From: a bacterium
GTDB lineage: Bacteria > Patescibacteriota > Minisyncoccia > UBA6257 > GWB1-50-10
Length of the DNA: 64,000 nt
Reading direction: 5' to 3'
Assembly (NCBI GenBank): GCA_002686365.1
Contig: NZBZ01000001.1
Location: 58,405-122,404 of the forward strand
This document shows positions 1 through 64,000 of the stretch, in pieces; the first letter of the stretch is position 1, and each line of letters opens with the position of its first letter. Below the pieces are notes generated by a model. That model was not told the DNA's origin and did no database searches. It was given only the letters and a program-made list of their open reading frames with translations. The position numbers were made by a program, and so were the translations under genes.

Positions 1-299
1 TATAAATTGGTTCTATTTTCATGACCATTCCCGGCCCTCCTCCGTATGGAGTGTCATCAACTGTCTTGTGTTTATCCTTTGCGAACTTTCTTGGGTCTAT
101 GGTTTTTATTTTTATAAGTTTCTTTTTTGCTGCTTTTCCAAGAATTGAAGTTTCAAGGTATGAGGAACATGCCTCTGGAAAGATTGAAATTATGGAAAAT
201 GTGATGCTTTTCTTTCTTAACATACTTTTATTGTATCAAATAGGCACAAACCTCCCCCAACATAACGTCGGGGGAGGCTTGCTTATTGAATAGATAAGT

Positions 300-590
300 C
301 TATTCCTCTTCTTCTTTTCTTGGAGCTCTGGTTCCGCCTTCTGGCTCTTCGATTTTCAGATTCACTCTTGCATTGCTTTTGATTCCAACAATGCGAAGAA
401 GTGTTCTGATTGCTTTTGCTGTTGAGCCTTGTCGACCAACCACCTGCCCCATATCTTGTGCGTTTACTTTGAGTGTCAGGAGCACCCCCATTTCATCTAT
501 CTTTCGTTCAGTCTGAACATCGTCTGGGTGATCTACGATAGACTTTACAATATACTCGAGAAATTCCTTATCAGCTATATTATCAGCCAT
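300..590 (-). CDS. KH-domain RNA-binding protein (YlqC/UPF0109-like)
   Basis: 96 aa with a GxxG-type KH core (VGRQGSTAKAIRTLL). It sits next to rpsP, as is typical for ylqC. A hairpin plus T-tract lies downstream at about 251-277. Confidence 0.6.
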   Translation of the reverse strand: MADNIADKEFLEYIVKSIVDHPDDVQTERKIDEMGVLLTLKVNAQDMGQVVGRQGSTAKAIRTLLRIVGIKSNARVNLKIEEPEGGTRAPRKEEEE

Positions 591-665
591 GTCTTTCTTT
601 GTGATTATCTAGTACATTTCTTCTACTCGACCTTTTCTGTTAATCAATCGCATCGATTACCTTAT

Positions 666-1115
666 TTATTCAGGCTTCTTTTCCTCAGTCTCTTTTTTTA
701 CTTCGTCTTTGGGCTCTTTGGCTGGAGTTTTATCTTCTTTTTTATCCTCGGTCTTCTCTTCTTTTATTTCATCTTTTTCCGGTGCCTCTTTTTTCCCTGC
801 CTGCGCAGGCAGGTGTTCACCTTTTTCATCCCCTGCTTTTTCTTTTTTCTTTTTGATATTATGTACTGCAATTTTTGGTCCCTTTACTACTCCTTGTTTT
901 ACAAGGAAGTTGTGGACCGTGTCTGTGGGTTTTGCTCCCCTCTCAATCCAGTGAAGTACTTTTTCTTTGTCTACTTCCTGAGTTTTCTCGTGTGGATTTG
1001 TCCACCCGAGGTCGTCTACAAATTTTCCTCCGAGCTTAGATCGTTTCTCCATGACTACGAGTCGGAGATATTTTTGGTGTTTTTTTCCTGTTTTTCTGAA
1101 TTTTATTCGTAACAT
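666..1115 (-). CDS. rpsP: 30S ribosomal protein S16 with Lys/Glu-rich C-terminal extension
   Basis: The N-terminus MLRIKFRKTGKKHQKYLRLVV matches the S16 family. The long KE-rich tail is CPR-like. Confidence 0.8.
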   Translation of the reverse strand: MLRIKFRKTGKKHQKYLRLVVMEKRSKLGGKFVDDLGWTNPHEKTQEVDKEKVLHWIERGAKPTDTVHNFLVKQGVVKGPKIAVHNIKKKKEKAGDEKGEHLPAQAGKKEAPEKDEIKEEKTEDKKEDKTPAKEPKDEVKKETEEKKPE

Positions 1116-1172
1116 GTGTTTGGTATTTAGGATGTTTACGTTTGCCTACGATAGTGGATATCTTTGAAAAAA

Positions 1173-3353
1173 TCAAGCACTAGCGACTTTTTCAGCGTCT
1201 TCCAGCCTTAGGGAGAGTACTTTAGATACTCCGTCTTCTCCCATGGTGATGCCATATAGAATTGAGGCTTTTTCCATAGTGATTTTGTTGTGTGTAACGA
1301 TGATAAATTGAGTTTTGTCTGAGAATTTGGATAGAAGTTCTGAAAATCTTCGCGCATTTTCATCATCGAGCGCTGCATCTATTTCATCAAGAACAAGAAA
1401 TGGCGGCGGGCTAATCGAAATAAGTGAGAAGAGCGCTGCCATTGATACTAGGCTTTTTTCTCCGCCAGAGAGCATGTCCAGATTTTTTATTTTCTTTCTC
1501 GGGATATTTATTTCAAAATCTACTCCTCTGGTGTCTTCCGAGTCTTTTTCGTTTTCTTTGTTTTCTTCCTGTACGGGAATATCTTCGTTTATTTCCTGAG
1601 ATTCTTTTGTGAGTTTGAGCTTTGCCCTTCCTCCTCCGAACATGAGCCCGAAGTATGTGTTAAATGCTTCGTTTATCTTTTTGAAGGAGTTTTTGAATTC
1701 GTTGTGGACTCTTGTTTCAAGGTCTTTAATTATTTCTTTTAGATCTCCTGAGGCTCGTTCGAGATCTTCCAGCTCTTTTGAGAGAAATTCATATCGTTCT
1801 TCTGTTTCTTTGGCTTCTCCTAAAAGTTCTTTGTCAATCTCTCCAATTGAAGCAAGCTCTGCCCTGAGCTTAAATATTCTTTTTTCCGCTTCTTTCCAGT
1901 CAATTTCTTCTGTCTCTTCTCTTTTTTCTGCGAGACGTTCCAGCTCTTCTTTAGTTCGTTCCAGAGATTCCCATTGTGTTTTTAGATCTTCTATTTTTAG
2001 CTGTAGTTTTTCTTTTTCGAATAGATTTTTCTGAAGTTGTGTTTCTAGGGCGCGAATGGCGTTTTTTTCATTTTCAATTTGCTCGAGTTGTTTTTTAAAC
2101 TCTTGATTTATTTTTTGCTGGTTTTCAATGAGGTTTTTTTCTTCCCCTCTTACTTTTTGAATTTTATTTTCTATGTTTTGAAGTTTTTCTCGGAGCTTTT
2201 CAGTAGATTCGGGTGTTTTTGACTCTTCTTTTTTCTCTTTTATATTAAAGATTTTCTCGAGTTTTTTTAGCCAGCCGAGCACCTTATCTTTTATGTTTTC
2301 TATGTCGTTTATTTTTGCTGTTTCCTTCAGCTCTTTTCGAAGCGTTTTCGCGTAGTCGATTAGCTCTTCTACAGAATATTCTTCTCTTAGATCTACTGAT
2401 TTTTGTATTTCCAGCTTTGTTTCAATTCTTACTATTTCTCTTTCTATCTCGGATTTTTCTTTAAGGAATTTTTCCAGATCTGATTCTTCAGAGTTTTCGA
2501 TTTTTTCGTAGTTCTGTTTTTCGAATGCTTTTAATGTTTCTTCAAGCTTTATTATGACCTGCTCCTGAGTTTTCTTTTTTGATTCTATCGGGGCTGCTGT
2601 TTTTTGTATTTTTTCTAGAGCGTTTTTGTATTTTTTAATGTGGAAGCCGAAGTATTTGTTTTCTAATTCTTTTCCTTCTTGCTCTATTTCAGTTCGTTTG
2701 TCCCAGCGGCGCCTCTGTCTTCTTAAAAATCTTAGGTGTGGTTTTATCTCATCTACCATTGCGGCAACCTTTTCCATATTTATTTTTGTTGTTTTGAGTT
2801 TTCTGTTTGCTTCGTTCTTTTTCAATCGGAATTCTTTTAGACCGAGAATTTCTTCTATCATTATTCGTCTCTCCTCTGGAGAGCTTTTTACAAATAGGTC
2901 GCTTTCGCCCTGACCAATGATAGTCATTCCTCTGGTGCCAAGACGCGCCCTTGCAAGAATGGGAGCTAGGTTTTTTAGCCGTATCTCGGCGCTATTTAGA
3001 GATATTTTTGAGCTTCCTGACTTGTCTACTTTTCGTTCGAGTGTTGCTTCTTCCGCATCTGCCGGAAAAATATTTTTTGTATTCCGGAAATGGAGCGCGA
3101 CGCGCGCCATGCTTGAGGCCGGTTTTTTGGGCGTGCCCGCAAAAATAAGATTGCCGATGGATTCTCCTCGGAGATTTTTTGCAGCTCGTTCTCCTAGCGC
3201 CCAGCGTAGGGCATCTACAATGTTTGATTTGCCGGAGCCGTTTGGACCGACAATCCCCACTATTTTTTCAGGGAGATTAAAGTCAGTTTTTTGCGCGAAG
3301 GATTTGAATCCTTGAATTTCTATCTTTTTTAGGAAGGTGGGCATGTGCGTCAA
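1173..3353 (-). CDS. smc: SMC-like chromosome segregation ATPase (short, 726 aa)
   Basis: The N-terminus has a Walker A (GPNGSGKSN). The C-terminus has the ABC signature LSGGEKSL and a Walker B LVLDEIDAALD. The middle is a long coiled coil. It is much shorter than canonical SMC and no obvious hinge is visible. Confidence 0.7.
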   Translation of the reverse strand: MTHMPTFLKKIEIQGFKSFAQKTDFNLPEKIVGIVGPNGSGKSNIVDALRWALGERAAKNLRGESIGNLIFAGTPKKPASSMARVALHFRNTKNIFPADAEEATLERKVDKSGSSKISLNSAEIRLKNLAPILARARLGTRGMTIIGQGESDLFVKSSPEERRIMIEEILGLKEFRLKKNEANRKLKTTKINMEKVAAMVDEIKPHLRFLRRQRRRWDKRTEIEQEGKELENKYFGFHIKKYKNALEKIQKTAAPIESKKKTQEQVIIKLEETLKAFEKQNYEKIENSEESDLEKFLKEKSEIEREIVRIETKLEIQKSVDLREEYSVEELIDYAKTLRKELKETAKINDIENIKDKVLGWLKKLEKIFNIKEKKEESKTPESTEKLREKLQNIENKIQKVRGEEKNLIENQQKINQEFKKQLEQIENEKNAIRALETQLQKNLFEKEKLQLKIEDLKTQWESLERTKEELERLAEKREETEEIDWKEAEKRIFKLRAELASIGEIDKELLGEAKETEERYEFLSKELEDLERASGDLKEIIKDLETRVHNEFKNSFKKINEAFNTYFGLMFGGGRAKLKLTKESQEINEDIPVQEENKENEKDSEDTRGVDFEINIPRKKIKNLDMLSGGEKSLVSMAALFSLISISPPPFLVLDEIDAALDDENARRFSELLSKFSDKTQFIIVTHNKITMEKASILYGITMGEDGVSKVLSLRLEDAEKVASA

Positions 3354-3361
3354 GGAATTGC

Positions 3362-4066
3362 TTACGCTTTCTTCTTCTCTACTTTTTTCAGGGCATTTAC
3401 TGCTGCATCTCGTTCAGCCTCTTGTTTTGAGAATCCTTTCCCTGTTTCAATTTTTTTGTTTCCGAAGAATACTGCGGCTATGAATTCTTTGTCATGATCA
3501 GGGCCTTCTTCTTGGAGGATTTTGTATGTTGGAGTGAGTTTTTGCCCCTCTTGGACTATTTCCTGAAGTTGGCTTTTCGCGTCTATGAATAGTTCTTTTT
3601 CCAGAACTTCTTCAAGCTGGTCCAGAATGTATTTTTTGATAAACTTTTCTGCTTTTGCGTAGTTTTGGTCTATATATATTGCGCCGATAAGGGCCTCTAC
3701 GGAGTTTGCAATGATTGCTTCTTTTGCTCGCCCCTCATCTTTTGCCTCGCCCCTTGAGAGGAGTATATATTTTTCAAGGCTTAGACTTTCCGCAACGTTT
3801 GAGAGCATCGTGTGATTTACGAGTGCTGCTCTGATGCTTGTAAGTTCTCCCTCCTGCTTTTCAGGGAATTTATTAAAGAGAAAGTCTGTTGTGACGAGTT
3901 CAAGTACTGCGTCTCCGAGATATTCCAAACGTTCGTTGTGAGGAAGAGCCCACTTTGTGTTTTCGTTCAAATAAGAACGATGAGTGAAGGCCTCTCGGAG
4001 GATGTCTTTGTTTTTGAACTTTATTTTTAGTTGTTTTTCGAGTTCTTCGAGTTTTGTTTCAGGCAC
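3362..4066 (-). CDS. rnc: ribonuclease III
   Basis: RNase III signature ERLEYLGDAVLEL, with a C-terminal dsRBD-like region. Confidence 0.9.
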   Translation of the reverse strand: MPETKLEELEKQLKIKFKNKDILREAFTHRSYLNENTKWALPHNERLEYLGDAVLELVTTDFLFNKFPEKQEGELTSIRAALVNHTMLSNVAESLSLEKYILLSRGEAKDEGRAKEAIIANSVEALIGAIYIDQNYAKAEKFIKKYILDQLEEVLEKELFIDAKSQLQEIVQEGQKLTPTYKILQEEGPDHDKEFIAAVFFGNKKIETGKGFSKQEAERDAAVNALKKVEKKKA

Positions 4067-4139
4067 AGTGGTATACGAAATACGAAAGAGTACGAAATTA
4101 CGGAATTTGTATTCCTAATCTTTCGTATTTTGTAATTAA

Positions 4140-4679
4140 TTATTTTTTCTTTGTTTTTTTCTTCGCGGCTTTTTTAGGTTTTTTTGCTGCTTTTTTCTTT
4201 GCTGAGGTTTTTGGCTTTGTCTTTTTCTTTTTGGTCGGTGAATTAGACGAAGTCTGTTCTTTTTCTTTTAGTTCGTTGAAGATTGTTCCTAAGACGCCGT
4301 TTATGAACTTTGATGAGTTTTGCCCGCCAAAGTTTTTCGCAAGCTCTATGCTTTCATTTATTGCTACTTTGTGAGGCACCTCTTCTTCGTCGGCATATAA
4401 AAGTTCGTAGATGCCGAGTCGGAGAATGTTTCTGTCTACGATTGCGATTTGCGGGATTGGCCAGTCAGGCGCTGCGCGCTCTATTACTTTATCAATTCCT
4501 TCTAGTTTATCTATAACTCCGCCAATTAGTTTCCAGACAAACTCGGGCTCATCAATGTCTTGTCCGAACGCCTCCATGTTTCTTTCTATGAGCTTGTCCA
4601 GATCAATTTTCTTTTCGTAGAAATCCCATTCGTAAAGGGATTGAAGAATAATGCTTCTACAAAGGTGACGTGTAGCCAT
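4140..4679 (-). CDS. nusB: transcription antitermination factor NusB with Lys-rich tail
   Basis: The NusB-like helical core ([22 protein letters not shown]) is followed by a poly-Lys C-terminus. Confidence 0.65.
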
Positions 4680-4733
4680 AACGTTAGCTTTTTCAGCCCG
4701 AGGCTGATTCGCCTTGGGCGAAAGCTTTATTAA

Positions 4734-5009
4734 TTATTGGGAAGGTTCTTTGGATTTTGACCCTGTTTTTGATTGTACTACTTTTTTTGGCTTTTCTGAA
4801 GGCGTAGGAGTGGATTTCTTTTCTTTTGGTTTTTCTGACATTTCTTTAGGCATTTTTGCTGCTCGATAGGTATTACATTGTGGGCATGATCTATGAGGTA
4901 TGGTAACGCCTCCGCAGGATGGACAGATTTGTACTGCTATCTTTTTTGCGTTTTTCTGTGACCTTCTTCTTCCTACTTTTGATTTTGAGTCTCGTTTTTT
5001 GGGTACCAT
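4734..5009 (-). CDS. rpmF: 50S ribosomal protein L32 with C-terminal extension
   Basis: MVPKKRDSKSK...CPSCG...CPQC, the L32 zinc-ribbon pattern. Confidence 0.7.
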   Translation of the reverse strand: MVPKKRDSKSKVGRRRSQKNAKKIAVQICPSCGGVTIPHRSCPQCNTYRAAKMPKEMSEKPKEKKSTPTPSEKPKKVVQSKTGSKSKEPSQ

Positions 5010-5097
5010 TGTATTTCACTAATTGCACTAATGTATACGAATTGCACTAATTTGTGAAATTCGTGTTCATTCGTGTCATCTGTGTGTAAGAATTGGT

Positions 5098-5709
5098 TCA
5101 AATGCTACTGTATTTTGAGATAAAGGTCAATCTGTGAATTGGAGATAGACCGTGTTTTTTCAGGGCTTTTAAGTGTATTTTTGTTCCATATCCTTTGTGT
5201 TTGTGAAATTCGTATTTTGGATATTTTTTGTGTTTTTTTGTGATATATGCGTCTCGGCGGACTTTTGCTGCGATTGAGGCGAGTTTGATTGTAGTAATGC
5301 GTTCGTCACCTCGTACGATAGCTTTTAGCTTATAGCTTTTAGCTTCGTTAGCTTTTATTCGGATGCCGGCGTCGAGGTAGATTTGCGTTTTGGAAGCTGA
5401 AAATCTGATCTTAGAAATTAGTCGTTTTAATGCTCTTGTCGCGGCGAGATCTGCGGCTCTAGCTATGTTTATTCTGTCTATTGTTTTGGGATAGACCATT
5501 GCTACTGCGTAAATTATGTTTGGGTTGGTTTTTATATATTCAAACCATGCTTTGCGAGCCTGCTCGGAAAGTTTTTTAGAATCTTTGAGAGAGATTTTTG
5601 TAAGATTTGTTTTTGGTCGGAAGTTTTTTGGAATAAGGACAACGCCTACAGCTACAGGGCCTGCGAGTGGTCCTCTGCCTGCTTCGTCTATGCCGATTAC
5701 ATACTGCAT
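5098..5709 (-). CDS. rnhB: ribonuclease HII
   Basis: The N-terminus VIGIDEAGRGPLAGPV is the canonical RNase HII motif. Confidence 0.9.
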   Translation of the reverse strand: MQYVIGIDEAGRGPLAGPVAVGVVLIPKNFRPKTNLTKISLKDSKKLSEQARKAWFEYIKTNPNIIYAVAMVYPKTIDRINIARAADLAATRALKRLISKIRFSASKTQIYLDAGIRIKANEAKSYKLKAIVRGDERITTIKLASIAAKVRRDAYITKKHKKYPKYEFHKHKGYGTKIHLKALKKHGLSPIHRLTFISKYSSI

Positions 5710-5811
5710 GGAGTTATTGTATCACTCTTATAAAAAGAAAGAGGAGGCTTGTTGGGCCTCCTTATGGTGGGTTCACGAAGTCGTACTTCGTGAGGTTGTC
5801 AGCTAAATCAG

Positions 5812-6435
5812 CTACGCAGCGTGTCCCTCTTGGGCGAGGTTCTTTCCGTCCCAGCAGATTCGGAGGGAGTTGTGTGCACCTCCATGATCGTAATAGGGGG
5901 TGCTGAGTTTTGTCCCTTGGCGCATTTCGATCACTGTGACGCGAGTGGTTGTTCCGTCCATGTCGACGAAATACTCTGCAATGTCAGTAGTGGGTCGATT
6001 AGGGCGATCTACTCGCGGCTGTACAGGAACTCGTATGAGCACTAGCGCAGTTGAGTTTCGGTCTTCTGGGCTTTCGGGGCCGAGCGTTGGCGGCTCTCCG
6101 TTTCCTGATGGGAGAAGAGATGCTCGCGTGATCTCTATTGTCTCTGGTTCAAAACCAGTTACCCTCAGGCATGCCTCTGTGTCTCCGTGTGGAGATTCCA
6201 TGAGGGGTACGTGAAGCGTGCCATTTGTTCCAACAATGCACATTCCCTTTTGCACGCCTTGGGGTGTTGCTGTAAAGAGTAGCATTCTCACCTTTCGATC
6301 AGTGGCCCGTTCAGTTGTCGAAGATCTTGTGCTTCGTTCCAAGCACGCCAAATCATTATTGTACCAAATTTGGTGCGCTTGGAAAAAGGCGGGAGCTGTG
6401 CTTGGTGCTCCCGCGTGAGTCGTCGTAATGGTCAC
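5812..6435 (-). CDS. hypothetical protein (GC-rich island 1), immediately downstream of DAHP synthase
   Basis: 207-aa ORF with an ORF start 4 nt from the DAHP synthase stop. The composition is GC-rich and no family was recognised. GC-rich DNA inflates chance ORFs, so support is weak. Confidence 0.3.
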   Translation of the reverse strand: MTITTTHAGAPSTAPAFFQAHQIWYNNDLACLERSTRSSTTERATDRKVRMLLFTATPQGVQKGMCIVGTNGTLHVPLMESPHGDTEACLRVTGFEPETIEITRASLLPSGNGEPPTLGPESPEDRNSTALVLIRVPVQPRVDRPNRPTTDIAEYFVDMDGTTTRVTVIEMRQGTKLSTPYYDHGGAHNSLRICWDGKNLAQEGHAA

Positions 6436-6438
6436 GGA

Positions 6439-7635
6439 TTAGAGCTGCGCTGCTCTGTCTCCGCCGCCTTCTTCGAGGGTTCCTTTGCCGACGACCGTTT
6501 TGGCCCTTCCGAAGAGCCGTTCCCGGTCATCAGAGACTCGTTTCTCGTAGATCGGCTCGAGGGCCGCGGAAGGGACGTAGAGATGGGCGATGGTCTCGCG
6601 TAGTTTCCATACTTCCTTTGTGGCTTCGACGAGATTCCCTATCTGTTCAGGGAAGAGTGTTTGGAATCCGTCTGACTTGGCGACGAGCGGATTCGGGTGT
6701 GCCTCGACGAGCAGTACGGAGGCTCCTGCGAGGATGCCCGCGAGCGTCATTGGGTGAACCAGGTCACGGTTTCCTGTGCCGTGAGAGGCGTCGATTGCTG
6801 CGGGCAGATGAGTGAGTTGGTGGTGGAATGCGGCGATGGACCCGAGGTCGAGAGTGTTGCGCGTGTATTGAGAGGGTCCCGTTACTCCGCGCTCGCAGAG
6901 TATGATGTTCTCTTTGCCATTGATCATCATGCGTTCAACCCAGAGGAGGTAGTCCTCAGGATCGAGAGAGTTCCCTCTCTTGTGGATGACTGGCAGGTCG
7001 GTCCCTCGTAGCGCGTTCAGGAGTATGGTGTTGCGGCTGTTCGGCTCGCCGATCTGAAGGCAGTCCACGCCTGCGTCTTCATAGACGTTAATGAGGGAGG
7101 GGTCGAGGATTTCCACCACGACAGGCATTTGGTGTTCGCGTCCGGCTCTGACGATATACCGAAGTCCTTCGATGAGGTCATCGGTGGATTGTGCTCCAAT
7201 CCCTTCCCAGCCGCTGTATGGGCTGGAACGGTACTTGTGCACGCCGCCGCGGAGGACGTGCGCGCCAGCATCCTTCATAATGCGCGCCGCTTCCATCATC
7301 TGACGCTCGCTCTCGATGGAGCAGGGTCCGGCCACGACGACGAGGTCTCCACCGCCGATCGTTACGTTCCCGATTGGGAATGTTGAGTAGAATCGGTCGG
7401 TCCCCGTGCCTTTCTGCGTTGCGCGTTTGTAGGCGCGCGAGATGGAGATGATTTCCTCGACGCCTGGCATCTCGAAGATACGCCCGCGAGGGGCTTGGGA
7501 GACATCTCCGTAGACGCCTATCAGCGTGTGATCCTTGCCGGGCATCTTTCCAGTTTCGAACTCGAGCTCTCTGAGTAGTCTTTCCACGGCGCTGATCTGG
7601 GCCCTGGTTGCTCCTTGTCGCATCTTGACGATCAT
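6439..7635 (-). CDS. 3-deoxy-7-phosphoheptulonate (DAHP) synthase, type I-beta with N-terminal ferredoxin-like regulatory domain
   Basis: The core VVAGPCSIESERQ...VLRGG...KYRSSPYS...ILCERG...IDASHG aligns with Thermotoga/Bacillus-type KDO8P/DAHP synthases. An extra N-terminal domain of about 80 aa is present. Confidence 0.85.
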   Translation of the reverse strand: MIVKMRQGATRAQISAVERLLRELEFETGKMPGKDHTLIGVYGDVSQAPRGRIFEMPGVEEIISISRAYKRATQKGTGTDRFYSTFPIGNVTIGGGDLVVVAGPCSIESERQMMEAARIMKDAGAHVLRGGVHKYRSSPYSGWEGIGAQSTDDLIEGLRYIVRAGREHQMPVVVEILDPSLINVYEDAGVDCLQIGEPNSRNTILLNALRGTDLPVIHKRGNSLDPEDYLLWVERMMINGKENIILCERGVTGPSQYTRNTLDLGSIAAFHHQLTHLPAAIDASHGTGNRDLVHPMTLAGILAGASVLLVEAHPNPLVAKSDGFQTLFPEQIGNLVEATKEVWKLRETIAHLYVPSAALEPIYEKRVSDDRERLFGRAKTVVGKGTLEEGGGDRAAQL

Positions 7636-7828
7636 TCTTCGTCTCCCTCTCTGTCGTCTGACTCTGAATCAGGATGATGAGTGCAGTTGTCTTGGTTGCT
7701 CGGGTGGTCTGCTCGTTCTGGGTCCTGCCTCGGAGTTCTGGGTAGATGAAGAGTCTGCTTCTTGTCATGTCCTATGGGCAGCAACATTCTTGTGCGTGTC
7801 GTCGCCATGATTTTTCCTCTCGCTATTC

Positions 7829-8170
7829 CTATTTGATCTGGAAGGGCTTTCCAATGAAGCCGCAGCCTTGTCCTCGGCAGGAGCGTCTGCTTTGGCCGTC
7901 TCTTGTGGTGATTTCTATCAGTTTTTCTTCACCACATTTTGGGCAGGAGCCCTCTTCCCAGTCTATTCCAAGGTGTATGCTCATGGGATCTGGTCTTGTC
8001 TCGCGGTACTTACTCAGGAAGGGCATGACTTTCTTTCCGTGTCCGTGACGTGTTTGCAGCAGAATCAGGCCGATGTTTGCTGCGTTGTAAGGTGCAATTT
8101 GGCCTGAAAGTTGAGTGTTTTTTACAAAATACCCAATTTTCAAGTCAAAGATTTTGCGTTGTCCGCGCAC
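7829..8170 (-). CDS. hypothetical zinc-ribbon protein
   Basis: The C-terminal CPKCG...C-x2-GC motif looks like a zinc ribbon. The N-terminal part is AT-richer and the start is uncertain. A bidirectional hairpin terminator lies at about 8178-8203. Confidence 0.3.
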   Translation of the reverse strand: MRGQRKIFDLKIGYFVKNTQLSGQIAPYNAANIGLILLQTRHGHGKKVMPFLSKYRETRPDPMSIHLGIDWEEGSCPKCGEEKLIEITTRDGQSRRSCRGQGCGFIGKPFQIK

Positions 8171-8402
8171 TAAAACAAAACGCCCCTTGGCTAGGGGGTT
8201 TTCTTTAAACTATGTGTTTATTTTAGCTTTTCGCTTCTGAAAACCACCTAACCCTTGGAGGGCATAAAGAAAAATCCAAAGAAAAAGGTGTTTTGCGGTG
8301 ATTTCATGATTGATTGCATTTTTGCAGGTTTATGGTTTTTTGTCAAATAAAAAAAGAGCCTTTAACGGAAGGCTCTTGCGTGTAGATTAGTGTTGGTGGG
8401 TG

Positions 8403-8624
8403 TTAGCCGCCGAGCTGCATTATCGTAGCGGGGATAGCTCTTGTCCCCAGTATTCGAAGTTCGCGTGTCAGGGTTTGGCGGAGTTCGTCGTCGCTTGTAG
8501 CCCTCTGTAGCCTTCGCTCAAGCGTTGCTTGTTGGGTAAGCTGGTCGTGAAACCTTCTTTCCAACTTAGCCCGATGTGTGGCGAGGTCTGGGTGAACGAG
8601 TTCTCCAGGAAGGTCGGCGGTCAT
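8403..8624 (-). CDS. small hypothetical protein (73 aa) ending in Gly-Gly, translationally coupled to upstream gene
   Basis: Its start codon overlaps the stop of the 8624-9196 ORF. The C-terminus is ...IMQLGG. An intrinsic terminator hairpin lies just downstream at about 8345-8372. Confidence 0.35.
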   Translation of the reverse strand: MTADLPGELVHPDLATHRAKLERRFHDQLTQQATLERRLQRATSDDELRQTLTRELRILGTRAIPATIMQLGG

Positions 8625-9196
8625 TACTCGCTCTCCTCGTCTGGTTCGCCTAGGGCCTTGTTTAGGCCGTCTACGAATGCGAAGAAGAAGGCTTCGGTCG
8701 TGTTGCGGCTTTCGCCGACGCCAGTTACTTCCTCGTCGTTCACTTGGAGTGGCAGTTCGACTCTTCCCGTTGCTGCTGTTTTGTCTTCGTCCGTGGCTGT
8801 TGTTGCTTCGTCTCCATTCATGATGTGCACTGGGATTTCATCTCCGATGAGCTGTAGATCTGTTCCAGTTGCTTTCTGGATAGCTTTGGCGATGGCGTTC
8901 CAGGGTCCTTCTCCAGTCGATGCTTCTACGTGTTTGTCACCGTCGATGTCGATGACTACGTTGGCCGTTGTTGTGACGCTGTTTCTTGGTCCTTCTGCTG
9001 CGTCTCTGTCTGCATCAGGCTTTGTTCCCGTGATGCACAGGAAGCTGTGTGCTTTATACTTCGGCATCGGTTGTCCTTTCCGGACATGTGATGTCTTCTT
9101 GTACACCGGTCTATACATTGAAGACGTTTTCGATGAACGTATTGCTTTTCCGGAAAGTAGATATTTCTTCTGAATTATCCACTTTCCGAGGCACAA
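8624..9196 (-). CDS. standalone LeuA-allosteric(dimer)-domain-like acidic protein
   Basis: The segment VVIDIDGDKHVEASTGEGPWNAIAKAIQKATG...VELPLQVNDEEVTGVGESRNTTEAFFFAFVDGLNKAL resembles the C-terminal regulatory domain of 2-isopropylmalate synthase (GNGPVDA-type). It is very acidic. The true start is probably internal (MPKYKAH near 9067). Confidence 0.45.
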   Translation of the reverse strand: MCLGKWIIQKKYLLSGKAIRSSKTSSMYRPVYKKTSHVRKGQPMPKYKAHSFLCITGTKPDADRDAAEGPRNSVTTTANVVIDIDGDKHVEASTGEGPWNAIAKAIQKATGTDLQLIGDEIPVHIMNGDEATTATDEDKTAATGRVELPLQVNDEEVTGVGESRNTTEAFFFAFVDGLNKALGEPDEESE

Positions 9197-9532
9197 TTTG
9201 TGTGTATAAAAAATACCCTTTGGTTAGGGTATTTTGCAAGTTTTTGTAATCGTATTAACTCAAAACGCCCTAACCGTGGGATTCTGTAAGGAGGAGGTTA
9301 AGAAGAAGTCCGTTTTGATATAGCACAACTGCTTTTTGCATGTTGAGTATATTTTATTGGTGGTTTGGTGTTTTGTCAACTCCGTTAGAGCTTGTCTTTT
9401 TGCCGAAAGCGAAACGAACTTAGGGACAAGCTCTAACGGGGTCAATTTTTAGGCTGTGGATAAAGAAAATGCCTCCGAGGGGTTGCCTGGAGGCGTGATG
9501 TGAGGATGATGATTCCTCGGTTCGTGGTTGTG

Positions 9533-10042
9533 TCAGTCTGGACAGCGAAGATCGTCTGCGCGATGTGTTTCTGCGACTTCGTCGAGCATTCCGTCGCATT
9601 CTTTCTGTATCCTGCGCGCGGCGCAGCATGCACCTGCTTGCCAGTTTAGAAGCTCGTTGTCGCTTGGCCGTTTTCGACGTACCAGTATGTGTTTGCGGGC
9701 GTTTTGGGCCCATTCCGGCGCGTTTTCCTTCGCGTATCGTTCTGTCCGGCACCATCTTCCCCAATCACTGAGTGATCCATTGGAGAAGACTGCGACATTC
9801 CACATTCGGTCCGTTGGCCCCTCGATGTCGGAGAGTAATTGTACAGCGCGTCCTCTGTTTTCCAGCTCACGGACGAAGTCGACTGCCGCGCGATCCTCTT
9901 CTCGAGCTACGAAGACGACTGGCACGTTTTCGCGCTTACGCTGGTCTGGGGGGTTGGATCTGTATGCAGGGAATTCTTCGCACGGCCAGTCTGGATCGGG
10001 TATGTCTTCGTGGTCGGGATTGTGTTCTGCGGTGGTGTTCAC
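9533..10042 (-). CDS. hypothetical protein, possible TIR/flavodoxin-like fold
   Basis: The stretch VVFVAREEDRAAVDFVRELENRGRAVQLL fits a beta-alpha-beta start like TIR-like domains, which is only suggestive. It lies in a GC-rich island. Confidence 0.25.
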   Translation of the reverse strand: MNTTAEHNPDHEDIPDPDWPCEEFPAYRSNPPDQRKRENVPVVFVAREEDRAAVDFVRELENRGRAVQLLSDIEGPTDRMWNVAVFSNGSLSDWGRWCRTERYAKENAPEWAQNARKHILVRRKRPSDNELLNWQAGACCAARRIQKECDGMLDEVAETHRADDLRCPD

Positions 10043-10074
10043 ACACGGATTCCTTTGTTGGGAGGGGTTGGGGC

Positions 10075-10320
10075 TCAGGAGGCGAAGACGACGTCTTGAG
10101 TTACATAGAAGTCGGTGATGGGATCGAGTGCTGGTTTGCTGACCTTTTTCGGCCTAGGCGGTCTGGCCTCTGGCAGGCCCATTTCACGCCTTAGGGCATG
10201 CCAGCGTTCCCTGAGGCCACGCCTCTTTTTGGGGTCGAGTCCCATCCTCTCAAGCTGTTTTGTGATCCACGCGAGTTCTTCCTTGGGCGTTATCTTGCGC
10301 TCGGCTCCTGTATTAGTCAC
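10075..10320 (-). CDS. small basic hypothetical protein
   Basis: 81-aa Arg/Lys-rich ORF in a GC-rich island. Support is weak. Confidence 0.2.
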   Translation of the reverse strand: MTNTGAERKITPKEELAWITKQLERMGLDPKKRRGLRERWHALRREMGLPEARPPRPKKVSKPALDPITDFYVTQDVVFAS

Positions 10321-10722
10321 TCTCTTCCTCCTGTTCTGGTGACAGACATTTCTTGGTATCTGAACCGCTCGTCTTGTCGCGAGGAAGGTCGGAATGTCTT
10401 TCGCCCTGTGCTCGGGAGAATTGGCAGTGTTCTCCGTTTGGGTTTTGTAAAGAGCGTTGGTTTCTGTCTACGTTCGGCACTTTGTCACGTTGACCAGGTG
10501 CCAAGTTAAACAAAAACGCCTCCCGATTGGGAGGTCTGCAGCATTATTTATTATGTTTAAGCTATATATGCAAAACTCCCAACCGTTTGAAGGTCTTCTT
10601 TTCTATCTTGATGACAATAAGACAGAGAGTTTTTTGCATTTGTTTTATTTTAATATTTTTTGTTTTTTTGTCAATTTTCTGCCTGTGGATAAGAGTTAGG
10701 GACAAGGTTTTTGTGTGTGTGC

Positions 10723-10772
10723 ATTTATGTACACTCTTAATGCGACCGCATCATGAGTGTACATATGTAATT
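10723..10772. repeat. TGTACAC palindromic repeat, copy A
   Basis: ATTTATGTACACTC-ttaatgcgaccgcatcat-GAGTGTACATATG. Confidence 0.5.
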
Positions 10773-10773
10773 T

Positions 10774-10805
10774 AAAAAAAGCACGCCTTTGCGGGGGCGT
10801 GCGTG
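10774..10805 (-). terminator. intrinsic terminator
   Basis: GCACGCC-loop-GGCGTGC stem, followed by a T7 run on the minus strand. Confidence 0.65.
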
Positions 10806-10834
10806 TGATGTAGCCTCTTTTGTGCTGCTTGGTT

Positions 10835-11035
10835 TTATCGCTGCCTTTCTAGCCTTCTCCTTTCTTTAGGCATTAGAGTGCTTTCTAGCTTTCTTAGTCG
10901 ATCTCTTCGCTTTGCGATTTCGTGCTGAGACATGTTCTCGCGTATCTGGGGGGTTTCCAGCTTACGGCGAAGAGATTCTGCTTCGACTTCGTAATTGTCG
11001 AGGCGGCGTTGAGTTAGGTCTAAGTGGGTTTCCAC
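10835..11035 (-). CDS. small coiled-coil hypothetical protein
   Basis: 66 aa, charged and helical. A clean intrinsic terminator follows immediately on the minus strand at 10774-10805. Confidence 0.3.
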   Translation of the reverse strand: METHLDLTQRRLDNYEVEAESLRRKLETPQIRENMSQHEIAKRRDRLRKLESTLMPKERRRLERQR

Positions 11036-11362
11036 AGCGATGTTCCCTGTTATTGTGTCGCATTTCGAGTCAGGAATGCGACTGGTTGAGAATGTGCGAA
11101 ATGACTGCTTTTGACCCGAACGCTGATCATTGTCTTGAGCAGTGTTCGAATTAAAAACGCCCCTTGCTGGGGGTTTTGAGTTCTTGTGTTATTTATTTAG
11201 ATGCTCAAAATCTCCAGCAGAAGGGTTGTGATGGTGCCGGCATTGCTGGAACAACTAGTGTGATGAGAGTTTTTAATTTCATTGTTAATCTTATTTTAGC
11301 CTTATCTTTTTTCTTGTCAATTATGACATGTGGATAGAGTTGAATTATAATGGTGGTGACTT

Positions 11363-14300
11363 ATGACTTCAAAATTTGTCCATCTTCATACCCATAGTCA
11401 CTATTCCCTTTTAGATGGGCTTTCTAAGGTTCCAGAACTTGTGGCGCAGGCAAAGGAGCTTGGCATGGATGCAGTAGCTTTAACTGATCATGGAAATTTA
11501 TATGGAGCAGTTGAGTTTTATAAAGCAGCAAAAGAGGCGGGAATAAAACCTATCTTTGGGTGTGAGTTGTATCTTACTCCCGGAAGTAGGCATGATAAGC
11601 GAGCAAAGATTGATGATACTCGCTATCACTTGCCCTTGCTTGTAAAGAATGAGACTGGCTGGAAGAACTTACTTCAGCTTGTGACTAGGGCACACTTGGA
11701 AGGATTCTATTATAAGCCGCGGGTGGATAAGGAGCTTTTGGAAAAGCATCACGAGGGTTTAGTTTGTCTTGGCGGATGTCTTTCTGGTGAGGTGTCAAAG
11801 CTCATTGAGCTTGGAAGAGAGGCAGAGGCAGAGGAGGCGCTTAAGTTTTATCAATCTCTTTTTGGAGAGGATTATTACTTTGAGATTCAGCCGCATAATG
11901 AAAAGGAAATAAATGAGAAGCTTATTGCGTTTGCGAACAAGCATTCACTTCAAATTGTTGCTACTTGTGATGCTCATTATATACATAAGGATGATAAGGC
12001 TGCGCATGAGATTCTTTTAGCAGTACAGACTGGCACGAAGGTAGATGATGAGAAGCGACTTACTTTGGAGGACATGGATCTTCATTTGAAGTCAGGAGAT
12101 GAGGTTGCCGCAGAGTTTCCTCAAATGCCTGAGGCATTAGAGAATACTGTGAAAGTTGCGGACAAGTGTAATTTTGAACTTGAGCTTGATAAGGTGCTTC
12201 TTCCCAAATTTCCTATTCCAGAGCAAGGAATGGATGCAATGGGATATTTGTGGAAGCTTGTGGAGGAACGGGTGCCGGAGAGATTTTCTGAAGTTTCTGA
12301 TGAAGTTCAAGAGCGGCTCAAGATGGAATTGGACGTTATTTCAAAAACCGGGTATGAGGATTACTTCTTGATTGTTCAGGATTTTATTCGGTGGGCAAAG
12401 CTTCATGGCATTGTTGTGGGGCCGGGCAGAGGATCTGCTGCAGGAAGTATGGTTTCTTATGTGTTAGGTATTACAAATATCGATCCTTTGAAGTACGACT
12501 TGCTTTTTGAACGATTTTTGAATCCAGAGCGTATTCAGATGCCTGATATTGATATTGATTTTACTGATGTACGAAGAGATGAGGTAATTTCCTATGTGCG
12601 GGAGAAGTATGGTAGTGACGCAGTTGCTCAAATTATTACGTTTGGAACTATGGCTGCTCGGGCTGCTGTTCGAGATACTACCCGGGCCCTTGGAATTTCG
12701 TATGACGTTGGAGACAGGATTGCTAAGCTCATCCCCTTTAATGCGGGACTTGAGGATGCATTTCAGGATGTTCCTGAATTGAAGCAGATGTATGAACGTG
12801 ATGAAGAGGTAAAGAAGGTTATTGATCAGGCAAAGCGTTTGGAAGGCACTGTGCGTCATGCGTCTGTTCATGCATGCGGAATTGTGATTGCGCCGGAGCC
12901 ATTGGTTAATATGCTGCCTCTGCAGTACGCGCCCCAAGGCGATAAGACAGTTCTTACGCAGTTTGAGATGCATGGCGTTGAGGACATGGGCTTGCTTAAG
13001 ATGGACTTTTTGGGGCTCAAGAACTTGACCATTATTGAGCGTACCCTTCGACTTATTAAGGAGCTGCGTGGAGAGGAAATAAATATGGATACATTGCCGC
13101 TTGACGACAAGAAGACGTTTGAGCTTTTTCGATCTGGGGATACGACTGGGGTATTTCAGCTTGAGTCGTCAGGCATGAGGCGGTATTTGAAGGAGCTAAA
13201 GCCTACGGAGCTTGAGGACATTATTGCAATGATAGCTTTATATCGGCCGGGGCCCATGGAACTTATTCCATCTTATATTCGGCGTAAGCATGGGAAGGAG
13301 GAGGTTACTTATTTGCATCCGAAGCTTGAGCCGATTTTGGGCAATACGTATGGCATTGGTATTTATCAGGAGCAGATGATGAGAATTGCGCGTGATTTGG
13401 CAGGATATAGTTTGGGCGAGGGTGATGTTCTTCGGAAAGCAATTGGAAAGAAAATTAAGTCGCTTTTGGATGAACAGCAGGAAAAGATTGTAAAGCAGAT
13501 GATTGAAAATGGAATTGACGAAAAGACAGCAAATGAGATTTGGGAGCTCTTTCCCCCATTTGCTCGGTATGGATTTAACCGGAGTCATAGTGCGGCCTAC
13601 GCTATGATTAGTTTTCAGACCGCGTATTTGAAGGCTAACTACCCTGTAGAGTTTGCAACTAGTCTGCTTAATGTATCTGGAAGTGATGTGGAGCGGATTA
13701 CGTTTTTGGTTTCTGAGGTGCGGCGGCTTGGGATTGAGGTTTTGGCTCCGGATGTGAATCAGAGTTTTGAAGACTTTGCAGTGGATTCTTCAGGCGAAAA
13801 GCCGGCTATTCGGTTTGGGCTTTTTAAGGTGAAGAATTTGGGCGTGAATATTGTGAATGAGATTATTGAGAATCGTCGGCGAGGCGGGCCGTATAAGGAC
13901 TTGGGAGATTTTTTGGCGCGGGTTCAGCATAGAGATATGAATAAGAAGTCTTTGGATAGTTTGATTAAATGCGGGGCATTAAGTTCATTTAATATTCGGC
14001 GGAGTCAGCTTATTGGAAATTTGGATGAGTTCCTAAGGTTTAATCAGGCAGCAAAGAAACTTTCTTCCAGTAATCAGAATGGACTTTTTGGAAATAGTAT
14101 TCCCTCTACTTCTTTGAAGCTTAAAGAAGTTGAGGACTATGGAACTATTAAGATTTTGGCTTGGGAAAAGGAGCTTTTGGGTCTGTATCTTACTGATCAT
14201 CCATTTCGTCCTTATTTGAAGCATGAGAAGGTGAAGAAGCTTGCTATGTCTATACAAGATGTGCGTGAAGTGCCTTTGAGACGGGGCAGGTCTGATAGAA

Positions 14301-14548
14301 TTGTGATTGCTGGAATTATTACAACATTGCAGAAGATTTTGACAAAGAATGGAGATCCTATGATTTTTGTTACGATTGAGGATCATACGGACTCTATAGA
14401 GTGTTTGGTATTTTCAGATCTTTTGGAGCAGTCAAAGGGTGTGTGGGTAGAAGGAACTGCGATTATTACGCGTGGGAGGATGTCTGCGAGGAATGGAGAG
14501 GCAAAGTTTATTTGTGAGGAAGTGCGGGAGCTTAGTGCAGAAAAGTAA
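11363..14548 (+). CDS. dnaE: DNA polymerase III alpha subunit
   Basis: PHP domain HLHTHSHYSLLDG, polymerase core, and a C-terminal OB region. 1061 aa. Confidence 0.95.
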   Translation: MTSKFVHLHTHSHYSLLDGLSKVPELVAQAKELGMDAVALTDHGNLYGAVEFYKAAKEAGIKPIFGCELYLTPGSRHDKRAKIDDTRYHLPLLVKNETGWKNLLQLVTRAHLEGFYYKPRVDKELLEKHHEGLVCLGGCLSGEVSKLIELGREAEAEEALKFYQSLFGEDYYFEIQPHNEKEINEKLIAFANKHSLQIVATCDAHYIHKDDKAAHEILLAVQTGTKVDDEKRLTLEDMDLHLKSGDEVAAEFPQMPEALENTVKVADKCNFELELDKVLLPKFPIPEQGMDAMGYLWKLVEERVPERFSEVSDEVQERLKMELDVISKTGYEDYFLIVQDFIRWAKLHGIVVGPGRGSAAGSMVSYVLGITNIDPLKYDLLFERFLNPERIQMPDIDIDFTDVRRDEVISYVREKYGSDAVAQIITFGTMAARAAVRDTTRALGISYDVGDRIAKLIPFNAGLEDAFQDVPELKQMYERDEEVKKVIDQAKRLEGTVRHASVHACGIVIAPEPLVNMLPLQYAPQGDKTVLTQFEMHGVEDMGLLKMDFLGLKNLTIIERTLRLIKELRGEEINMDTLPLDDKKTFELFRSGDTTGVFQLESSGMRRYLKELKPTELEDIIAMIALYRPGPMELIPSYIRRKHGKEEVTYLHPKLEPILGNTYGIGIYQEQMMRIARDLAGYSLGEGDVLRKAIGKKIKSLLDEQQEKIVKQMIENGIDEKTANEIWELFPPFARYGFNRSHSAAYAMISFQTAYLKANYPVEFATSLLNVSGSDVERITFLVSEVRRLGIEVLAPDVNQSFEDFAVDSSGEKPAIRFGLFKVKNLGVNIVNEIIENRRRGGPYKDLGDFLARVQHRDMNKKSLDSLIKCGALSSFNIRRSQLIGNLDEFLRFNQAAKKLSSSNQNGLFGNSIPSTSLKLKEVEDYGTIKILAWEKELLGLYLTDHPFRPYLKHEKVKKLAMSIQDVREVPLRRGRSDRIVIAGIITTLQKILTKNGDPMIFVTIEDHTDSIECLVFSDLLEQSKGVWVEGTAIITRGRMSARNGEAKFICEEVRELSAEK

Positions 14549-14575
14549 ATATATTTTCCTCATTCACAAGTCTCC

Positions 14576-14674
14576 GCGTATTGTAATTCTTTACTCGCTC
14601 ATTACGCTCATTTCCCACCCTGCTTCGCGGGTACCCGGTGAATGAGCTATTTGCTCGTAGAATTACTAATACGC
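14576..14674. other. imperfect long inverted repeat downstream of dnaE
   Basis: GCGTATTGTAATTCT...CTCGCTCATT // AATGAGC...AGAATTACTAATACGC flanking CCCACCCTGCTTCGCGGGTACCCGGTG. Confidence 0.3.
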
Positions 14675-15505
14675 TTTGACACGTTCATTGCGGAAAATAT
14701 CTTTACTTTTTGGAGTATGTTGTTTGCACTTCCATATGGGGTTATGGGTTGAGTTATAATTGAAATCCCTCGTCGCCATAGCTTCTCGGGACACTCAATT
14801 TCGTAGCTTCTCCGCCAGTTGGCGGATCAGACGAAATTGGTGGGTGGAGGGGGTCTGTAGGTACTTTATTCGATGCACTGCATCGAATAAAGGGCATAAA
14901 AAAAGACCGGCAAGCGTGTTGCTTTGCCGGGGTTGCGATACGGCTCCGTTGGGCTGACGGGCCGGCGACTATAGGAAGCGGAAGCGCGTTTTCATCGCGT
15001 TCCTCCTTTGTTGTAGGTCGACTCGGCTTGGACGTTGATTGTCATCAGAAGACGAAGAACGACGAGAGTGCGATGGCCGACATGGGAAGTGCCCAGGACA
15101 ATCTGAGTAGGAAGAAGGTCAGTCCTCCCTCTTTTTTCATGACAGCTCCATGGAGGTTAAGGCCTCGGTTGTCAGGCGTTCATCAGCGTGTGGAGTCCTA
15201 AGACCAGAGCGGGCGCCAACGCTCCTGCGAAGACTTTGAATCGGTTCCTGTATGCCCATCTGAGCAGTCTCATCAATGCGTTCCTTATGGGTTGTAGAAA
15301 AGGGGCCCGTCGAGGCGCGTGACAAGCGCCGCGAGCTCGTATGGGCCCGCTGCCGGGAAGTTAGAGGCTCTAAACAAGAGGGCTGTCCGCCCTAGCCATA
15401 AGAAGTCAATCCCTCTTGTTTCAACCTATTTTCATAGTATCATATTTTGTGATTGTGTCACGATGGGTTTTAGAAGTTTCATATAGCGTGTATAATCGTA
15501 TATGT

Positions 15506-16726
15506 ATGTCAAAAAAGGAAAAAGTAGATCATAAGATTTTAGGTCGGGAGTTGGATTTATTTGCTTTTTCAGGCCTTATTGGATCTGGACTTCCTCTCTG
15601 GACACCTAAGGGCGCGATTTTGTCGCGTCTTTTAGATGATTTTGTGTGGGAACTTCGAAAGAAGCGAGGGTACGCTCGGGTTGATATTCCCTACATTACG
15701 AAAAAGGATTTATTTGTGAAGAGTGGGCATTGGGATAAGTTTAAGGATGAACTTTTTAAGATGAAGAGTCGGGATGGACATGTATTTGCTTTAAAGCCAA
15801 TGAACTGTCCGTTTCATACTCAGATTTATGATCGGCGTCCGCATAGTTATCGTGAACTCCCACAGCGGTACTCGAATACTACACAAATGTATCGTGATGA
15901 GCAGACAGGTGAGCTTCAGGGACTTTCTCGTGTTCGAGGAATAACTATTGATGATGCTCATGTGTTTTGTCGTGATAATCAGGTTGTAGAGGAGGCAGAT
16001 AAGATTTGGGACATTATTGAAGAGTTTTACGGCGCGTTTGACTTCCCTCTTGATATTCGTCTTTCTTTTCATGATCCAAAAGAGATGGATAAGTATATTG
16101 GAGACGAGGAAGTGTGGAAAAGAGCAGAAGATGAGCTTCGGAAGCTTGTAAAGAGTAGAAAGGTGAAAGCTCCTGAAGTTCTTGGCGAGGCAGCGTTTTA
16201 TGGACCAAAGATTGATTTTGTGAGTAAGGATTCTTTGGGTCGGGAGTGGCAGGTTGCAACAATTCAGCTTGATATGAATTTACCGGAGCGATTTGATTTA
16301 ACCTGCGTGAATGAAAAGGGTGAGAATGAGCAGATTGTGATGCTTCATGCTGCTATCATGGGGTCTATTGAGCGATTCTTGGCAGTTCTTATTGAGCATT
16401 ATGTGGGAGCATTTCCTTTATGGCTTGCGCCAGTTCAGGTTGCAGTGTTGCCCATCTCAAAGAAGCAGAAGGCATATGCTTCTTCTGTTTTGTCTGAGCT
16501 TGAAGATGCTGGAGTTCGTGTGGAAGCACATGACTCAAATGAGACAATTGGAAAGCGTATTCGGGAGGCGGAAACTCAAAAGATTCCATATATTTTTGTT
16601 GTTGGCGATAAGGAGAAGGCAGTAAAATCTGTTGCAGTTCGGAAACATGGAAAGGGTGATTTAGGCGTGAAGAAGCTAAAGACATTTATCCCCACTATTT
16701 TAAAAGAAATTGAACTTAAGAAATAA
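15506..16726 (+). CDS. thrS: threonyl-tRNA synthetase, N-terminally truncated form (catalytic + anticodon-binding domains only)
   Basis: HWDKFKDELF...ALKPMNCPFHTQIY matches the ThrRS class II core. The editing/TGS domains are missing. The ORF track starts at 15416, and the likely start is the MSKKEK at 15506. Confidence 0.8.
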   Translation: MSKKEKVDHKILGRELDLFAFSGLIGSGLPLWTPKGAILSRLLDDFVWELRKKRGYARVDIPYITKKDLFVKSGHWDKFKDELFKMKSRDGHVFALKPMNCPFHTQIYDRRPHSYRELPQRYSNTTQMYRDEQTGELQGLSRVRGITIDDAHVFCRDNQVVEEADKIWDIIEEFYGAFDFPLDIRLSFHDPKEMDKYIGDEEVWKRAEDELRKLVKSRKVKAPEVLGEAAFYGPKIDFVSKDSLGREWQVATIQLDMNLPERFDLTCVNEKGENEQIVMLHAAIMGSIERFLAVLIEHYVGAFPLWLAPVQVAVLPISKKQKAYASSVLSELEDAGVRVEAHDSNETIGKRIREAETQKIPYIFVVGDKEKAVKSVAVRKHGKGDLGVKKLKTFIPTILKEIELKK

Positions 16727-17693
16727 AGTTCTTGTTATTGTTGGGCCAACCGCGTCTGGAAAGAGCGAGATGGCTGTAAAACTCGCCAAGAAATTTAATG
16801 GCGAGGTTATTTCTGCTGACTCTAGACAGGTGTATCGCGGAATGGATATTGGCACGGGTAAGGTGCCGATTTTGTTCGAGCCGCCAGTTGGCGGAGAGAA
16901 TACAAAATCGAGCATCCCGCCTCTTGGGCAGAGGGGCGGGGGTCCTATGTTTTATAAAGGCGTAAGGCATTACTTGATTAATGTAGCGTCACCCAAGAGG
17001 ACGTTTACAGTGGTTCAGTATCAGAGATTGGCTAAGAAAGCATTAAATAGGATTCTGAAGCGTGGGAAATTGCCCATAATCGCGGGTGGGACGGGTTTTT
17101 ATATTAATGCCTTGGTTCATGGTCAATCTTTTCCTCCTGTGTCTGCACAGCCAAAATTGAGGCGAGAGCTTGAGAAGTTGTTTTTGGAGGAGTTATTTGA
17201 ACGATTGGAGAAGATGGATCCGGACAGAGCTTCTGAAATTGATAAGAAAAATAAGCGGCGACTTATTCGAGCTTTGGAAGTTGTGACAGTGAGTGGTCAG
17301 TCTTCTAAAAAAATTAATGTTTGGAAGTCCGACTTCCAAGTATTGAAGGTGGGGATTTTGGTTGAGCAGGAGGAGTTGCGTAAGAGGATTGAAAAGAGGT
17401 TTGATGAGTGGATTAAGAATGGATTTTTGGATGAGGTTCGGAGTTTAAGGGAGCCCTTCGACTCTGCTCAGGGTAAAATGGGCTTGAGCTGGAAGAGGAT
17501 TGAAAGTTTTGGGCTGAATTATCGCGCGGCTGCGGAATATCTGCAGCAAAAAATCTCCAAGGAGGAGATGAAAGAGAAGTCTTTGAAAGAGATTTATAAG
17601 TATGCAAAGCGGCAGATGACGTGGTTTCGGAAAGATAAGAGTATTAAGTGGGTTCGTGCGTATGAAGATGTAGAGAAATTCGTAACTTTGTAA
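16710..17693 (+). CDS. miaA: tRNA dimethylallyltransferase
   Basis: VIVGPTASGKSEMAV...ISADSRQVYRGMDIGTGK. It contains a roughly 40-aa insertion. Confidence 0.85.
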   Translation: MNLRNKVLVIVGPTASGKSEMAVKLAKKFNGEVISADSRQVYRGMDIGTGKVPILFEPPVGGENTKSSIPPLGQRGGGPMFYKGVRHYLINVASPKRTFTVVQYQRLAKKALNRILKRGKLPIIAGGTGFYINALVHGQSFPPVSAQPKLRRELEKLFLEELFERLEKMDPDRASEIDKKNKRRLIRALEVVTVSGQSSKKINVWKSDFQVLKVGILVEQEELRKRIEKRFDEWIKNGFLDEVRSLREPFDSAQGKMGLSWKRIESFGLNYRAAAEYLQQKISKEEMKEKSLKEIYKYAKRQMTWFRKDKSIKWVRAYEDVEKFVTL

Positions 17694-17781
17694 AACGGGA
17701 AGGAGGTCACACACTAGGCGGACCTCCTCGTAACCATCCGTGATGGTTCCTGTTTTTGGGCTAGCGAGCGATTATTGTGCG

Positions 17782-18207
17782 CTAGCTAATGGTTGATGCG
17801 ATGACTGGTCTTTCGCATTGAGCGAGCGTTCCTTCCCACTCCTCTCTTCCTTCTGCGAGGCGTTTGGCTCCTGTCTCTCGTTGTTCCTCTGACCATGCGC
17901 CCAACTCGTGTTCTCGTTGCGCTCTCTCCATGCCCTCTGCCCAGACTGTGAGTGCATGGTTCACCAGAGATCGCAGCCCTCGTCTCGGCATCTTTACAAC
18001 GAGGATCCATCCCGAACTCGGATCCTTTCTGTTTAGGAATCTGGTTCCGATCGCGAAACCATGGTCGAGAAACCAGTCCTGTCTATCTCTGGTCAGGGCG
18101 GGCTGAAGCAGTTTCCAGAGGTGGGTCGTCATGGGTATCCCCCCATTATTTGAGTGACTTCTGGAATCATCGCAGGATGTTAATCGTAACCTGCTTTGTT
18201 TATACAC
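17782..18207 (-). CDS. hypothetical protein (GC-rich island 3)
   Basis: 141-aa ORF in a 500-bp GC-rich patch. No family was recognised. Confidence 0.3.
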   Translation of the reverse strand: MYKQSRLRLTSCDDSRSHSNNGGIPMTTHLWKLLQPALTRDRQDWFLDHGFAIGTRFLNRKDPSSGWILVVKMPRRGLRSLVNHALTVWAEGMERAQREHELGAWSEEQRETGAKRLAEGREEWEGTLAQCERPVIASTIS

Positions 18208-18364
18208 TATCTGGGTTGATTTGTCAATTCCTCACATAAATTCAGAAGATTTATGTGAGGGACAAGTCCTTTAAGTCTTTATTTAAGTTCTTTTTTGAGG
18301 AGTTCTGGCACACAAATAAGCACGAATTTGACGTACTAATTACACGAATGACGAATGTATTAAG

Positions 18365-19795
18365 TTACGAGAGCTCCTTTTTTAGAATTTTTTGAATACG
18401 TTGAGGATTACCCTGGCCCTTGAGCTCTTTCATTGTTTGGCCGATTAGGAATTTTAGTGTGTTCTCATTACCGCCTTTGTAGTCTTTTACTGCCTGCTCA
18501 TTCTCCCCTATTACTTTTTGTATGACTTTTAGAATTGCATCTTCGTCAGAAACCTGCTCTATTCCTTCCTTATCCATTATTGCTCTTGGGTCTTCACCGG
18601 TTTCAGCCATTTTTGGAAGAATATCTTTTACCATGCGTGAGGAGAGTTCGCCTTTTGAAGCTAGCGCAGCAAGGTCTGCAAAGTTTTCAGGATTTATTTT
18701 TAGATCTTCAAAAGAAATGTTCTTCTCTTTTAGAAGTCCAAAGAGGTCGGATGTGAGATAGTTGTAAATAAGAGAAGAACATTTTTTTGCATCTTCTGTT
18801 TTACATTCTGATACGGCCTGTTCATAGAACTCTGCAGCACGAGGCTCTGCAACAAGCGTATCAGCCTGCTTTTCGTTTAGCCCATACTCTGATTTGAAGC
18901 GGTCTCGTTTTGCCTGTGGAAGTTCTGGAAGCTCTCGAAAGAGAAGCTCTGTGTCAATGTAGTTTGGGTCAGTGAGATCGAGCTCTGGAAGATCTGGCTC
19001 TGGGAAGTAGCGGTAGTCATGCGCCTCCTCTTTGCTTCTTTGTGATACTGTTTTTTGTTTTTTTTCGTCCCATCCGCGAGTTTCCTGAACTATTTTATCT
19101 CCTCTTCCCAAAAGTTTTTCCTGTCTTTTGATTTCATCATTTATTGCATCTCCTACGATTTTGAAAGAGTTGAGGTTTTTAATCTCTACTTTTGTTCCTA
19201 ATGTTTTTTTATCCTTGCTAATGGAGATGTTTGCTTCTACGCGCATCTCTCCCTTTTCCATGTCTGCATTTGAGACTCTTAGATATCGGAGGGTGAGCTG
19301 AAGTTCTTTTGCAAATTCCATGGCCTGTTTTCCATTTTTGATGTCCGGCTCTGTTACGAGCTCCATTAAGGGTACGCCTGCGCGGTTTAAGTCAACATTG
19401 CTTGATTTTTTATCTTTGGCGTGAAGAAGTTTACCGGTGTCCTCTTCGAGATGGACTCGGGTGATGCGGACATCTTTTAACATTCCGCCTTCAACTAGCG
19501 GGCTTTTGTATTGAGAAATTTGGTATCCCTTTGGCAAATCAGGGTAAAAATAGCTTTTTCTATCAAAATGAGAAAGGTCAGCAATTTTTCCATTTAAGGC
19601 AAGGCCGAGTTTTATTGTTGCCTCCACGGCCTCTTTGTTTATTGTTGGTAGGGTGCCGGGGTGGGCAAGGCAGATTGGGCAAACATTTGCGTTTGGTTTT
19701 GCTTTAAAAGGATCGTTTGCACAGCCGCAAAACATCTTTGTTTTTGTTTTTGGCTCGATATGGATTTCGAGTCCGATTGTTGGAATATAGGCCAT
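18365..19795 (-). CDS. gatB: Asp/Glu-tRNA(Asn/Gln) amidotransferase subunit B
   Basis: N-terminus PTIGLEIHIE...FCGC; the whole 476 aa is GatB-like. Confidence 0.9.
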   Translation of the reverse strand: MAYIPTIGLEIHIEPKTKTKMFCGCANDPFKAKPNANVCPICLAHPGTLPTINKEAVEATIKLGLALNGKIADLSHFDRKSYFYPDLPKGYQISQYKSPLVEGGMLKDVRITRVHLEEDTGKLLHAKDKKSSNVDLNRAGVPLMELVTEPDIKNGKQAMEFAKELQLTLRYLRVSNADMEKGEMRVEANISISKDKKTLGTKVEIKNLNSFKIVGDAINDEIKRQEKLLGRGDKIVQETRGWDEKKQKTVSQRSKEEAHDYRYFPEPDLPELDLTDPNYIDTELLFRELPELPQAKRDRFKSEYGLNEKQADTLVAEPRAAEFYEQAVSECKTEDAKKCSSLIYNYLTSDLFGLLKEKNISFEDLKINPENFADLAALASKGELSSRMVKDILPKMAETGEDPRAIMDKEGIEQVSDEDAILKVIQKVIGENEQAVKDYKGGNENTLKFLIGQTMKELKGQGNPQRIQKILKKELS

Positions 19796-19846
19796 AAGAC
19801 TTAGGACATAAGATATAGGATTATGATATACGAATTATGAATCCTT

Positions 19847-20491
19847 TCACAGTATTGCGTTGACTGCCTGCATCGCTTTTTTGTGTGTTTTTTCAATTGT
19901 GTTGTTTCCGTCTACTGTTTCTATATTTTGAAATCTTTTGAATATTTTTTTGTATCCCTCTCTGTGCGCTTTTAATTTTTCTATTTCGTCAAATAGCTGA
20001 TTCGATTCTCCTCTGCCTCCAATTCTTTTGCGGCATTCTTCGGGAGCTACGTCTATAAATATTGTAAGATCAGGGAGCGGGTAATTCTCGTTTAGCGTGA
20101 AAAGTTCTTCCAAGTTATTTCCAAATGAACCGTATGAGAACGTTGTGAATGCGTATCTGTCTGATACGATTATTTTCCCTTCTTTCAGGTTCGGCAGTAT
20201 AACTTTTTCTACATGTTCTTTCCTGTCTTCTGAAAACAGTTTTTGTAGTTCCTCCAGCTCTATTTTGTATTTTTTTGCGAGCGCATCTTTAATACGTTTT
20301 GCAACAGGAGATGTTTTTGTTGGTTCTACTGTGAGGACTGTTTCTTTTCCTCTGTTCTTCAGCTCATCAGCAATGAGTTCTGCCTGAGTTGTTTTCCCAG
20401 AGCCGTCTAGTCCTTCTACAACGATAAAGAGGCCGCCCTTATCTTGCGAGCCAATTGTATTTCCTCCCAATGATATGATGTCTTTAGTCAC
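19847..20491 (-). CDS. tmk: thymidylate kinase
   Basis: LFIVVEGLDGSGKTTQ P-loop and dTMP kinase architecture. Confidence 0.85.
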   Translation of the reverse strand: MTKDIISLGGNTIGSQDKGGLFIVVEGLDGSGKTTQAELIADELKNRGKETVLTVEPTKTSPVAKRIKDALAKKYKIELEELQKLFSEDRKEHVEKVILPNLKEGKIIVSDRYAFTTFSYGSFGNNLEELFTLNENYPLPDLTIFIDVAPEECRKRIGGRGESNQLFDEIEKLKAHREGYKKIFKRFQNIETVDGNNTIEKTHKKAMQAVNAIL

Positions 20492-21590
20492 TGGCTTTGA
20501 AGTGTTTGCTTAGGCGCGGGCCTTGTTGGTGGGTGTAGTGAGAGCCGATTTCTTCTCCATAGACTCTGTCCGGAGTTTCTGATGTCTTTTCAAAGATGAC
20601 TTTGCATATTGGCTGGTTATCTATCAAAACTATGTTGTCTTCAAAAGGACGTACTTCCAGAACTATAGGCGCGCCTTTTATATTTCCTTCTCTGCCATGG
20701 CCAAATCCGGGATCTATGAATCCCGCATAATGTGAACGGTACTCTCCGCTTCGAACATCCATTGCAGTGATTTCTGCTGCATAGTCTGGGGGCAGGGCAA
20801 GGCGTTCTCTGGTGTAAAGAATGTAGAAGTCTCCTTTTCGCAGAGTGATGCCTTTGTTTTTTGGCTTTATTACTTTTGTGAAGAACTGCTCCGGCTCGTA
20901 GAAGTTTCTTTTTGAAAAGTCCATAAAACTTTGGCTTCCTTCGCATCTCCATCCTACGAATCCGTTTTTTACATCAACTGTGAGGATAAGTCCTCCATCT
21001 CTGTCGCTTACTTTCACCTCATTAAATGGAACTGGTTTGTCGTTAAGATACAGCGCATTATGTTTTTGAAAGAGCTCTTCAAGCTTTCCTTCTGAAAAAC
21101 GGGAGTCTGAATAAAAGAGACGGAGCTGCAAGAGTGTGTCGCCCGGCCCTATTTTTATCCGGAATGATTTTGGCTCGATAATTGCCCAGAGTTTTCCTTT
21201 GAACCCTTTTTCGCCCGCAGAGTCGAAGCGGGAGATTTTATCCGCAAGCATAGTTACTCGGAGATCGATTCTTCCAACCGAGCTTTTTGGATTTGCATAG
21301 CCATACACATCTTTTGGCAGATCGAGTTCTTCTCGTAGCTTTACCAGATATGGTGTGTTTACTTCGAGCGGTAGGTCAAAGGTGTATGGTTCGGCCCCTA
21401 TTTCTTTTATTGCGTCTTCAATTTTTTGTCCTACTTTTGGAAGGAAGACGTGCGGTAGACGGTAAATTTCTTCATCTATTGTAAGGTCGAGACTTGCTGG
21501 CTGAATGTTCTCTTTATTGCCGTTTTTGATGTTTCCGTCCTCTATGAGTTTTTTAATATGTTGTGATGGGAGTGCTCCTTGATTATTCAT
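20484..21590 (-). CDS. long-form dCTP deaminase-like (tandem dUTPase-fold) protein
   Basis: IQPASLDLTI...GYANPKSSVGRIDLRV, plus a second repeat of the fold in the C-terminal half. It resembles the roughly 360-aa DCD family. Confidence 0.55.
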   Translation of the reverse strand: MNNQGALPSQHIKKLIEDGNIKNGNKENIQPASLDLTIDEEIYRLPHVFLPKVGQKIEDAIKEIGAEPYTFDLPLEVNTPYLVKLREELDLPKDVYGYANPKSSVGRIDLRVTMLADKISRFDSAGEKGFKGKLWAIIEPKSFRIKIGPGDTLLQLRLFYSDSRFSEGKLEELFQKHNALYLNDKPVPFNEVKVSDRDGGLILTVDVKNGFVGWRCEGSQSFMDFSKRNFYEPEQFFTKVIKPKNKGITLRKGDFYILYTRERLALPPDYAAEITAMDVRSGEYRSHYAGFIDPGFGHGREGNIKGAPIVLEVRPFEDNIVLIDNQPICKVIFEKTSETPDRVYGEEIGSHYTHQQGPRLSKHFKASD

Positions 21591-21682
21591 TGGAATTAAG
21601 AATAAAGAATTTTTGATTTTGGTTCAAGCAATCAAAAACCCCTCTAACGTAATGTCAAAGGGGTCTTAGTTCAATGGGCTCT

Positions 21683-22108
21683 TTACTTCTTTACATCAAT
21701 TCCCATGCTTCTGGCTGTGCCCTCTATGATTTTCATTGCGGCTTCTACATCAGTTGCGTTAAGGTCTTCCATCTTTCGCTCAGCGATTTCTCTGACCTGA
21801 TCTTTTGTTACCTTTCCTGCTTTTTTGTTTAGTATGTCTCCTGATCCTTTTTCCACTCCTGCCGCCTTTTTTAGAAGCGCTGATGCTGGCGGTGTTTTTA
21901 AAACAAAAACAAATGATCTGTCTTCATAGACAGTGATTTCTGCGGGAATGACATCTCCGCCCATATCTTTTGTTTCCTCATTAAACTTTTGGCAGAACTC
22001 CTGAATGTTTATTCCATGCTGACCAAGTGCTGGACCGATTGGCGGCGCTGGATTTGCCTTCCCTGCAGGAATTTGAAGTTTTAGAGTTGCTTTGATTGTT
22101 TTTGGCAT
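21683..22108 (-). CDS. rplK: 50S ribosomal protein L11
   Basis: [32 protein letters not shown]. Confidence 0.9.
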
Positions 22109-22110
22109 AT

Positions 22111-22644
22111 TTATACTTTTTGTACCTGAAGAGAATCTAATTCTACTAGCGTATCGCGTCCGAAAATTGGTACAAGTACTTTAATCTTTCCTCGTTCCTC
22201 ATCTACCTCTGCGACCTTCCCTTCATTATCTTTGAATGGGCCGTCAGTAATTCTTACTGTATCATTTGCTTTGAAATCAATTTGGAAGCTTGGTTCTTTT
22301 TCTCCCATTCGATTCATAAGGTCATCTACCTCGCTTTGTGATAATGGAGCTGGATTGGAAGCGTTTGGACCTACGAATCCTGTTACTCTCGGAGTGTTTC
22401 GAACTACATACCATGAGTCATTGTCGAGAGCCATTTCAACCAGAATATATCCGGGGTAGATTTTTTCTTCTATCTTATATCTTTTTCCATTCTTTACTTT
22501 AATTTTTGTTTCTTTTGGGACAACGACGTTAAAAATCTTGTCATTCATGGCAAGAGATTCTACGCGCTGCTTTAAATAACGCCCAACAGCGTCTTCATAT
22601 CCAGAATACGTATGGATTGCGTACCAACGCTTTTCTGTCTGCAT
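22111..22644 (-). CDS. nusG: transcription termination/antitermination factor NusG
   Basis: [15 protein letters not shown] domain plus a KOW motif. Confidence 0.9.
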
Positions 22645-22658
22645 ACGTTAGTTCTTAA

Positions 22659-22850
22659 TTATACAATAAATAAATCTAGGGCTCTTACAAATATGATATC
22701 GAGTATTCCTAGAAATGCTGCTATAAGCAATGCTAGCACTACGACGAATGCTGTAAACCGAGTAGTTTCTTTTTTTGACGGCCAGTTTACTTTGCCTAGC
22801 TCTTGCCTTGCTTCTTTAAAGAAGTTTCCAGCTTTTTCTCCTGCGTTCAT
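22659..22850 (-). CDS. secE: preprotein translocase subunit SecE
   Basis: 63 aa with a single TM. The motif ELGKVNWPSKKET is SecE-like, and it sits in secE-nusG-rplK order. Confidence 0.75.
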   Translation of the reverse strand: MNAGEKAGNFFKEARQELGKVNWPSKKETTRFTAFVVVLALLIAAFLGILDIIFVRALDLFIV

Positions 22851-22885
22851 AGTGGTGTGTGGCGCAAATATTATTAGAAATTTCG

Positions 22886-24880
22886 TTATATGTCAAGATT
22901 CTTAACATTAGTGGCGTAGGCCTGAATGAAGTTTTTGCGCGGTTCTACAGTTTCTCCCATCAATACATCGAAGAGCTTATCTGTTTCTACTGCGTCAGCA
23001 ATTGTGACGCGTTTTAGAGTTCGTACCTCTGGATCCATTGTGGTTTCCCAAAGCTGATTTGCATTCATCTCTCCTAGTCCTTTGTATCTTTGGATGTTTA
23101 CTTTATCTTTTTTGCCTTTTGTGAGCTTGTCTAGTTCCTTATCTGTGTACAAGTACGTTGCGCTCTTCCCTTTTTGAATTTTGTAGAGAGGGGGCTGGGC
23201 TATGTATAGATATCCATCTTCAATGATTTTCGGGAAGTATCTGTAGAATAATGTGAGAAGAAGTGTGCGGATGTGTGCGCCATCAACGTCTGCGTCTGTC
23301 ATAATAACTATTTTATGGTATCTAAGTTTTTCAATATCGAAGCTGTCGGAGATAGCAGTGCCAAGCGCTATTACGAGCGCTTTTATTTCTTTGTTTGCCA
23401 GCATTTTATCAATGCGAGCCTTTTCTACGTTTAGGATTTTTCCACGGAGCGGAAGGATTGCCTGAGTTCGTCTATCTCGTCCGCTTTTTGCTGTGCCTCC
23501 GGCAGAATCACCCTCTACGATAAATAGCTCAGACTCTTCTGGATTTCGTGATGTGCAGTCAGCAAGCTTTCCCGGAAGGGCAAGACCTTCGAGCGCGCCT
23601 TTTCTTAGTACTGTATCTTTTGCTGCTTTTGCTGCTTTTCTTGCTTTTGCGGCGAGAAGATTTTTCTCAATTGCCCGCTTTGCATCTTGCGGATAGCGTT
23701 CGAGGAATTCTTTAAGCGCTCTTCCGGTTACTGCTTCTACTCCGGTTCTTGCTTCTGGATTTCCAAGCCTAGCTTTTGTCTGCCCTTCAAACTGGGGCTC
23801 TTTAATCTTTACTGAAATTGCCGCAACAAGTCCTTCGCGCACGTCATCTCCTGTTAGTCCGTCTTTGGCATCTTTTATTAGACCTTCTTTTTTTGCATAT
23901 TCATTTAGAGTTCTTGTAAGTGCTGTGCGAAAGCCAGTGAGATGCATGCCGCCGTCTGGAGTGTAGATGTTGTTTGCAAAACTCATTTCTTCACTCTCTA
24001 CATCGTTTGTGTATGTGAAGGCAACTTCTACGTCTACCTCCTCAGCTTCTTTGTGTGTGTAGAAGTAGTTTGCCTGCAGAGGGTCATTTTTGCCTATTAG
24101 GTAATCGAGGAAGGCGTTTAGCCCGCCTTCGAAGTAGAAGGAGTGGTAGAAAGGTTTTTCTTCTCTTGTGTCTTCAAATTCAATTCGCACTCCTTTTGTT
24201 AAGTAGGCCTGTTGCCTGAGATGGTCTAGAATCTTTTTTCGGTTGAACTCAATTCTTTCGAAAATTTCCGGGTCTGGAGAAAAGATAACTTTTGTTCCTC
24301 CTTTTCTACACATGCCAACTTTTTTCATTTTATGGCATGGCTTGCCCCGTTTGTATTCCTGTGAATACATTTTTCCGTCACGGCAGACTTCAACTCGAAC
24401 CCATTCAGAGAGAGCGTTTACTACAGATACACCAACTCCGTGAAGACCTCCGGCCACCTTATATGAATCGCCTCCGAACTTACCTCCTGCGTGCAGAGTG
24501 GTCATTACTGTTTCAAGAGCTGGTTTTTTTGTCTGAGGGTGAATGTCTACGGGGATGCCGCGGCCATCATCTGTGATTGCAACTTTATTATCTGGAAGAA
24601 GTTCAATCCTTACATTTTTTGCATAGCCTGCCATTGCCTCGTCAATGGAGTTATCTGCTACCTCCCAGACTAGGTGATGCAGACCGTCGACTCCTGTGGA
24701 GCCGATATACATGCCAGGCCGTTTTCGGACTGGTTCGAGACCCTCCAACACATAGATGTCCTTTGCCTTATATGAAGGGTCTTTAGAGGACTTCTTTTTT
24801 GTTGTTTTAGAAGGCTTTTTTAGAGCTTTTTTTGCGGGTTCTTTTGCTTGTTTTTTAGGCATTTCGTTAGTTAATTTCAA
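22886..24880 (-). CDS. gyrB: DNA gyrase subunit B
   Basis: GHKL ATPase, TOPRIM and C-terminal domains. Contains KRPGMYIGSTG. Confidence 0.9.
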   Translation of the reverse strand: MKLTNEMPKKQAKEPAKKALKKPSKTTKKKSSKDPSYKAKDIYVLEGLEPVRKRPGMYIGSTGVDGLHHLVWEVADNSIDEAMAGYAKNVRIELLPDNKVAITDDGRGIPVDIHPQTKKPALETVMTTLHAGGKFGGDSYKVAGGLHGVGVSVVNALSEWVRVEVCRDGKMYSQEYKRGKPCHKMKKVGMCRKGGTKVIFSPDPEIFERIEFNRKKILDHLRQQAYLTKGVRIEFEDTREEKPFYHSFYFEGGLNAFLDYLIGKNDPLQANYFYTHKEAEEVDVEVAFTYTNDVESEEMSFANNIYTPDGGMHLTGFRTALTRTLNEYAKKEGLIKDAKDGLTGDDVREGLVAAISVKIKEPQFEGQTKARLGNPEARTGVEAVTGRALKEFLERYPQDAKRAIEKNLLAAKARKAAKAAKDTVLRKGALEGLALPGKLADCTSRNPEESELFIVEGDSAGGTAKSGRDRRTQAILPLRGKILNVEKARIDKMLANKEIKALVIALGTAISDSFDIEKLRYHKIVIMTDADVDGAHIRTLLLTLFYRYFPKIIEDGYLYIAQPPLYKIQKGKSATYLYTDKELDKLTKGKKDKVNIQRYKGLGEMNANQLWETTMDPEVRTLKRVTIADAVETDKLFDVLMGETVEPRKNFIQAYATNVKNLDI

Positions 24881-24993
24881 GGCCTTTTTACTCCTTTATT
24901 ATACCAAAAGGGGGGGCTTGAAACAAGGGAAATTTGGGCCTGAAAAGACGAAAAAAAGACCGGCGTTTCGGATTACGTCGGCCTTGCGTTGAG

Positions 24994-26556
24994 CTAGTCG
25001 GTTGCTTGTTCCCCTTGGGAAGGGTGCAGGGCAGCCTTGATCGCTGCTTCTTCTGCCTCCTCCAGAAGACTGGTGAGTCTCTGAGAGCATGCTATTGCGA
25101 TGCGGAGTCGACCAACCCTCTCTTCCGGACTTTCGGCTTCAGCGTCCTGCCAGCGCGACTCGATGCTTCGAAGTAATTCGAGTGCTGGATCGTCAGACGT
25201 TTGTTGTTCGGTCGTCGGCTCATCAGATGGGGCGTCTGCAGGCGGCGCAGTCTCTTGGTCGAAGGGTCCGATGATCCAAATCTGCGGTCCAGTTGGATCT
25301 ACTCGGACTTGCCTTACGACTCCTCGTGCTTCGAGGTCTCCTCCCCTTCTTTTGGCTGTCGGCTCAGTGTATTTCGTGAGTGCTTCGATGGCTTCCCATG
25401 GAATGGACTGTAGGCGCAGCCATCCGTCTTTGAGGCCAACTTGGACAATCGTGTCCTTCTGAAGAAGAAGATCGTGGATCTCTGCTAGCGTGAATCCACT
25501 GCCTCTCAGATGACTCTCTTGGACGTGACCGTGAAAGTCGGCGAGCGTACCGTATTCTGTCTTGTGACGGGGACAGATGATTGCTGGCTCACTGGTTGGG
25601 GCTGGGTCTTGGTCGTTACCTCCTGCGTGGTCTGCGTCGTGTTCGGGCGCGTCATCGTCGGGGCTGATGACGGTGATTGTGTCGCCGTGGTCTTCGATCC
25701 TTCCATCTCCTGCGAGTGAGGAAAGGTAGGCCTCTTCCGCGTTGTTGTCTTCAGCTGTATCTCCTAGTGCGTCCTGCAGCCAAGTAGAGATTGTTCGGAT
25801 CGCAGCTTCACGAGAGATTTGTCCGTTGCTGTCAGCAAGATCAAGAAGGACTCTGTGGGCGTCTTCGAGGGTCAGGCTGCTGCTGTCGTCGGTTTCGACT
25901 TCATCTGCGGCCGCTGATTCGCTTCTGGGTCCTCTTGCGGTAGTCGTCCCGGCTCCTTGGGTGGATCCTTGTGTCTCGGATGCCTCACGTCTTCTTCGTG
26001 TGGGTCTTCCTGTCTCGTGATGTCCGTGCGAAGCCTGCGTAGTCGTCCCACCACTTTCAGGTGGTTCAGTGATGATCCAGACAGGTTCTTCCTCTCGAAT
26101 GGCTCCTGTGTTGATCAGGGCGGTTTCTATGCCTAGCCCGTTCGAGCCTGGCATGGCCTCCAGGAAACTCGCGGGGCGAATTTCCATCTGACGCGTCACG
26201 TCTCCAGCATTCACCTGGTTAGCATTGTTCCAGAGTAGCACGTGCGCGCGTCTCTGCGCCTCTGCGGTCTGCACGGCACTTGCTTCGTCTCTTGCCATTA
26301 GTTCGCTCCTTCCCGCTGTTTCGGCGGGAGGCTGTTCCTTACGTGATGTTGGGAGTGCAAGACGGGGGCTTGGCTCGAGATCTTCAGTCTGTACAGTTAT
26401 CTCTTGCCTTGATGCTCTTCGTCGGTGGATCGCGAGTTTTCGCTCTCTGGGCCTAGTGATGGAAAACTCTCCGGGCCCATCGATGCTCATCAGGTGGTTT
26501 TGGATGAGTTGGAGCGTTGCATCTCCTGCTTCTTCTTCAGAAATCTCTAGTTGCAT
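24994..26556 (-). CDS. hypothetical acidic protein (GC-rich island 4)
   Basis: 520 aa, Asp/Glu/Thr-rich, with a CPRHK...HGHVQESH Cys/His cluster. No family was recognised. Confidence 0.35.
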   Translation of the reverse strand: MQLEISEEEAGDATLQLIQNHLMSIDGPGEFSITRPRERKLAIHRRRASRQEITVQTEDLEPSPRLALPTSRKEQPPAETAGRSELMARDEASAVQTAEAQRRAHVLLWNNANQVNAGDVTRQMEIRPASFLEAMPGSNGLGIETALINTGAIREEEPVWIITEPPESGGTTTQASHGHHETGRPTRRRREASETQGSTQGAGTTTARGPRSESAAADEVETDDSSSLTLEDAHRVLLDLADSNGQISREAAIRTISTWLQDALGDTAEDNNAEEAYLSSLAGDGRIEDHGDTITVISPDDDAPEHDADHAGGNDQDPAPTSEPAIICPRHKTEYGTLADFHGHVQESHLRGSGFTLAEIHDLLLQKDTIVQVGLKDGWLRLQSIPWEAIEALTKYTEPTAKRRGGDLEARGVVRQVRVDPTGPQIWIIGPFDQETAPPADAPSDEPTTEQQTSDDPALELLRSIESRWQDAEAESPEERVGRLRIAIACSQRLTSLLEEAEEAAIKAALHPSQGEQATD

Positions 26557-26752
26557 GAGAATTCCAACAGGAGATCCTGTGAATGTCCGAACATCACTGG
26601 TCTCTGTGGCGCTAGCTGCGGCACGGTTCCAGAGGATGCGATGTATTCTTATGGGCGGCTTGGATACTTTCCATCCTTTTCTGGTGTCGACGAGGACGTA
26701 TCTCTTCCGCAGCTCACTGATAGCGTCTTGAGCGTAGCTATCATCTGCTCAC

Positions 26753-26774
26753 GTATGCAAATAAATTTGCATAC
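26753..26774. promoter_or_regulatory. perfect 22-bp palindrome (candidate operator)
   Basis: GTATGCAAAT-AA-ATTTGCATAC at the boundary of GC-rich island 4 and tRNA-Leu. Confidence 0.35.
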
Positions 26775-26789
26775 TTCCCGCGCTAGCAA

Positions 26790-26822
26790 AAATCCCGACT
26801 CTTATAAGAATCGGGATTTCTC
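26790..26822 (-). terminator. intrinsic terminator downstream of tRNA-Leu
   Basis: AAATCCCGA/TCGGGATTT stem, followed by a T-run on the minus strand. Confidence 0.6.
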
Positions 26823-26828
26823 TAGTAG

Positions 26829-26913
26829 TGCGCGGGAGAGGACTTGAACCTCCACGTCCCTAGGGGACAATAGCCCCTCAAGCTATAGCGTCTACCAATT
26901 CCGCCACCCGCGC
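26829..26913 (-). tRNA. tRNA-Leu (anticodon GAG)
   Basis: Cloverleaf has acceptor GCGCGGG/CCCGCGC, a D-arm GGCGGAATTGGTAGACGC typical of tRNA-Leu, anticodon loop TTGAGGG, a long variable arm and a T-arm GGTTCAAGTCC. Confidence 0.85.
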
Positions 26914-27576
26914 ATTATTTTCTTTGTCTATTTTAAGTATTCTTTGGGTTTTAGCAACTTTTCTTAAGAGACAAGGAATTTTTTCTTTATAATATATTCT
27001 TTTTATAAGTTTTTTGCTTTCAGTTTTTGCAAACTCTAACATCCATGCTCTCGTTGCGACTTTTACACCTCCCTTAATGGAGCTTTGTTTTTCTATCTTT
27101 TTTTGTAGCCACTTTAGAAATTCTGGGCTCGCTGATATGAATCTGATGTAAAACATATAACTGCTTCTCCACCTTTTGTCCCAGTACGAGTATATGCACC
27201 CATCTCCGTCAAAACACCCTCGTAAAAAATCGAAAAAATAATTATCAGGTATTTTTAGCTCTCCCAGTGTTTTCGATTTATTCGGAGTCATTCCGATGCT
27301 TACGAGCCAGCTATAGAATAATACGTTACTTATTTGGGTGCGGTGGTAGATATTTTTATTGTTATGACTACTTATTTTTCTGCTAATTTTTAGCCCTTCT
27401 ATTCCTAGACATTTTTGGAATGTTTTTATTAGCTCTTTGTCTTTTGAGGTAAAATCGATGTGACGCTTGTCTTTTGAAAGACAGCCATCGGTTGCTATGA
27501 GTCCAACTGCATATGCAAGTTCTGCTGACCAGTTAGTAGAAATTTTTTTCTTGGGCTTGGGTCCCCTTTTCCCCAT
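26878..27576 (-). CDS. LAGLIDADG homing endonuclease (free-standing, double-motif)
   Basis: Two LAGLIDADG motifs: LAYAVGLIATDGCL and FLRGCFDGDGCI. The last 12 codons overlap the 5' half of tRNA-Leu. Confidence 0.8.
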   Translation of the reverse strand: MGKRGPKPKKKISTNWSAELAYAVGLIATDGCLSKDKRHIDFTSKDKELIKTFQKCLGIEGLKISRKISSHNNKNIYHRTQISNVLFYSWLVSIGMTPNKSKTLGELKIPDNYFFDFLRGCFDGDGCIYSYWDKRWRSSYMFYIRFISASPEFLKWLQKKIEKQSSIKGGVKVATRAWMLEFAKTESKKLIKRIYYKEKIPCLLRKVAKTQRILKIDKENNARVAELVDAIA

Positions 27577-27671
27577 ATTTTAATTTTACCTTTTATTTTA
27601 AGAGTTTTCTATACTAAAAAGAAAGATCGTCAAATCAAAAATCCTCATGCTATGCAGCGTGAGGATTTTTG

Positions 27672-27998
27672 TTAAAAGCTAATTCCGAGTTTTTCCTGTA
27701 TTTTTTTAGGAGAGAGTTTGCGAATATAGTATAGTTTTGATTTGCGCACCCTCTTGGGTTTTCCAAGAATATCTATCTTATCAACCATTGGACTCATGAG
27801 TGGATATACTTTCTCTACTCCAACCTCCTGAATGATTCCTCGCACAGTAAATGTAGCGCCTGCTTCTTTGCCGTGCTTTCGCGCAATAATAATTCCTGTG
27901 AAGGGACTTTTTCTTTTTTTGTCTCCTTCTTTTACAATTTCCCAGACTTTTACCTTTATGCCGGGGCGTAATTCTTTTATTGTTTTTTCATCTAGCAT
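27672..27998 (-). CDS. rplS: 50S ribosomal protein L19
   Basis: ...SPFTGIIIARKHGKEAGATFTVRGIIQEVGVEKVYPLMSP, canonical L19. Confidence 0.9.
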   Translation of the reverse strand: MLDEKTIKELRPGIKVKVWEIVKEGDKKRKSPFTGIIIARKHGKEAGATFTVRGIIQEVGVEKVYPLMSPMVDKIDILGKPKRVRKSKLYYIRKLSPKKIQEKLGISF

Positions 27999-28094
27999 GT
28001 TTTTAGAAATTAGTTCTGCCTGTTAGCAGGCAAAGACTAGGAAATAGTAAGTATAATTTGCTGAAAAGTCAATCCATCACATAGCCTTGTGAGA

Positions 28095-28820
28095 CTATGT
28101 GATGGACAAGTCTTTTAAAGTTTTTTGAAGGTCTTCAGGAAGCTCTGATTCTACTTTTATTCTTCTCTTATTTGACAGAGAGAATTCGAGAGATTCAGCA
28201 TGCAGAAAGTGTCGTTTTAATCCAAATGTTTCTCGTTTTCCTGCGTAGAGCTTGTCTCCGACTACTGGGTGTCCAATACTTGCGAGGTGCACACGGATTT
28301 GATGAGTGCGTCCTGTTTTTGGTAAGACTTTGAGGAGTGTTAGAGAGGTTGTTTCTGTTTTTAGATTTTTGATTGGCTCAATTTTTGTTACTGCCTTTTT
28401 TACCATCTTCATTTTTCTTGCTCGGGTACTTCTTTTTATACTGCCGGACATGAGTCCGATTGGTTTATCAATAATCTGCTTTTTTTCTATTTTTCCGTGC
28501 GCAAGGGCTTTGTAAGTTTTTTTCACCTTGTGTTCCTGAAGAAGTTTTTTGAAGTACTCAAAGAAGGTTTGCGTTTTCGCAATAAGAAGGATGCCGGAAG
28601 TTTCTTTATCTAAACGATGAACAATGCCCGGCCGTTCTTTAGGGCTGTCCCCAACAGTTTTTGTTTCTGTAAATTTCTTTTTTATCCAGTCTGCGAGTGT
28701 TTCTTCCTGCTTTTTTGTTTTTTGAGGGATTCCATGCATAAGCAGGCCAGCAGGCTTGTGGATAATTGCAAAATCTTTTTCTTGATATAAAATCTTTATG
28801 TTTTCGGTTAATATTGACAT
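28095..28820 (-). CDS. RluA-family pseudouridine synthase
   Basis: Catalytic motif HRLDKETSGILLIAKT. Confidence 0.85.
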   Translation of the reverse strand: MSILTENIKILYQEKDFAIIHKPAGLLMHGIPQKTKKQEETLADWIKKKFTETKTVGDSPKERPGIVHRLDKETSGILLIAKTQTFFEYFKKLLQEHKVKKTYKALAHGKIEKKQIIDKPIGLMSGSIKRSTRARKMKMVKKAVTKIEPIKNLKTETTSLTLLKVLPKTGRTHQIRVHLASIGHPVVGDKLYAGKRETFGLKRHFLHAESLEFSLSNKRRIKVESELPEDLQKTLKDLSIT

Positions 28821-28850
28821 ATTATTAGAAATGTTTTACTCTTTTTCGCT

Positions 28851-29324
28851 ATGATTCTGTATAATTATACCATGAGACGAAAAGCACATTTTTCGTTTAT
28901 TGGTTTTGTATTAGTTCTACTTACATTCCCCTTTTTTGCTACAGAGGCTCCTACCTATGGAGCAGAGGTTAACTTCCCTTCTCCTCCTGCAGTTTCCGCA
29001 GAGGAGGTGCTGGAAGTGCTCCCTGCCCCAAGGGTGGTGGATATGTGGATAACTGCTTATTCGAGCTCTGTTGATGAAACTGATAGTACTCCTCATATTA
29101 CCGCACTTGGTACTCGTACGCGAGATGGGATTGCGGCAACGAATATGCTTCCCTTTGGTACGCTTGTTCGTGTACCGGATCTTTTTGGAGACAAGGTATT
29201 TGTGATTGAGGATAGAATGCATCCAAGGAAGAAGTGGGTGCTTGATATTTGGATGGGAAGTAAAGAGGAGGCAAAACAGTTTGGCTCGCATTTGACTAAG
29301 GTGGAGATATTAAAGAAGGGATAG
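28851..29324 (+). CDS. 3D-domain (MltA/YocH-like) secreted protein
   Basis: N-terminal signal/TM, then ITAYSS...GTRTRDGIAATN...GTLVRVP...VLDIWM, typical of the 3D domain. Confidence 0.6.
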   Translation: MILYNYTMRRKAHFSFIGFVLVLLTFPFFATEAPTYGAEVNFPSPPAVSAEEVLEVLPAPRVVDMWITAYSSSVDETDSTPHITALGTRTRDGIAATNMLPFGTLVRVPDLFGDKVFVIEDRMHPRKKWVLDIWMGSKEEAKQFGSHLTKVEILKKG

Positions 29325-29416
29325 GCTAGGATATAAGACTTAGGACATAGGATTTAGAAAAAAGAAAATGCGCCGCAGGGATTGCCTGAGGCGCTTTTGG
29401 TTGCGGTCTGAGTTCA

Positions 29417-30565
29417 TCAGACAGTCTTGTTGAATTCGTGATCAGGAGATGCTGTCAGACGGAGGCTTGCTCTCAACCTCCTTTTTGGGTCTGCCTCTCT
29501 CCAGCTTCGTATCGCTCTCTCCGCTGCCTGCAGGGCTTTGCCGAACGTGTTCTCTGTGAGCTCGAGGTTGATGGTCACAGTGACGTTCGCCGTACCAGGC
29601 TCTGTGTAGCCAACTTCGACTACGAGCTCGCTGCCTACATTGGCAAGCTCAGAGACGCTCAAGATCGAATCTCTGAGCAGATCCTTCAATGTCCTAATTG
29701 CCCTGTCGAACGCTGCCACGCGTTCTGTTGTGGCTGTTGCGACTTGGAAGGCGAGTGTGGAGCGCCCCGCAAGCGGACTCGTGATTCGAAGCCCTTGAGC
29801 GAACTCGTGGACAGATTGGTTTCTCGCCCAGGCGATCGCGAGGATGCACGCGATCTCCTCGTTGTCTTTGTCGCACTTTTCTTGATCCGCGATGATCTGG
29901 TGGTGTTCAGCGAGGCGCGGGACAGGAAATCCTTGCCTGGTCGCAGTTCGTATTGCGCCCAGCCAAACCGAGCGGTCGAGTCCTTGTAGCGTGGGAAAGC
30001 TCAGAATGTGGTCGAAGAAGATCCCGACGGCCTCTTCACCATCTTCGGTGTTGCGCCAACGCTCGGTTACGAGCTCGAGAAGTCGCGTTCTTGTCTTGGG
30101 GAGCGCCACGACTCTCGTTGTTCGGTTTGGTCGTTCTGAGTCAGAACATCCGCTCTCTGAGGCTTGTTGGATCGCAACCTCCCTGGTTCCAGGAGCGTCA
30201 AAGAGGAGTTGGAGGAGGTATCTTGTGAGAGGCTCCCACGCGATGTCCTCTGCCGTCTCCGTTGCTTCGTTGTCCAGACGGAAGGGCGTTCCTTCTCCGC
30301 GGAAGGGCATTTCTCCGTCTTCCTCGCGTAGATGAGGGTAGATGGCCCTCTCTAGAGAAGCCTGGATGAACCATTCGAGGAGTTGGAGGGCGTCGGCATC
30401 TTTTGCCTCACGAATGGTCTCGCGGAGCAGTTCGAGGAGCTCTTTTTTCCTGTCGTCTGGGCGGATTCTTTGGAGCCACGCGTGTGAGACCAATCCGCCT
30501 TCTTTTCGCACTCGATCCAGAAATAGGACGTAGGGCGTACCTTCGGGCCTACCTTCGCTCGACAT
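29417..30565 (-). CDS. hypothetical protein (GC-rich island 5)
   Basis: 382-aa ORF, GC-rich, no recognised family. A nested perfect palindrome lies upstream at 30698-30756. Confidence 0.35.
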   Translation of the reverse strand: MSSEGRPEGTPYVLFLDRVRKEGGLVSHAWLQRIRPDDRKKELLELLRETIREAKDADALQLLEWFIQASLERAIYPHLREEDGEMPFRGEGTPFRLDNEATETAEDIAWEPLTRYLLQLLFDAPGTREVAIQQASESGCSDSERPNRTTRVVALPKTRTRLLELVTERWRNTEDGEEAVGIFFDHILSFPTLQGLDRSVWLGAIRTATRQGFPVPRLAEHHQIIADQEKCDKDNEEIACILAIAWARNQSVHEFAQGLRITSPLAGRSTLAFQVATATTERVAAFDRAIRTLKDLLRDSILSVSELANVGSELVVEVGYTEPGTANVTVTINLELTENTFGKALQAAERAIRSWREADPKRRLRASLRLTASPDHEFNKTV

Positions 30566-30697
30566 GACGTATTCCCTTCCGGCCGCAGCCGAAAATGCTT
30601 CTTTCCGCAGAAAGAAGTTCCAGAACTACATGTCCGCAAACATGCTCTGGGGGGTTGTGTAGGGGTTTTCACCCCGGCTTTTGCTGGGGTTAATGTA

Positions 30698-30756
30698 CGT
30701 GTTTTTTTGTTTTTTGTCCATAGGACAATTCTATGGAATTGTCCTAAAAAAACACG
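30698..30756. promoter_or_regulatory. nested perfect palindrome upstream of island-5 gene
   Basis: CGTGTTTTTTT...GGACAATTC-tatg-GAATTGTCC...AAAAAAACACG. Confidence 0.35.
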
Positions 30757-30778
30757 CCTCGGGAATGCCGCGGCGTGG

Positions 30779-31357
30779 TTACGTGTTCCGCATTCTTATC
30801 ATCAGGGTAAGAATGCTGTGCAGGATTGTGTGGCTTACTGGGTAGACGTATTCTTGCCACGGATCTTGTCCGCGCAATCTGACTACTGCAATGTTCAAAA
30901 GGTGTGACAGGGTCCAAATCGCCCATGGGCCCTGTTTCTCCTGAATAGATTCTCTCCACACACCTTTGTATGTTGGGAGAAATGCAATGGTCCTGCAGCC
31001 TATCATTATGAAGTTTGCGTATGCTGCGCTCTTGTATCTTGCCCATACATATATAGCAAGAGCGCTTATTATGATTACTGCCCAGTCTTGCCAGTTTATT
31101 CTTGCGATTCTTCCCTTGCGGAGTGCAACCAGAAAGATAATGAGGGTTTGAATTGCGCCCAGTATGGATGGGACACTTTTTGCTACATCCCTTGTGAGCA
31201 CGAAGTAACTTACTCCGATTATCCATGTTGCCACAACCCAGACCATCCAGGTTGCGGGATTTAGATCAACAGACCCTTTTCTTATGTTCCTTATATAGAG
31301 AAGGAATCCCAAGAGAGCTGCTGTTCCAGTAGCCACTGATAGCACTATAGCTGCCAC
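30779..31357 (-). CDS. polytopic membrane protein, unknown function
   Basis: About 6 hydrophobic segments and AT-rich backbone composition. Confidence 0.45.
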   Translation of the reverse strand: MAAIVLSVATGTAALLGFLLYIRNIRKGSVDLNPATWMVWVVATWIIGVSYFVLTRDVAKSVPSILGAIQTLIIFLVALRKGRIARINWQDWAVIIISALAIYVWARYKSAAYANFIMIGCRTIAFLPTYKGVWRESIQEKQGPWAIWTLSHLLNIAVVRLRGQDPWQEYVYPVSHTILHSILTLMIRMRNT

Positions 31358-31453
31358 TTTTCTTCTCCCTTCCTGTCTTGAAATGAGCTAGGGTGAGTGT
31401 GTTTCTATAATAGGTAAAAATATGCAGTGTGCAAGTTTATTTGCAAAATTGCT

Positions 31454-31487
31454 TTGACATTGTACAATTTTATGGTGGTAATTATTT
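31454..31487 (+). promoter_or_regulatory. sigma-70-like promoter for tRNA-Ile/tRNA-Ala
   Basis: Perfect TTGACA at 31454-31459, a spacer of about 17-18 nt, then a TGGTAAT/TAATTA -10-like element. The tRNA starts a few nt downstream. Confidence 0.5.
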
Positions 31488-31488
31488 G

Positions 31489-31560
31489 GGGCACATAGTT
31501 CAGTGGTAGAACGCTATCCTGATAAGATAGAGGTCCCAGGTTCGATCCCTGGTGTGCCCA
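31489..31560 (+). tRNA. tRNA-Ile (anticodon GAT)
   Basis: Acceptor GGGCACA/TGTGCCC, anticodon loop CTGATAA, T-arm CCAGGTTCGATCCCTGG. Confidence 0.85.
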
Positions 31561-31564
31561 CAGG

Positions 31565-31641
31565 GGGCCTGTAGCTCAGTTGGCTAGAGCGCCTCGTTTG
31601 CAACGAGGAGGTCGTCGGTTCGATTCCGATCAGGTCCACCA
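31565..31641 (+). tRNA. tRNA-Ala (anticodon TGC), CCA encoded
   Basis: Acceptor GGGCCTG with a G3-U70 pair, the Ala identity element. Anticodon loop TTTGCAA, T-arm GTCGGTTCGATTCCGAT, then ACCA. Confidence 0.85.
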
Positions 31642-31643
31642 GT

Positions 31644-31679
31644 AAATTCAAAAGCACCAATTTTGGTGCTTTTGAATTT
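31644..31679 (+). terminator. strong bidirectional intrinsic terminator after tRNA-Ala
   Basis: Perfect 17-bp stem AAATTCAAAAGCACCAA/TTGGTGCTTTTGAATTT. Confidence 0.7.
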
Positions 31680-31687
31680 ATTTATAT

Positions 31688-31836
31688 GGTTTTGATGGAA
31701 TCGAAGAAGAAAGGGGTCGGGAAAACATCTGTTTTACCGTGGCGGAAAAGCCCCGCCAAGGCGGGGCGGATTAAAACCGAGGGGTTTTAACGAGCGAATG
31801 AAATGAGCGACGTGAGATTCCATCAGGTCCACAAAA
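31688..31836 (+). ncRNA. candidate structured small RNA (unknown family; strand uncertain)
   Basis: A closing helix GATGGAATC...GATTCCATC encloses at least three local hairpins: AAAACA-TC-TGTTTT, CCCCGCC-AA-GGCGGGG and TTAAAACC-GAGG-GGTTTTAA. It is flanked by terminators at 31644-31679 and 31839-31866. Confidence 0.3.
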
Positions 31837-31838
31837 AA

Positions 31839-31866
31839 TAAAACAGCCGAACAATGCGGCTGTTTT
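31839..31866. terminator. bidirectional intrinsic terminator
   Basis: AAAACAGCCG-aacaat-GCGGCTGTTTT. Confidence 0.65.
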
Positions 31867-31872
31867 ATTATG

Positions 31873-32100
31873 TTATTTAATTAGATTGAGGTCTCTGAAC
31901 CCCTCAATGTTAAATGTTACTGGAACTTCTGTTTTTTCTTCCCTGCCAAAAGCAGTGTCTAGCTGGTTAAAAATAAAGATGAGATGGTATGAGATAAATA
32001 CTATTGTTAGAACAAGAAGGATTATTGCGAGCAGAAAAAAGAACGTTCTTGTGGCAATAAGAGAGCGCATGGCTGGGATTTTTATGTGAAGTTTTTTCAT
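31873..32100 (-). CDS. small single-TM membrane protein
   Basis: 75 aa with a hydrophobic core. Weak evidence. Confidence 0.35.
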   Translation of the reverse strand: MKKLHIKIPAMRSLIATRTFFFLLAIILLVLTIVFISYHLIFIFNQLDTAFGREEKTEVPVTFNIEGFRDLNLIK

Positions 32101-32108
32101 TGCGCTGC

Positions 32109-32639
32109 TTATCCTCTAAAAAATATCTGTCCGCGAATACTTGCTTTTGATTCTTGATTTCCTTTCGAAACAGAGAAGCTTTCCAACTTTGTAAGAAAGC
32201 GAAACTCCTGAAGCTTTTTTATAAAGTTTAAGATGTTTGTTTCTGATTTGGCAGAAATGTTTGCTGAGAATCGTACAAAACCAAGGGTTTGGGCAGATGC
32301 CGGACCCTCTCCTACAAATGAAGAGCTAAATTCTGCCAATCCTTCTGAATCTGCGAGTGCCTGTAGTTCTCTTGAAAAGTTGATGAGCTCATCTTTTTTC
32401 GGAATGAAATTGTATAATACGTTAAGGTAGTCTTTACCGAATTCTTCTTCGACTCTTTTTAGCTCTGCAAGTCTTTGGATTGCGCTTGATCTTGTTTCCA
32501 GCTCTTTTCTTGACTCGCTTAGTTTACCGCTAAACTCTTCAAGATTAGCTCTGAAAAATATAATCCCTGCCCCCAATAATATAAGAAGGACAAAAGCAAT
32601 TGAGAGGTCTATGAGAATTTTTTTTGTAAAGCGGGACAT
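32109..32639 (-). CDS. membrane-anchored hypothetical protein
   Basis: N-terminal TM followed by a coiled-coil-like region. May pair with the downstream small membrane ORF. Confidence 0.4.
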   Translation of the reverse strand: MSRFTKKILIDLSIAFVLLILLGAGIIFFRANLEEFSGKLSESRKELETRSSAIQRLAELKRVEEEFGKDYLNVLYNFIPKKDELINFSRELQALADSEGLAEFSSSFVGEGPASAQTLGFVRFSANISAKSETNILNFIKKLQEFRFLTKLESFSVSKGNQESKASIRGQIFFRG

Positions 32640-32686
32640 AGGATTTAGGACGCGGACTTATTTATTTGTTATTATAGCAGAAGTAT

Positions 32687-33592
32687 ATGAGTGAAACTAT
32701 TGAATCTATACTGCTTGAGGACGAAAAGTTTCCTTTTCTACTGAAGGAAATTCCAGATCCTCCAAAGCGTTTGTACTACAAGGGCAGTCTTCCCTTTGAT
32801 GCGCCTGGGGTTGGGATTGTTGGGACGCGGAAAGTTTCTCCTCAGGGTCGTGCGCTTGCGCGAAGTGTTGCGGAAGAATTATCCCGAGGGGGATTTTTTA
32901 TTATGAGCGGACTTGCTCTTGGAGTTGATGGAGCAGCTCATGAGGGAGCTCTTTTAGGAGGCTGCGGTACGCTTGCGATTTTAGCTAATGGATTAAATTC
33001 TGTATATCCCAGACAGCATGAAGGACTGGCTCGTAAAATTCTTGATAAAGGAGGGGCGCTTGTTTCTGAATATGATTTGGACTCCCCTCCTTATCCAAAC
33101 CAGTTTTTGGAGAGAAACCGAATTATTAGCGGACTTTCTATTGCCACAGTATTTATTGAGGTGCCGATTCGGTCTGGAGCGCTTGTTACTGCGCGTCATG
33201 CCTTGTCGCAGGGGCGGGAGGTCTTGGTCTTTCCCGGGCCGTATCAGGATAAAAATTTTGAAGGTTCGCACATGCTTTTGCGGAATGGAGCGCGAATTGT
33301 AACGAGCGCAAAAGAAATTCTGGAGGATGTGACTTCCCTCTTATCAAACTATCCCAAATTGAATTATAAGGGCGGTACTTCTTCTAACACTGCCCTCTCT
33401 TTGGATGAGTTGAAAGACGAGAATCAGAGAAAGGTGTATACTGTGCTTTGTAAATCTCAAAAACCGCTTACAGTTGACAATATTTTAAAGATAACTAAAC
33501 TTGAACCTCAAATTGCTAATCAGACATTAACTTTTCTTCTCTTGTCAGGGTTTATTGAGGAGAGCGAAGGCACATTTAATGCCAAGAGCTAA
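32687..33592 (+). CDS. dprA: DNA processing protein DprA
   Basis: GIVGTRKVSPQGRALA...GLALGVDGAAH, a Rossmann-like DprA core, plus a C-terminal wHTH-like tail. Confidence 0.85.
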   Translation: MSETIESILLEDEKFPFLLKEIPDPPKRLYYKGSLPFDAPGVGIVGTRKVSPQGRALARSVAEELSRGGFFIMSGLALGVDGAAHEGALLGGCGTLAILANGLNSVYPRQHEGLARKILDKGGALVSEYDLDSPPYPNQFLERNRIISGLSIATVFIEVPIRSGALVTARHALSQGREVLVFPGPYQDKNFEGSHMLLRNGARIVTSAKEILEDVTSLLSNYPKLNYKGGTSSNTALSLDELKDENQRKVYTVLCKSQKPLTVDNILKITKLEPQIANQTLTFLLLSGFIEESEGTFNAKS

Positions 33593-35630
33593 AACAACAA
33601 CAAAGAAAAAAGCGTCCGCAAAGACGCTTGTTATTGTTGAGTCCCCTACAAAGGCAAAGACTATTGGGAAGTTTTTGGGGAGCAAATACGCGGTAGAGTC
33701 ATCATATGGCCATATTAGAGATCTGCCTAAGTCAAAGCTTGGAATTGATGTTGAGGAGGGTACGTATGAGCCGCAGTATGTGATTCCTACTAAGGTGCGG
33801 AAGAAGGTTACTGCCCTGAAGAAGGTGGCAAAGAATATGGAGACTGTGATTCTTGCCACTGATGAAGACCGAGAGGGAGAGGCCATTGCTTGGCACTTAG
33901 TTCATGCTCTTGAGTTAGATGCAGATGGAGCTCCAGAGACAAAGAGAATAGTATTTCATGAAATTACCAAGGGGGCGATTGCAGAAGCAATTGAAAACCC
34001 GCGAGAGATTGATGCGCGTCTTGTTGATGCTCAGCAGGCACGGAGAGTTCTTGACCGCTTGGTTGGGTATAAGCTTTCTCCTTTTTTGTGGAAGAAAATG
34101 TTTCGTGGGCTTTCTGCTGGCCGTGTACAGTCTGTTGCCTTGCGGCTCATTGTGGATCGAGAGGATGAACGAAATGCATTTAAGCCTCAAGAGTATTGGA
34201 GCATTAACGCCTTGCTTCAAAAGCAGGGTGATGGCGATGCATTTCTTACTTCTCTTTATAAAATTGGTGATACCCGAGTTGGGAAGCTGGATATAAATAC
34301 AAAGAAATCCTCTGAAAAAATTAAGAAAGACTTGGGAAAAGCATCTTATTCTGTTCTTTCAGTTAAAAAGACACAGAGAAGACGGAATCCTCTTCCTCCA
34401 TTTACAACAAGTACTTTACAACAGGAGGCATCAAAACGGCTTGGAATGAGCGCGCGGCAGACTATGCAGATTGCCCAAGGCCTGTACGAAAAGGGACATA
34501 TAACATACATGAGAACTGATTCTGTGAACTTGTCGCAGGAGTCTTTAGTTTCTGCGCGAGAATGGATTATCTCTTCATTTGGCGGAGAGTATGTTTTAGA
34601 GGCTCCACGAGTTTTTCGCGGAAAGTCTCGACTTGCTCAAGAAGCGCATGAGGCGATTCGCCCTACTACTCCTACCTTTGCTCCAAAAGAATTTGGCGGA
34701 GAGCTAGGAAAGTTAGATTCACGGACAGTAAAGCTTTACGGACTTATCTGGAGACGGTTTATTGCCTCGCAGCTGCCTCCTGCTGTCTTTGACGCAACAA
34801 GCATTGAAGTGTCTGCGTCTGGGACAGATTCATACATACTTCGGGCAAATGGAACTATTTTGCGTTTTGATGGATTTTTGAAAGTTTGGGAGTCAAAGAT
34901 TTCTGAAAATGAACTGCCGGAACTTTCAAAAGATGATAGCTTGGAACTTCAAAAAATTGAGACAGAACAGCATTTTACTGAGCCACCTCCTAGATACAAT
35001 GAAGCGAGCTTGGTAAAGACGCTTGAGGAGAATGGAATTGGACGGCCATCAACATATGCTCCGACTATTTCCGTGATTCAGGGACGTAATTATATTGAAA
35101 AGGATGAGAGTCGAAGATTTTGCCCTACTGAAGTTGGAACGCTTGTGAGTAATCTTTTGAAAGAGCATTTCCCAAAGATTGTGGATACTGGATTTACTGC
35201 AGAGATGGAGGAGGATTTGGATGAAATTGCAGAAGGAAAACGAGAGTGGCATGAACTTATTAAAGTTTTCTATGTTCCATTTGAAAAGCAGCTGGAGCAG
35301 AAGTATGAGGAGGTGAAGAAGATAACTAAAGATATGGAGGAGGAGACTGATGAGAAGTGTGAGAAGTGTGAGAAGCCTATGGTTATAAAGATGGGGCGGT
35401 TTGGAAAGTTTTTGGCCTGTTCAGGTTTTCCTGACTGCAAGAATGCGAAGAAGCTTGTAACAGAGGAAAATTCTTTTGGTGATTGCCTTGATTGTGAGGA
35501 GGGCAAGGTTATTTCATGCAGGACCAAGAATAGACGCTTGTTTTACGGCTGCTCTAAATACCCTGATTGTAAGTATGCAACGTGGAAAAAGCCTGGGAGC
35601 GAAAAGGATGAGGACGAGGACTCAGAATAA
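33555..35630 (+). CDS. topA: DNA topoisomerase I
   Basis: TOPRIM LVIVESPTKAKTI...GHIRDL, a Topo IA core, and C-terminal Cys4 zinc ribbons. Paired with dprA. Confidence 0.95.
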   Translation: MRRAKAHLMPRAKTTTKKKASAKTLVIVESPTKAKTIGKFLGSKYAVESSYGHIRDLPKSKLGIDVEEGTYEPQYVIPTKVRKKVTALKKVAKNMETVILATDEDREGEAIAWHLVHALELDADGAPETKRIVFHEITKGAIAEAIENPREIDARLVDAQQARRVLDRLVGYKLSPFLWKKMFRGLSAGRVQSVALRLIVDREDERNAFKPQEYWSINALLQKQGDGDAFLTSLYKIGDTRVGKLDINTKKSSEKIKKDLGKASYSVLSVKKTQRRRNPLPPFTTSTLQQEASKRLGMSARQTMQIAQGLYEKGHITYMRTDSVNLSQESLVSAREWIISSFGGEYVLEAPRVFRGKSRLAQEAHEAIRPTTPTFAPKEFGGELGKLDSRTVKLYGLIWRRFIASQLPPAVFDATSIEVSASGTDSYILRANGTILRFDGFLKVWESKISENELPELSKDDSLELQKIETEQHFTEPPPRYNEASLVKTLEENGIGRPSTYAPTISVIQGRNYIEKDESRRFCPTEVGTLVSNLLKEHFPKIVDTGFTAEMEEDLDEIAEGKREWHELIKVFYVPFEKQLEQKYEEVKKITKDMEEETDEKCEKCEKPMVIKMGRFGKFLACSGFPDCKNAKKLVTEENSFGDCLDCEEGKVISCRTKNRRLFYGCSKYPDCKYATWKKPGSEKDEDEDSE

Positions 35631-35683
35631 ATCAGTCTAAGTTTTTGAGGTTCGGTTTCAAAAAATATTATTTGAATAATGTG

Positions 35684-35733
35684 TATTTATGTACACTTCA
35701 CTGACGATCGTCACCTAAGTGTACATATAATTA
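35684..35733. repeat. TGTACAC palindromic repeat, copy B
   Basis: ATTTATGTACACTT-cactgacgatcgtcacct-AAGTGTACATATAATT. The inner spacer is itself palindromic (TGACGATCGTCA). Confidence 0.5.
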
Positions 35734-36117
35734 ATGATCTTGGCCTCTCTTTTTTGCTTATTGACGAGCTTTAAGGATTTGGTAGGATGGAGTTAGTAAG
35801 ATGCGATCATGGTCTCTTTTTCGTTTCCTCCTAGGGGCTGTGGCTTGTCTGGCGAGAAGTCTGTGGGGTCTTTTTCGTCAGGCTTGTTGTCTTAATATAT
35901 CTCTCCTTAAGATCTTCTAGGTAGCTAAGGCTGCCAAAGAGAAGGCCTGATGGAACACAGTCTGTCTCCATAATACTACTAGTCCTGAGCTCTATAGGAG
36001 CGACGAAGGATGATTGAGTATTTTCCTATCAGGTCTTTTGCAATCCATATATGCGACTCGAGAGGCGTTTTTCATACAGGCGCCTCGTTTTTTTATCAAA
36101 ATTTCCAGTTTCAATAT

Positions 36118-36150
36118 ATCGAAATATCGAGATATCGAGGTCATATTTTG
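36118..36150. repeat. tandem ATATCGAN octamers (x3), left side of island 6
   Basis: ATATCGAA ATATCGAG ATATCGAG. Confidence 0.45.
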
Positions 36151-37034
36151 ATATGTAGGCTTATGATTGTCCACAGGCATGGTTGGTTATTTGCCTGAGT
36201 TTGCTATGCTTATTTTCAGTGGCGCTTAAGGATTGCCTTGAGTTGCCCTAGTCTTTCTTCTAATTGCGGTCGTCTTTGCAGAAAGAGCCGTAAAGAAGAA
36301 CGAGCCTTGGCTCGAACAGCTATGCCTAGGGACACAGAGTCTTACCTGGGATAGTGTGTTAGACACGGACAATCAGGATAGGCTGGTTTCCAGGAAGGGC
36401 GTCCTTCCTGCACTCTGTTCATAAGGAGTACGGACATGCCGCGCGGAATGTGTTTCAAGACGTGGCGATTCTTGCGTATGTCCGACGCGGGCTGCGCGAC
36501 GGACGTGATCCCCGATCAGCGGGCAGCGCTCACGACGACGGCGATGGTGCGTCAGCGCATGGCCACCGACGAAGCGCTCTTCACGCAGGCAGCTTGGGGG
36601 CTCAGGTAGCCGGTCTCTCATCGGGTCCTACCCTCGTCTACGTGAATGCGCGTAGCACTTCTGTACCACAGTTGTGAACTTCTTTGCTCGCCCACGACAA
36701 GTGAACGCTAAGGCCTGACTGTGGGTTTGCCGCATAGAGCAAGAAGATTGCCTATACAACGGCCGCACGAGACTGAGTAAGTTTGTCCTGAGATAAGGAC
36801 TACGAAATATAGGGAGCCTCTTTGTGTACAGGGCTCCCCTCTTTTTTTATAATGCCTGGAAGGGCGTTTTTTGTTGATAATGTGTCAAGCGCTTAATGCG
36901 TTAAGTGCTTGATCTTCATGAAATTATCTTCGTTTCACTCAGTATTTCATGGAATGTAACACTTTTTGGTTTTTTACGTTATTTCTTGACTGATTTGCAT
37001 ATTTTTTCCTTTTTTATGTATTTGTATATATGTA

Positions 37035-37078
37035 ATTTATGTACACTCTCGATGCGACCGCATCAGGAGTGTACATAG
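37035..37078. repeat. TGTACAC palindromic repeat, copy C
   Basis: ATTTATGTACACTC-tcgatgcgaccgcatcag-GAGTGTACATAGG. It shares the inner ATGCGACCGCATCA with copy A. Confidence 0.5.
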
Positions 37079-37911
37079 GTTGCAATCTTAATATATTTAT
37101 ATATTTTGATATATTTTGGCACTAATTAGGGTTTTCCACAGAAAATTTGTGTTCTTTGTTTTTTTTGTATATGCTTGTACTCGGCGCTGTGTAGCACGTT
37201 TGCCACAAGGCTGTAAAAAGCCTGTGACAGCGCGTGTTATCCGGAATAACATGGTTGACAGAGAAGGTGCTTCTCGGAGCAGTCTTCTTTCGTCGAATAA
37301 GGAGAACGCATAACCTATGCGTGGCTGCGTCTCCTGAACGTAACGATCCCGTGAGTAAGCCCGTGCTTTGCCTTTTGTGCCAGTGGACTCAATAGGTGGT
37401 GACTACTACCTAAAGTCCTAATCAGAGTTGATAGGGGCACAGCATAAAGAGAAAAGCGCTATCGGGCATAAAACCGGGATGGGAAAGCTCGTAAGACTTC
37501 CCGAAACGGGGAACAACATCGCTATTCGCGTGTGGGGGCCGGAACCTAGTTCTTGCCCTCACAAAACGCTTTATATAAACACTTTAGGTGTTTTTTTGTT
37601 TTTTAGGCGTTAAATGCGTCAATGTGTCAAATTTTAGTGTTATTACTTTTGGACGACCGTAAAAGTGATGACATTAAAATGGAAAGATAAGAAAAAATCA
37701 TGAATTACAATTTTGTGGTGGTTATCCACACGTTCTTGAGATTTTGAGTGAGTATTGTATGGTTTTTACAGGTTCCAGCCATAGGTTCTCCCACCAAGGA
37801 GTTCCCTAATGGTGAGGGAACGTTCAAGCTAGGGAGGATTTTCGAGACTGGATTCACTTGTCTCGTTTCGAGACCAAGAGAGCTCTCAGCTCCTGAATAG
37901 GAGTTCTGGAC

Positions 37912-38895
37912 ATGACTTTCCAAACAGACCGTCCTCCGACGCAGACGTTTGACCATCGCCGCAAGTTCCGCAAGTTCCGCCGAGTGGCACCCTTCCTCGT
38001 CGCGATCGCAGCCGCAGTAGCGCTCGGCGTCCCGATGATGACGACGGACGCGTTGACCGACAGTCAACAGGCGACGGTAGCCCTGACCGCGGACCAAATC
38101 GGTGCGACGCTCAACGACGTGGCGACCCCGCGCGACACCGCGCAGATGTGCGTTTTCGCCGCGGGGACCGATGCGACTGACGCGAGCCCGGCCATAGTGC
38201 AAACGCTGACGGCCGAGCAGACTCGCCGAACCATGGACCTTGATGCGGTTGCCGACGCGACGCGCGGATCGCCCGAGACCGGCTCTTCGACGATGACCGT
38301 AGCCATGGTCACGCGGAGTACCTTCCCCGAGATGACGGATGGTGCACCCGCCGCTGTGGGCACGGTCGCTCTCGTTGACGAATCGGCCTCAGCTGAAACC
38401 ACCACTTCGGCATTCGTCGTGGAAATCGCGCAGTGTGCTGCCGGAATTGTCGAATCGACGACGGCGCGCGCAGAATCAACCCAGGAGATCACCGTTCAGG
38501 GCGTCTACTCAGAGCAGCACGGCATCGTCACGATGACCACGCAAATCGCCGTCCAGCCCGCTGAGCAGGCCGAGGTCGTCGAGACGTCAGCCGAAGTCGT
38601 TGGTACCATCGTCGCGATGACCATGGAGACCGCCGGTCAGAGCGCCGAACGTCAAGTCGAGATCGCGGCTATCACCGCTCAACATGGCATCGAGCAGATG
38701 GCGGCCGCGGAGTTCCCGGGACAGTACTGTGGTGAAGCAATCGCGATGGCGGCAGACAGCGGCCAGTGCGATGTACAGCGGATCGAGGCGGACGCGTTCT
38801 CACGGCACCCCCAAGTGGCGCTCGCAGTCACGCAGCACCGAAGCGCGGCGGTTGCGACGATGGCGGCGTCGGTCGACGCTCATCCGCGGGCCTGA
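37912..38895 (+). CDS. hypothetical Ala/Thr/Glu-rich secreted or membrane-anchored protein (GC-rich island 6)
   Basis: A basic N-terminus then a hydrophobic segment (FLVAIAAAVALGV). The rest is low-complexity and acidic. GC is about 62%. Confidence 0.35.
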   Translation: MTFQTDRPPTQTFDHRRKFRKFRRVAPFLVAIAAAVALGVPMMTTDALTDSQQATVALTADQIGATLNDVATPRDTAQMCVFAAGTDATDASPAIVQTLTAEQTRRTMDLDAVADATRGSPETGSSTMTVAMVTRSTFPEMTDGAPAAVGTVALVDESASAETTTSAFVVEIAQCAAGIVESTTARAESTQEITVQGVYSEQHGIVTMTTQIAVQPAEQAEVVETSAEVVGTIVAMTMETAGQSAERQVEIAAITAQHGIEQMAAAEFPGQYCGEAIAMAADSGQCDVQRIEADAFSRHPQVALAVTQHRSAAVATMAASVDAHPRA

Positions 38896-39021
38896 TCCTC
38901 GAGAGACCAGGCAGGATCCTCCACATTGGCTCTTCGGAGTCATCACACCAAGGTCTTCCTACAGACCACACGAGGCGACTACATGTTGCCTCTCTTTTTT
39001 TATATGCGCGCAAGCGCTTTT

Positions 39022-39052
39022 TTATTTCGAGATATCGAGATTTCGATATTTT
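39022..39052. repeat. tandem TCGAGATN octamers (x3), right side of island 6
   Basis: TTCGAGATATCGAGATTTCGATAT, the same motif family as at 36118. Confidence 0.45.
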
Positions 39053-39057
39053 GAACT

Positions 39058-39825
39058 TTACCAAGGTGTAAGGTCTAGAGGACCTCGTTCAGTTATAGCA
39101 ATAGTTTTTTCAAAATGTGCAGTAAGAGAGTTATCTTTTACTACAAAGCTTCCATCTTCTTTTGCAAACACTTGTCCAGAGCCCATTGCTACCATTGGCT
39201 CAATTGCAATTACCATTCCTGATACGAGCTCCTCACCACTCCCCTTTTCTCCATTGTTTCGTACAGTAGGGGGTTCGTGCACATCAAATCCCACTCCGTG
39301 TCCTGTGAGTTTTTCTACAATTTCAAATCCCTGCTTTTTTACAGTAGTTTCTATAATATTGCCTATATCACCTGTGTAGTTACCTTGCTTGCATACCTTA
39401 ATAGCCCTTTTTAAGGCCTCATTTGTGGTTTTTAAGAGCTTTTTTGCCTCTTTCGATGTCTTTCCCACCCCTACAGTAATGGCTGCGTCTGTGAAGCGAT
39501 TTTTGTATTTTACTCCAATATCAATCTTCAAAATATCCCCATCTTTTAATTCCACATCATATGGAATGCCGTGGACTACAGTTTCATTTACTGATGCGCA
39601 GATTGCAGCTGGATACGGCGCTGAAGTCGGCTTTGGCTTATAGCCTAAAAACGCAGGCTCTGCTCCCTGCGCTTCAATTGTTTTCTTTGCGATTTTCTCA
39701 AGGTCAAGGAGTGAGACTCCTGGACGCACATGTTTTTTTACCTCCTTTAGAGTGCGGACTAGAATTTTTCCAGAGGCTTTTAAGAGCTGAATATCATCTT
39801 TTGATTTTAGGCCTGTTTCATTCAT
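39058..39825 (-). CDS. map: methionine aminopeptidase type I
   Basis: Pita-bread fold motifs: VVHGIP...DIG...HGVGFDVHEPP. Confidence 0.9.
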   Translation of the reverse strand: MNETGLKSKDDIQLLKASGKILVRTLKEVKKHVRPGVSLLDLEKIAKKTIEAQGAEPAFLGYKPKPTSAPYPAAICASVNETVVHGIPYDVELKDGDILKIDIGVKYKNRFTDAAITVGVGKTSKEAKKLLKTTNEALKRAIKVCKQGNYTGDIGNIIETTVKKQGFEIVEKLTGHGVGFDVHEPPTVRNNGEKGSGEELVSGMVIAIEPMVAMGSGQVFAKEDGSFVVKDNSLTAHFEKTIAITERGPLDLTPW

Positions 39826-40507
39826 TGAGCTTTAGGGCTTTTATGATAAGCTGAAAGACCTCGGGGGGCCTTGGACTGCCGTCGACTTCGAGAACATTAT
39901 ATCCCTCGTCTTTTAACTGGCTAATCATTGGAAATGTCCGCTCATTATATTCCCTAATTCGTTCTTTAATAACTTTTGGAGTATCTAATGCTCCCCGTTT
40001 TCTTGGTTTTCCTCCTAATTCTTTGCATCTTTCCATGTCTTTTTTTGTAAGAATTGGAAAACCGTCAACTGAACAGACAACACGCTTTGAATTTCTTTCT
40101 AAAGTTGTTTTTTCATCAATATTAATCCTTACAAAATATACATTCTCTTTTCCGTATAAATCTGCCATTGTTTTGGCAAGTCCTGTCTCTTTTTCATCTC
40201 CAAATGTTTCATAAAGTGTGCGTGGAGATCCGCTAAGTACCAGCCCCTTATTCTGTTTGGCGATTTTTTCTACCTGTTCTCTGGCCTGCCCTAATATCCA
40301 GGAAGGCGTTGTCAGCATTCCTGTTTCAAAGTTTGTCTGCTCGCGTTTTAGGATCGGGTCTTTTTCCGCCTCTTTAGAATGAAGAAGTTTTTCTAAATAT
40401 TTTCCTGTATCAAAATGGATGAGATCAAAATGTTTCGCGAGAAGTTCTGCCTGCGTTCCCTTTCCGGCTCCTGGAGCAGAAATTGTAAGAGAAATTGCTA
40501 TATGCAT
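39818..40507 (-). CDS. adk: adenylate kinase
   Basis: P-loop SAPGAGKGTQAELLAKHF, in secY-adk-map order. Confidence 0.85.
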   Translation of the reverse strand: MHIAISLTISAPGAGKGTQAELLAKHFDLIHFDTGKYLEKLLHSKEAEKDPILKREQTNFETGMLTTPSWILGQAREQVEKIAKQNKGLVLSGSPRTLYETFGDEKETGLAKTMADLYGKENVYFVRINIDEKTTLERNSKRVVCSVDGFPILTKKDMERCKELGGKPRKRGALDTPKVIKERIREYNERTFPMISQLKDEGYNVLEVDGSPRPPEVFQLIIKALKLNE

Positions 40508-40518
40508 TACTTATGTAT

Positions 40519-41787
40519 TTATACATTCTCGTACTCCCTCATATCGAGCTGAGATTCGAGCTGCTTCATGATTTCTATTGCTACTGCCACGATGATGAGG
40601 AGGGCGGTTCCTCCGAGTGTTAAAGTTGTAATGCCTGTTATTCCCTGAGTTATATTTGGAAGAACTGCTATGATTCCTAAGAATAATGCTCCGAACAATG
40701 TGATTCTATAGACCACTCTTGATATAAATTCTTTTGTATTGTCTCCGGGGCGTATGCCTGGAATAAATCCGCCGTTTCTCTGCAGATTTTTTGATATTTC
40801 TCCCGGGTCAAATGTGATAGCAGTATAGAAGAAGGTGAATGCTACTACTAGGATAAAGTAAAGGATGCTGAATATAAGAAGATTGCCCGCTACTCCCTGC
40901 ACAAATCCGTTTACTTGCGCTGCAAGGTCTGGAGAGATGATGGCAAGAGTTTGCGCAAGAAATTGCGGGAAAAGAAGCACAGAGAGAGCAAAGATGATTG
41001 GTATTACTCCTGCCTGGTTTACCCGCAGGGGAAGATAGGTTGCTACTCCGCCATACATCTTGTTTCCCCTTACATGCTTTGCGTATGATACGGGAATTTT
41101 TCTTTCTCCTTCAGTTATAAATACAACTCCTGCAATTACGATAATGCTGAGTACTGCGAAGGCAATATATGTTGGCAGAACGCCTGGGTTGTAGTTTAAA
41201 AGGTTTGAATAGATGATTTGCGGAAGTCCGCTTACGATTCCCGCAAAGATGATGAGAGAAATACCATTTCCTATTTTGTATTCGGAGATAAGTTCTCCTA
41301 TCCACATAACAAGAATACTGCCCGCAGTAATTACCACTACATTTGCAAGAATTGCCGGGAAGGTCATCCTTGCTATTGCGCCTTGGGAAACCAGAAGATT
41401 TAGAAATCCATATGCCTGAAGCATTGCGAGCGGAACCGTGAGATACCTTGAGTATCTGTTGAACTTTGCCTTACCTTCAGCTCCCTCTTCGTGGTATGCC
41501 TTTTTGAGCTTTGGAAAGATAATAGTAAGAAGCTGCATGATAATGCTTGAGGTGATATATGGCCCTACTCCAAGCATGACGATTGAAAGGCCGGAAAGCC
41601 CTCCTCCTGTGAAGACGTTTAAAAAGCCAAAGAGCTGGTTTGATTCGAAAAATGCCTGAAGCTGGACTGTATCTATTCCCGGGATTGGGACTGCTGCGAG
41701 AACTCTAAACGCGACAAGAAGAAGCCCTACTGCGAATATCTTTTTTCGAAGGTCTGGGATTTTAAATACTTGAAGGAATTTGTTCAT
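40519..41787 (-). CDS. secY: preprotein translocase subunit SecY
   Basis: 10-TM SecY architecture, following rplO. Confidence 0.9.
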   Translation of the reverse strand: MNKFLQVFKIPDLRKKIFAVGLLLVAFRVLAAVPIPGIDTVQLQAFFESNQLFGFLNVFTGGGLSGLSIVMLGVGPYITSSIIMQLLTIIFPKLKKAYHEEGAEGKAKFNRYSRYLTVPLAMLQAYGFLNLLVSQGAIARMTFPAILANVVVITAGSILVMWIGELISEYKIGNGISLIIFAGIVSGLPQIIYSNLLNYNPGVLPTYIAFAVLSIIVIAGVVFITEGERKIPVSYAKHVRGNKMYGGVATYLPLRVNQAGVIPIIFALSVLLFPQFLAQTLAIISPDLAAQVNGFVQGVAGNLLIFSILYFILVVAFTFFYTAITFDPGEISKNLQRNGGFIPGIRPGDNTKEFISRVVYRITLFGALFLGIIAVLPNITQGITGITTLTLGGTALLIIVAVAIEIMKQLESQLDMREYENV

Positions 41788-42320
41788 TTCGTTTTTTTAC
41801 GAGGCGTGGACTTTTTTTTCGCTGTTGCTGTCTTTTTTGTCTTTACGGGTTTTTTTGGACTTCTTGCTACAATCTTTTTAGAAACCTTGGTTTTTTCTTT
41901 TTTTTCTTCACTCACTATTTTGCCGTGAGCTTTTTTAATTTTTGCTTCAGCAGACTTTGAGACTTTTATTCCTACTACTGTGAATGCTTTTTTAATTTCT
42001 CCATTACCTAGGATTTTGATTTCTTTCTTTTTGTCTTTAGGTCTTTTTATAACTGAATCTCTTGTAATTATCCCTTCTTTCGCATACTTTTCCAAATCAC
42101 TTACATCTATTCTAATTACTTTTTTTGCCGGCTTGTTTTTTAAGCCGCGAAGCTTTGGAATCTTATAGACAACTTCCATTGATGATTTTGGAAGCTTTCT
42201 GCCAGCGTGCGCCTTTTGACCCTTTTGTCCTCTGCCTGAATAAGCGCCTCGTTTTCCTCCGCGCCCTATTCGCTTCCTCCTCTTTTTCTTTATAGTTGGT
42301 TGTAAATTATGAATTTGCAT
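41784..42320 (-). CDS. rplO: 50S ribosomal protein L15 with Lys-rich tail
   Basis: ...RIGRGGKRGAYSGRGQKGQKAHAG. Confidence 0.85.
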   Translation of the reverse strand: MQIHNLQPTIKKKRRKRIGRGGKRGAYSGRGQKGQKAHAGRKLPKSSMEVVYKIPKLRGLKNKPAKKVIRIDVSDLEKYAKEGIITRDSVIKRPKDKKKEIKILGNGEIKKAFTVVGIKVSKSAEAKIKKAHGKIVSEEKKEKTKVSKKIVARSPKKPVKTKKTATAKKKSTPRKKTK

Positions 42321-42367
42321 AGGATCAGCTTATACCTGCCTGCCGGTAGGCAGGGCAGGCAGGGCTT

Positions 42368-42925
42368 TTAGCTTTTACCTTTCTGCGCAGGCAGGGCTTC
42401 ATTAGCTTTCTTTTTTGGGGCCTCTTCTTTCTTTACTTGTTTTTTGATTGGCTTTAGCTTTTTCAATGCTTCGATTGTGGCCATTGCGTTTGTAAGTTTG
42501 TTTGTTGTGCGTCCAAGCATCTTTGCAGAGATATCTTTTACTCCTGCAAGGTCTAGAACTATTCGAGATGACCCTCCTGCAATAAGTCCGTGTCCTTTTC
42601 GGGTCGGCTTTAGACGTACTTTTGAAGCAGCATACTTTGCCTCCACATCATATGGAATTGTTCTTTCTTCTTTGAGCGGTACTACGAATATGTTTTTTTC
42701 CGCTACCTTCTTTGCTTTTTCAATGGAAAGCGGGACGTCAAGGCCTTTTGCAATCCCTACGCCAACCTTACCTCTTTTATTTCCAAGTACTACTGTTGCG
42801 CGGAAGCTGAATCGCTTTCCGCCCTTTACTACTCGGCTTACTCTTCGTATTTCTATGACCTTGTCGTCATACTCACTCTGCCTTTTCTGATAGGGCGCTC
42901 TTCCTCTGTGTTGTTGTGGTTTCAT
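42368..42925 (-). CDS. rpsE: 30S ribosomal protein S5
   Basis: VSRVVKGGKRFSFRATVVLGNKRGKVGVGIAKG. Confidence 0.9.
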   Translation of the reverse strand: MKPQQHRGRAPYQKRQSEYDDKVIEIRRVSRVVKGGKRFSFRATVVLGNKRGKVGVGIAKGLDVPLSIEKAKKVAEKNIFVVPLKEERTIPYDVEAKYAASKVRLKPTRKGHGLIAGGSSRIVLDLAGVKDISAKMLGRTTNKLTNAMATIEALKKLKPIKKQVKKEEAPKKKANEALPAQKGKS

Positions 42926-42926
42926 A

Positions 42927-43286
42927 TTAAAATTCTAATCCTCCTTCGCGAGCGCCTTCTGCGAGCGCTTTTACCCGACCATGGTAAGCATATTTTCCTC
43001 TATCAAGAACTACTTTCTTTATCTTTTCTTTCTTTGCTTTTTCCGCGATTATTTCTCCTACTTTTTTTGCAAGTTCGGCTTTTGTCCCTTTTTCTTTTAG
43101 TCCTCGTGAGGATGCTGAAAGAAGTGTCTTCTGCTTTTTGTCGTCTATAAGCTGAACTTCTATATATTTGTTACTTCTTTGTATTGAAAGTCGGGGACGT
43201 GCTGATGTCCTTTTGATTCGCACTTTTGTGTGCGTTTTTCTTTTTCTTAGGTCTCGTGTTTTATTTTTTCTTTTTTGGATATTCAT
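42927..43286 (-). CDS. rplR: 50S ribosomal protein L18
   Basis: L18 family, ...[20 protein letters not shown]. Confidence 0.85.
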
Positions 43287-43331
43287 GGTTTAAGATATAG
43301 GACTTAGGATATAGGATTTAGAAAGCTGCAT

Positions 43332-43886
43332 TTACTCAGCGGCGGTTACTGCTTTCTTTCCTGCTTTTCTTCTTATAACTTCGTCTTCATATCTAAATCC
43401 CTTTCCTTTATACGGCTCTGGTTTTTTTAGCGCCCTAATTTTTGCTGCTGTCTGCCCTACCAGTTCTTTGTCTATCCCTTTTATTTTTAGTATAGAATTT
43501 TTTTCCACTTCAAATTCTATTTTGTCTGGCGTATCCACTTTTACAGGGTGAGAAAATCCAAGAGCAAGGGTTAATGCCTCTCCTTCTTTTGTTATACGAA
43601 ATCCTACTCCTTCGAGTATAAGTGTTTTTTCAAATCCTTCTATTGTGCCGATTACTGCATTCTGTATAAGAGATCGAGCAGTTCCCCAGTTGCTTTGCGT
43701 CTGCTTCTTTTCATCTTTTGCAGAAAACATAACTTTTCCATCTGCTATTTCTACTTTTATTCCATCTTGTACTGGCACCTCTAACTCCCCGAGCGGGCCT
43801 TTTACGGTTATCGTATTTTCTTTCTCATCGTGCGTTACTTCTGCTTTTTCCGGAATGAGTATTGGTTTTTTTCCAATCTTTGACAT
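43332..43886 (-). CDS. rplF: 50S ribosomal protein L6
   Basis: MSKIGKKPILIP...TVKGPLGEL. Confidence 0.9.
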   Translation of the reverse strand: MSKIGKKPILIPEKAEVTHDEKENTITVKGPLGELEVPVQDGIKVEIADGKVMFSAKDEKKQTQSNWGTARSLIQNAVIGTIEGFEKTLILEGVGFRITKEGEALTLALGFSHPVKVDTPDKIEFEVEKNSILKIKGIDKELVGQTAAKIRALKKPEPYKGKGFRYEDEVIRRKAGKKAVTAAE

Positions 43887-43895
43887 GGTTTTGAT

Positions 43896-44267
43896 TTACC
43901 AGATTTTAAAGAGAAGTTCTCCGCCGACCTTCTCTCTTTTTGCTTCAACAGCAGTCATTATTCCTTTTGGCGTTGAGACGATAAGCGTTCCGTGTCCTCC
44001 CTTGACGCTTCTCAACTCTTTGTATCCTGCGTATTGATGTACAGATGGCTTTGAAATAAATTCACACGCCTCTATATCTCTATTTCCCCGAAGGTTTATA
44101 AAGATGAACCGTTTTGACGGCCTTCCTTTTATTTCTGTGCTCTCTATAAATTCCTGTCGTACGAGTATATCAGCAATCGTTTTATCGATTCTGCTGAATC
44201 TTGTTTTCAGCACTTTTTTCCCTACGGCTTGGGCATTTTTAATTTTGGTTAGTAAATCTATATACAT
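43896..44267 (-). CDS. rpsH: 30S ribosomal protein S8
   Basis: DLLTKIKNAQ...GGHGTLIVSTPKGIMT. Confidence 0.9.
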   Translation of the reverse strand: MYIDLLTKIKNAQAVGKKVLKTRFSRIDKTIADILVRQEFIESTEIKGRPSKRFIFINLRGNRDIEACEFISKPSVHQYAGYKELRSVKGGHGTLIVSTPKGIMTAVEAKREKVGGELLFKIW

Positions 44268-44280
44268 AATGTTGTTGACT

Positions 44281-44466
44281 TTACCATGAGGACTTTCTTA
44301 TTCCGGGAAGTTCTCCCTTGCTTGCCAGTTCTCTAAAACAAATTCTGCAGAGATTGAAATCCCGCATATATCCTCTTTTCCTTCCGCACTTAAAACAGCG
44401 CCTCACCTCTCGAGTTTTGTGCTTTGGTTTTTTTTGCGCTCTTGCTTTTGTTGATGTTTTTGCCAT
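44281..44466 (-). CDS. rpsZ: 30S ribosomal protein S14 type Z (zinc-binding)
   Basis: 61 aa with CFKCGR...CRIC. Confidence 0.9.
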
Positions 44467-44493
44467 ATCGATAGCTTTTAGCTTATAGCTTCA

Positions 44494-45009
44494 TTAGCTT
44501 TTAGCTTTTGTCTTTTTCTTTTCTTCTTTGGCTTTCAAGGGTACTCTAATTTCCTTGTAGAAATCAAGCATTTTGTCCCTGTCTTTGGTTTTTGATACTG
44601 CGGTTATCTGCATCCCAAAGTTTACTTTTGATGTGTTCGGGTCGATTTCCGGAAATACAAGCTGATCTTTTAGTCCAATGTTTAGATTTCCTGCCTTATC
44701 TACGTTTTTTCTTGAAAGTCCACGGAAATCTTTTACACGAGGAAGAACAACGTGAATAAGCCTTTTTAAAAAGTCATCCATCTTGTTTCTTCGGAGGGTT
44801 ATCTTTATCCCTATGGTATCTCCAACCCTTGTTTTGAATCCGGCAATCGATTTTTTTGCGGGCATGTGTATTGGTCTCTGCCCTGTGATTGCCGCAAGTT
44901 CTTTTGTAATTTCCGGAAGGGTCTTGTCTTTGAAATTTGCCCCCTGACTTTGTCGGCCAACTCCTGCGTTTATTACCACTTTTTCAATTTTTTCTCGTAT
45001 CTTTTCCAT
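44494..45009 (-). CDS. rplE: 50S ribosomal protein L5
   Basis: L5 family, ...VVINAGVG...LPEITKELAAITGQRP. Confidence 0.9.
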   Translation of the reverse strand: MEKIREKIEKVVINAGVGRQSQGANFKDKTLPEITKELAAITGQRPIHMPAKKSIAGFKTRVGDTIGIKITLRRNKMDDFLKRLIHVVLPRVKDFRGLSRKNVDKAGNLNIGLKDQLVFPEIDPNTSKVNFGMQITAVSKTKDRDKMLDFYKEIRVPLKAKEEKKKTKAKS

Positions 45010-45014
45010 GAAAA

Positions 45015-45293
45015 TTACTTACCAGCTTTAGTCTTTTTTATCTTTTGTTTTTTACTTGCAGTTTTTTTATCTCCACGAACTCTTTTTATATTTGAGACGT
45101 GGATTGAGGCAGTAAATTCTACGACTTCCCCCTTTTCTCCTTCTTTCTTTGGCCGTACATGTTTTTTATATATATTCGCGCCTTCAACAATTACCCTGTC
45201 TTTTTTAGACAGTATTTTCATAACCTTTCCGGTTTTTCCTTTATCCTTTCCCGTTAATATTTTTACTGTGTTTCCTTTTTTAATATGCATAGA
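45015..45293 (-). CDS. rplX: 50S ribosomal protein L24
   Basis: KOW motif KGNTVKILTGKDKGKTGKV. The start was trimmed to the internal Met to remove overlap with rplN. Confidence 0.8.
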   Translation of the reverse strand, partial: SMHIKKGNTVKILTGKDKGKTGKVMKILSKKDRVIVEGANIYKKHVRPKKEGEKGEVVEFTASIHVSNIKRVRGDKKTASKKQKIKKTKAGK

Positions 45294-45294
45294 T

Positions 45295-45660
45295 TTATAC
45301 AAGATCTTTTGCCAAAGATGCGATTGCGTCGAATCCTTTTTCTTTAACCTCTCTTGGAATGGGCCCGAATACTCTTGTTCCGCGAGGATTTTTTCCATCA
45401 ACTAGTACTGCTGCGTTTTCATCAAATCGAATGTATGATCCGTCTCTCCTTTTTGTTTCTTTTCTTGTACGCACTACAAGCGCTTTTACAATATCTTTCT
45501 TTTTCACCTGCTTTCTTGGCTCTGCAGTCTGAACTGAAGCCACAAGAACATCTCCAATTCTGGCATATCTTCGCCTTGTTCCTCCAAGAATTCTAAAGCA
45601 ACGCACTTTTTTTGCGCCTGAGTTGTCCGCTACTTTTAAAATTGTTCCTTCTTGAATCAT
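45295..45660 (-). CDS. rplN: 50S ribosomal protein L14
   Basis: [19 protein letters not shown]. Confidence 0.9.
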
Positions 45661-45664
45661 GTTA

Positions 45665-45967
45665 TTAGCTTATAGCTTCGTTAGCTTCACTAGCTTCATT
45701 AGCTTCGTTAGTTTCATTAGCTTCACTAGCTTTGTTTTCTTTTGTTTTCTCCACTATTTTCCACCTTTTGTCTTTACTTATTGGCCTTGTCTCTTCGATA
45801 ATCACCTCATCTCCTGTTTTGTACTCATTCTTTTCATCATGCGCCTTAAAACGCCTAGTTACCTTAATAAACTTCTTGTAGAGTGAGTGTTTTTTCAGTC
45901 TCGAGATTTCCACAACTCTCGTTTTTTCCATCTTATCGCTTACGATTGTACCTTTTAATTTTTTCAT
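45665..45967 (-). CDS. rpsQ: 30S ribosomal protein S17 with repetitive EANEA C-terminal tail
   Basis: [18 protein letters not shown] core. The tail [21 protein letters not shown] is encoded by the AGCTTC-repeat motif. Confidence 0.85.
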
Positions 45968-46096
45968 CCCTCACTCTTGGCGCATTGGGACGCCAAATTA
46001 ATACTTATTCTTTCGACTTGTGTGTTTCTTTGGTTCATTGTTTTGTTTTTGTCCCTTACCCTTACGCAGTTATGTGCCAAGAGTGTAGGGATTCAT
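45965..46096. mobile_element. MITE-like inverted-repeat element, copy 1
   Basis: Terminal inverted repeats CATCCCTCACTCTTGGCGCA ... TGTGCCAAGAGTGTAGGGAT, about 132 bp, intergenic between rpsQ and rpmC. Confidence 0.45.
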
Positions 46097-46100
46097 ATTA

Positions 46101-46337
46101 TTAAGACTTAGAATTTGATGTTTTTTCTCCTGCCTGCGCAGACAGGTCCTTTTCTGTTAAGACTGCGAGGAGCTGGGCGATTGATTTTTTTATATCTCGA
46201 ATTTCCCGAATATTTTTTACCTTTCCCATCGCAAGATCGTCACGAAGTCCGGCGAGCCTTTTTCTTTCTTCGCTCAATTCTTTTTTAATCTCTCCTTTTG
46301 TCTTTGTTTTGAATTCTTTCAGCTGTTTCTTTTTCAT
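46101..46337 (-). CDS. rpmC: 50S ribosomal protein L29
   Basis: 78 aa, helical, ELRDDLAMGKVKNIREIRDIKK. Confidence 0.8.
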   Translation of the reverse strand: MKKKQLKEFKTKTKGEIKKELSEERKRLAGLRDDLAMGKVKNIREIRDIKKSIAQLLAVLTEKDLSAQAGEKTSNSKS

Positions 46338-46437
46338 CCCTCACATAACCATACGCGTCTAAAATCTGTGCGCATGGCATTAAAATGTTCTCGACTACAA
46401 ATATATGGCTTTTGTTTTTTGTTATGTGAGGGATTCA
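46335..46437. mobile_element. MITE-like inverted-repeat element, copy 2
   Basis: Terminal inverted repeats ATCCCTCACATAAC ... GTTATGTGAGGGAT, about 103 bp, intergenic between rpmC and rplP. Confidence 0.45.
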
Positions 46438-46440
46438 TAC

Positions 46441-46854
46441 TTATTCTTTGGTAATAATTCGGGTTTTAATTGGCAGCTTATGACCTGCTTTTGTGAGCGC
46501 TTCTCTTGCCATCTCTTCTTCTACTCCATCTATTTCAAATAAAACTCGTCCCGGCCGCACTGATACAACGTGATGGTCTACATCTCCTTTTCCCCCTCCC
46601 ATTGTAACTTCAGGCGGGAACTTTGTTACCGGCTTATCAGGAAATACACGTATCCACACCTTTCCCTCTTTTTTTAGCGTGTGCGCAATTGTTTTTCGCA
46701 CAGCCTCTATCTGTCTGGCGGTTACCCATGAGGTCCCTAAAGCCTGGATGCCAATGCTTCCATGACTTAATGCAATTCCTCTGGTTTCTTTTGCTCTCTT
46801 TCGCGCTCTGCCCTTATGGCGCTTTCTAAATTTTTGTTTCTTTGGCTCTAACAT
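46441..46854 (-). CDS. rplP: 50S ribosomal protein L16
   Basis: MLEPKKQKFRKRHKGR... Confidence 0.9.
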   Translation of the reverse strand: MLEPKKQKFRKRHKGRARKRAKETRGIALSHGSIGIQALGTSWVTARQIEAVRKTIAHTLKKEGKVWIRVFPDKPVTKFPPEVTMGGGKGDVDHHVVSVRPGRVLFEIDGVEEEMAREALTKAGHKLPIKTRIITKE

Positions 46855-46916
46855 TGTTTTTCACTAATTGCACTAATGAGCACGAATATCACGAATTCGT
46901 ATTAGTGCCATTTGTG

Positions 46917-47597
46917 TTAATTTGTGTTATTGGTGTCGTCAAATATTTCTCCTTTATATATCCATACTTTTACACCAATAGTTCCATAGGAGTTGTATGA
47001 TGTTGTTTCTCCATAATCAATATTTGCCCGTAGAGTCTGAAGTGGCATCCTCCCGAATGCGAGCCACTCTCTTCTTGATATTTCTGCGCCGTTTAATCTC
47101 CCTGCAAGTTTAATCTTTGCCCCCTGCACTTCTCTATTTTGTTTTAGGAGATCGAGATGCCGCTTCATAATTCTTCTGTATGGAAGCCGTCGTTCTATAT
47201 CAAATGCTATCTGTCCAGCTACTACAGAGGCAGACATCTCAGTGCGTTTTAGCTCTTCAATATTTATGTTGAGCGCAAATTGTTCTGATGCGTTGTTTTT
47301 TCTTCGGAGCGCGTTCATCTCCTTTGCCAAAAAATTTTTAAGGTCTTCTATTCCCTTTCCTCCCCGCCCTATGATAAGGCCCGGACGGCTCGCTTTTACA
47401 GAAACTTTAACTTCTTTTCCGGTGCGTTCAATGCGAATCTCATCAATTCCTGCCTGCGCGATTTTTTCTTTTACAATTTCACGAATAAGATGGTCCTCTT
47501 CAATAAAGAATTTTTGAGACTTCTTAAAGAACCATCTGCTTTTCCAGGGCTTTGTGATTCCTAAACGTAGTGAGATTGGTTTTATTTTTTGGGCCAT
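46917..47597 (-). CDS. rpsC: 30S ribosomal protein S3
   Basis: KH plus S3-C domains. PISLRLGITKPWKSRWF. Confidence 0.9.
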   Translation of the reverse strand: MAQKIKPISLRLGITKPWKSRWFFKKSQKFFIEEDHLIREIVKEKIAQAGIDEIRIERTGKEVKVSVKASRPGLIIGRGGKGIEDLKNFLAKEMNALRRKNNASEQFALNINIEELKRTEMSASVVAGQIAFDIERRLPYRRIMKRHLDLLKQNREVQGAKIKLAGRLNGAEISRREWLAFGRMPLQTLRANIDYGETTSYNSYGTIGVKVWIYKGEIFDDTNNTN

Positions 47598-47662
47598 ACT
47601 TTTAGCTTATAGCTTTTTTAGCCTTAGGCTAATCCGCCTTTGGCGGAAGCTTCATTAGCTTC

Positions 47663-48211
47663 TTAGATTGATTTACGTCGGAAGAAGCGTTTTATTCCTC
47701 CGGATTTTTCCGGACCTTTTGTTTCCAGCTCTTTTTCTGCTCGTTTTGAATCCTTTTTCTCTGCCTGAATAGATAGGTCCTCTTCTTTCTTCTCAGTCTT
47801 TTTTCCTTTCTTTTCTGTTTTTTCTTCTTTCTTTTCTTTTTCTTTTTTTATAAATACGTACTTTGGCTGTGTAATCTTATCAGACTCTCCCAATACTACT
47901 GTAATGTGGCTGGTTTTTTTCTGAATTGAGCTTGCTGAACCTCGAGCCCTTGGAATCCAGCGCTTCAGCATTGGTCCATTGTCTACTTTTATTTCTTTGA
48001 TGTACAACTTTTCTTCATCTAACTCTCTATTTTTTGCGTTTGCCGCTGCGGAACGTAATAGCCTCAGGATAAATATACTTGCCCTCTTTGGAGAAACGGA
48101 AAGCTGGGCCTCTGCCTCTTTTACTGGAAGGCCCCGAATAAGATCAACAACGAGACGCGCTTTTCGTGGTGCGATTCGTTTGTGTCTTAATTTTGCTGTT
48201 ACTTCTTTCAT
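47663..48211 (-). CDS. rplV: 50S ribosomal protein L22 with KE-rich tail
   Basis: AKLRHKRIAPRKARLVVDLIRG. Confidence 0.85.
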   Translation of the reverse strand: MKEVTAKLRHKRIAPRKARLVVDLIRGLPVKEAEAQLSVSPKRASIFILRLLRSAAANAKNRELDEEKLYIKEIKVDNGPMLKRWIPRARGSASSIQKKTSHITVVLGESDKITQPKYVFIKKEKEKKEEKTEKKGKKTEKKEEDLSIQAEKKDSKRAEKELETKGPEKSGGIKRFFRRKSI

Positions 48212-48216
48212 GTTAT

Positions 48217-48555
48217 TTACTTTGCATTACGTTCAGGTGTTGGCTGTCCGGGAGCTGTTTGCGGAGCGCCTCCTTCTCTTTCCTGCTGCTCTAATTCTTT
48301 CTGTATTCTTCCTCCATGCCGTACGAACTTTCTTGTTATAGCAAATTCTCCCAAGCGATGTCCTATCATATCTTCTCCTACATTTACTTCAAGAAAATCT
48401 TTCCCATTATGGACTAAGAAGGTAAACCCAACCATTTCCGGAGAAATCTCTGATGCCCTAGACCATGTTTTGATAGGCGTGTTTTTACTTCCCTTTTCTA
48501 TCTTTTTCAAGAGTTTTGCATCTATATATGGGCCTTTTTTTAGACTTCGTGACAT
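48217..48555 (-). CDS. rpsS: 30S ribosomal protein S19
   Basis: [12 protein letters not shown]... The start was trimmed to the internal Met. The ORF track extends further upstream into rplB. Confidence 0.85.
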
Positions 48556-48566
48556 ATATTTAAGAC

Positions 48567-49394
48567 TTATCTTTTTGTTTTTCTTCGTTTGATGATTAGC
48601 GTATTCGACCACTTCTTTTTCTTTCTTGTTTTTCTTCCTCCAGTTACCTTGCCCCATTTTGTCTTTGGCCGCTTTGTTCCGCGCTGAGCTCTGCCTTCTC
48701 CTCCTCCGTATGGATGATCAACGGCGTTCATTGCAGATCCTCGCACAGTTGGACGAATTCCTCTCCATCTTGACCTTCCTGCTTTTCCAAGAACCTCCAA
48801 ATTATGCTCTGAATTTGATACCTTTCCAATTGTTGCGTATCCGCTCTTTAAAACTTTACGAACTTCTCCAGATGGAATCTTTAACTGCGCATACTTGCCC
48901 TCGTTTCCCAAAACTTGAACTGCTGAGCCGGCAGACCTTGCGAGCTGCCCTCCTTTTTTTGGAGTAAGTTCTACGTTGTGTACAAATGTTCCCACTGGAA
49001 TTCTTTCCAGTTTTGTTCGATTTCCTTCTTTAAACTCTGCTTTTTCTGATGTGATAATTTTGCTTCCTTTTCGCAGTTCGTCTGATGCAAGGATATAACG
49101 CCTTTCTCCATCTTCGTATATAACCTTTGCAATATGCGCTGAACGATATGGGTCATATTCAATGCCTTCTACCCTTCCCCACACATCAAATTTTTTCTGC
49201 TTAAAATCAACAATGCGATACTGCTTTTTATGCCCTCCGCCTTTATGTCGCGTTGTTATCCTTCCTTTACTGTTTCGTCCTGCTCGTTTTTTCAAATGCT
49301 TTAAGAGGGCCTTTGCCGGCTTTTCTTTTGACAAATCCGCAGTTGCTTTTGTCATTCCTCTTCGTCCTGGTGATGTTGGTTTATACTTCTTCAT
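48567..49394 (-). CDS. rplB: 50S ribosomal protein L2
   Basis: ...[13 protein letters not shown]... and a C-terminal GGGEGR motif. Confidence 0.95.
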
Positions 49395-49398
49395 ACTT

Positions 49399-49815
49399 TT
49401 AGACCATATCTATCTTTTCTCCTTTCTTTAACGTTACTATTGCCTTTTTAAAACCTGATTTTTTTCCTGTAGAAGATCGAAATCTTTTTGTCTTTCCCTG
49501 ACGCCTTATTGTCCTTACACTTTTTATACCCACCTTATATCGGAATTCTATTTCTTCTTTTATTGTTTTTTTATTTGCGCCTGCTTGTACGTGAAATACA
49601 TAGGCGTTTTGCTCTACTAGGCTGGATGCCTTTTCACTTATCCAAGGATTTTTCACTCTGTACGCGTCTATCTTTCCCTCAACCTCGTCAGTGCGTCTTT
49701 GTTTTTTTGCCTTGGACGGAGTACTTGATTTTACGGCTTTTTTATCAGCCTTCTTATCAGATGCCGCCTCCTTCTTTTTTGGCCCTCCTTTAAATATGTT
49801 TTTGAAAATTGCCAT
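49399..49815 (-). CDS. rplW: 50S ribosomal protein L23 with N-terminal Lys-rich extension
   Basis: YVFHVQAGANKKTIKEEIEFRYKVGIKSVRT. Confidence 0.8.
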   Translation of the reverse strand: MAIFKNIFKGGPKKKEAASDKKADKKAVKSSTPSKAKKQRRTDEVEGKIDAYRVKNPWISEKASSLVEQNAYVFHVQAGANKKTIKEEIEFRYKVGIKSVRTIRRQGKTKRFRSSTGKKSGFKKAIVTLKKGEKIDMV

Positions 49816-49833
49816 ATTGTTAGCTTATAGCTT

Positions 49834-50502
49834 TTAGCTTTTAGCTTCCTTAGTTTTTTTCTTTCCAGTCTGGTTGTTTATAAATTCTTCTACTGCCTCT
49901 TTTTCAAAGATAATGAGCTTGTGCGTTATGCAGTCCCGCAGATTCACTCCGTTTGGATATGTAATTTTGTTCTTTTCTATATTTCTACCTGCAAGAATAG
50001 AATTTTTTTCTCCCTGCTTGGAAACAAGAAGAGTCGTCAGTCTTGTCTTTTTTTCTACTTTTGTTATTTCTTTGATCGCCTCTGTCATTTGTTTTGTTTT
50101 TGGCTCTGTAACTCCAAAGGTGTCTAATATTTTTACTTCTCCGTCTTTTAGCTTTCTTGAAAGAGTTGAATAGAGAGCTCTTTTTCGCATCTTTTTATTT
50201 ACTTTTTTTGTAAAGTTTCTTTCTTTTAGCGGGCCAAACGTAACACCTCCTCCAGCCCAGATTGGAGATCGGCTTGAGCCGTGACGCGCTCGTCCGGTTC
50301 CCTTTTGTCTCCATGGTTTTTTTCCTCCTCCCCGCACTTCGCTTCTGTCTTTTGCGTGCGCCAAAGGACTTCTCCTGCTTGATTGCATAGAAGTAAACAC
50401 TTGGTGTACGAGATTTGGATTCCACGGCCTTCCAAAGATTTCATTTGAAAGCTCTATGGTCCCACCTTTCTTATTCTCTTTGTTTAAAATATCTACCTTC
50501 AT
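49834..50502 (-). CDS. rplD: 50S ribosomal protein L4
   Basis: ...GGGKKPWRQKGTGRARHGS. Confidence 0.85.
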   Translation of the reverse strand: MKVDILNKENKKGGTIELSNEIFGRPWNPNLVHQVFTSMQSSRRSPLAHAKDRSEVRGGGKKPWRQKGTGRARHGSSRSPIWAGGGVTFGPLKERNFTKKVNKKMRKRALYSTLSRKLKDGEVKILDTFGVTEPKTKQMTEAIKEITKVEKKTRLTTLLVSKQGEKNSILAGRNIEKNKITYPNGVNLRDCITHKLIIFEKEAVEEFINNQTGKKKTKEAKS

Positions 50503-50506
50503 GATA

Positions 50507-51061
50507 TTAGCTTTTATCTGCCTGCGCAGGCAGGGCTTCGTTAGCTTTATTGTCTGCCTCCTTTTTCTTTTCTTCTTTTTCCTGTTTTTTCTTGGATGGT
50601 TCTGATGTTTCTGCTTTTTCTTTCTTTTCTTCTTTTAGACCTGTGATGTGGATTTCAACCTCACTACCTCTCATGCCTGGAACTGGTCCTTTTACGAGAA
50701 TTGTTTTCTCTTCGAAATTTATTTCTTCTACGCACACATTTTTAACAGTGAGATTTTCACCCCCCATACGGCCGGCCATCTTCTGGCCTGGAATAACTCT
50801 TGCAGGATCTGTTGCTCCGATTGAGCCTGGAGCGCGAAGACTGTGTTTCTGACCGTGAGATGCCGGACCTCCGTGAAATCCGTGTCGTTTTACCACGCCC
50901 TGAAATCCCTTCCCCTTACTTTTTCCTCGGATGTGTACAATATCTCCTTCTTTTAGTTCTTTCTCCCCTTCTTTTTCAATCCTTAATACGGTAACCGGAA
51001 TTACCGCATCCTCCTTCCAAATTTGGGTCATGCCCACCTTTTTTGCTGCTACTTTTGTCAT
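50507..51061 (-). CDS. rplC: 50S ribosomal protein L3 with KE-rich tail
   Basis: ...KKVGMTQIW...GKSKGKGFQGVVKRHGF. The start was placed at the internal MTKVAAKK. Confidence 0.85.
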   Translation of the reverse strand: MTKVAAKKVGMTQIWKEDAVIPVTVLRIEKEGEKELKEGDIVHIRGKSKGKGFQGVVKRHGFHGGPASHGQKHSLRAPGSIGATDPARVIPGQKMAGRMGGENLTVKNVCVEEINFEEKTILVKGPVPGMRGSEVEIHITGLKEEKKEKAETSEPSKKKQEKEEKKKEADNKANEALPAQADKS

Positions 51062-51094
51062 ACTAACCATGCTAAAAAAAATAACCAAGACCAT

Positions 51095-51484
51095 GCCCGG
51101 CTATTCCATAGAGCTATTCCATAGACGTCCGAGAGGTCTTTAAATGACATCGGGGAGGTCTTACTATGTAAGATTAATTCCCGTCCAAGGGATTGTAGCG
51201 TATATGTGTTTTTTTGTAAAGACAGCGAATATTGAACCGAGCACTCAATACATTGAGTGCTTAACAAGTTTAATATGTGCCAAGCACATAACGTCTTATG
51301 CGCTTGGTCCTCACAACATCGACCTCGCTAAAACTTACTTAGTTTAGTTGACGGCCGTCAACTAAACTAAGTAAACACCAATACGCTCGGGATGTTAGGT
51401 GCCCAGCACTCAAAGCTTTGAGTGCTGGATTAAGGTTTTGTTACTAAAACTGGAGCACTAATGCTCCAGTTTTAGACAAAGCCC
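51095..51484. repeat. cluster of five perfect palindromes inside the S10 operon (between rpsJ and rplC)
   Basis: The five are GAGCACTCAAT-aca-TTGAGTGCT, TGTGC-caa-GCACA, CTTAGTTTAGTTGACG-gc-CGTCAACTAAACTAAG, AGCACTCAAA-gc-TTTGAGTGCT and CTGGAGCA-cta-TGCTCCAG. Confidence 0.5.
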
Positions 51485-51811
51485 TTAACCCATTTTTACC
51501 TCAATGTCGACTCCTGCCGGGAGGTTTAAATCTGTGAGAGATTCTACGATTTTTTGCGCAGGATTTAGTATATCAATGAGGCGTTTATGTATTCTCATCT
51601 CAAACTGCTCTCTAGACTTTTTATGTACAAATGTAGAGCGATTTACAGTGTATTTTCGTATTTCTGTGGGCAGAGGAATTGGCCCTATTGCCTCACCCCC
51701 GTGCCTTTTAATTGCCTCAATAATCTGCTTGGCTGAGTTCTCAATCAACTTTGAATCATATGCCTTAATCCGAATCCGAAGTTTTTCTTTTGGTTCTTCT
51801 TTTTTTGGCAT
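51485..51811 (-). CDS. rpsJ: 30S ribosomal protein S10
   Basis: LRIRIKAYDSKLIENSAKQIIE... Canonical S10. Confidence 0.9.
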   Translation of the reverse strand: MPKKEEPKEKLRIRIKAYDSKLIENSAKQIIEAIKRHGGEAIGPIPLPTEIRKYTVNRSTFVHKKSREQFEMRIHKRLIDILNPAQKIVESLTDLNLPAGVDIEVKMG

Positions 51812-51880
51812 GTTTATTTGCTAATTTACACGAATTTGGATGCGCCTTAAGCGCACCCTGATTCACGTACATTGGCGAAT

Positions 51881-53080
51881 CTATTTAGTAATCTTTGTTA
51901 CAACTCCAGCGCCTACAGTCTTTCCTCCTTCGCGAATTGCGAATCTTTGCTTTTCTTCAAGCGCAACAGGGGCGATAAGCTTTATAGAAACGTTTGCGGT
52001 ATCTCCCGGCATTACCATCTCGATACCTTCTCCAAGCGTTACTTCACCCGTTACGTCAGTCGTTCTCAGATAGAACTGCGGCTTGTATCCTTTGAAGAAT
52101 GGAGTGTGTCGTCCGCCTTCCTCTTTGCTCAAGACATACACTTCTGCCTCGAATTCGGTGTGCGGCGTTACACTCCCCGGCTTTGCGACTACCTGACCTC
52201 GCTCTACGTCCTCTTTTTTGAGGCCGCGTAGAAGAACTCCTACGTTGTCACCAGCCTGACCTTCATCGAGGAGCTTCTGAAACATTTCTACTCCTGTAAC
52301 AACGGTCTTTTGCGTGTCACGGAGTCCAATGATTTCTATTTCCTCGTTTATTTTAACAATTCCTCTCTCAACTCTTCCGGTTACCACTGTTCCTCTTCCT
52401 TCAATTGAGAATACATCTTCAATTGGCATGAGAAACGGCTTATCAACATCTCTAACTGGCTCTGGGATGTTTGAATCGAGAGCTTCGACGAGTTCGAGTA
52501 TCGGCTTCGCATCTTCATCGTCAGCAGACTTTGTTTCCAAGGCTTTTAGTGCTGAACCTTTGATTATTGGAGTGTCGTCTCCCGGAAACTCATACTTATT
52601 CAAGAGCTCTCGAACTTCTGACTCCACGAGTTCGACGAGTTCTGGGTCGTCAACTGCGTCGGTCTTATTCAAGAAAACGATAATTGCTGGAACGCCCACC
52701 TGTCGCGCGAGAAGAATGTGCTCTCGCGTTTGAGGCATTGGGCCGTCTGCAGCAGAGACTACAAGAACTGCGCCATCCATTTGCGCTGCGCCGGTAATCA
52801 TGTTTTTGATGTAGTCGGCGTGTCCTGGCGCGTCAATGTGCGCATAGTGTCTCTTTTCTGACTCATACTCTGAGTGATGCAGTGCAATAGTAATTCCACG
52901 CTCTTTTTCTTCAGGAGCATTATCGATCTGATCAACACCTTCTGCCTTTTTTGCAAGTCCTTTCATATTAAGAACGTGCATCATTGCCGCAGTAAGAGTT
53001 GTCTTTCCGTGGTCGACGTGTCCAATTGTTCCAACATTTACATGAGGTTTGGACCTGTCAAATTTTTCTTTTTCAGCCAT
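51881..53080 (-). CDS. tuf: elongation factor Tu
   Basis: [22 protein letters not shown]. Full EF-Tu. Confidence 0.95.
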
Positions 53081-53260
53081 GGTTAGTAATTAGCTTATAG
53101 CTTCATTAGCTTGTTAGCTTTCGGAGTTTATTTTTCCTATGAGCTAACAGCTAAAAACTAAAGAGCTATTATATATTTCGACCTATGAACACAAATAAAA
53201 TGTGTGCTTTATTATATCAAACCCATTTATTATTGGCTATTTGGTAAGAATTTGTCAATT

Positions 53261-55396
53261 TTACTGCTTTTTTCCTTCTGCAATCTCTTCCGCAATATTA
53301 CCTGGCACTTCCTCATAATGATCAAATTCCATGCTGAATGAGCCTCTTCCCTGAGTCATTGAACGAAGAGTTGTTGAATATCCAAACATTTCTGCGAGCG
53401 GTATATTCGCCTCAATTACCCGAATTTTCTCACCCTCTCCCATCTCAAGAATACTGCCTCTTTTCGAACTTACATCTCCTGTCGTGTCTCCAAGAAAGTT
53501 TTCCGGAATGATAATCTGAACCTTCATAATTGGCTCTAGGAGTATTGGCTTTGCCCGTTTTGCCCCCTCCTGAAGCGCCATTGATGCTGCGATTTTAAAT
53601 GCCATTTCAGAAGAGTCAACATCATGGAATGAGCCGTCATAAAGAGTTACCTGCATATCTACCATTTGGTATCCGGCTACGATTCCCTTGTCCATTGCCT
53701 CTTTGATTCCTTTTTCTACTGCGGGTATAAATTCCTGAGGAATAGTTCCTCCTTTAATTTTGTTTATAAATTCAAAACCAGTTCCTTTCTCAAGAGGTTC
53801 AATTTTCAGCCATACATGTCCGTACTGACCGCGTCCTCCGGACTGACGAATATACTTCCCTTCTGCTTCAGCCACTGCCTTAATTGTTTCTTTATAGGCA
53901 ACTTGCGGCCGTCCAACACTCGCTTCTACGCTAAACTCTCTTTTCATTCTTTCTACAAGAACTTCAAGATGGAGCTCTCCCATTCCAGCAATTATTGTCT
54001 GCCCTGTTTCTTCATCGCTTCCAACTTGGAATGTTGGGTCTTCTTCCGCGAGCTTTCGCAGAGCTATACTCATTTTTTCCTGGTCAACTTTTGTTTTTGG
54101 TTCAATTCCTACTGAAATTACCGGCTCTGGAAATGTAATAGCCTCAAGAAGCACTGGCTTTTCTGGGTCTGTGAGCGTATCTCCGGTCGTTGTATCTTTT
54201 AATCCTACGATTGCTCCTAAGTCTCCTGCATATATCTCGTCAACTTCTTCTCTGTGGTTTGCGTGGATACGCAGCATTCTTCCTACTCGCTCTTGCTTCT
54301 CTTTTGTTGTGTTTAGAATATAGCTCCCCTTCTTCATTGTTCCTGAATATATTCGAAAGAAGGTTAGTGACCCTACGAATGGATCAGATGCTATTTTAAA
54401 AGCAATGGCTGCAAGCGGCTCCTCATCTTTAGGGTGACGCTCTTCGTCTTCGTGAGTTTTTGGATTTATTCCTTTTACCGGAGGAACTTCTGATGGAGAT
54501 GGAAGATAGTCGATTACTGCATCAAGAAGAAGCTGTACTCCTTTATTTTTAAGAGCTGAGCCGCAAAAGACAGGGACTATCTTGTTCTCTATTGTTGCTT
54601 TTCGCAAGGCAATCTTCAGGTCTTTAATTGGAATTTCTTTCTCATCAAGATATGCCTCAAGGAGCTTTTCATCTGTTTCTGCTATTGCTTCTATTGTTTT
54701 CTTTCGAGTTTTTTCTACTTCTTCTTTCATGCCTTTTGGCACTTCTTCCTCTATAATATTTTCTCCTTTTTCTCCTTCGAACTTGTATGCCCTTTGTTTT
54801 AAGATATCTACAATACCTTCGAAATTCGCCTCCTCTCCTATTGGAAGCTGAAGAGGAATTGCATTTTTTGTAAGCCGTTCCCTGATTGATTCAAAGCTTT
54901 TTTCAAAACTTGCTCCAGTTCTATCTAGTTTATTGATAAAACATATTCTCGGCACCTTGTATTCATCTGCATAGTGCCAATTTGTCTCGGATTGAGGCTC
55001 TACTCCAGCTACTCCATCAAACACAACTACTGCGCCGTCGAGAACGCGGAGTGAGCGTTTCACCTCTACTGTGAAGTCTATGTGTCCGGGAGTATCTATG
55101 ATATTAATGCGGTGTTCATGCTCCTTCTTTATTTTTTCGAGCTCCTCTTCACCTTTCCCCTCCTTCTTATCTGTTGAAATCCAAAAGCAGGTTGTTGCTG
55201 CTGCAGTTATGGTAATTCCTCTTTCTTTTTCCTGCTCCATCCAGTCCATGATTGCTTCTCCTTCGTGGACTTCTCCAATTTTATGAGAAATGCCTGTATA
55301 AAAAAGTACCCGTTCGGTTACAGTTGTTTTACCAGCATCAATATGAGCTATGATGCCTATATCTCTTACTTTTTCTATTGGGTACTGTCTTGGCAT
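53261..55396 (-). CDS. fusA: elongation factor G
   Basis: [13 protein letters not shown], a GTPase domain, and EF-G domains II-V. Confidence 0.95.
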
Positions 55397-55450
55397 GCCT
55401 AAAATCAGCTTATAGCTTTTAGCTTGTAGCTTATGGCTTGTATAATTTTA

Positions 55451-55924
55451 CTATCTTCTAACAAAGCTTGCGAAGGCGCGGTTTGCCTCTGCTACTCTAT
55501 GCGTGTCCTGCTTCTTCTTTATTGCCTCACCTTCATTTTTTGATGCTGCGATTATTTGCTCGGCAAGCTCTTTGTGCATCGGCTTTCCTTTCTTAGATTT
55601 TGCCGCGTTTATAATCCAATGTGCTGCTAAAAAGAATTTTCTTTCCGGACGAACTTCCATGGGGATTTGATAGTTTGCGCCTCCTACTCTGCGGGAAACT
55701 ACCTCTACCATAGGAGTAGCATTTGCCATCGCGTCCTCAAACGTTTTTGCGGGGTCAGACTTTGTTTTTTTCTTTACTTCTTCAAGCGCCCCATAAAATA
55801 TTTTTTCTGCTACGGCTTTCTCTCCGTCTAACATTATATAGTTAATAAACCGACCCATGTCGATTCTTCCATATTTAAAATCCGGTTTTGAATCAATTTT
55901 TTTGTATGCTCCTCTTTTTCTCAT
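55451..55924 (-). CDS. rpsG: 30S ribosomal protein S7
   Basis: S7 family. Confidence 0.9.
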   Translation of the reverse strand: MRKRGAYKKIDSKPDFKYGRIDMGRFINYIMLDGEKAVAEKIFYGALEEVKKKTKSDPAKTFEDAMANATPMVEVVSRRVGGANYQIPMEVRPERKFFLAAHWIINAAKSKKGKPMHKELAEQIIAASKNEGEAIKKKQDTHRVAEANRAFASFVRR

Positions 55925-55926
55925 GA

Positions 55927-56406
55927 TTATTCTTCTTTAGGCGCTTCTTCGGGCGCTTCTTTTGGCTCCTCTGATTTTTCCTTTGCTGCCTTATCGCCCT
56001 TGCCTTTTTTAGATCCATACTTTGAGCGTCCTCTTTTTCGTTCTGCAACTCCTTCGGTGTCGAGCCTTCCTCGTACAATGTGATACCTAACACCCGGCAA
56101 ATCTTTTACTCTTCCTCCCCGAAGAAGGACTACGGAGTGTTCCTGCAGATTATGCCCTTCGCCTGGAATGTATGCTGAAACCTCCATTCCATTTGTAAGA
56201 CGTACACGAGCTACTTTTCTGAGCGCAGAGTTTGGTTTTTTTGGTGTGGTTGTAAATACCTTTACACACACTCCTCGTTTGAATGGAGAGGGTGATTTTA
56301 CTGGTCTGTTTTTTATGTAATTAAAATATGACCGGAGTGCCGGTGTCTTTTCCTTTTTGGAAGATCTCTTTCTGGCTTTTTTGATAAGTTGGTTTGTTGA
56401 CGGCAT
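55927..56406 (-). CDS. rpsL: 30S ribosomal protein S12 with about 30-aa C-terminal extension
   Basis: ...[21 protein letters not shown]...[25 protein letters not shown]. Confidence 0.9.
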
Positions 56407-56505
56407 AAACTAGCTTATAGCTTCTATATTATATAAATTATATGAAGCGGTTTAAGGATATGGGAAAAAACCTCTATTTGTCAAGTGTTTTAGGTGTTTT
56501 TTGCT

Positions 56506-57111
56506 TTATATAAGGAGTTCAAAAAGGAAGTTTATGATTGGAGTGATTATACGGAAGCCAAAAAAGATGAAAAATACAAGAAGAATCATTCCATATCTCT
56601 CTAGAAATGCCCGCATTTGATATGCAGAACGAGGAAGGAGGGCAAATAGAACTTTTGAGCCGTCTAATGGAGGCAGCGGGACCAGATTAAAGACTGCAAG
56701 AATCACATTTACCCATACAATCATTGCAAAAAGCGGGTATGTTGCTGCAAGAATCGGAACATTTACTACTATGCTTATCCGCACCAATGCCCCGAAAATT
56801 GCGGCAATAAGAAGATTGCTTAAGGGGCCTGCGATAGCAATTAGAGCTGCATCTCGTTCAGGATTCTTTAAGTGATAGGGATTATATGGAACTGGTTTTG
56901 CCCATCCGAAAATAAAACTTCCTGGCAGAATTGCGAGAAGCAAAGGAAGAATAACTGAACCAAAAGGGTCAAGATGCTTTATTGGATTTAACGTAAGACG
57001 GCCTGCAAGCCGCGCAGTTGGATCGCCGAGCCTATCCGCAACAAAGCCATGGGTCACTTCATGTACCACGACTGACAGGATAAGAACAATTATTAGAAAA
57101 ATAGTATCCAC
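56506..57111 (-). CDS. membrane metalloprotease, site-2 protease (M50)-like
   Basis: HEVTHGF (HExxH) in TM1, multi-TM, and a second motif around LDGSK. Confidence 0.55.
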   Translation of the reverse strand: MDTIFLIIVLILSVVVHEVTHGFVADRLGDPTARLAGRLTLNPIKHLDPFGSVILPLLLAILPGSFIFGWAKPVPYNPYHLKNPERDAALIAIAGPLSNLLIAAIFGALVRISIVVNVPILAATYPLFAMIVWVNVILAVFNLVPLPPLDGSKVLFALLPRSAYQMRAFLERYGMILLVFFIFFGFRIITPIINFLFELLI

Positions 57112-57190
57112 AAAGATTAAATGTCAGAAATTATTTATGAATCATTAATTATATACATTTTTCGGAATTTTGTGCTAGAATAATTTTCGT

Positions 57191-57811
57191 ATGAAAGGAT
57201 TTTCACGATTAGTACTGTTTCTCACACTCATTGTTCTTGTAGTTGGGTTCTTTATGGTTTTGAACCGACTTTCAGATATTCGTGGTGAGATTCAGACAAT
57301 TCAGCTTGCCCTTGATTTGTCAGGCAATTCAGAAGGACAGATTATTTCTGAAGGTGAGGAGAATGAGCCTTCAGAAGACGGCTCAACTGAGCCGCAGGAG
57401 TCTTCGGTGGTGGGCATTCCAACTGCTATTATTTTTAATACCATGTCGAGCCCCACACTTCAGCCGCAGACAAATATTGCTGTGATTGTTGAGAATGTTT
57501 CAAAAAGTGACGATGGGGAAGTTTTAGTACGGCTTAAGGCGTTTACGAGCGAGGCATCGTCCTATAGCGCCCTTCCTGTTCAGGATTTAGTTGAAATTGT
57601 TAATCTTTCTTCGGGAGTGAATCAGCGCCCAGCAGATGTTAAGGGAAGTTTCAGCTCAATCCCGCCAAAGAGTGTTGTGAGCGGCACAGCAGTATTCCGC
57701 GTATCTCTTACACAGCGTTCAATTATTCTGCAAATTAATGCAGATGATGAGATAAGATTTTATCAATTTAATTTTAATAAGAAGACATATAAAGAAATAG
57801 TCTTAGGATAA
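57191..57811 (+). CDS. membrane-anchored hypothetical protein
   Basis: N-terminal TM then a Ser/Glu-rich ectodomain. Confidence 0.4.
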   Translation: MKGFSRLVLFLTLIVLVVGFFMVLNRLSDIRGEIQTIQLALDLSGNSEGQIISEGEENEPSEDGSTEPQESSVVGIPTAIIFNTMSSPTLQPQTNIAVIVENVSKSDDGEVLVRLKAFTSEASSYSALPVQDLVEIVNLSSGVNQRPADVKGSFSSIPPKSVVSGTAVFRVSLTQRSIILQINADDEIRFYQFNFNKKTYKEIVLG

Positions 57812-57847
57812 TTGACACTTTTAAAGAAAGTGACTATTCTGCTTTTG

Positions 57848-57992
57848 TTATGAATCCCATCACCCTTGGCGCATAACATTGCGTAGGGCAAAGGGATAGA
57901 ATAAGATAATCAGGCATAAATACAATATTCAGTCGAAATAATATCTTTAAGTTGGCGACACAATGCGCCAAGAGTGAGGGATGAAACAGTGC
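57848..57992. mobile_element. MITE-like inverted-repeat element, copy 3 (inverted orientation)
   Basis: TGAATCCCATCACCCTTGGCGCAT ... ATGCGCCAAGAGTGAGGGATGAAA. The right end is the reverse complement of the copy-1 left end. Confidence 0.45.
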
Positions 57993-58169
57993 GAGGTTTG
58001 TAAAAAATCACATATGATGGGTGGGGTTCGGAAGCTTTTGCGCGGAAATTATAATCCTGTGAATTGGAAGAAAAAGAAGGCAAACATTCAGAAGACACTT
58101 GATCCCAAGACTGGGAAGCGGATTTTAGCGTGTACACGGTGCATTAAGACTATGGCAAAGACGAAATAA
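57981..58169 (+). CDS. rpmB: 50S ribosomal protein L28 (zinc-ribbon form)
   Basis: 62 aa with CEVCKK...ACTRC and a basic L28-like pattern. A strong palindromic terminator follows at 58246-58292. Confidence 0.6.
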   Translation: MKQCEVCKKSHMMGGVRKLLRGNYNPVNWKKKKANIQKTLDPKTGKRILACTRCIKTMAKTK

Positions 58170-58245
58170 GGATAAGCTAAAAGTTGGTAAGTTTGTAAGT
58201 TATGAGTTTAAAAGATGTCCATTTGTTGGGCGTTTTTGTTTTTCT

Positions 58246-58292
58246 CACTACCCTCATTCGTACGAATGAGGGTAGTGATGATTTTTTGTTTA
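58246..58292 (+). terminator. intrinsic terminator after rpmB
   Basis: Perfect 34-bp palindrome CACTACCCTCATTCGTACGAATGAGGGTAGTG, then a T-run. Confidence 0.7.
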
Positions 58293-58545
58293 ATTGACTT
58301 TTTGGCTGGGTTTTTTGATAATTTTAGTAGATATTGCTGGTAACGTGTTACGTACTTACTCTGCCTACCCTAAGTACGTCGCGGCTAGCGCGTTGTCAGC
58401 TCGTAATGAGCTTGTGAGATGGTAGCTCATTATGCTTTGAACTCCTCAAAAAAAGCTCCCCTCCTGTGTGTTGGGAGCTTCGTATTTCTGTAAAGAAAAT
58501 CCCTCACAACGGATGCGAGGGCTTATGGGTGTGCCGTAGGCTCGG

Positions 58546-58995
58546 CTACGACGTGAGAGGCAGGGGCGCTGCCTGAGCTGCCTCCGGAGGCGTGGTGATG
58601 ACGAGATCAACACGCATCGGCGTTTGCGGAGCCGTGGCAGGACTAACGGTATCCATAAGTCTGCTCATGCGGGCGATCAACTCTTGAAGCTCGGGGTGCA
58701 GAGTGCTTTCCGTTGTCATGGCATGAACTGCCGGAATCAGCTGCTGGTAGCAATCTCGACATATTCCGCCTGCTTCTCTGACATGCGTTGAGCACCGCTT
58801 CGTGTCGGCTTTGTGTGCCTCCAAGGTTTTGTCAAACTGTTCCACCAGCGCATCCAGGCAGTCTTTGAAGTCCGTTGGCACCTCAATCAGCATTTCACTA
58901 TCTCCTTCTCTGGCAGACCGGGAACGACAAAGCGCCAAGCTTCGGCACTTCCGGCTACCAAAGAAGAAGTCTGGGTTTTCAACGTGCTGTGGCAT
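58546..58995 (-). CDS. hypothetical protein with C-x2-H-x7-C-x2-C motif (GC-rich island 7)
   Basis: ORF of 149 aa. The likely real start is MLIEVPTDF. It contains CSTHVREAGGICRDC. No family was recognised. Confidence 0.3.
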   Translation of the reverse strand: MPQHVENPDFFFGSRKCRSLALCRSRSAREGDSEMLIEVPTDFKDCLDALVEQFDKTLEAHKADTKRCSTHVREAGGICRDCYQQLIPAVHAMTTESTLHPELQELIARMSRLMDTVSPATAPQTPMRVDLVITTPPEAAQAAPLPLTS

Positions 58996-59379
58996 TCTAC
59001 CACATGAGGTGTGTTTACTGTAACACGTAAGTAGTTTTTTGTCAATAGGAGGCAGGAAGTGGACAAGAAACAGTCGTGGAGACAGCGCCGAGAGAAATCC
59101 GGAGGCTGATTCCCTTTAGGTCAGACCCCCTGTGGACGCTACTTCAGTATGACCATTCTTCGTCTTGCTCGACGACGATGCGCCTGACTGGAGCAAGGCA
59201 TGCGACGCCTGGTCTTGGCCATGGCCATGGGACGAACTCCTTGCGGCGATATTTGAGTCCAGCTGGACTCCTGTGACGCAGAGGCAGCTCCCGCCCCTCC
59301 GTGCCTAATTCTACCATAATGATTAAAATTTACGCGGGAGCATGTTGATTACTTTTCCTGTTTTTTGAAACCCTTATAT

Positions 59380-60621
59380 TTATTCTAAATATTTTCGCGC
59401 TTTTAATTTTTTTGGAAGGTAGTCCTGTTTAGCGTCCTCTTTATTTTTGAATTCCGGAGTGTACTTGTACCCCTTGCTGTGGCCAAGATTTTTCATAAGG
59501 CGGGTTGGAGCATTTCTTAAGTGCAAGGGGACTGACTCTGATGGAAGCTCCTTAATATCTTCTTTTACTTTCCCGTAGGCAGAGTAGAGCGCATTACTTT
59601 TTTTGGACTTTGCCATATAGACTACGGCTTGCGCGAGATTTATTTCACACTCTGGCATACCTATATAGTGAGCGGCCTCGTATGCAGCTATCGCCTGAGT
59701 AAGCGCTAATGAGTTTGCAATACCAATATCTTCTGATGCAAAACGGATCAAACGGCGGGCAACATATAATGGGTCTTCCCCGCCTTCTAACATTCTTCCC
59801 ATCCAATACAAAGAAGCGTCTGCGTCTCCCCCGCGCATAGATTTATGCAAAGCAGAGATAATGTTGTAGTGCTCATCTCCTGCTCTGTCATACAAAAGAT
59901 GGGTCCTTTGCAAAGCTTCTTTTATTTCCTCGATTGTGATTTTGATTTTTCCTTTTGAGGGCCTTATTGCGTTTGCTGCAAGCTCAAGCGCATTAAGCGC
60001 AACACGGGCATCTCCATTTGCCATTTCTGCGAGAAAGTTCAGGGCATCTTCTTTTATATTGATTTTTTTCTTACCAAGCCCCCTTTGTTTGTCTATTAGG
60101 GCACGCTTCAAGATGAGCTCTATATCCTGAGCTTCGAGCGCATTTAGAACAAAAACCCTGCTTCGTGAAAGTAGGGCTGATATTACCTCAAAGCTCGGGT
60201 TTTCAGTTGTTGCGCCAATAAAAACTACTGTGCCGTCTTCTACGTGCGGGAGGAGCGCGTCCTGCTGACGTTTGTTAAAACGATGAATCTCATCTATGAA
60301 TAGGATTGTTTCTTGTTTATATGCTTTCTTATATTCCTTTGCCTTTTCTACAATGTTTTTTATATCCTTTACGCCTGCGGTTACTGCGCTTATCTGTTCG
60401 AAGTGAGAGTTTGTCTTTTCTGCAATGATGCGGGCGAGGGTAGTTTTTCCAGATCCCGGAGGACCCCAGAGGATGATTGAGGGGATGCTGTCACGCTCAA
60501 TAGCCTTGCGAAGGAGCGAGTCTCTGCCAACCACATGCTCCTGTCCCACAAAGTCTCCAAATTTTTTCGGTCGTATTTTTTCGGCCAATGGTATGCTTTT
60601 CTCATATGTTTCTTCCTTCAT
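59380..60621 (-). CDS. rarA: replication-associated recombination protein A (AAA+ ATPase)
   Basis: [18 protein letters not shown] plus MgsA/RarA lid and tetramerisation regions. Confidence 0.9.
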
Positions 60622-60661
60622 TATGATTTACGTCTAAGAACCCTTTTTGTAACGCTTATCT

Positions 60662-61342
60662 TTATATCATTCCTGTGATTTGAGGTTTTTCCGGAATAAT
60701 TTCAATGTCTTCCTGCGGTTTTGCTTTTATTGTGTGAAGAACTTTGCCTAATACCTTAAAGTCTTTTTTCATAATAATCTGCTTGTATGAACCAATAGAG
60801 GTTACAGGGTCTAGAATGACTGCATCTTTTGTAAATGATATTTTCTTGATTACTGCCATGCCGTCTATGACTGCTGCGATAATATCTCCTTCTTCTACCT
60901 CGTCCATAAGTTCTACGAGTACGAGATCGCCATCCTCAATGCCTGCGTCCTGCATGGATAGGCCCAGAGCTCGAATGACAATGACTTCGTTTTGTTTTTG
61001 CTCACCCAGAATACTTTGGGCTATTTGAACAAATTCATTAAAGGACTCTTCTGCATAAACATTTAGACTTCCGCAGGCCGCAGCTCCCACGACTGGCAGT
61101 GTTATGGTTTCACCATGAATATCATTTGTTGGATCAAGAAGCTTGATATTACGGCTCTTTCCTTTGATACGCGCTATAAAGCCTTTTTTCTCAAGCGTTT
61201 CAAGATACTGAGTGATTGTTCTTGTTGAGGAGACTCCTAGCTCCTTTTTTAATTCAAAAATGGTAGGGGACTGGCTTGTTTTTGAAATATAAGTTTCGAT
61301 TGTTTTCAAAACTTCAGCCTGTTTTTTTGTTAATGTATTCAT
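60662..61342 (-). CDS. lexA: LexA repressor
   Basis: N-terminal wHTH and a C-terminal S24 peptidase with Ser (GLSM) and Lys. Confidence 0.85.
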   Translation of the reverse strand: MNTLTKKQAEVLKTIETYISKTSQSPTIFELKKELGVSSTRTITQYLETLEKKGFIARIKGKSRNIKLLDPTNDIHGETITLPVVGAAACGSLNVYAEESFNEFVQIAQSILGEQKQNEVIVIRALGLSMQDAGIEDGDLVLVELMDEVEEGDIIAAVIDGMAVIKKISFTKDAVILDPVTSIGSYKQIIMKKDFKVLGKVLHTIKAKPQEDIEIIPEKPQITGMI

Positions 61343-61539
61343 ACGTTAAGACTTAGGATATAAGACATATGATTTAGAATGTTCGACTTTTTCATTTGTG
61401 TATGTTGTGTATCTCTATTATACACAAATTTGAGAATACGTGCTCCCTTCCCTGTGGACAACTTTTTGGGGGCGATGATGCGTTATTTGTTATCAAAAAC
61501 GACCCCTAATAAAGACGGGGTCGTTTTTGATTAGAGTTT

Positions 61540-61983
61540 TTATTTTATAATCTCTACGAGCTCTACCTCAAAATGAAGCGTGGAGTTTGGCGGAATGCTT
61601 GGCCTTCCCTGTTCTCCGTATGCAAGATGCGAAGGTATTATCAGATTTCGCTTCCCGCCCACTTTCATTCCTGGAATTCCCTGTTCCCATCCCTTAATAA
61701 CCATTCCTACTCCCACTTGGTACTCAAGCGGGTCTCCTCTCTCAACAGAACTATCGAATACTGTTCCATCATCTAGCGTGCCTGTGTAATGAATCCTTAC
61801 AGTGTCTTCATTTTTTACTTCATCTCCGGTTCCCTCTTCAATATCTTCGATTTGAAGCTCTGCGAGGCCCGTTTCAACAACTGGCGCTGCTCGCTCAGGT
61901 CTTTCTCCTCTTAACCAGAGAGCCGCTCCAATTGCAACTACTGAAATGATGATGAGTATAATGAATAGGCTTTTTGTTTCCAT
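61540..61983 (-). CDS. FKBP-type peptidyl-prolyl cis-trans isomerase, membrane-anchored
   Basis: VRIHYTGTLDDGTVFDSS...LIIPSHLAYGEQG. Confidence 0.85.
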   Translation of the reverse strand: METKSLFIILIIISVVAIGAALWLRGERPERAAPVVETGLAELQIEDIEEGTGDEVKNEDTVRIHYTGTLDDGTVFDSSVERGDPLEYQVGVGMVIKGWEQGIPGMKVGGKRNLIIPSHLAYGEQGRPSIPPNSTLHFEVELVEIIK

Positions 61984-61999
61984 ATTGTTTTTATAATTA

Positions 62000-63538
62000 T
62001 TAATCTCGACTTTTTAGGACGCTTTTGAATATCAAGTATACCAGAACTAGAATGACTATAAAAAGAAGAAGCTTCCCTGTTCTAGAAGATACTGCTCGTA
62101 CTATCTTATCCAGCACTTTTTGCGGTGCTTCCTTAATCACTTCTTTTATGGTCTTTGGCTCTTCAGGCTTTTCTGGAAGCGGCTCTGGTTTAACTTCATC
62201 AGGAATTTCTATTACTGGCCTATCAGGTTTTGGTTCTGGTTTTATTTTTGGCTCTTCTTCCGGGGGGAGCACAGGCTCTTCTTTTTCCGGCTCTTTTGGC
62301 TCTTCTATAAGAGGTATTATTACTTGAAATTCTACAGGTGAGCTTGAGGGACTTAAGACGTTTTCTATTTGTACTTGCGTTTGTATTCTATAGAGACCTT
62401 GTGCAAGAGTACGCGTTGGTATTTCAAATTCATACTGTCCTGTTTCATCTGTTTGAATTCTTCCAATGGGCTCCTCCCTGTCTCCTACTTTTACGAGAAC
62501 TTCCTGATTAGGAATACTTTCTCCTCGTACTACTACTGACTTACCCTGCTCAACTTTTTCTTTTTCAATACTAATTGTTGGAGGAACTATTATATCTTTT
62601 ACTTCTGTTGTTTTTCCTATGGGAACTGAGGTTTCTAGAGATATTGGAGAGGAGATACGTCCCACTCGGTCTATTACGTATATAGAGAAGTCATAGATCG
62701 CAGATCTGATGTTTTCAAGTAAGATAGAAAATTCATCATCACCACCAGTAAATGTAGATGTTGTAACTTCTCCCTCCTTCAAAATGAATACAGTGCTCTC
62801 AGGGGGTGCCTGTCCCTCGAATATAATGTTTGTGAGTGGTCGGTCTGGAGAAACTCCTCCTAGTCCCCCTACAATTACACTTTCTATTACAACTACCTCT
62901 TCTGTTGTTGTTGCTTCTCCTGCACCTGAACTTGCTGATACCTGATCTACTATAGCTATCATTGCCGTGCCTTCATCGAGTGTGTCGCTAGAGGAGTTTT
63001 GAGTTTCTACACCCATTGTATAAGAAGTTACTGCGCTTGGGTTTGTTATCTGAACATCTCCTGTTTCTCCTTCTTCTGCGTTTGTGCCGATTTCTACTGC
63101 AATTGTGCTTGAGCCTGCGACTGCGTCAGTGTCATTTAGCGTAAATGTAATAGAGCCCGATGTTCCCGTTGTAACAGACACTCCTACTGCGCTGTCTGCG
63201 CCTGTGCCTGCAGATGAATCAAGCGTGAGATCTACACTGTCATCTTTTAAATCTATATCTGTATAATCGAGTCCTGCGGGAATTGTAAACTGTCCTGCCT
63301 GCGGAGTAATGATAATTTTTCCTGAAGCGGGTATTTCTGCTGCTATTGTGAATTGAATTGTATGGTTTGCAGAGGTGCTTGGAGCAGAGGTGGAGATAAT
63401 ATCACTTATACTTGTGACTGCTGCTGCTTGTGTTGCTATGGGCAAAAACGCAAAACTGAGGCAAAATAGAAACGCAAAACTGACGCAAAACTTTCTGCGT
63501 TTGTTCTGCGTCTTGTTCTGCGTCTGTTTAGTGATCAT
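62000..63538 (-). CDS. secreted/surface protein with Thr/Ser-rich domain and PEPK-type proline-rich repeats, C-terminal TM
   Basis: Signal peptide, a long low-complexity T/S region, then EPKEPEKEEPVLPPEEEPKIKPEPKPD repeats and a C-terminal hydrophobic anchor. Confidence 0.5.
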   Translation of the reverse strand: MITKQTQNKTQNKRRKFCVSFAFLFCLSFAFLPIATQAAAVTSISDIISTSAPSTSANHTIQFTIAAEIPASGKIIITPQAGQFTIPAGLDYTDIDLKDDSVDLTLDSSAGTGADSAVGVSVTTGTSGSITFTLNDTDAVAGSSTIAVEIGTNAEEGETGDVQITNPSAVTSYTMGVETQNSSSDTLDEGTAMIAIVDQVSASSGAGEATTTEEVVVIESVIVGGLGGVSPDRPLTNIIFEGQAPPESTVFILKEGEVTTSTFTGGDDEFSILLENIRSAIYDFSIYVIDRVGRISSPISLETSVPIGKTTEVKDIIVPPTISIEKEKVEQGKSVVVRGESIPNQEVLVKVGDREEPIGRIQTDETGQYEFEIPTRTLAQGLYRIQTQVQIENVLSPSSSPVEFQVIIPLIEEPKEPEKEEPVLPPEEEPKIKPEPKPDRPVIEIPDEVKPEPLPEKPEEPKTIKEVIKEAPQKVLDKIVRAVSSRTGKLLLFIVILVLVYLIFKSVLKSRD

Positions 63539-63912
63539 ATTTGTTTTCTTCTCCAGTCCAGATAAAAGTTTGTGCCAAGCAGTACAAATAAAACGCCTGC
63601 TACTCCAATAATAAGGTAGAGCAGCTGTTCATTAATATTTACAGCTTCTGTATTTAAAGTCTCTTCTCGGATTTTTAACTCCTCCTCCTTTTGGACGAGC
63701 TCTTTCTCTTTTTCATCAAGCTGTTGAGCTATGCTGTTATACGGATTTGGTTCTACACCAACCATCACTCCAACTTGTCCCAGAAGGCTGTTTTTTAAGA
63801 GCTTGGGGTTTGTTCTGAGAATAATGTGCGTTCCCATCATTATTATGAGCACCCCAAGAAACGCAGTAAGAAGTTTTGTCTTTTTCCTCATAGACTTATG
63901 GTATCTTGTCAC
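63535..63912 (-). CDS. small membrane protein
   Basis: Two hydrophobic segments. Weak evidence. Confidence 0.3.
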   Translation of the reverse strand: MTRYHKSMRKKTKLLTAFLGVLIIMMGTHIILRTNPKLLKNSLLGQVGVMVGVEPNPYNSIAQQLDEKEKELVQKEEELKIREETLNTEAVNINEQLLYLIIGVAGVLFVLLGTNFYLDWRRKQI

Positions 63913-64000
63913 GCGAAGAGGAGCAAGAGCAGGAAGATTGCTATTGAGATTGCAAACATTGTGAGTGTTGTTTTTATGAGTTTTGCGAAAAATCCCCTCC

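Follow-up and report, generated by a model that had tools for sequence, protein, structure and literature searches.

Ten small GC-rich gene islets, probably acquired by serial horizontal transfer, in a conserved Paceibacteria housekeeping backbone

In Patescibacteria, genomic islands and single-gene transfers reach 13% of genome length (Gios et al. 2025, mSystems, PMC12455944). The 64-kb window described here (the whole stretch of DNA that was analysed) resembles these islands in several respects: segments of foreign composition lie in a streamlined CPR genome, they carry metabolic odds and ends together with unknown genes, some donors lie outside the CPR, competence-type uptake is proposed and the affected genome fraction is of the order of 10%. 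It differs in that the units are very small (0.4–2.3 kb) and dense (10 in 64 kb, 15.8%), are all GC-richer than the recipient and lack mobility genes. Most of the cargo is moreover without identified homologue and, therefore, no donor-recipient pairs can be named. As in tRNA-associated genomic islands, islet 4 lies directly 3′ of tRNA-Leu(GAG), a hot spot of variation among relatives, in which the gap between tRNA-Leu and gyrB contains different accessory genes and, in L042, an IS-like gene. However, islet 4 is a single gene lacking an integrase, a duplicated tRNA 3′ end and direct repeats, and none of the nine further islets lies beside a tRNA. CALINs are clusters of attC sites without an integrase. 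Like CALIN and integron cassettes, the units are short and for the most part hold one gene, mostly an orphan, with a hairpin at each 3′ end, whereas they are not arrayed, IntI is absent, each unit apparently has its own promoter, and the hairpins are ~30-nt terminators with T-tails, compared to 60–140 nt for attC. In bacteria, foreign DNA tends to be AT-richer than its recipient. All foreign DNA here is GC-richer, an unusual direction. In the amelioration framework of Lawrence and Ochman, codon-position GC fits both fresh (DAHP synthase, protein J) and partly ameliorated transfers (proteins H and A).

The backbone has a mean GC content of 0.411 (sd 0.033, maximum 0.487; 400-nt windows). Against this 41.1 ± 3.3%, ten segments of 0.4–2.3 kb with 54–64% GC were called, 3.9–6.8 sd above the backbone mean and summing to 15.8% of the window (Table 1). 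Discrete GC-rich patches had been described in the initial annotation at essentially these positions, which is confirmed. Two of its seven patches are composite: the 5.7–10.5 kb patch is GC-rich but consists of three modules with AT-rich spacers between them, and the 36.2–39.0 kb patch of two modules with 1.1 kb of normal GC between. Rfam matches within the window were limited to three tRNAs, all outside the patches even at E ≤ 1, which rules out rRNA and tRNA genes as the patches.

Table 1. Islets, their genes and border elements (window coordinates; terminators of islets 2, 4 and 6a were read from the sequence)
Feature	Position	Strand	GC (%)	Description
Islet 1a	5751..8001	-	55.7	
ORF B	7829-8170	-		113 aa, weak Zn-ribbon match
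58-aa ORF	7632-7808	-		
DAHP synthase	6439-7635	-		398 aa, FXD + DAHP_synth_1
ORF A	5812-6435	-		207 aa (called ORF: 157 aa)
1a promoter-like site; terminator	8346-8318; 5762-5742			
Islet 1b	8426..9051	-	54.2	
LeuA_dimer-only protein	8624-9196	-		called start 9118; LeuA_dimer domain
ORF C	8403-8624	-		73 aa
1b promoter-like site; terminator	9379-9351; 8377-8354			promoter in AT-rich spacer
Islet 1c	9476..10476	-	55.5	
ORF F	10075-10320	-		81 aa
ORF E	9533-10042	-		169 aa
1c promoter-like site; terminator-like hairpin	10674-10647; 9489-9462			hairpin + ATTTTCTTT
Palindrome copy 1	10723..10768			TATGTACACTC...GAGTGTACATA, 46 nt; between terminator 10802-10781 and islet 1c promoter
Islet 2	14851..15401	-	55.4	between dnaE and thrS
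Hydrophobic ORF	15045-15140	-		31 aa, Shine-Dalgarno sequence present
2 terminator	~14935-14897	-		
Islet 3	17751..18126	-	54.5	gatB-miaA gap
ORF G	17782-18207	-		141 aa (called ORF: 116 aa)
Islet 4	24976..26726	-	55.9	between tRNA-Leu(GAG) and gyrB
Protein H	24994-26556	-		520 aa, acidic, orphan
4 terminator	~24990-24950			hairpin + T-run
tRNA-Leu(GAG)	26828-26913			borders islet 4
Islet 5	29451..30651	-	56.7	
Protein I	29417-30565	-		382 aa, helical-repeat
5 promoter-like site; terminator-like element	30720-30692; 29388-29361			
dprA	32687-33592			within window
Palindrome copy 2	35685..35730			67% identity to copy 1; 55 nt past topA stop
Islet 6a	36351..36751	+	58.4	
6a ORF	36436-36609	+		57 aa, AAGGAG ahead
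6a terminator	~36812-36850			strong hairpin + T-run
Palindrome copy 3	37035..37080			91% identity to copy 1; in the islet 6a–6b interval
Islet 6b	37876..38976	+	63.7	GC3 0.74
Protein J	37912-38895	+		327 aa, orphan; TAGGAG 8 nt before ATG
6b promoter-like site; terminator	37736-37763; 38972-38992			
Islet 7	58451..59301	-	55.2	
ORF K	58546-58995	-		149 aa
7 promoter-like site; terminator	59045-59017; 58521-58501			

The patch ORFs had been considered to have no recognisable family. This is true for proteins H and J, with zero relatives among 1.84 billion representative proteins, and the smaller ORFs gave no match in Pfam, PHROGs, PADLOC or NCBIfam, but not for the DAHP synthase, the LeuA_dimer domain and the family of protein I. 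The DAHP synthase is full-length (Pfam E = 5e-46). Its nearest relatives, at ~70% identity, are carried on contigs of 58–63% GC; those with a taxon name belong to Poribacteria, Thermodesulfobacteriota and Binatia, and none bears a CPR name. The rest of the shikimate pathway is expected to be absent in this CPR lineage. In the islet 1b protein, LeuA is represented by its C-terminal regulatory domain alone; the Lys-rich N-terminus is encoded by low-GC DNA, the foreign portion being the domain only. Protein I has ~39 distant homologues and is a member of a small helical-repeat family without a name. One homologue, P0016, is likewise a GC-rich islet, a 55.6% GC gene between the ~42% GC L20 and IF3 genes of another genome. 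Protein J is Ala/Thr/Val-rich with an N-terminal membrane anchor. The longest ORF of islet 2 is at most 65 aa, and the stretch 59050–59300 in islet 7 is GC-rich without an ORF.

At the codon level, GC3 is 0.49–0.74 in islet genes versus 0.28–0.49 in backbone genes (≤0.42 in every one except miaA), and GC2 is likewise raised in the islet genes. The GC1/GC2/GC3 values are 0.64/0.43/0.68 for the DAHP synthase, 0.66/0.53/0.74 for J, 0.67/0.50/0.52 for H and 0.59/0.51/0.49 for A. By GC-normalised dinucleotide signature, the pooled islets lie at delta* = 170 from the backbone, while P0016 is only 70 from the islet pool. In a leave-one-out comparison, islets 1a, 1b, 1c, 3, 4 and 5 are 50–110 from the other islets versus 166–204 from the backbone. 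Islet 2 is backbone-like, its signature being nearer to the backbone than those of the other islets are, and islet 6b is unlike both the backbone and the other islets. Among 72 Paceibacteria relative loci (>5 kb, some with 53–54% GC), none lies closer than 143 to the islet signature, and many lie 62–100 from that of the backbone. Tetranucleotide z-scores fail to separate islets from backbone at islet lengths, with correlations of 0.38 between islet halves versus 0.13–0.37 with the backbone. Native orphan genes directly outside the window have a GC content at backbone level; therefore, orphan status alone does not raise GC. The halophile-like Asp/Glu signature proposed initially does not hold, with Asp+Glu fractions of 0.11–0.20 in patch proteins versus 0.11–0.19 in most backbone proteins. 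Instead, Lys amounts to 0.01–0.04 versus 0.10–0.17 in the backbone, and Arg takes its place. The pI of patch proteins spans 4.5 to 10.3, and the low values result from Lys depletion. Since this acidity is an effect of GC composition, the halophile reading was rejected.

The backbone is a Paceibacteria-type syntenic block, in which the orders gyrB-nusG-L11-(dcd-dNK)-gatB-miaA-thrS-dnaE and L19-tRNA-Leu-gyrB are kept in dozens of relatives. The comparison with relatives covers islets 2, 3 and 4 only, the nearest relative having 83% GyrB identity, and the corresponding gaps of relatives are short or otherwise filled: the thrS-dnaE gap is at most 493 nt in 9/11 relatives and the gatB-miaA gap often at most 400 nt. 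Larger gaps in relatives are not GC-enriched, with only two short measured gaps above their own backbone GC, and no homologue of an islet protein was found in any relative's locus.

The option of a chimeric assembly is effectively refuted. Abrupt GC steps, orphan cargo and a low-coverage metagenome source (SPAdes coverage ~5x) would fit mis-binning or the splicing of a GC-rich organism's reads into a CPR contig, which we consider very unlikely. The same patch junctions (~20, base-for-base identical across three assemblers) are present in MEGAHIT contig ERZ909154 (final k=127), SPAdes contigs ERZ11848503 and Tara scaffold ERZ2773065, all copies coming from one population (Tara station 037, mesopelagic) with no presence/absence polymorphism among them. 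Between assemblies, 1–4 SNPs occur, in the backbone only; SNPs away from the junctions set the assemblies apart from the window, so none can be a copy of another. The longest repeat in the window is at most 74 nt, and no shared repeat has the length needed to bridge a mis-join. Furthermore, the islets sit precisely promoter-to-terminator between intact flanking genes, and the islet 1b ORF crosses from low-GC into GC-rich DNA in one frame. A reading of the patches as GC-rich structured RNA genes with spurious ORFs, by analogy with the rRNA, tRNA and RNase P genes of AT-rich genomes, is extremely unlikely. Several GC peaks in relatives are indeed 16S rRNA or tRNA genes, long ORFs are missing in islets 2 and 6a, and parts of 14560–15060 and 36200–36500 outfold shuffles (z −3.8 to −6.7). 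However, the cores of islets 2 (14960–15460) and 6a (36400–36700) are ordinary (z +0.5 to −0.9), all three Rfam hits lie outside the patches, and ORFs of 327–520 aa are beyond chance at 56–64% GC, where an estimated ~3.8% of random codons are stops. That real proteins are encoded is shown by Pfam domains and by a fold of high confidence (pLDDT 87.7).

Native genes with atypical composition, either leftovers of a GC-richer ancestor or under selection on protein or mRNA, would be consistent with the 50–54% GC backbones of the nearest relatives by GyrB (L009, L010, L011, L012, L013 and L016) versus 41% here, with the native low GC of the protein I family in some other genomes and with a GC3 in H, A, E and G below the expectation from their own GC1 and GC2. 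Such an origin is nevertheless unlikely: loss of GC should be quickest, rather than slowest, in weakly constrained orphans, the islets (54–64% GC) exceed these relatives and are at a delta* of at least 164 from them, and homologues are absent at the relatives' syntenic sites. A synonymous-site GC3 of up to 0.74 is inexplicable by protein-level selection, and the DAHP synthase falls with phyla outside the CPR. A dispersed but organised cassette system, integron-like or of a new kind, in which a dedicated recombinase recognising a palindrome and a terminator-like module would place GC-rich single-gene cassettes at defined sites, is quite improbable too. The 46-nt palindrome occurs three times, only beside patches 1 and 6, its TGTACACT core has 6 matches versus 0.75 expected, a similar 28-nt terminator-like module (AGGCAAYCCCT...ATTTTCTTT) closes islets 1c, 5 and 7, and the cargo is mostly orphan, as in integron cassettes. 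However, the palindrome marks only 2/7 regions and is conserved in its 46-nt core but not its flanks, the module is found in 3/10 islets at 71–82% identity, and neither element occurs in the 80 relatives or the viral contigs. No direct repeats flanking the patches, att repeats, target-site duplication or attC-like array were found, nor any integrase, transposase or recombinase gene in the window and the flanking sequence that was examined, and the islets are dispersed, not arrayed. A cassette system with repeat-marked boundaries, one of the options raised initially, is not supported. The accompanying observation of hairpins, palindromes and repeats at the borders stands in part: terminators lie at the 3′ ends of the units, the left border of islet 2 (14560–15060) and the stretch 26557–26827 are strongly structured (z ~−5), and the palindrome lies next to patches 1 and 6, but flanking direct repeats are lacking. 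Judged from their sequence, a hairpin followed by a T-run, the border hairpins appear to be mostly ordinary terminators.

The patches are thus probably small, lineage-specific, horizontally acquired gene islets in a conserved Paceibacteria housekeeping backbone. In favour of this option, also raised in the initial annotation, base composition is foreign at all three codon positions, the dinucleotide signature is distinct, conserved synteny is interrupted and the nearest relatives of the DAHP synthase are not CPR. Islets of 1–4 genes (0.4–2.3 kb) would have entered intergenic gaps one by one, retaining the base composition of GC-richer, non-Paceibacteria donors. Each is predicted to be its own transcription unit, starting from a sigma-70-like promoter that in most cases lies in AT-rich DNA and ending at an intrinsic terminator. 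Given the AT-rich, native-looking DNA around these promoters, the islets were not just inserted as complete units. Entry might have occurred by uptake of DNA from the environment or a host, and fixation through illegitimate recombination, not an integrase or transposase. The window contains dprA, and competence and pilus genes are a general feature of CPR bacteria. The islets may have arrived at different times: the DAHP synthase, I and J would be at compositional equilibrium for a donor of 57–65% GC, while the lowered GC3 of H, A (207 aa), E (169 aa) and G (141 aa) would reflect partial amelioration. The lack of relatives of H and J among 1.84 billion proteins is odd for copies from cellular donors in the well-sampled ocean. 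Most of the cargo, which includes a lone DAHP synthase, a lone LeuA regulatory domain and orphans, is probably accessory or nearly neutral. Serial horizontal acquisition is an already known kind of feature in Patescibacteria, which is unusually dense here.

The seven discrete GC-rich patches listed in the initial annotation were recovered at essentially the same positions by a sliding-window profile combined with threshold segmentation, but their number is ten: the 5.7–10.5 kb patch consists of three modules with AT-rich spacers between them, and the 36.2–39.0 kb patch of two. The backbone has a mean GC content of 41.1% (sd 3.3, maximum 48.7 in 400-nt windows). The ten segments, hereafter islets, are dispersed across 54 kb and make up 15.8% of the window, with a GC content of 54.2–63.7%, which is 3.9–6.8 sd above the backbone mean. 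The GC excess of islet genes extends to all three codon positions, with a GC3 of 0.49–0.74 against 0.28–0.49 in backbone genes (0.42 or lower in every backbone gene but miaA).

Positions of the islets, selected genes, RNAs and sequence elements in the window
Feature	Position	Strand	Remark
Islet 1a	5751–8001		protein A, 207 aa
Islet 1b	8426–9051		
Islet 1c	9476–10476		protein E, 169 aa
Islet 2	14851–15401		no long ORF
Islet 3	17751–18126		protein G, 141 aa
Islet 4	24976–26726		protein H, 520 aa
Islet 5	29451–30651		protein I, 382 aa
Islet 6a	36351–36751		
Islet 6b	37876–38976		protein J, 327 aa
Islet 7	58451–59301		protein K, 149 aa
DAHP synthase gene	6439–7635	-	
LeuA-domain protein gene	8624–9196	-	
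31-aa ORF of islet 2	15045–15140	-	
LAGLIDADG endonuclease gene	26828–27576	-	232 aa, 36% GC
62-aa ORF	57981–58169		
tRNA-Leu(GAG)	26828–26913		
tRNA-Ile(GAT) and tRNA-Ala(TGC)	31489–31641	+	
Candidate structured RNA	37245–37600	+	~330 nt, between islets 6a and 6b
Strongly folding regions	14560–15060; 26557–26827		
Predicted sigma-70-like promoters	10674; 9379; 8346; 30720; 59045	-	
Predicted sigma-70-like promoter	37736	+	
Hairpin plus T-run terminators	5762; 8377; 58521; 38972		
Terminators read directly from sequence	~24950–24990; 14897–14935; 36812–36850		
46-nt palindrome	10723; 35685; 37035		
40-nt inverted pair	45962–46001; 57947–57986		
Motif-family copies	5319–5358; 44467–44509; 45652–45741; 47591–47624; 49821–49860; 53079–53116; 55413–55452; 56411–56443		
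Further motif-family copies	19788; 29327; 43291; 61347		

GC-normalised dinucleotide relative abundances separate the islets (TA 0.46, GA/TC 1.33, CC/GG 0.82) from the backbone (AA/TT 1.28, AC/GT 0.71, GC 1.22), with a delta* of 170 between the two. In a leave-one-out comparison, islets 1a, 1b, 1c, 3, 4 and 5 lie at 50–110 from the other islets and at 166–204 from the backbone. Islet 7 is ambiguous, and islet 6b is an outlier to islets and backbone alike. The differing composition and oligonucleotide signature by which genomic islands are recognised are thus found here, with the exception of islet 2, whose dinucleotide signature is backbone-like (74 vs 126). The closest Paceibacteria relative is at least 143 from the islet signature, relatives of 53–54% GC included, which makes GC-rich close relatives unlikely donors. 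Tetranucleotide z-score correlation, also applied as a single-donor test, gave no discrimination at 4–5 kb, being too noisy at that length.

Between the islets lie core genes, namely smc, rnc, nusB, rnhB, dnaE, thrS, miaA, gatB, dNK, dcd, L11, nusG, secE, gyrB, L19, a pseudouridine synthase gene, dprA, topA, map, adk, secY, the ribosomal-protein operon, tuf, fusA, S7, S12, mgsA, lexA and FKBP. A GyrB scan of the GTDB species representatives retrieved Paceibacteria/Parcubacteria MAGs, with a best identity of 83%. The order gyrB-nusG-L11-(dcd-dNK)-gatB-miaA-thrS-dnaE is kept in dozens of relatives, and L19-tRNA-Leu(GAG)-gyrB in those whose loci extend that far. The thrS-dnaE gap, measured from ORF to ORF, is -31 to 493 nt in nine of 11 relatives and 867 nt here, where it holds islet 2, while the gatB-miaA gap is at most 404 nt in about half of the relatives and 671 nt here (islet 3). 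From tRNA-Leu to gyrB, the distance is 0.7 kb in relative L021 and 1.4 kb in L013, compared with 1.9 kb here, holding the 520-aa orphan of islet 4; in relative L042 it is 4.9 kb, occupied by unrelated accessory genes plus a gene for an IS-like transposase. Large gaps in relatives are filled at backbone GC or lower, the exceptions above backbone GC being two short gaps (L010 and L056). Neither homologues of islet proteins nor detectable DNA similarity to islet or gap sequences was found in the relatives' loci. GC peaks per kb are about eight times rarer in relatives, and several of those are RNA genes. Islets 2, 3 and 4, which are the only ones covered by the relatives' loci, are absent from the syntenic site, as expected of genomic islands.

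Several further observations concern the backbone and its relatives. The closest relatives by GyrB (69–83% identity; L009–L013, L016 and L021) have backbones of 50–54% GC vs 41% here, indicating a large GC shift in this lineage. Among them, L009 is labelled ‘Nanoarchaeota archaeon’ yet shows bacterial Paceibacteria-type synteny, and this MAG is probably mislabelled. The tRNA-Ile and tRNA-Ala genes, the usual 16S-23S spacer tRNAs, are paired here without an rRNA gene nearby, and L021 has both close to the syntenic position. A free-standing LAGLIDADG endonuclease gene extends into the 5' portion of tRNA-Leu(GAG). This pairing of gene and tRNA is conserved, being present also in L042 (741–1501) with 53% protein identity. 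A 40-nt sequence occurs as an inverted pair (93% identical) spanning the 5' leader and start codon of S17 and of a 62-aa ORF on the opposite strand. This ORF looks like a ribosomal-protein-type gene resembling L28, and the pair may be a shared regulatory leader. Two short recurrent motif families, TAGCTTNTAGCTT (period 7–9 nt) and TAGGATATAAGACTTAGGA, are located mostly at boundaries of minus-strand backbone genes, with some copies within coding tails, and are absent from the islets. Finally, L003 19801–20400, about 2.2–2.8 kb left of the window start, contains two small rises in GC (52% in 200-nt windows), one of which covers a 67-aa ORF without a Pfam match; these may represent additional mini-islets beyond the window.

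The cargo is best characterised in islet 1a, which carries a complete type I-beta DAHP synthase with its N-terminal ferredoxin-like regulatory domain. Its best relatives share about 70% identity and, where named by taxon, belong to Poribacteria, Thermodesulfobacteriota and Binatia, none to CPR. From these best hits, this gene would have the affinity outside the host lineage that is expected of island cargo. The two Poribacteria-type DAHP synthase loci examined have 58–63% GC. The codon-position GC of the gene is 0.64/0.43/0.68; according to the Muto-Osawa relationships, these values are expected for a 59% GC genome at equilibrium, and the gene therefore looks unameliorated. Co-transfer of the small ORF upstream was rejected, as it is not homologous to its Poribacteria counterpart. 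The LeuA-domain protein matches only about positions 400–494 of LeuA models, corresponding to the C-terminal regulatory domain, and the DNA encoding its Lys-rich N-terminus is low in GC. The protein resembles a piece of a foreign gene that was joined to a local start. A word-indexed protein search returned only the protein itself, and a PDB search returned nothing.

Protein I has about 39 distant homologues among 1.84 billion representatives (25–36% identity, 340–404 aa); homologues occur at native GC in genomes of 27–40% GC. A narrower contig scan for this family retrieved two loci only: one is a native gene of a genome with 27% GC, the other a contig of ~52% GC. One homologue, P0016 (L092 1116–2252, from the unrelated metagenome SRR22388041), is a 55.6% GC gene between L20 and IF3 genes of ~42% GC, and its delta* to the islets described here is 70. 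The AlphaFold model of protein I (pLDDT 87.7) contains helical repeats and a small alpha/beta domain; the fold search retrieved only generic HEAT/ARM-like repeats, so no function can be assigned. For proteins H and J, a full HMMER search of the 1.84 billion representatives returned only the queries themselves, and every islet protein looked up forms a cluster of its own at 90% identity. Orphan status does not explain the high GC, since native-GC orphan genes are found just outside the window. Islet 2 contains a strongly hydrophobic 31-aa ORF, MKKEGGLTFFLLRLSWALPMSAIALSSFFVF, with a Shine-Dalgarno sequence and hairpins after it; a resemblance to a type I toxin is speculative.

Predicted promoters and terminators suggest that every islet forms a transcription unit of its own. 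A similar 28-nt terminator-like module (71–82% identity) closes islets 1c, 5 and 7. A 46-nt palindrome, TATGTACACTC...GAGTGTACATA, occurs three times in the window and was absent from relatives and IMG/VR; its 8-nt core has six matches vs 0.75 expected, and conservation does not extend beyond the 46 nt into the flanks. Two regions, in and next to islets 2 and 4, fold far better than shuffles (z about -5). No flanking direct repeats (12 nt or longer), att-type repeats or target-site repeats were found at islet borders, and no integrase or transposase Pfam domains in the scanned ORFs, the called genes of the window or the flanks examined. A tRNA adjoins islet 4 only. The mobility signature of genomic islands (integrase or transposase, direct repeats, tRNA target) is thus not seen here; such signatures are common in genomic islands, not obligatory. 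The hairpins that the initial annotation placed at the patch borders do exist but are mostly ordinary terminators, with no sign of dedicated cassette machinery. Between islets 6a and 6b, a candidate structured RNA ending in a hairpin and T-run has an MFE of -128 kcal/mol (z = -5.0 with 100 shuffles, -4.5 in a second test). Its size and motifs read by eye suggested RNase P RNA, which was dismissed because no Rfam family matches even at E ≤ 10; no similar DNA was found in relatives.

Abrupt GC transitions of this kind could arise from a chimeric assembly. However, the window is 99.98–100% identical to contigs of three assemblies made by different software: MEGAHIT k127_1115952 (ERZ909154), SPAdes NODE_786 and NODE_3067 (ERZ11848503), and TARA_SAMEA2619974 scaffold_59 of 132,894 bp (ERZ2773065). 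These differ by a few single SNPs in L11, topA and one intergenic site, with none in the patches; they are therefore not copies of one another, yet every junction is common to all. Repeat-mediated mis-joins are not available either, since the window contains no repeat above 74 nt (at 77% identity), and a chimera is effectively ruled out. The sample is from Tara station 037 (mesopelagic, 0.1–0.22 um fraction), and the accessions of the proteins are MAF795xx (locus tag CL629_), entered under ‘bacterium’. GC peaks in AT-rich genomes are often rRNA or tRNA genes. Here, Rfam (run both at its gathering threshold and at E ≤ 1) and ARAGORN detected only three tRNAs, all outside the patches, and GC-rich structural RNA genes were rejected as an explanation; an rRNA operon with introns, considered for the 5.7–10.5 kb patch, fails as there is no rRNA in the window.

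Units ending in hairpins also recall an integron cassette array or CALIN, in which tandem cassettes each end in attC (an imperfect palindrome of 60–140 nt with RYYYAAC/GTTRRRY cores), usually near intI. In contrast, the islets are dispersed, have 3' hairpins of ~30 nt with T-tails and lack an integrase, and this assignment was rejected on these features. A prophage or defence island should match phage protein families or known defence systems, and this assignment fails too: PHROGs gave one marginal match (E = 1.2e-3), PADLOC none, and IMG/VR no relatives of protein H or the protein I family. NCBIfam scans of the islet proteins likewise yielded nothing further. A halophile-like Asp/Glu signature had also been proposed for the islet proteins. 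This was not borne out, as Asp+Glu is 0.09–0.20 in islet proteins vs 0.11–0.19 in most backbone proteins and islet protein pI ranges from 4.5 to 10.3, whereas the acidic proteome of a salt-in halophile combines excess Asp+Glu with uniformly low pI. What does differ is Lys (0.01–0.04 vs 0.10–0.17 in the backbone), with Arg partly in its place, the expected amino-acid outcome of GC-rich codons.

Serial horizontal acquisition of short DNA from GC-richer donors outside Paceibacteria is the reading with the best support. The feature is real and its explanation ordinary; unless the islets trace to one donor, this is a clear instance of horizontal transfer that holds no surprise. Short foreign pieces would have been acquired one after another and fixed in intergenic gaps between core operons, possibly through uptake of free or host DNA followed by illegitimate recombination. 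Several observations agree with such a route: mobility genes are lacking, no att or target-site repeats occur, LeuA is present only as a truncated fragment, DAHP synthase stands isolated metabolically, and the window contains dprA. Compared with GC1 and GC2, GC3 is near equilibrium in DAHP synthase and proteins I and J, and depressed in H, A, E and G. This suggests different residence times of the islets, a suggestion weakened by the odd amino-acid composition of the orphans. It is also conceivable, though unlikely, that the islets, of which 1a–c, 3, 4 and 5 share one non-Paceibacteria signature, are repeated captures from a single GC-rich partner, either the host on which this episymbiont physically lives or a mobile element or virus of high GC circulating among CPR. 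Some of them would perhaps have been inserted by a mechanism not yet recognised, with the 46-nt palindrome and the common 3' module as its marks. The dinucleotide signature common to most islets, found again in the protein I homologue of the unrelated, lower-GC genome (L092), is a hint toward one partner.

Serial acquisition from outside donors places the islets among the kind described for 125 groundwater Patescibacteria, in which genomic islands and single transferred genes reach up to 13% of genome length, some donors lie outside CPR, and competence-based DNA uptake is proposed for Patescibacteria in general (PMC12455944). Compared with those islands, the units described here are small and dense, of uniformly higher GC, free of mobility genes, and carry cargo without relatives anywhere. 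As a caution, compositional filters for MAG cleaning could discard such regions as contamination. If there was indeed one donor, islet composition could point to the organism that hosts this uncultured marine CPR bacterium. A streamlined marine CPR genome can thus hold about 16% recently imported GC-rich DNA amid core operons without visible mobility genes, and the islets agree with the idea that competence uptake, and not classical mobile elements, drives gene gain in CPR.

Follow-up and report, generated by a model that had tools for sequence, protein, structure and literature searches.

In the DAHP synthase (DAHPS) of Thermotoga maritima, an N-terminal ferredoxin-like domain is the site of feedback inhibition by Tyr and Phe. 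CPR bacteria (Patescibacteria) are seen as having little regulation and as being auxotrophic for amino acids. The product of Escherichia coli pheL carries an FFFxFFF run. The pheL–pheA/pheST attenuators of Gammaproteobacteria (RF01859; PMC3082878) combine a short ORF containing a run of Phe codons, a stop codon so placed that a ribosome terminating there masks region 2, two helices (2:3 and 3:4) that cannot coexist, and an intrinsic terminator. Comparable short ORFs are the leuL and ilvL leaders and the leader ORFs of actinobacterial leuA; the actinobacterial LEU element, however, does not switch a terminator but hides the SD sequence in a pseudoknot (PMC1262725). Lone genes of the DAHPS family outside a pathway are seen among phage DAHPS/KDO8PS-like auxiliary metabolic genes (PHROG 5045; IMG/VR), and tandem unrelated foreign ORFs, separated by structured repeats and variable among relatives, are seen in integron cassette arrays. 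Our literature search found no paper linking either leader-peptide attenuation or DAHP synthase with CPR.

Here we describe a DAHPS gene from a 64-kb stretch of DNA (the window; GC 43.5%). Judging from the sequence features given below, it is on balance probable that this horizontally acquired gene is controlled by Phe-sensing, ribosome-mediated attenuation, as one cargo of a variable island (Table 1).

The DAHP synthase and its origin

By domain content and alignment, the 398-aa ORF is a real type I-beta DAHPS with an N-terminal ferredoxin-like regulatory domain. It matches PF18152 (DAHP_snth_FXD) at residues 1–66 (E = 8e-14, 51.6 bits against a Pfam cut-off of 27) and the TIM-barrel family PF00793 (DAHP_synth_1) at residues 90–343 (E = 5e-46, 157.2 bits against a gathering cut-off of 25.5), and its alignment with T. 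maritima DAHPS 1RZM spans the full length (E = 2e-53, ~36% identity). The island enzyme shares with that of T. maritima (1RZM/3PG9) its two-domain architecture, the metal-binding Cys, His, Glu, and Asp, and the motifs KxR..SPYS, KRG, ERG, and SDG. In the subfamily alignment (A1), ligands C105, H285, E311, and D322 correspond to C102, H272, E298, and D309 of T. maritima, and all residues invariant across the subfamily and T. maritima are kept. In contrast, the substrate-site motifs KPRTS and QIGARNAQN of T. maritima are replaced by KYRSS (Lys and Arg kept) and QIGEPNSRN (Arg shifted by three positions), and DPSHSGG by DASHGTG. The KYRSS and QIGEPNSRN departures are common to the whole ~376-aa subfamily in A1; the subfamily and the island enzyme also differ from T. 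maritima in carrying seven inserted residues and ~35 additional residues at the C terminus, followed here by a 22-aa tail of the protein's own. NCBIfam cut-offs are missed (NF006421, 291.6 vs. 335; TIGR01361, 225.4 vs. 267.75), although the scores are still far above those of the KDO8PS models (80 bits). The ATG is preceded by the SD sequence GAGGGAG. The enzyme is probably active and metal-dependent; its substrate specificity is only predicted, given the motif departures and the NCBIfam scores.

Among 5822 DAHPS homologues, the top matches show 63–73% (about 70%) identity over 94–95% of the protein and are labelled Poribacteria, Thermodesulfobacteriota, or Binatia. In the neighbor-joining tree the island DAHPS pairs with P0006, within a clade holding all three Poribacteria-labelled sequences. 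It belongs to the ~376-aa FXD-DAHPS subfamily (e.g., P0003, P0010, P0015), all signatures of which it shows. Contigs of the homologues have GC 0.59–0.68 and non-CPR neighbors; the island gene has GC 0.586 and GC3 0.684, whereas flanking backbone genes have GC 0.38–0.43 and GC3 0.25–0.41. On this phylogenetic and compositional evidence the gene is horizontally acquired, with a GC-rich Poribacteria-like lineage as the donor and GC3 not yet ameliorated. The other subfamily genes reside in large GC-rich genomes among unrelated housekeeping neighbors, whereas the island copy stands behind a Phe leader in a CPR genome; the leader model has no match at subfamily loci L003 and L004. A phage or defence origin was rejected: the eight other island ORFs have no PHROGs or PADLOC match, DAHPS matches only PHROG 5045, distantly, and in IMG/VR the DAHPS sequences reach at most 41% identity, none of them being close or from the ~376-aa subfamily.

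The first-pass annotation, made on the letters alone, had read the gene as a Thermotoga/Bacillus-type DAHPS with a regulatory N-domain, foreign to CPR and lying in a GC-rich island, and had proposed the PF00793 search and a phylogeny as checks. The Pfam domains and full-length 1RZM alignment, the position in the tree, the GC profile with its deviating GC3, and the insertion into a conserved gene junction (see below) all agree with this description.

The island at the rnhB–dnaE junction

The genes rnhB and dnaE are divergent and normally adjacent. Here they are split by 5653 bp (5.65 kb), while the median gap in 50 Parcubacteria relatives is 158 bp, and none of the island ORFs is present at the loci of 80 relatives. 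The backbone, previously annotated as CPR, is by its DnaE clearly that of Parcubacteria close to Jorgensenbacteria, presumably of a marine Jorgensenbacteria-like Parcubacterium: the best 80 DnaE relatives are nearly all Jorgensen-, Wolfe-, Harrison-, or Paceibacterota/Patescibacteria MAGs. The island shows the marks of horizontal acquisition: it is an insertion when compared with syntenic relatives, its composition deviates, and the phylogeny is incongruent. Apart from weak similarity to the IS1595 zinc ribbon (E = 0.01), there is no integrase or transposase Pfam match in the island, and there are no convincing flanking direct repeats or att sites.

The sharp change in GC at the cargo ORFs and the non-CPR affiliation of the closest DAHPS relatives would also be expected if assembly or binning had joined a GC-rich bacterial fragment to a CPR contig. 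The probability of this is close to negligible. A chimera is unlikely because the island sequence recurs unchanged in a scaffold of 132.9 kb, a MEGAHIT contig of 52 kb, and a NODE contig of 34 kb, from three assemblies for which different assemblers were used; moreover, the GC-rich ORFs alternate four times with control modules that are AT-rich, homologues of these modules occupy the rnhB–dnaE locus of other Parcubacteria, and CPR genes lie on both flanks of the island within one contig.

The island is an array of four minus-strand units, each with a near-consensus promoter, an apparently near-leaderless ORF of 19–25 codons, a predicted antiterminator, and an intrinsic terminator. This array does not figure in the first-pass annotation; DAHPS is one cargo in it. 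An integron was considered and rejected, since there is no integrase, every unit carries a promoter of its own, the repeats have the form GTT...AAC and not that of attC (RYYYAAC...GTTRRRY), and they end in U-runs. In the other GC-rich ORFan blocks of the window, neither the covariance model nor direct reading finds the leader design.

Table 1. Features of the island and its four units; positions are those of the window, and promoters, switches, and terminators are predictions.
Feature	Position	Strand	Basis
Whole inserted island, from rnhB start (5709) to dnaE start (11363)	5710..11362		gap size, synteny, GC profile
Unit 1: control region W1, beside dnaE (promoter, antiterminator, terminator 11159-11174)	11148..11322	minus	fold z = −3.73, scan
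Unit 1: leader ORF W1, MKLKTLITLVVPAMPAPSQPFCWRF*	11205-11282	minus	direct reading
Unit 1: cargo orf66 (10835-11035), terminator (10781-10802)	10781..11035	minus	ORF call, terminator scan
Unit 2: control region W2 (promoter, antiterminator, terminator 10519-10534)	10508..10676	minus	fold z = −4.56, scan
Unit 2: leader ORF W2, MQKTLCLIVIKIEKKTFKRLGVLHI*	10562-10639	minus	direct reading
Unit 2: cargo orf81 (10075-10320), orf169 (9533-10042)	9533..10320	minus	both GC-rich ORFans
Unit 3: control region W3 (promoter TTGACA-17-TAAAAT, antiterminator, terminator 9210-9235)	9200..9381	minus	fold z = −3.87, scan
Unit 3: leader ORF W3, MQKAVVLYQNGLLLNLLLTESHG*, reads LLLNLLL	9270-9341	minus	direct reading
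Unit 3: stand-alone LeuA allosteric (dimerisation) domain ORF	8624..9196	minus	PF08502, E = 1.4e-13
Unit 3: orf73, second ORF, followed by terminator (8354-8377)	8403..8624	minus	ORF call
Unit 4 (DAHPS unit): promoter TTGACA-17-AAAAAT, extended TG	8318..8346	minus	10/12 consensus matches
Unit 4: leader ORF W4, MKSPQNTFFFGFFFMPSKG*, reads FFFGFFF	8248..8307	minus	direct reading
Unit 4: W4 switch	8172..8253	minus	fold z, terminator scan, covariation, masked folds
Unit 4: orf113, first ORF past the W4 attenuator; reality uncertain	7829..8170	minus	ORF call
Unit 4: orf58, stop overlaps DAHPS start (ATGA); coding status uncertain	7632..7808	minus	
Unit 4: DAHP synthase, type I-beta, 398 aa	6439..7635	minus	ORF call, Pfam, NCBIfam, PDB alignment
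Unit 4: orf157, conserved all-beta protein (predicted), last gene	5812..6285	minus	homologues, AAGGTGA, AF2
Unit 4: closing intrinsic terminator, AGGAGGCCCAACAAGCCTCCT then CTTTCTTTTT	5742..5762	minus	terminator scan

In the DAHPS unit, 535 nt with two doubtful ORFs separate the W4 terminator from the DAHPS start downstream, and we infer co-transcription with W4 solely because no terminator is predicted between them. The first of these ORFs, orf113, has no Prodigal call in L001 and shows the weak Zn_ribbon_IS1595 match (E = 0.01); it is more likely a 65-aa CPxC...CxxxxC zinc-ribbon protein starting from the ATG at 8026. For the second, orf58, no homologue was found; a 66-aa ORF in the same position 5' of Poribacteria DAHPS is not homologous to it. 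The terminator closing the unit sits 33 nt before the rnhB start codon.

Leaders and predicted switches

The four best promoter matches of the region (10–11 of 12 positions) each lie just upstream of an ATG. DnaA-box-like TTATCCACA motifs adjoin the −35 hexamer. The repeated module comprises a sigma-70-type promoter, an ATG near the −10 hexamer, a leader ORF of 19–25 codons, and an intrinsic terminator, with whose 5' arm region 2, lying across or after the leader stop codon, could pair. Since the leader ATG is found 7–10 nt past the −10 hexamer in the four units (10 nt in W4; 6–12 nt across all 11 leaders, relatives included), the message would be leaderless or nearly so. In the predicted fold of W4, the antiterminator is formed by region 2 (GGUUAGG.GGUUUUC), which overlaps the leader stop codon, and the 5' arm of the terminator CCCCUAGCCAAGGGG (8183–8197, followed by a U-run).

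Several calculations are consistent with such a switch. Fold z-scores of W1–W4 range from −2.95 (W4) to −4.56 (W2). The 2:3 helix has 14 pairs, 90.6% paired with four compensatory pairs, as computed from only four sequences, against 26–58% in slid controls. Masked folds behave as the model predicts, yielding the terminator if the ribosome stands at the stop codon and the antiterminator if it stands on the codon run. In the terminator scan, the hairpins of W2 and W4 are found on the gene strand; those of W1 and W3 are called only on the opposite strand and, being of the A-run/hairpin/T-run type, can also be read as gene-strand terminators.

The codon runs suggest what would be sensed. W4 has six Phe codons within seven (8266–8286), and FFFGFFF in W4 and LLLNLLL in W3 are the sole Phe and Leu runs (at least six same-residue codons in seven) on the minus strand of the 64-kb window; both are in the leader frame, with the last run codon 18 nt from the stop. 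W1 and W2 show no clear single-residue run and are ambiguous. With charged tRNA-Phe plentiful, the ribosome would reach the leader stop and cover region 2, the terminator would form, and transcription would stop ~135 nt from its start; with tRNA-Phe scarce, the ribosome would stall on FFFGFFF, leaving region 2 free to form the antiterminator, and RNA polymerase would read into the Zn-ribbon ORF, orf58, DAHPS, and orf157. Unit 3 would respond likewise to Leu through LLLNLLL.

W4 thus shares with the pheL attenuators the short ORF with a Phe-codon run, the placement of the stop codon, the exclusive helices, and the terminator, and it satisfies the pheL search pattern of at least five Phe codons, at least two of them adjacent, in frame within 60 nt (PMC3082878). 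It differs from pheL in being apparently leaderless or nearly so, with no SD sequence, in preceding DAHPS rather than pheA, in standing among paralogous leaders with differing runs in one island, and in its CPR host. Nor is there significant sequence or covariance-model similarity: Rfam Phe_leader (RF01859) gives 20.2 bits (E = 8) for W4 and 22.9 bits (E = 2) for W2, far below the gathering score of 55, and by this measure the leaders are not members of the family. Phe_leader is still the only cis-regulatory Rfam family recovered, and its matches fall exactly on W2 and W4; among known RNA families in Rfam, only tRNAs reach gathering.

Close relatives carry homologous leaders (Val-, Ile-, or I/L/V-rich) at the same rnhB–dnaE locus, those of L088 and L161 being homologous to W1 in the same place. 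Seven such leaders follow the switch logic of W1–W4; they read, e.g., MVKNLIFVMVVVNSII.., ..TTIISIIIET.., MISILFTSMAIMLVILVIV.. (L161), and ..MILSLVLML.., while L006-C, L006-D, and L086 have no obvious single-residue run. ARAGORN finds no tRNA-like element in L161. The Leu-rich W3 and L088 and the Ile/Val-rich L006-A, L006-B, and L161, all before a terminator, resemble the leuL/ilvL leaders and the actinobacterial leuA leader ORFs (PMC1262725). W3 differs from leuL in preceding only the regulatory domain of LeuA, whereas the L161 leader precedes leuA.

The leaders might alternatively be genuine regulatory RNAs or small genes that do not sense amino acids, i.e., switches bound by a protein or ligand, or genes for hydrophobic peptides, with the F and L runs reflecting composition. 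Several leaders are indeed mere hydrophobic mixes, such as those of L161 and W1, the peptides of L006-D and L086 are conserved without runs, and the DnaA-box-like sequence beside the −35 hexamer suggests additional protein-mediated control. We consider such an explanation unlikely, as one-residue runs (6/7 F, 6/7 L, 5/6 I, and VVV plus two V) are a signature of attenuators and not of membrane peptides, the stop codon lies within region 2 at the fixed distance from the last run codon, and the residue fits the pathway of the downstream gene (Phe before DAHPS, Leu before the LeuA regulatory domain, I/L/V before leuA in L161).

Cargo and related loci

No other shikimate-pathway Pfam family (aroB, aroD/Q, aroE, aroK, aroA, aroC) occurs among the called genes of the contig between ~928 and 78,027, i.e., over ~77 kb including the whole window, so that the earlier remark that DAHPS has no further aro genes nearby holds over this larger range. 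A lone first-committed enzyme with an allosteric domain could have a non-canonical role, as a Phe/Tyr sensor, a growth-braking drain on PEP/E4P, or a supplier of DAHP to the host cell; the next unit likewise has a feedback-sensing module on its own, the LeuA regulatory domain, and CPR genomes generally lack amino-acid pathways (PMC13597930). This is nevertheless improbable in our view: we find no positive support for it, and the fully conserved catalytic site does not indicate a pure sensor. The Phe leader, which would tie expression to the supply of Phe-tRNA, points to a conventional link with aromatic amino acids rather than to unrelated moonlighting, and makes a signalling role unneeded. 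At the same time, Phe-responsive induction of a lone first enzyme would have no obvious pay-off, because no other aro gene is present in the ~77 kb.

The LeuA-domain ORF is called at 164–190 aa depending on the start chosen, and NCBIfam LeuA models match at C-terminal positions only; it has no close homologues in the word-index search and no PDB sequence match. It may be what is left of a complete leuA, and its lack of a catalytic domain hints at decay of the island. The island could accordingly be read as a gain/loss hot spot with decaying cargo, DAHPS being a recent import, intact but physiologically orphaned, and the codon runs being relics or serving no purpose. Such a reading would account for a LeuA ORF reduced to the regulatory domain (the L161 leuA has its catalytic N-terminus), for the absence of any other aro or leu gene in ~77 kb, for the entirely different cargo of close relatives, and for the un-ameliorated GC3 of DAHPS. 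Though it deserves some weight, we hold it to be rather unlikely, because no invariant residue of DAHPS has been lost and its SD sequence is good, while the promoters, ORFs, and both helices are intact in all four leaders, with compensatory changes. Moreover, leaders on one scaffold carry differing, cargo-matched runs, which implies selection after duplication of the module.

In relatives, the same locus carries a genuine leuA N-terminus (L161, E = 4.6e-104) and two deacylases of the ArgE/DapE family; together with DAHPS and the LeuA domain of the island, all annotatable cargo thus belongs to amino-acid metabolism. Tentatively, one might go further and suppose that this Parcubacteria lineage keeps a modular platform for foreign genes at rnhB–dnaE, where the scaffold is duplicated and its sensor codons retuned (Phe, Leu, Ile, Val) before captured feedback-regulated entry or late enzymes (DAHPS, LeuA, ArgE/DapE), so that an otherwise auxotrophic episymbiont would gain a starvation regulon specific to single amino acids; this is conceivable but doubtful. 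If true, lone first-committed enzymes could supplement feedback-inhibited steps, or get round them, in a pathway that the cell shares with its host or that the host completes. If the attenuators work, these cells would sense how far each tRNA is charged and respond with particular metabolic genes gained by horizontal transfer, classic attenuation would run on leaderless messages in an ultra-small bacterium, and a single scaffold could be retuned to different amino acids. The covariance model and the locus provide a handle on how CPR respond to shortage of a single amino acid, which bears on host dependence.

The last gene of the DAHPS unit had been annotated as a coupled 207-aa ORF starting 4 nt after the DAHPS stop. 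The frame is indeed open (5812..6435), but this is its longest possible extent, from a GTG with no ribosome-binding site, and gene callers give 157, 143, or 176 aa. Its only homologues among 1.84 billion representatives, P0127 and P0128 (48% identity), align from residue 51 on, and Met51 (ATG at 6285) is preceded by AAGGTGA; the real gene thus encodes 157 aa and starts 153 nt downstream of the DAHPS stop, with no coupling at 4 nt. Two further matches proved to be spurious matches to repeat proteins, and IMG/VR contains no relative of orf157. The contigs of P0127 and P0128 (1.1–1.6 kb) do not contain DAHPS. Structure prediction, which the first-pass annotation had proposed for this ORF, gives no fold match in PDB (best E = 0.3) and an all-beta AF2 model (pLDDT 68, pTM 0.69).

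The island, its CPR backbone, and the origin of DAHPS

In 50 Parcubacteria loci, rnhB and dnaE lie side by side in divergent orientation, separated by 158 bp at the median; the window has 5653 bp between them, occupied by the island. A tblastn search with the nine island ORFs gave no match in the 80 loci of relatives. The same island sequence is present in the 132.9-kb Tara scaffold and in a 52-kb MEGAHIT contig; a 34-kb NODE contig of a third assembly is 99.995% identical over dnaE and the first two island units, and the exact DAHPS protein is on record for three contigs. The MAG with MAF79520.1 (locus-tag prefix CL629_) stems from the mesopelagic of Tara station 037, size fraction 0.1–0.22 µm. 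An assembly chimera is very unlikely, because the three assemblies agree and the island is organised as a four-unit array. Phage, defence-system, and integron readings of the island were also tested and rejected.

The first-pass annotation placed the DAHP synthase (DAHPS) gene in a GC-rich island inside a CPR backbone, and both descriptions hold. The 1061-aa DnaE beside the island is 55–72% identical to its relatives in the best 80 loci (species-representative genomes), and almost all informatively titled loci among them are from Jorgensenbacteria, Wolfebacteria, Harrisonbacteria, Paceibacterota/Parcubacteria, and Patescibacteria; informatively titled metagenome contigs with DnaE relatives are likewise almost all from these lineages. 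The flanking genes (SMC, RNase III, NusB, L32, and RNase HII; then dnaE, a class-II aminoacyl-tRNA synthetase, and miaA) are typical of Parcubacteria-type genomes. In the island, GC-rich ORF blocks alternate with AT-rich spacers, and GC3 of DAHPS is 0.68 vs. 0.25–0.41 for rnhB, rpmF, nusB, rnc, smc, and dnaE.

A neighbor-joining tree of the 60 best DAHPS matches, rooted with T. maritima, places the window protein beside its homologue P0006, and this pair lies inside a clade with all three Poribacteria-labelled sequences, with no nesting among CPR sequences. Contigs of the closest homologues have 59–68% GC, and the neighbouring genes there are non-CPR, e.g., Tricorn-like PD40 proteins, ABC transporters, and WD40 arrays. 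The tree, these contigs, and GC3 give good support to horizontal transfer of the gene from a Poribacteria-like donor of high GC, as in the earlier suggestion of an imported metabolic fragment.

Candidate attenuators of the four units

The candidate attenuator array is the more interesting result: as read from the sequences, paralogous leader-peptide attenuators with cognate codon runs appear to precede acquired amino-acid-pathway genes in a CPR lineage. Leader-peptide attenuation as a mechanism class is already well known; we found no reports of such an array in CPR in the literature searched.

Over 7 kb of the minus strand, the four highest-scoring sigma-70 matches (10–11 of 12) all fall within the AT-rich spacers, and all four spacers (W1–W4, the control regions of units 1–4, W1 being next to dnaE) have the same order of parts: promoter, ATG, an ORF of 19–25 codons, and a hairpin with a U-run. 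The leader ATG is 7–10 nt past the –10 hexamer in each, hence the message is leaderless or nearly leaderless. The elements are mutually alignable, with fold z-scores from –2.95 to –4.56 against shuffled controls. Region 2, the segment overlapping or following the leader stop codon, is able to base-pair with the terminator's 5′ arm; this 2:3 helix is 90.6% paired over the four copies vs. 26–58% in slid controls, and four positions have changed on both sides, e.g., UGCUGG/CCAGCA, GGUUGGGAG/CUCCCAAUC, and GGUUAGGG/CCCUAACC. In constrained folds, a ribosome footprint at the stop codon yields the terminator in 4/4 elements, and a footprint on the codon run, or a 3′ arm still untranscribed, yields the antiterminator; so modelled, W1–W4 would behave as expected of a classical attenuator.

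Positions and leader sequences of the main features (W1–W4, control regions in the window; L006, L088, L161, loci of relatives)
Feature	Position	Strand	Basis or remark
Sigma-70-type promoters	11320, 10674, 9379, 8346	minus	promoter match scan
W3 leader peptide MQKAVVLYQNGLLLNLLLTESHG	9270–9341	minus	before stand-alone LeuA regulatory-domain ORF
W4 leader peptide MKSPQNTFFFGFFFMPSKG	8248–8307	minus	before DAHPS unit
DAHPS ORF, 398 aa	6439–7635	minus	open reading frame
Open frame, 207 codons	5812–6435	minus	longest frame
orf157 gene	5812–6285	minus	start at Met51
L006-A leader MVKNLIFVMVVVNSIIPPQR			Val-rich
L006-B leader MYQKNTTIISIIIETSEGREFLA			Ile-rich
L006-C leader MKFAPKISTQKSQLLFSMYLTPHR			no run; heads 459-aa ORFan and two ArgE/DapE-family M20 deacylases
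L088 leader MKKFRATSMILSLVLMLPSNG			Leu-rich
L161 leader MISILFTSMAIMLVILVIVKSLRLGVLKA			I/L/V-rich; then long-form leuA N-terminus (NF002991, E = 4.6e-104)
Inverted repeat, 18 bp, 94% complementary, 28-nt loop	9379–9442	minus	
LAGLIDADG_3 homing-endonuclease-like ORF, 232 aa	26878–27576	minus	
tRNA-Ile(GAT) and tRNA-Ala(UGC), adjacent	31489–31641	plus	

Codon runs were sought in all six frames of the 64-kb window as stretches of seven codons, at least six of them for the same residue. On the minus strand, no Phe run other than that of W4 and no Leu run other than that of W3 was found, and in both leaders the last run codon is 18 nt from the stop codon. W4 falls under the operational definition of a pheL gene (PMC3082878). 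W1 (MKLKTLITLVVPAMPAPSQPFCWRF) and W2 (MQKTLCLIVIKIEKKTFKRLGVLHI) are not clearly assignable to a residue. That the leader elements are regulatory and sense no amino acid at all is unlikely. Among cis-regulatory Rfam families, Phe_leader alone is recovered in the island; its matches coincide exactly with W2 and W4, although with non-significant scores (23 and 20 bits, respectively, vs. the gathering threshold of 55); the island leaders are analogues, not members, of this family.

A covariance model of the switch core was searched against the window and 165 other Parcubacteria or homologue loci. In the window, only the four copies match. Among the other loci, matches are confined to the closest relatives, in every case within the rnhB–dnaE gap and in the same orientation: four copies in the 6.1-kb gap of L006 (DnaE 72% identical), and one each in L088 (69%) and L161 (74%). 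Since one leader scaffold carries different, cargo-appropriate runs, we infer that, within this lineage, copies of the control module arose by duplication and were then retuned, rather than arriving with each gene. The annotatable cargo of the window and its relatives (DAHPS, two LeuA, and two ArgE/DapE) all belongs to amino-acid metabolism. The leuA of L161 suggests that the LeuA-domain ORF of the window (164 aa) is a remnant of a similar gene. The truncated LeuA of unit 3 shows that cargo can decay; therefore, an orphaned DAHPS in a decaying island is conceivable, if rather unlikely.

The island of L006, the closest relative (CAYXNB010000015.1, 2707–8835), has four homologous leaders and entirely different cargo, its M20 deacylases standing in tandem. 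L161 (1–1530 of a Hainich groundwater contig) holds the unit adjoining dnaE, and the contig stops within leuA.

Perfect DnaA-box 9-mers TTATCCACA are located upstream of promoter elements on the minus strand (9455–9463 and 10684–10692), with variants at 11324–11332; boxes are also seen in loci L086, L087, and L006 (~3505). At W2, 9 nt separate the box from the –35 hexamer downstream of it; at W3, 9 nt separate the box from a TTGAC located ahead of the promoter. If up to one mismatch is allowed, the 10-mer TTATCCACAG occurs 8 times in the window vs. 2.9 expected. These motifs could place the units under an additional control by a protein, or serve as a recombination landmark. The inverted repeat is flanked by an ATCCACA-N9-TTGACC element and the W3 promoter; a similar arrangement is found upstream of leader L006-D (L006 ~3440–3500).

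DAHPS, its predicted control, and orf157

Pfam domains DAHP_snth_FXD (residues 1–66, E = 8e-14) and DAHP_synth_1 (PF00793; residues 90–343, E = 5e-46) are found in the 398-aa protein, residues 1–341 align with T. maritima DAHPS (1RZM, E = 2e-53), and the best NCBIfam models are all 3-deoxy-7-phosphoheptulonate synthase, with scores under the curated cut-offs (NF006421, 291.6 vs. 335; TIGR01361, 225.4 vs. 267.75); KDO8P synthase models reach only ~80 bits. These matches confirm the initial assignment to DAHP synthase with an extra N-terminal domain. Among 5822 relatives in a large protein database, the best 120 show 63–73% identity over 94–95% of the query, are nearly all of 375–380 aa with the same two Pfam domains, and, where named, come from Poribacteria, Thermodesulfobacteriota, and Binatia.

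Alignment of nine sequences, from the subfamily and T. maritima, shows that the window protein retains metal ligands C105, H285, E311, and D322 and all invariant columns. The window protein and its subfamily read KYRSSPYSGWEG, QIGEPNSRN, and DASHGTG, whereas T. maritima has KPRTSPYSFQG, QIGARNAQN, and DPSHSGG; they also differ from it by a 7-residue insert, common to the ~376-aa subfamily, and a C-terminal extension of ~35 residues (LYVPS..YE.RV..DR.RFFG). A 22-residue tail is the window protein's own addition. The ATG is preceded by the Shine-Dalgarno sequence GAGGGAG, and the gene, judged from its sequence, bears no sign of a pseudogene. As its substrate-site motifs depart from those found in characterised enzymes, DAHP synthesis by the protein is rated as very likely, not as proven.

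Under the proposed mechanism, transcription would initiate at the W4 promoter. With ample Phe-tRNA, a ribosome at the UAG within GGUUAGG would mask region 2, and the terminator at 8183–8197 would halt transcription; with scarce Phe-tRNA, a ribosome stalled on the Phe run would favour the antiterminator, and the polymerase would read a possible zinc-ribbon ORF, orf58, DAHPS, and orf157, and stop at 5742–5762. No terminators are predicted between these two. DAHPS would then condense PEP and erythrose-4-phosphate, under Tyr/Phe feedback via the FXD domain; such feedback is established for the T. maritima enzyme. Over ~77 kb of the 133-kb contig, no called gene falls in a shikimate-pathway family, in line with the earlier remark that no other aro genes are seen nearby. 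Amino-acid modules, and the shikimate module with them, are in general depleted in CPR genomes (PMC13597930). The signalling role earlier suggested for the lone enzyme has no positive support and is improbable; a non-canonical role is not indicated.

DAHPS/KDO8PS-family proteins, 22–42% identical to the query, are also encoded by 74 IMG/VR viral contigs (L171–L244), and 3/74 align over the N-terminal FXD region; hence, lone DAHPS-family genes are fairly common viral auxiliary genes.

The 207-aa ORF described as starting 4 nt after the DAHPS stop and coupled to it is an artefact of the longest frame. Gene callers give 157, 143, and 176 aa. Searched exhaustively with HMMER, 1.84 billion representatives contain just two real homologues (151 and 154 aa, 48% identity), whose alignments begin at residue 51 of the frame; AAGGTGA lies upstream of Met51, and no ribosome-binding site precedes the GTG at 6435. 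The true gene, orf157, therefore starts at Met51, 153 nt past the DAHPS stop. The 1.1- and 1.6-kb contigs of the two homologues share the promoter–leader–terminator design of the island units, and neither homologue adjoins a DAHPS, so the partnership is not conserved. The enzyme, the island, and the backbone of the first-pass annotation stand, and the coupled partner does not. Structure prediction for orf157 (AlphaFold, three-sequence input) gave an all-beta model (pLDDT 68, pTM 0.69) with no match among solved folds.

Other features of the window and contig

Further GC-rich blocks, up to 64% GC, are located at 24994–26556, 29417–30565, 30779–31357, and 37912–38895. Their ORFs (520, 382, 192, and 327 aa) have no Pfam match, and no leader element precedes them; they may be other foreign insertions. 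The LAGLIDADG_3 ORF overlaps the 5′ part of the tRNA-Leu(GAG) gene (26828–26913). The usual place of a tRNA-Ile/tRNA-Ala pair is the 16S–23S spacer; no rRNA genes were detected anywhere in the 64 kb. Beyond window position 64000, the contig (L170, 627–10004) carries nine consecutive ORFs of 125–584 aa, in which one PDDEXK_3 is the sole Pfam family; the run adjoins a 512-aa ORFan (window 62000–63538) and is a large uncharacterised block of the same genome.

Follow-up and report, generated by a model that had tools for sequence, protein, structure and literature searches.

Homing endonuclease genes (HEGs) are thought to persist in self-splicing introns and inteins or in phage genomes. Group I introns are found in the anticodon loops of bacterial tRNAs (for example cyanobacterial tRNA-Leu(UAA)), and integrase-driven islands and prophages insert in tRNA genes, bringing with them a replacement tRNA segment. 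The mORFs of fungal mitochondria are known from atp6 of Allomyces macrogynus and from atp6, atp9, cox2 and nad3 of Glomus (PMC3630166). According to its abstract, SegB of phage T4 is encoded by a free-standing GIY-YIG HEG located in a tRNA gene cluster and drives the inheritance of itself and of adjacent tRNA DNA (PMC2330249). LAGLIDADG endonucleases have also been reported from insertions of CPR rRNA genes, in a survey whose main text makes no mention of tRNA (PMC11270868).

The gene described here lies in the window, i.e. the whole 64,000-nucleotide stretch of a Patescibacteria contig that was analysed (Table 1). It is a member of a large family of free-standing, single-chain LAGLIDADG genes found at the same spot in hundreds of ultra-small bacteria of the CPR, the window protein having more than 3000 homologs in Patescibacteria; we found no description of a large HEG family adjoining tRNA-Leu in the literature searched. 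The family is confined to one site in CPR chromosomes, the rplS/tRNA-Leu(GAG) junction. Every assessable member among 84 family loci from different Patescibacteria genomes (the 80 genome loci being best tblastn hits) sits between these two genes. A tRNA-Leu gene lies directly downstream on the same strand at 77 of the 80 genome loci (76 GAG and one AAG); of the other three, one meets a contig end, one has its tRNA cut short by the end of the contig, and in one the tRNA is masked by Ns. Directly upstream and on the same strand is rplS (73/76 assessable HEG-carrying loci), itself preceded by a rluA homolog in most of the 80 related loci. The window's protein and arrangement were found identical on other contigs, and the HEG is present on each of the 8 contigs whose L19 is identical to that of the window.

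Table 1. Position of the HEG, the tRNA gene and neighbouring features within the window
Feature	Position	Strand	Basis
Free-standing double-motif LAGLIDADG homing endonuclease gene, 232 aa, ATG start	26878..27576	-	Pfam PF14528
LAGLIDADG motif 1, LAYAVGLIATDG, residues 20-31, catalytic D30	27484..27519	-	D30 invariant 199/199
LAGLIDADG motif 2, FLRGCFDGDG, residues 117-126, catalytic D125	27199..27228	-	D125 invariant 199/199
ORF/tRNA overlap: codons 222-232 (ARVAELVDAIA) and TGA, tRNA nt 1-36	26878..26913	-	Direct reading
tRNA-Leu(GAG), intact, class II	26828..26913	-	ARAGORN; Rfam
rluA-type pseudouridine synthase gene, conserved upstream neighbour	28095..28820	-	Pfam PseudoU_synth_2, E=2e-33
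rplS (ribosomal protein L19), left flank of insertion site	27672..27998	-	Pfam Ribosomal_L19, E=3e-27
Terminator-like hairpin and U-run after rplS	27637..27665	-	dG -11.9 kcal/mol, z=-2.85, then UUUUU
Promoter-like TAGAAA-17-TAAAAT, -10 box ending 6 nt before HEG ATG	27583..27611	-	Consensus scan, 9/12
Strong terminator-like hairpin and U-run directly 3' of tRNA	26783..26825	-	dG -24.9 kcal/mol, z=-7.8

The window protein matches the Pfam domain LAGLIDADG_3 in two stretches (E=1e-14) and is not of the GIY-YIG type. Its AlphaFold2 model (pLDDT 92, pTM 0.88) consists of two alpha-beta-beta-alpha-beta-beta-alpha repeats. The best Foldseek match of this model is I-Tsp061I (2dch, E=6e-12), and I-Tsp061I, I-AniI, I-SceI and I-DmoI are all matched at probability 1.00, as expected of a pseudo-dimeric fold; a generic likeness to WhiA and the bI3 maturase is also seen. 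The two aspartates D30 and D125, which are the catalytic residues of two-motif LAGLIDADG enzymes, are invariant in all family sequences compared, with none of the loss of catalytic acids typical of WhiA and maturases. The family is under purifying selection, with a median dN/dS of ~0.09 at saturated synonymous sites (dS>1). Judging from these features of the sequences, the enzyme appears to be active.

The tRNA gene was called independently by ARAGORN, as the first-pass annotation had suggested checking, and by Rfam (RF00005, 26829..26913, 50.8 bits, gathering score 29). That annotation was also right that both LAGLIDADG motifs are intact and that the GC content is native-like (~0.36-0.37 in the HEG region, as in rplS and rluA). 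Its overlap needs a small correction: the 11 residues and stop that it listed are correct, but its title counted 12 codons, while the 36 shared nucleotides amount to 11 sense codons and TGA, residue 222 beginning exactly at tRNA nt 1. The stop does lie in the anticodon loop as claimed, at tRNA nt 34-36, which correspond to U33-G34-A35 in standard numbering because the ARAGORN anticodon starts at nt 35.

The arrangement had further been called unusual, and it is indeed more than chance, though the overlap is not special in itself, since 31 of the 77 intact family ORFs stop inside the tRNA, at various places and in all three frames. The tail encoded by the overlap lies past the conserved core, which extends to about residue 215, and is modelled with lower confidence (pLDDT 64-68), and the C-terminal tails of homologs are likewise the 5' half of the tRNA translated in three frames. 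The overlap is a by-product of compaction and not a coding device: the ORF abuts tRNA nt 1 and translation therefore runs on to the first in-frame stop. This explains the odd C-terminal tails of hundreds of database proteins (AQVAELVYAYA, PRWRNRYTQ, etc.) as translated tRNA.

Chance or faulty annotation could be invoked for this one window, with an ORF extended spuriously, a tRNA called wrongly or a gene borne by an intron or intein; all that speaks for this is the general expectation of short overlaps in a compact genome. We regard it as practically refuted by the agreement of two independent tRNA callers and by the recurrence of the arrangement on other contigs and at all assessable loci. 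The gene is free-standing, as first described: a sensitive Rfam scan of 26500..28100 returned no group I or II intron even at E<=1, no host ORF encloses the gene, and the tRNA-Leu(GAG) gene is contiguous and uninterrupted.

The HEG is an optional element at this one homologous site. In 27 HEG-less loci rplS is followed directly by tRNA-Leu, the rplS stop codon usually being 1-18 nt from the tRNA and, in 2/27 cases, inside it. Comparison with relatives lacking the HEG, a check proposed along with the first-pass annotation, proved informative, as empty alleles were found even in the closest relatives of the window (L195-L207), whose locus shows the same synteny with gyrB and tRNA-Ile/Ala. On the L19 tree, loci with and without the HEG are intermingled, 18 of the 27 HEG-less ones having a carrier as nearest neighbour, and no footprint of HEG loss was found in 28 empty-allele spacers. 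The 1.95-kb gap between rplS and the tRNA in L092 was considered as a degenerate HEG and rejected, being occupied by an unrelated 481-aa gene.

Divergence of the HEG is correlated with that of its host genes (Mantel r=0.59 and 0.66) nearly as strongly as the divergences of L19 and RluA are with each other (0.72). No sign of recent horizontal transfer emerged from the Mantel, pairwise-flank and same-L19-contig comparisons, and no pair among the loci compared has HEGs much more similar than their flanks. A possible HEG replacement between L021 and L051 (L19 99%, HEG 65% identical) was rejected; the flanking DNA shows an identity of just 78-82%, which points to faster evolution and not to replacement. 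As for a phage vector, the relatives found on viral contigs are at most 36% identical and none of them adjoins a tRNA.

These observations could be accounted for by a domesticated LAGLIDADG protein, derived from a single ancient insertion, fixed for a host role (for instance in regulating the rplS/tRNA-Leu locus by binding DNA, or as a nuclease active in some other process) and inherited vertically, HEG-less genomes then representing losses. The co-divergence, the absence of signs of recent transfer and the low dN/dS all fit this explanation, as do the likeness to two domesticated LAGLIDADG scaffolds, WhiA and the bI3 maturase, and the scarcity of pseudogenes (1/80, in a set biased toward intact genes because it consists of best tblastn hits). 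Domestication nevertheless seems rather unlikely, as both catalytic aspartates are invariant here, unlike in WhiA and the maturases; carriers are interleaved with non-carriers among close relatives, the window's nearest ones included; empty alleles show neither a footprint nor the remnant described below; and in many of them the rplS stop is 1-12 nt from the tRNA, a configuration hard to reach by deletion.

In about 70% of the filled alleles (~59/84) the HEG is preceded by a piece of the 5' part of the tRNA, covering at most nt 1-40. A profile of the tRNA 5' half gives a median of 5.4 bits in rplS-HEG spacers, against a maximum of 2.8 in shuffled sequences, and TTrGTAGACGCTAnnnnCTTGAG is present with at most two mismatches in 45/84 loci, while none of the 28 spacers of empty alleles matches the remnant profile. 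As the fragment is found upstream in filled alleles and never in empty ones, the architecture of the locus is that of a displaced 5' fragment, the HEG and an intact tRNA. The remnant always ends at the same point of the tRNA (~nt 36-40, the 3' edge of the anticodon loop); the 3' half is missing altogether and nt 1-13 are usually missing too, L032, L033 and L070 keeping nt 1-31/36 and L014 nt 1-20. In L032 its first nucleotide is the third of the rplS stop codon, which is where the tRNA begins in empty alleles, and in both L032 and L014 it lies 0-5 nt after this stop, in the native position of the tRNA. Only the downstream copy is called by ARAGORN, so that the displaced segment is dead and the functional gene contiguous. 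A partial duplication of the mORF type is present at these ~59 loci.

No displaced 3' tRNA fragment was found at any locus, either 3' of the intact tRNA or within the spacer, the apparent matches being T-arms of neighbouring tRNA-Val genes. No remnant is detectable in ~30% of HEG-carrying loci. The window is one of these: neither the tRNA profile nor a remnant-specific profile matches its rplS-HEG spacer, and a by-eye alignment of its GATTTGACGATC...TTTTTAG to the remnant was unsupported and dropped. The window's own fragment has eroded, and its history of insertion into the tRNA therefore rests on homology with its relatives.

The remnant forms part of a family promoter with the consensus TAGACG-17-(TG)TATAAT-N6-ATG. 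In 41/72 loci exactly 6 nt separate the end of the -10 box from the start codon, a distance that implies a leaderless mRNA. The promoter-like site of the window occupies the position taken in its relatives by the tRNA-derived promoter and has the same leaderless geometry. Terminator-like hairpins bracket the HEG and tRNA as one unit. The first, after rplS, precedes the HEG promoter and has counterparts (hairpin and T-run) in many filled alleles; the second follows the tRNA, and none of 200 shuffles folds as well. The sequence TTGACAAA upstream of the tRNA was rejected as a -35 box because the spacing would place the -10 box inside the tRNA, where there is no match. The tRNA-derived blocks of the remnant reach ~2 bits of conservation, above the -10 box, despite saturated synonymous sites, which suggests that the remnant is under selection. 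One of these blocks, from the anticodon loop, falls between the two promoter boxes, a stretch that a promoter has no need to conserve.

It could be argued that the HEG targets, or was simply inserted in, the spacer just before tRNA nt 1, the tRNA-like block being a secondary duplication kept as a promoter, in which case this block would tell nothing of a target inside the tRNA. Spacers in the window lineage are alike (a terminator and ~64 nt between rplS and the HEG, a terminator and ~68 nt between rplS and the tRNA in empty alleles), so that the insert would then equal the ORF alone. Loci lacking a remnant would also fit, as would the fact that the tRNA 5' half carried by the cassette does not co-vary with the HEG (Mantel r=0.13, and 0.27 for the 3' half), a comparison that leaves a foreign origin of the replacement 5' half unsupported. 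Still, we judge an insertion of this kind very unlikely: the remnant accompanies the HEG only, occupies the native place of the tRNA in L032 and L014, has a constant end, and retains an anticodon-loop block for which the promoter has no need.

The functional tRNAs bear on the same question. The sequence GTAGACG is present in the D-arm of 4/81 (5%) HEG-linked tRNAs and of 11/27 (41%) HEG-less ones (Fisher, p=3e-5), and the split is 11:0 when loci are paired by nearest L19 neighbour, although phylogenetic non-independence is only partly removed from either test. GTAGACG is found in the remnant of 44/81 loci and, in 43 of these 44, is absent from the neighbouring tRNA. This avoidance of the remnant's D-arm sequence by HEG-linked tRNAs speaks against a plain insertion in the leader, and has no role in the domestication model either. 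The window tRNA is one of the 4/81 exceptions, retaining GGTAGACGC, the proposed sensitive sequence. It is a mosaic relative to the tRNAs of its closest HEG-less relatives, from which it differs only in nt 10-44 (D-arm and anticodon stem) and at a few variable-arm positions, the acceptor stem being identical and the T-arm showing 0-1 change; taken as controls, tRNA-Ile and tRNA-Ala from these genomes show varying acceptor and T stems and conserved D-arms. No claim is made for a family-wide acceleration of nt 10-44, as stems are saturated even among pairs with L19 at least 90% identical.

Given this family anatomy, the element is taken to have entered the tRNA gene itself. We favour, with a probability of roughly 70%, a history in which the HEG was inserted into the tRNA-Leu(GAG) gene carrying a replacement 5' part, the old fragment being recycled as a promoter. 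The unit would comprise the old 5' fragment, the HEG, and the replacement 5' part joined to the resident 3' part, with TAGACG of the displaced D-arm serving as -35 box and TATAAT as -10 box. HEG and tRNA are probably transcribed together, the tRNA then being freed by RNase P. The first-pass annotation had suggested either that the HEG homed into a tRNA gene or that the two are co-transcribed, and both ideas find support once the related loci are added. The enzyme would cleave HEG-less tRNA-Leu(GAG) genes within ~nt 17-40, from the D-arm to the anticodon loop, HEG-linked tRNAs would be resistant variants, and the element may still be mobile. The signals for such cleavage are indirect, namely the target-like form of the remnant and the D-arm avoidance. 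Self-immunity is accounted for in part only, since the tRNA of filled alleles still has the greater part of the proposed target. What is predicted is a natural meganuclease family with thousands of variants, directed at a defined 20-25 bp of tRNA-Leu(GAG); a tRNA gene and a nuclease may here be co-evolving.

A more speculative reading, which we consider unlikely, is that of an entrenched gene drive that has captured the transcription of tRNA-Leu(GAG). The HEG would drive transcription of what is apparently the cell's tRNA-Leu(GAG) gene (in the window), and silencing of the HEG promoter would therefore silence the tRNA. The fossil fragment could be an operator that the enzyme binds without cutting it (owing to a +1 nt change in spacing), resulting in autorepression, for which I-TevI is reportedly a precedent. 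The enzyme might police the locus by cutting incoming or reverted sensitive tRNA-Leu alleles in CPR cells that naturally import DNA, which would force the D-arm and anticodon stem of the tRNA into fast compensatory change. For HEGs that stop inside the tRNA, RNase P cleavage would yield a non-stop mRNA, coupling enzyme dosage to tRNA processing and tmRNA rescue.

The history that we favour, insertion into the tRNA gene with replacement of its 5' part, has its nearest counterpart in the fungal mORFs (PMC3630166). As is the case there, a free-standing ORF (LAGLIDADG or GIY-YIG in fungi) lies inside an essential gene along with a copy of the segment it displaced, the functional gene is a hybrid, the native segment is left adjoining as a dead fragment, and the ORF can be in phase with the host gene or run into it. 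The fungal cases differ in being mitochondrial, in having protein-coding targets and in duplicating the 3' part of the gene, whereas the CPR family is found on the bacterial chromosomes of Patescibacteria, targets a tRNA gene and duplicates its 5' part (a mirrored geometry), the dead fragment having become a promoter. Foreign origin of the replacement segment was shown for the mORFs, but is unsupported by the Mantel test in the CPR family.

From what the abstract on SegB reports (PMC2330249), that system is similar in having a HEG among tRNA genes and a recognition site on a conserved tRNA element (the T-psi-C stem-loop for SegB). The likeness is functional only, SegB being a GIY-YIG enzyme of a phage genome and the CPR family a LAGLIDADG one in cellular genomes; SegB activity is experimental, that of the CPR family is inferred, and the abstract mentions neither a partial tRNA duplication nor an ORF/tRNA overlap. 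Enzymes of CPR rRNA insertions (PMC11270868) share phylum, superfamily and a conserved structural-RNA gene as target with the family described here, and the closest solved structure is that of an archaeal rRNA-intron enzyme, I-Tsp061I (PDB 2dch), with an identity of only ~20%. Those are, however, encoded in intervening sequences of rRNA genes that are removed from the RNA, whereas genes of the tRNA-Leu family stand free, outside the mature tRNA, and require no splicing. It would represent a second class of LAGLIDADG elements in CPR bacteria, besides the well-known rRNA insertions.

Like the group I introns of tRNA-Leu(UAA), this family is associated with the anticodon-loop region, where the remnant ends, but it has no ribozyme, the tRNA is uninterrupted, and duplication of the 5' part takes the place of splicing. 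Integrase-driven islands also target tRNA genes and keep them intact with their own copy of the displaced segment; these use tyrosine or serine recombinases, usually duplicate the 3' end of the tRNA and are kilobases long, in contrast to a unit of ~0.75 kb with no recombinase and a duplicated 5' part. The family would show a third route to harmlessness for a HEG, in a cellular chromosome: on entering a tRNA gene it would supply a replacement for the displaced part, and tRNA processing would remove the rest.

The first-pass annotation had the open reading frame (ORF) of a LAGLIDADG homing endonuclease gene (HEG) ending inside a tRNA-Leu(GAG), a tRNA prediction now borne out by both ARAGORN and Rfam (see table). 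Direct reading of the window places tRNA nt 1 at exactly the first base of ORF residue 222, the frame continuing through GCG CGG GTG GCG GAA TTG GTA GAC GCT ATA GCT TGA. The stop does lie in the anticodon loop, as U33-G34-A35, and the 36 nt overlap comprises 11 sense codons plus the stop rather than the 12 codons first counted. The HEG shares its strand with rplS and a gene for an RluA-type pseudouridine synthase (Pfam) and, as proposed from its native-like composition, has about their GC content.

Features of the window and of individual loci from other genomes or metagenome contigs (L numbers)
Feature	Positions	Strand	Basis
tRNA-Leu(GAG)	26828..26913	minus	ARAGORN
tRNA-Leu(GAG)	26829..26913	minus	Rfam tRNA model, 50.8 bits vs threshold 29
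LAGLIDADG ORF, 232 aa	26878..27576	minus, as tRNA	Pfam LAGLIDADG_3, E=1e-14, two stretches
MGKRGPKPK, HEG residues 1-9	27550-27576	minus	
Promoter-like TTGCTA-16-TAAAAT	26930..26957	minus	
tRNA-Ile(GAT), tRNA-Ala(TGC), 3 nt apart	31489-31641	plus	
GC-rich islands flanking rluA-rplS-HEG-tRNA	24901-26600, 29401-30700		
Other GC-rich islands	5801-7900, 9401-10500, 37801-39100		
L025, anticodon AAG	4673-4757		
L078, HEG pseudogene	4001-4240		
L158, tandem units	1586-1790		

Homolog searches returned more than 3000 relatives of the HEG (215-240 aa), all from Patescibacteria/CPR, the best matches being 50-61% identical. The source names of three protein entries (P0011, P0123 and P0222) look wrong, a family member appearing as 'Intein-containing protein' and CPR L19 proteins as Nanoarchaeota or uncultured archaeon; the MAG titles Deltaproteobacteria, Burkholderiales and Gammaproteobacteria at several loci probably reflect mis-binned CPR contigs. 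The C-terminal tails of many homologs are the tRNA 5' half translated in any of three frames (AQVAELVYAYA, PRWRNRYTQ, PDGGIGLRSGLRGRAS), and lie outside the conserved core, since this ends near residue 215. Among 80 loci from as many genomes, out of at least 360 confirmed by tblastn, a tRNA-Leu directly follows on the same strand in 77 (76 GAG, 1 AAG; ARAGORN), the other three being accounted for by a contig end, by truncation of the tRNA at a contig end and by Ns masking the tRNA. The stop falls inside the tRNA in 31 of 77 intact ORFs: TGA at nt 36 (10 cases, including the window) or nt 10 (2), TAA at nt 15-16 (12) or, with anticodon AAG, nt 36 (1), TAG at nt 21-23 (3), and three other positions (one apiece); the remaining 46 end 0-34 nt before it. 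The AAG case is L025, the sole family locus with this anticodon, where the stop position is unchanged because U33-A34-A35 reads TAA; the same anticodon occurs in L106, which lacks the HEG. Of 76 assessable loci, 73 have rplS immediately upstream of the HEG, in most cases preceded by an RluA gene; what follows the tRNA is variable. L078, whose ORF is interrupted by a premature stop 79 codons in, is the only clear pseudogene in this sample of 80, which is biased toward intact genes; tRNA-Leu(GAG) still follows it.

The family persists as what looks like an active nuclease, with both catalytic aspartates unchanged in 199/199 sequences and a median dN/dS of 0.09. The AlphaFold2 model (pLDDT 92, pTM 0.88) has two alpha-beta-beta-alpha-beta-beta-alpha repeats, with lower confidence (64-68) for the final ~20 residues, tRNA-encoded tail included. 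Among solved structures the closest is that of I-Tsp061I, an archaeal rRNA-intron enzyme (hmmsearch E=3e-8; Foldseek E=6e-12), with further matches to intein and intron endonucleases and to the non-nucleases WhiA and bI3 maturase. The N-terminal MGKRGPKPK is conserved in most of the family; this basic, AT-hook-like tail, in a stretch (residues 1-10) unstructured in the model (mean pLDDT 74), might make extra minor-groove DNA contacts.

Comparison with related genomes lacking the HEG, as the first-pass annotation had suggested, did uncover empty alleles. An L19-anchored metagenome scan found 27 loci in which rplS is followed by tRNA-Leu(GAG) alone, and 3 with the HEG. In about 17 of the 27, only 1-18 nt separate the rplS stop from tRNA nt 1 (a single nt in L093, L097 and L103, for example), and in two (L094 and L101) rplS itself appears to end inside the tRNA. 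An ORF ending at or in the tRNA 5' edge is therefore a feature of the locus rather than of the HEG, the overlap being an ordinary consequence of compaction, and this geometry would imply that the tRNA of empty alleles is cut from the 3' end of the rplS mRNA. L19 in these alleles often bears a long Glu/Lys-rich C-terminal extension filling the gap to the tRNA. Carriers and non-carriers are interleaved on the L19 tree, the nearest neighbour of 18 of the 27 empty loci being a carrier (L19 identity up to 89%). The HEG is present in 8/8 contigs with the window's exact L19 and absent from its closest relatives (72-75% L19 identity in a second L19 search), which share its synteny (rluA, rplS, tRNA-Leu, gyrB, with tRNA-Ile/Ala nearby) at an rplS-tRNA spacing of 94-199 nt.

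The tRNA-Ile/tRNA-Ala pair, also found in the closest relatives L195 and L205, is typical of a 16S-23S spacer, but no rRNA was matched by Rfam anywhere in the 64-kb window. Five GC-rich islands, at 0.54-0.60 where the window averages 0.435, may represent acquired DNA or encode hypervariable proteins. The two flanking the HEG block contain long ORFs in either orientation, those on the minus strand measuring 520 aa and 382 aa, without Pfam matches; the closest relatives, with gyrB ~700 nt from the tRNA, lack both islands. The others hold ordinary genes (DAHP synthase, LeuA domain).

Most filled alleles differ from empty ones by a displaced 5' piece of the tRNA. The motif TTrGTAGACGCTAnnnnCTTGAG, corresponding to the D-loop to anticodon loop of tRNA-Leu(GAG), occurs with at most 2 mismatches in the rplS-HEG spacer of 45/84 filled loci, and a tRNA 5'-half profile scores a median of 5.4 bits in filled spacers (≥10 bits in 14/70; shuffled maximum 2.8 bits). 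The fragment retains nt 1-31/36 in L032, L033 and L070 and nt 1-20 in L014; in L032 its first base is also the last of the rplS stop codon, the place of the intact tRNA in empty alleles. Its homology always stops around nt 36-40, and neither the spacer nor the sequence beyond the intact tRNA contained a 3'-half fragment. A remnant-specific profile matched 0/28 empty-allele spacers while recovering about 14 held-out filled loci; being absent from empty spacers and present in filled ones, the fragment therefore comes with the HEG. The architecture read from these sequences is 5' fragment, HEG, intact tRNA. Aligned with real tRNAs, most fragments have one extra nucleotide between GACGC and TTGAGG, a shared feature suggesting that those of the main clade had a common origin. 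The window's own spacer matches neither profile, and its fragment and insertion history is inferred from relatives. The earlier reading of the arrangement is upheld, and a large family of site-specific endonucleases apparently established itself at tRNA-Leu(GAG) through partial duplication of the gene. A partial 5' duplication of another kind occurs in L158, a HEG-less locus with two tandem ~102-nt units just upstream of the intact tRNA, each opening with tRNA-Leu nt 1-17 (GCGGACGTGGTGGAATT), then a GC-rich hairpin (CCCGCTCTTCGCGAAGAGCGGGA), possibly a small hairpin element or repair scar.

Cleavage, target site, co-transcription and current mobility of the HEG are putative. HEG divergence tracks that of host genes (Mantel r of 0.59 for HEG-L19, 0.66 for HEG-RluA and 0.72 for L19-RluA), no recent transfer was found among the loci compared, and phage contigs held only distant relatives, none tRNA-linked. 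Descent looks mostly vertical, or else transfer would occur only among close relatives. Indirect signals point to the D-arm-to-anticodon-loop region of tRNA-Leu(GAG) as the putative target. The fragment's two conserved blocks around ~4 variable positions resemble a LAGLIDADG site. GTAGACG is found in 4/81 functional tRNAs beside a HEG vs 11/27 in empty alleles (p=3e-5; an 11:0 split when paired with nearest relatives), tests that are not free of phylogenetic dependence, which counts against the target model; the block is kept in 44/81 fragments. Relative to HEG-less relatives, the window tRNA differs in D-arm and anticodon stem, its acceptor stem being identical and its T-arm nearly so, and control tRNA-Ile and tRNA-Ala from the same genomes give the opposite pattern. 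Against this target, however, the window tRNA retains GGTAGACGC, the HEG and the tRNA 5' half show no covariation, and tRNA stems are saturated family-wide, so that no general rate claim is made.

The fragment probably also serves as a promoter. The filled-allele spacer consensus is a T-run, AATTGGTAGACGCTATnnCCTTGAGGTnATATAAT, N6 and ATG, in which TAGACG precedes TATAAT by 17 nt and a TG extension is frequent. Exactly 6 nt separate the end of the -10 box from the start codon in 41/72 loci and a Shine-Dalgarno-like sequence occurs in only 11/84, giving leaderless-mRNA geometry. The tRNA-derived blocks (~2 bits), including the anticodon-loop block within the promoter spacer, are conserved above the -10 box, and therefore constraint beyond promoter function is likely; they are also kept across gene pairs with saturated synonymous sites. 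The enzyme may bind the fragment site. A second configuration, with the start codon 2-5 nt after the fragment's TTGAG, is seen in about 12 loci. In L008, L017, L052, L059, L015 and L018, the rplS-HEG junction has no terminator, remnant or promoter and the L19 coding tail nearly reaches the HEG start codon; these HEGs are probably expressed from the rplS operon.

In the window, a promoter-like TAGAAA-17-TAAAAT ends 6 nt before the ATG, in the family register. One terminator-like hairpin comes before it (dG -11.9, z -2.9) and another after the tRNA (dG -24.9, z -7.8), so HEG and tRNA look like one transcription unit. A second promoter-like site, TTGCTA-16-TAAAAT, lies within the last 25 HEG codons, with a -10 box that stops 16 nt short of tRNA nt 1. 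Only a consensus match, from a scan that gave 6 sites vs 3.2 expected by chance, it could act as a separate promoter for the tRNA within the stretch encoding the conserved RK..K..KI..ID. About 20 HEG+ loci (L024, L068, L034, L042, L038, L029, L045, L057, L021, L072, L074, L077 and others), the window not among them, have TTGACAAA at a fixed distance of 7-8 nt before tRNA nt 1. It is conserved in any reading frame (it encodes L-T-K in some and holds a TGA stop elsewhere), and it stands too near the tRNA for the -35 box of a tRNA promoter.

The interest of this locus lies in the endonuclease family to which the overlap led, not in the overlap itself. No description of the HEG-tRNA arrangement was found in the full text of the literature searched, and tRNA goes unmentioned in the main text of a 2024 survey that covers LAGLIDADG genes within rRNA insertions of CPR bacteria (PMC11270868). 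The closest functional analogue is T4 SegB, a free-standing GIY-YIG endonuclease encoded within a tRNA cluster, with its site built on the T-psi-C stem-loop (PMC2330249). The closest architecture is the fungal mitochondrial mORF, an endonuclease ORF inserted with a replacement C-terminus in atp6, atp9, cox2 or nad3, leaving the native terminus as a remnant (PMC3630166); here, in contrast, the arrangement is mirrored, with the 5' part involved instead of the 3', in a tRNA gene and on a bacterial chromosome.
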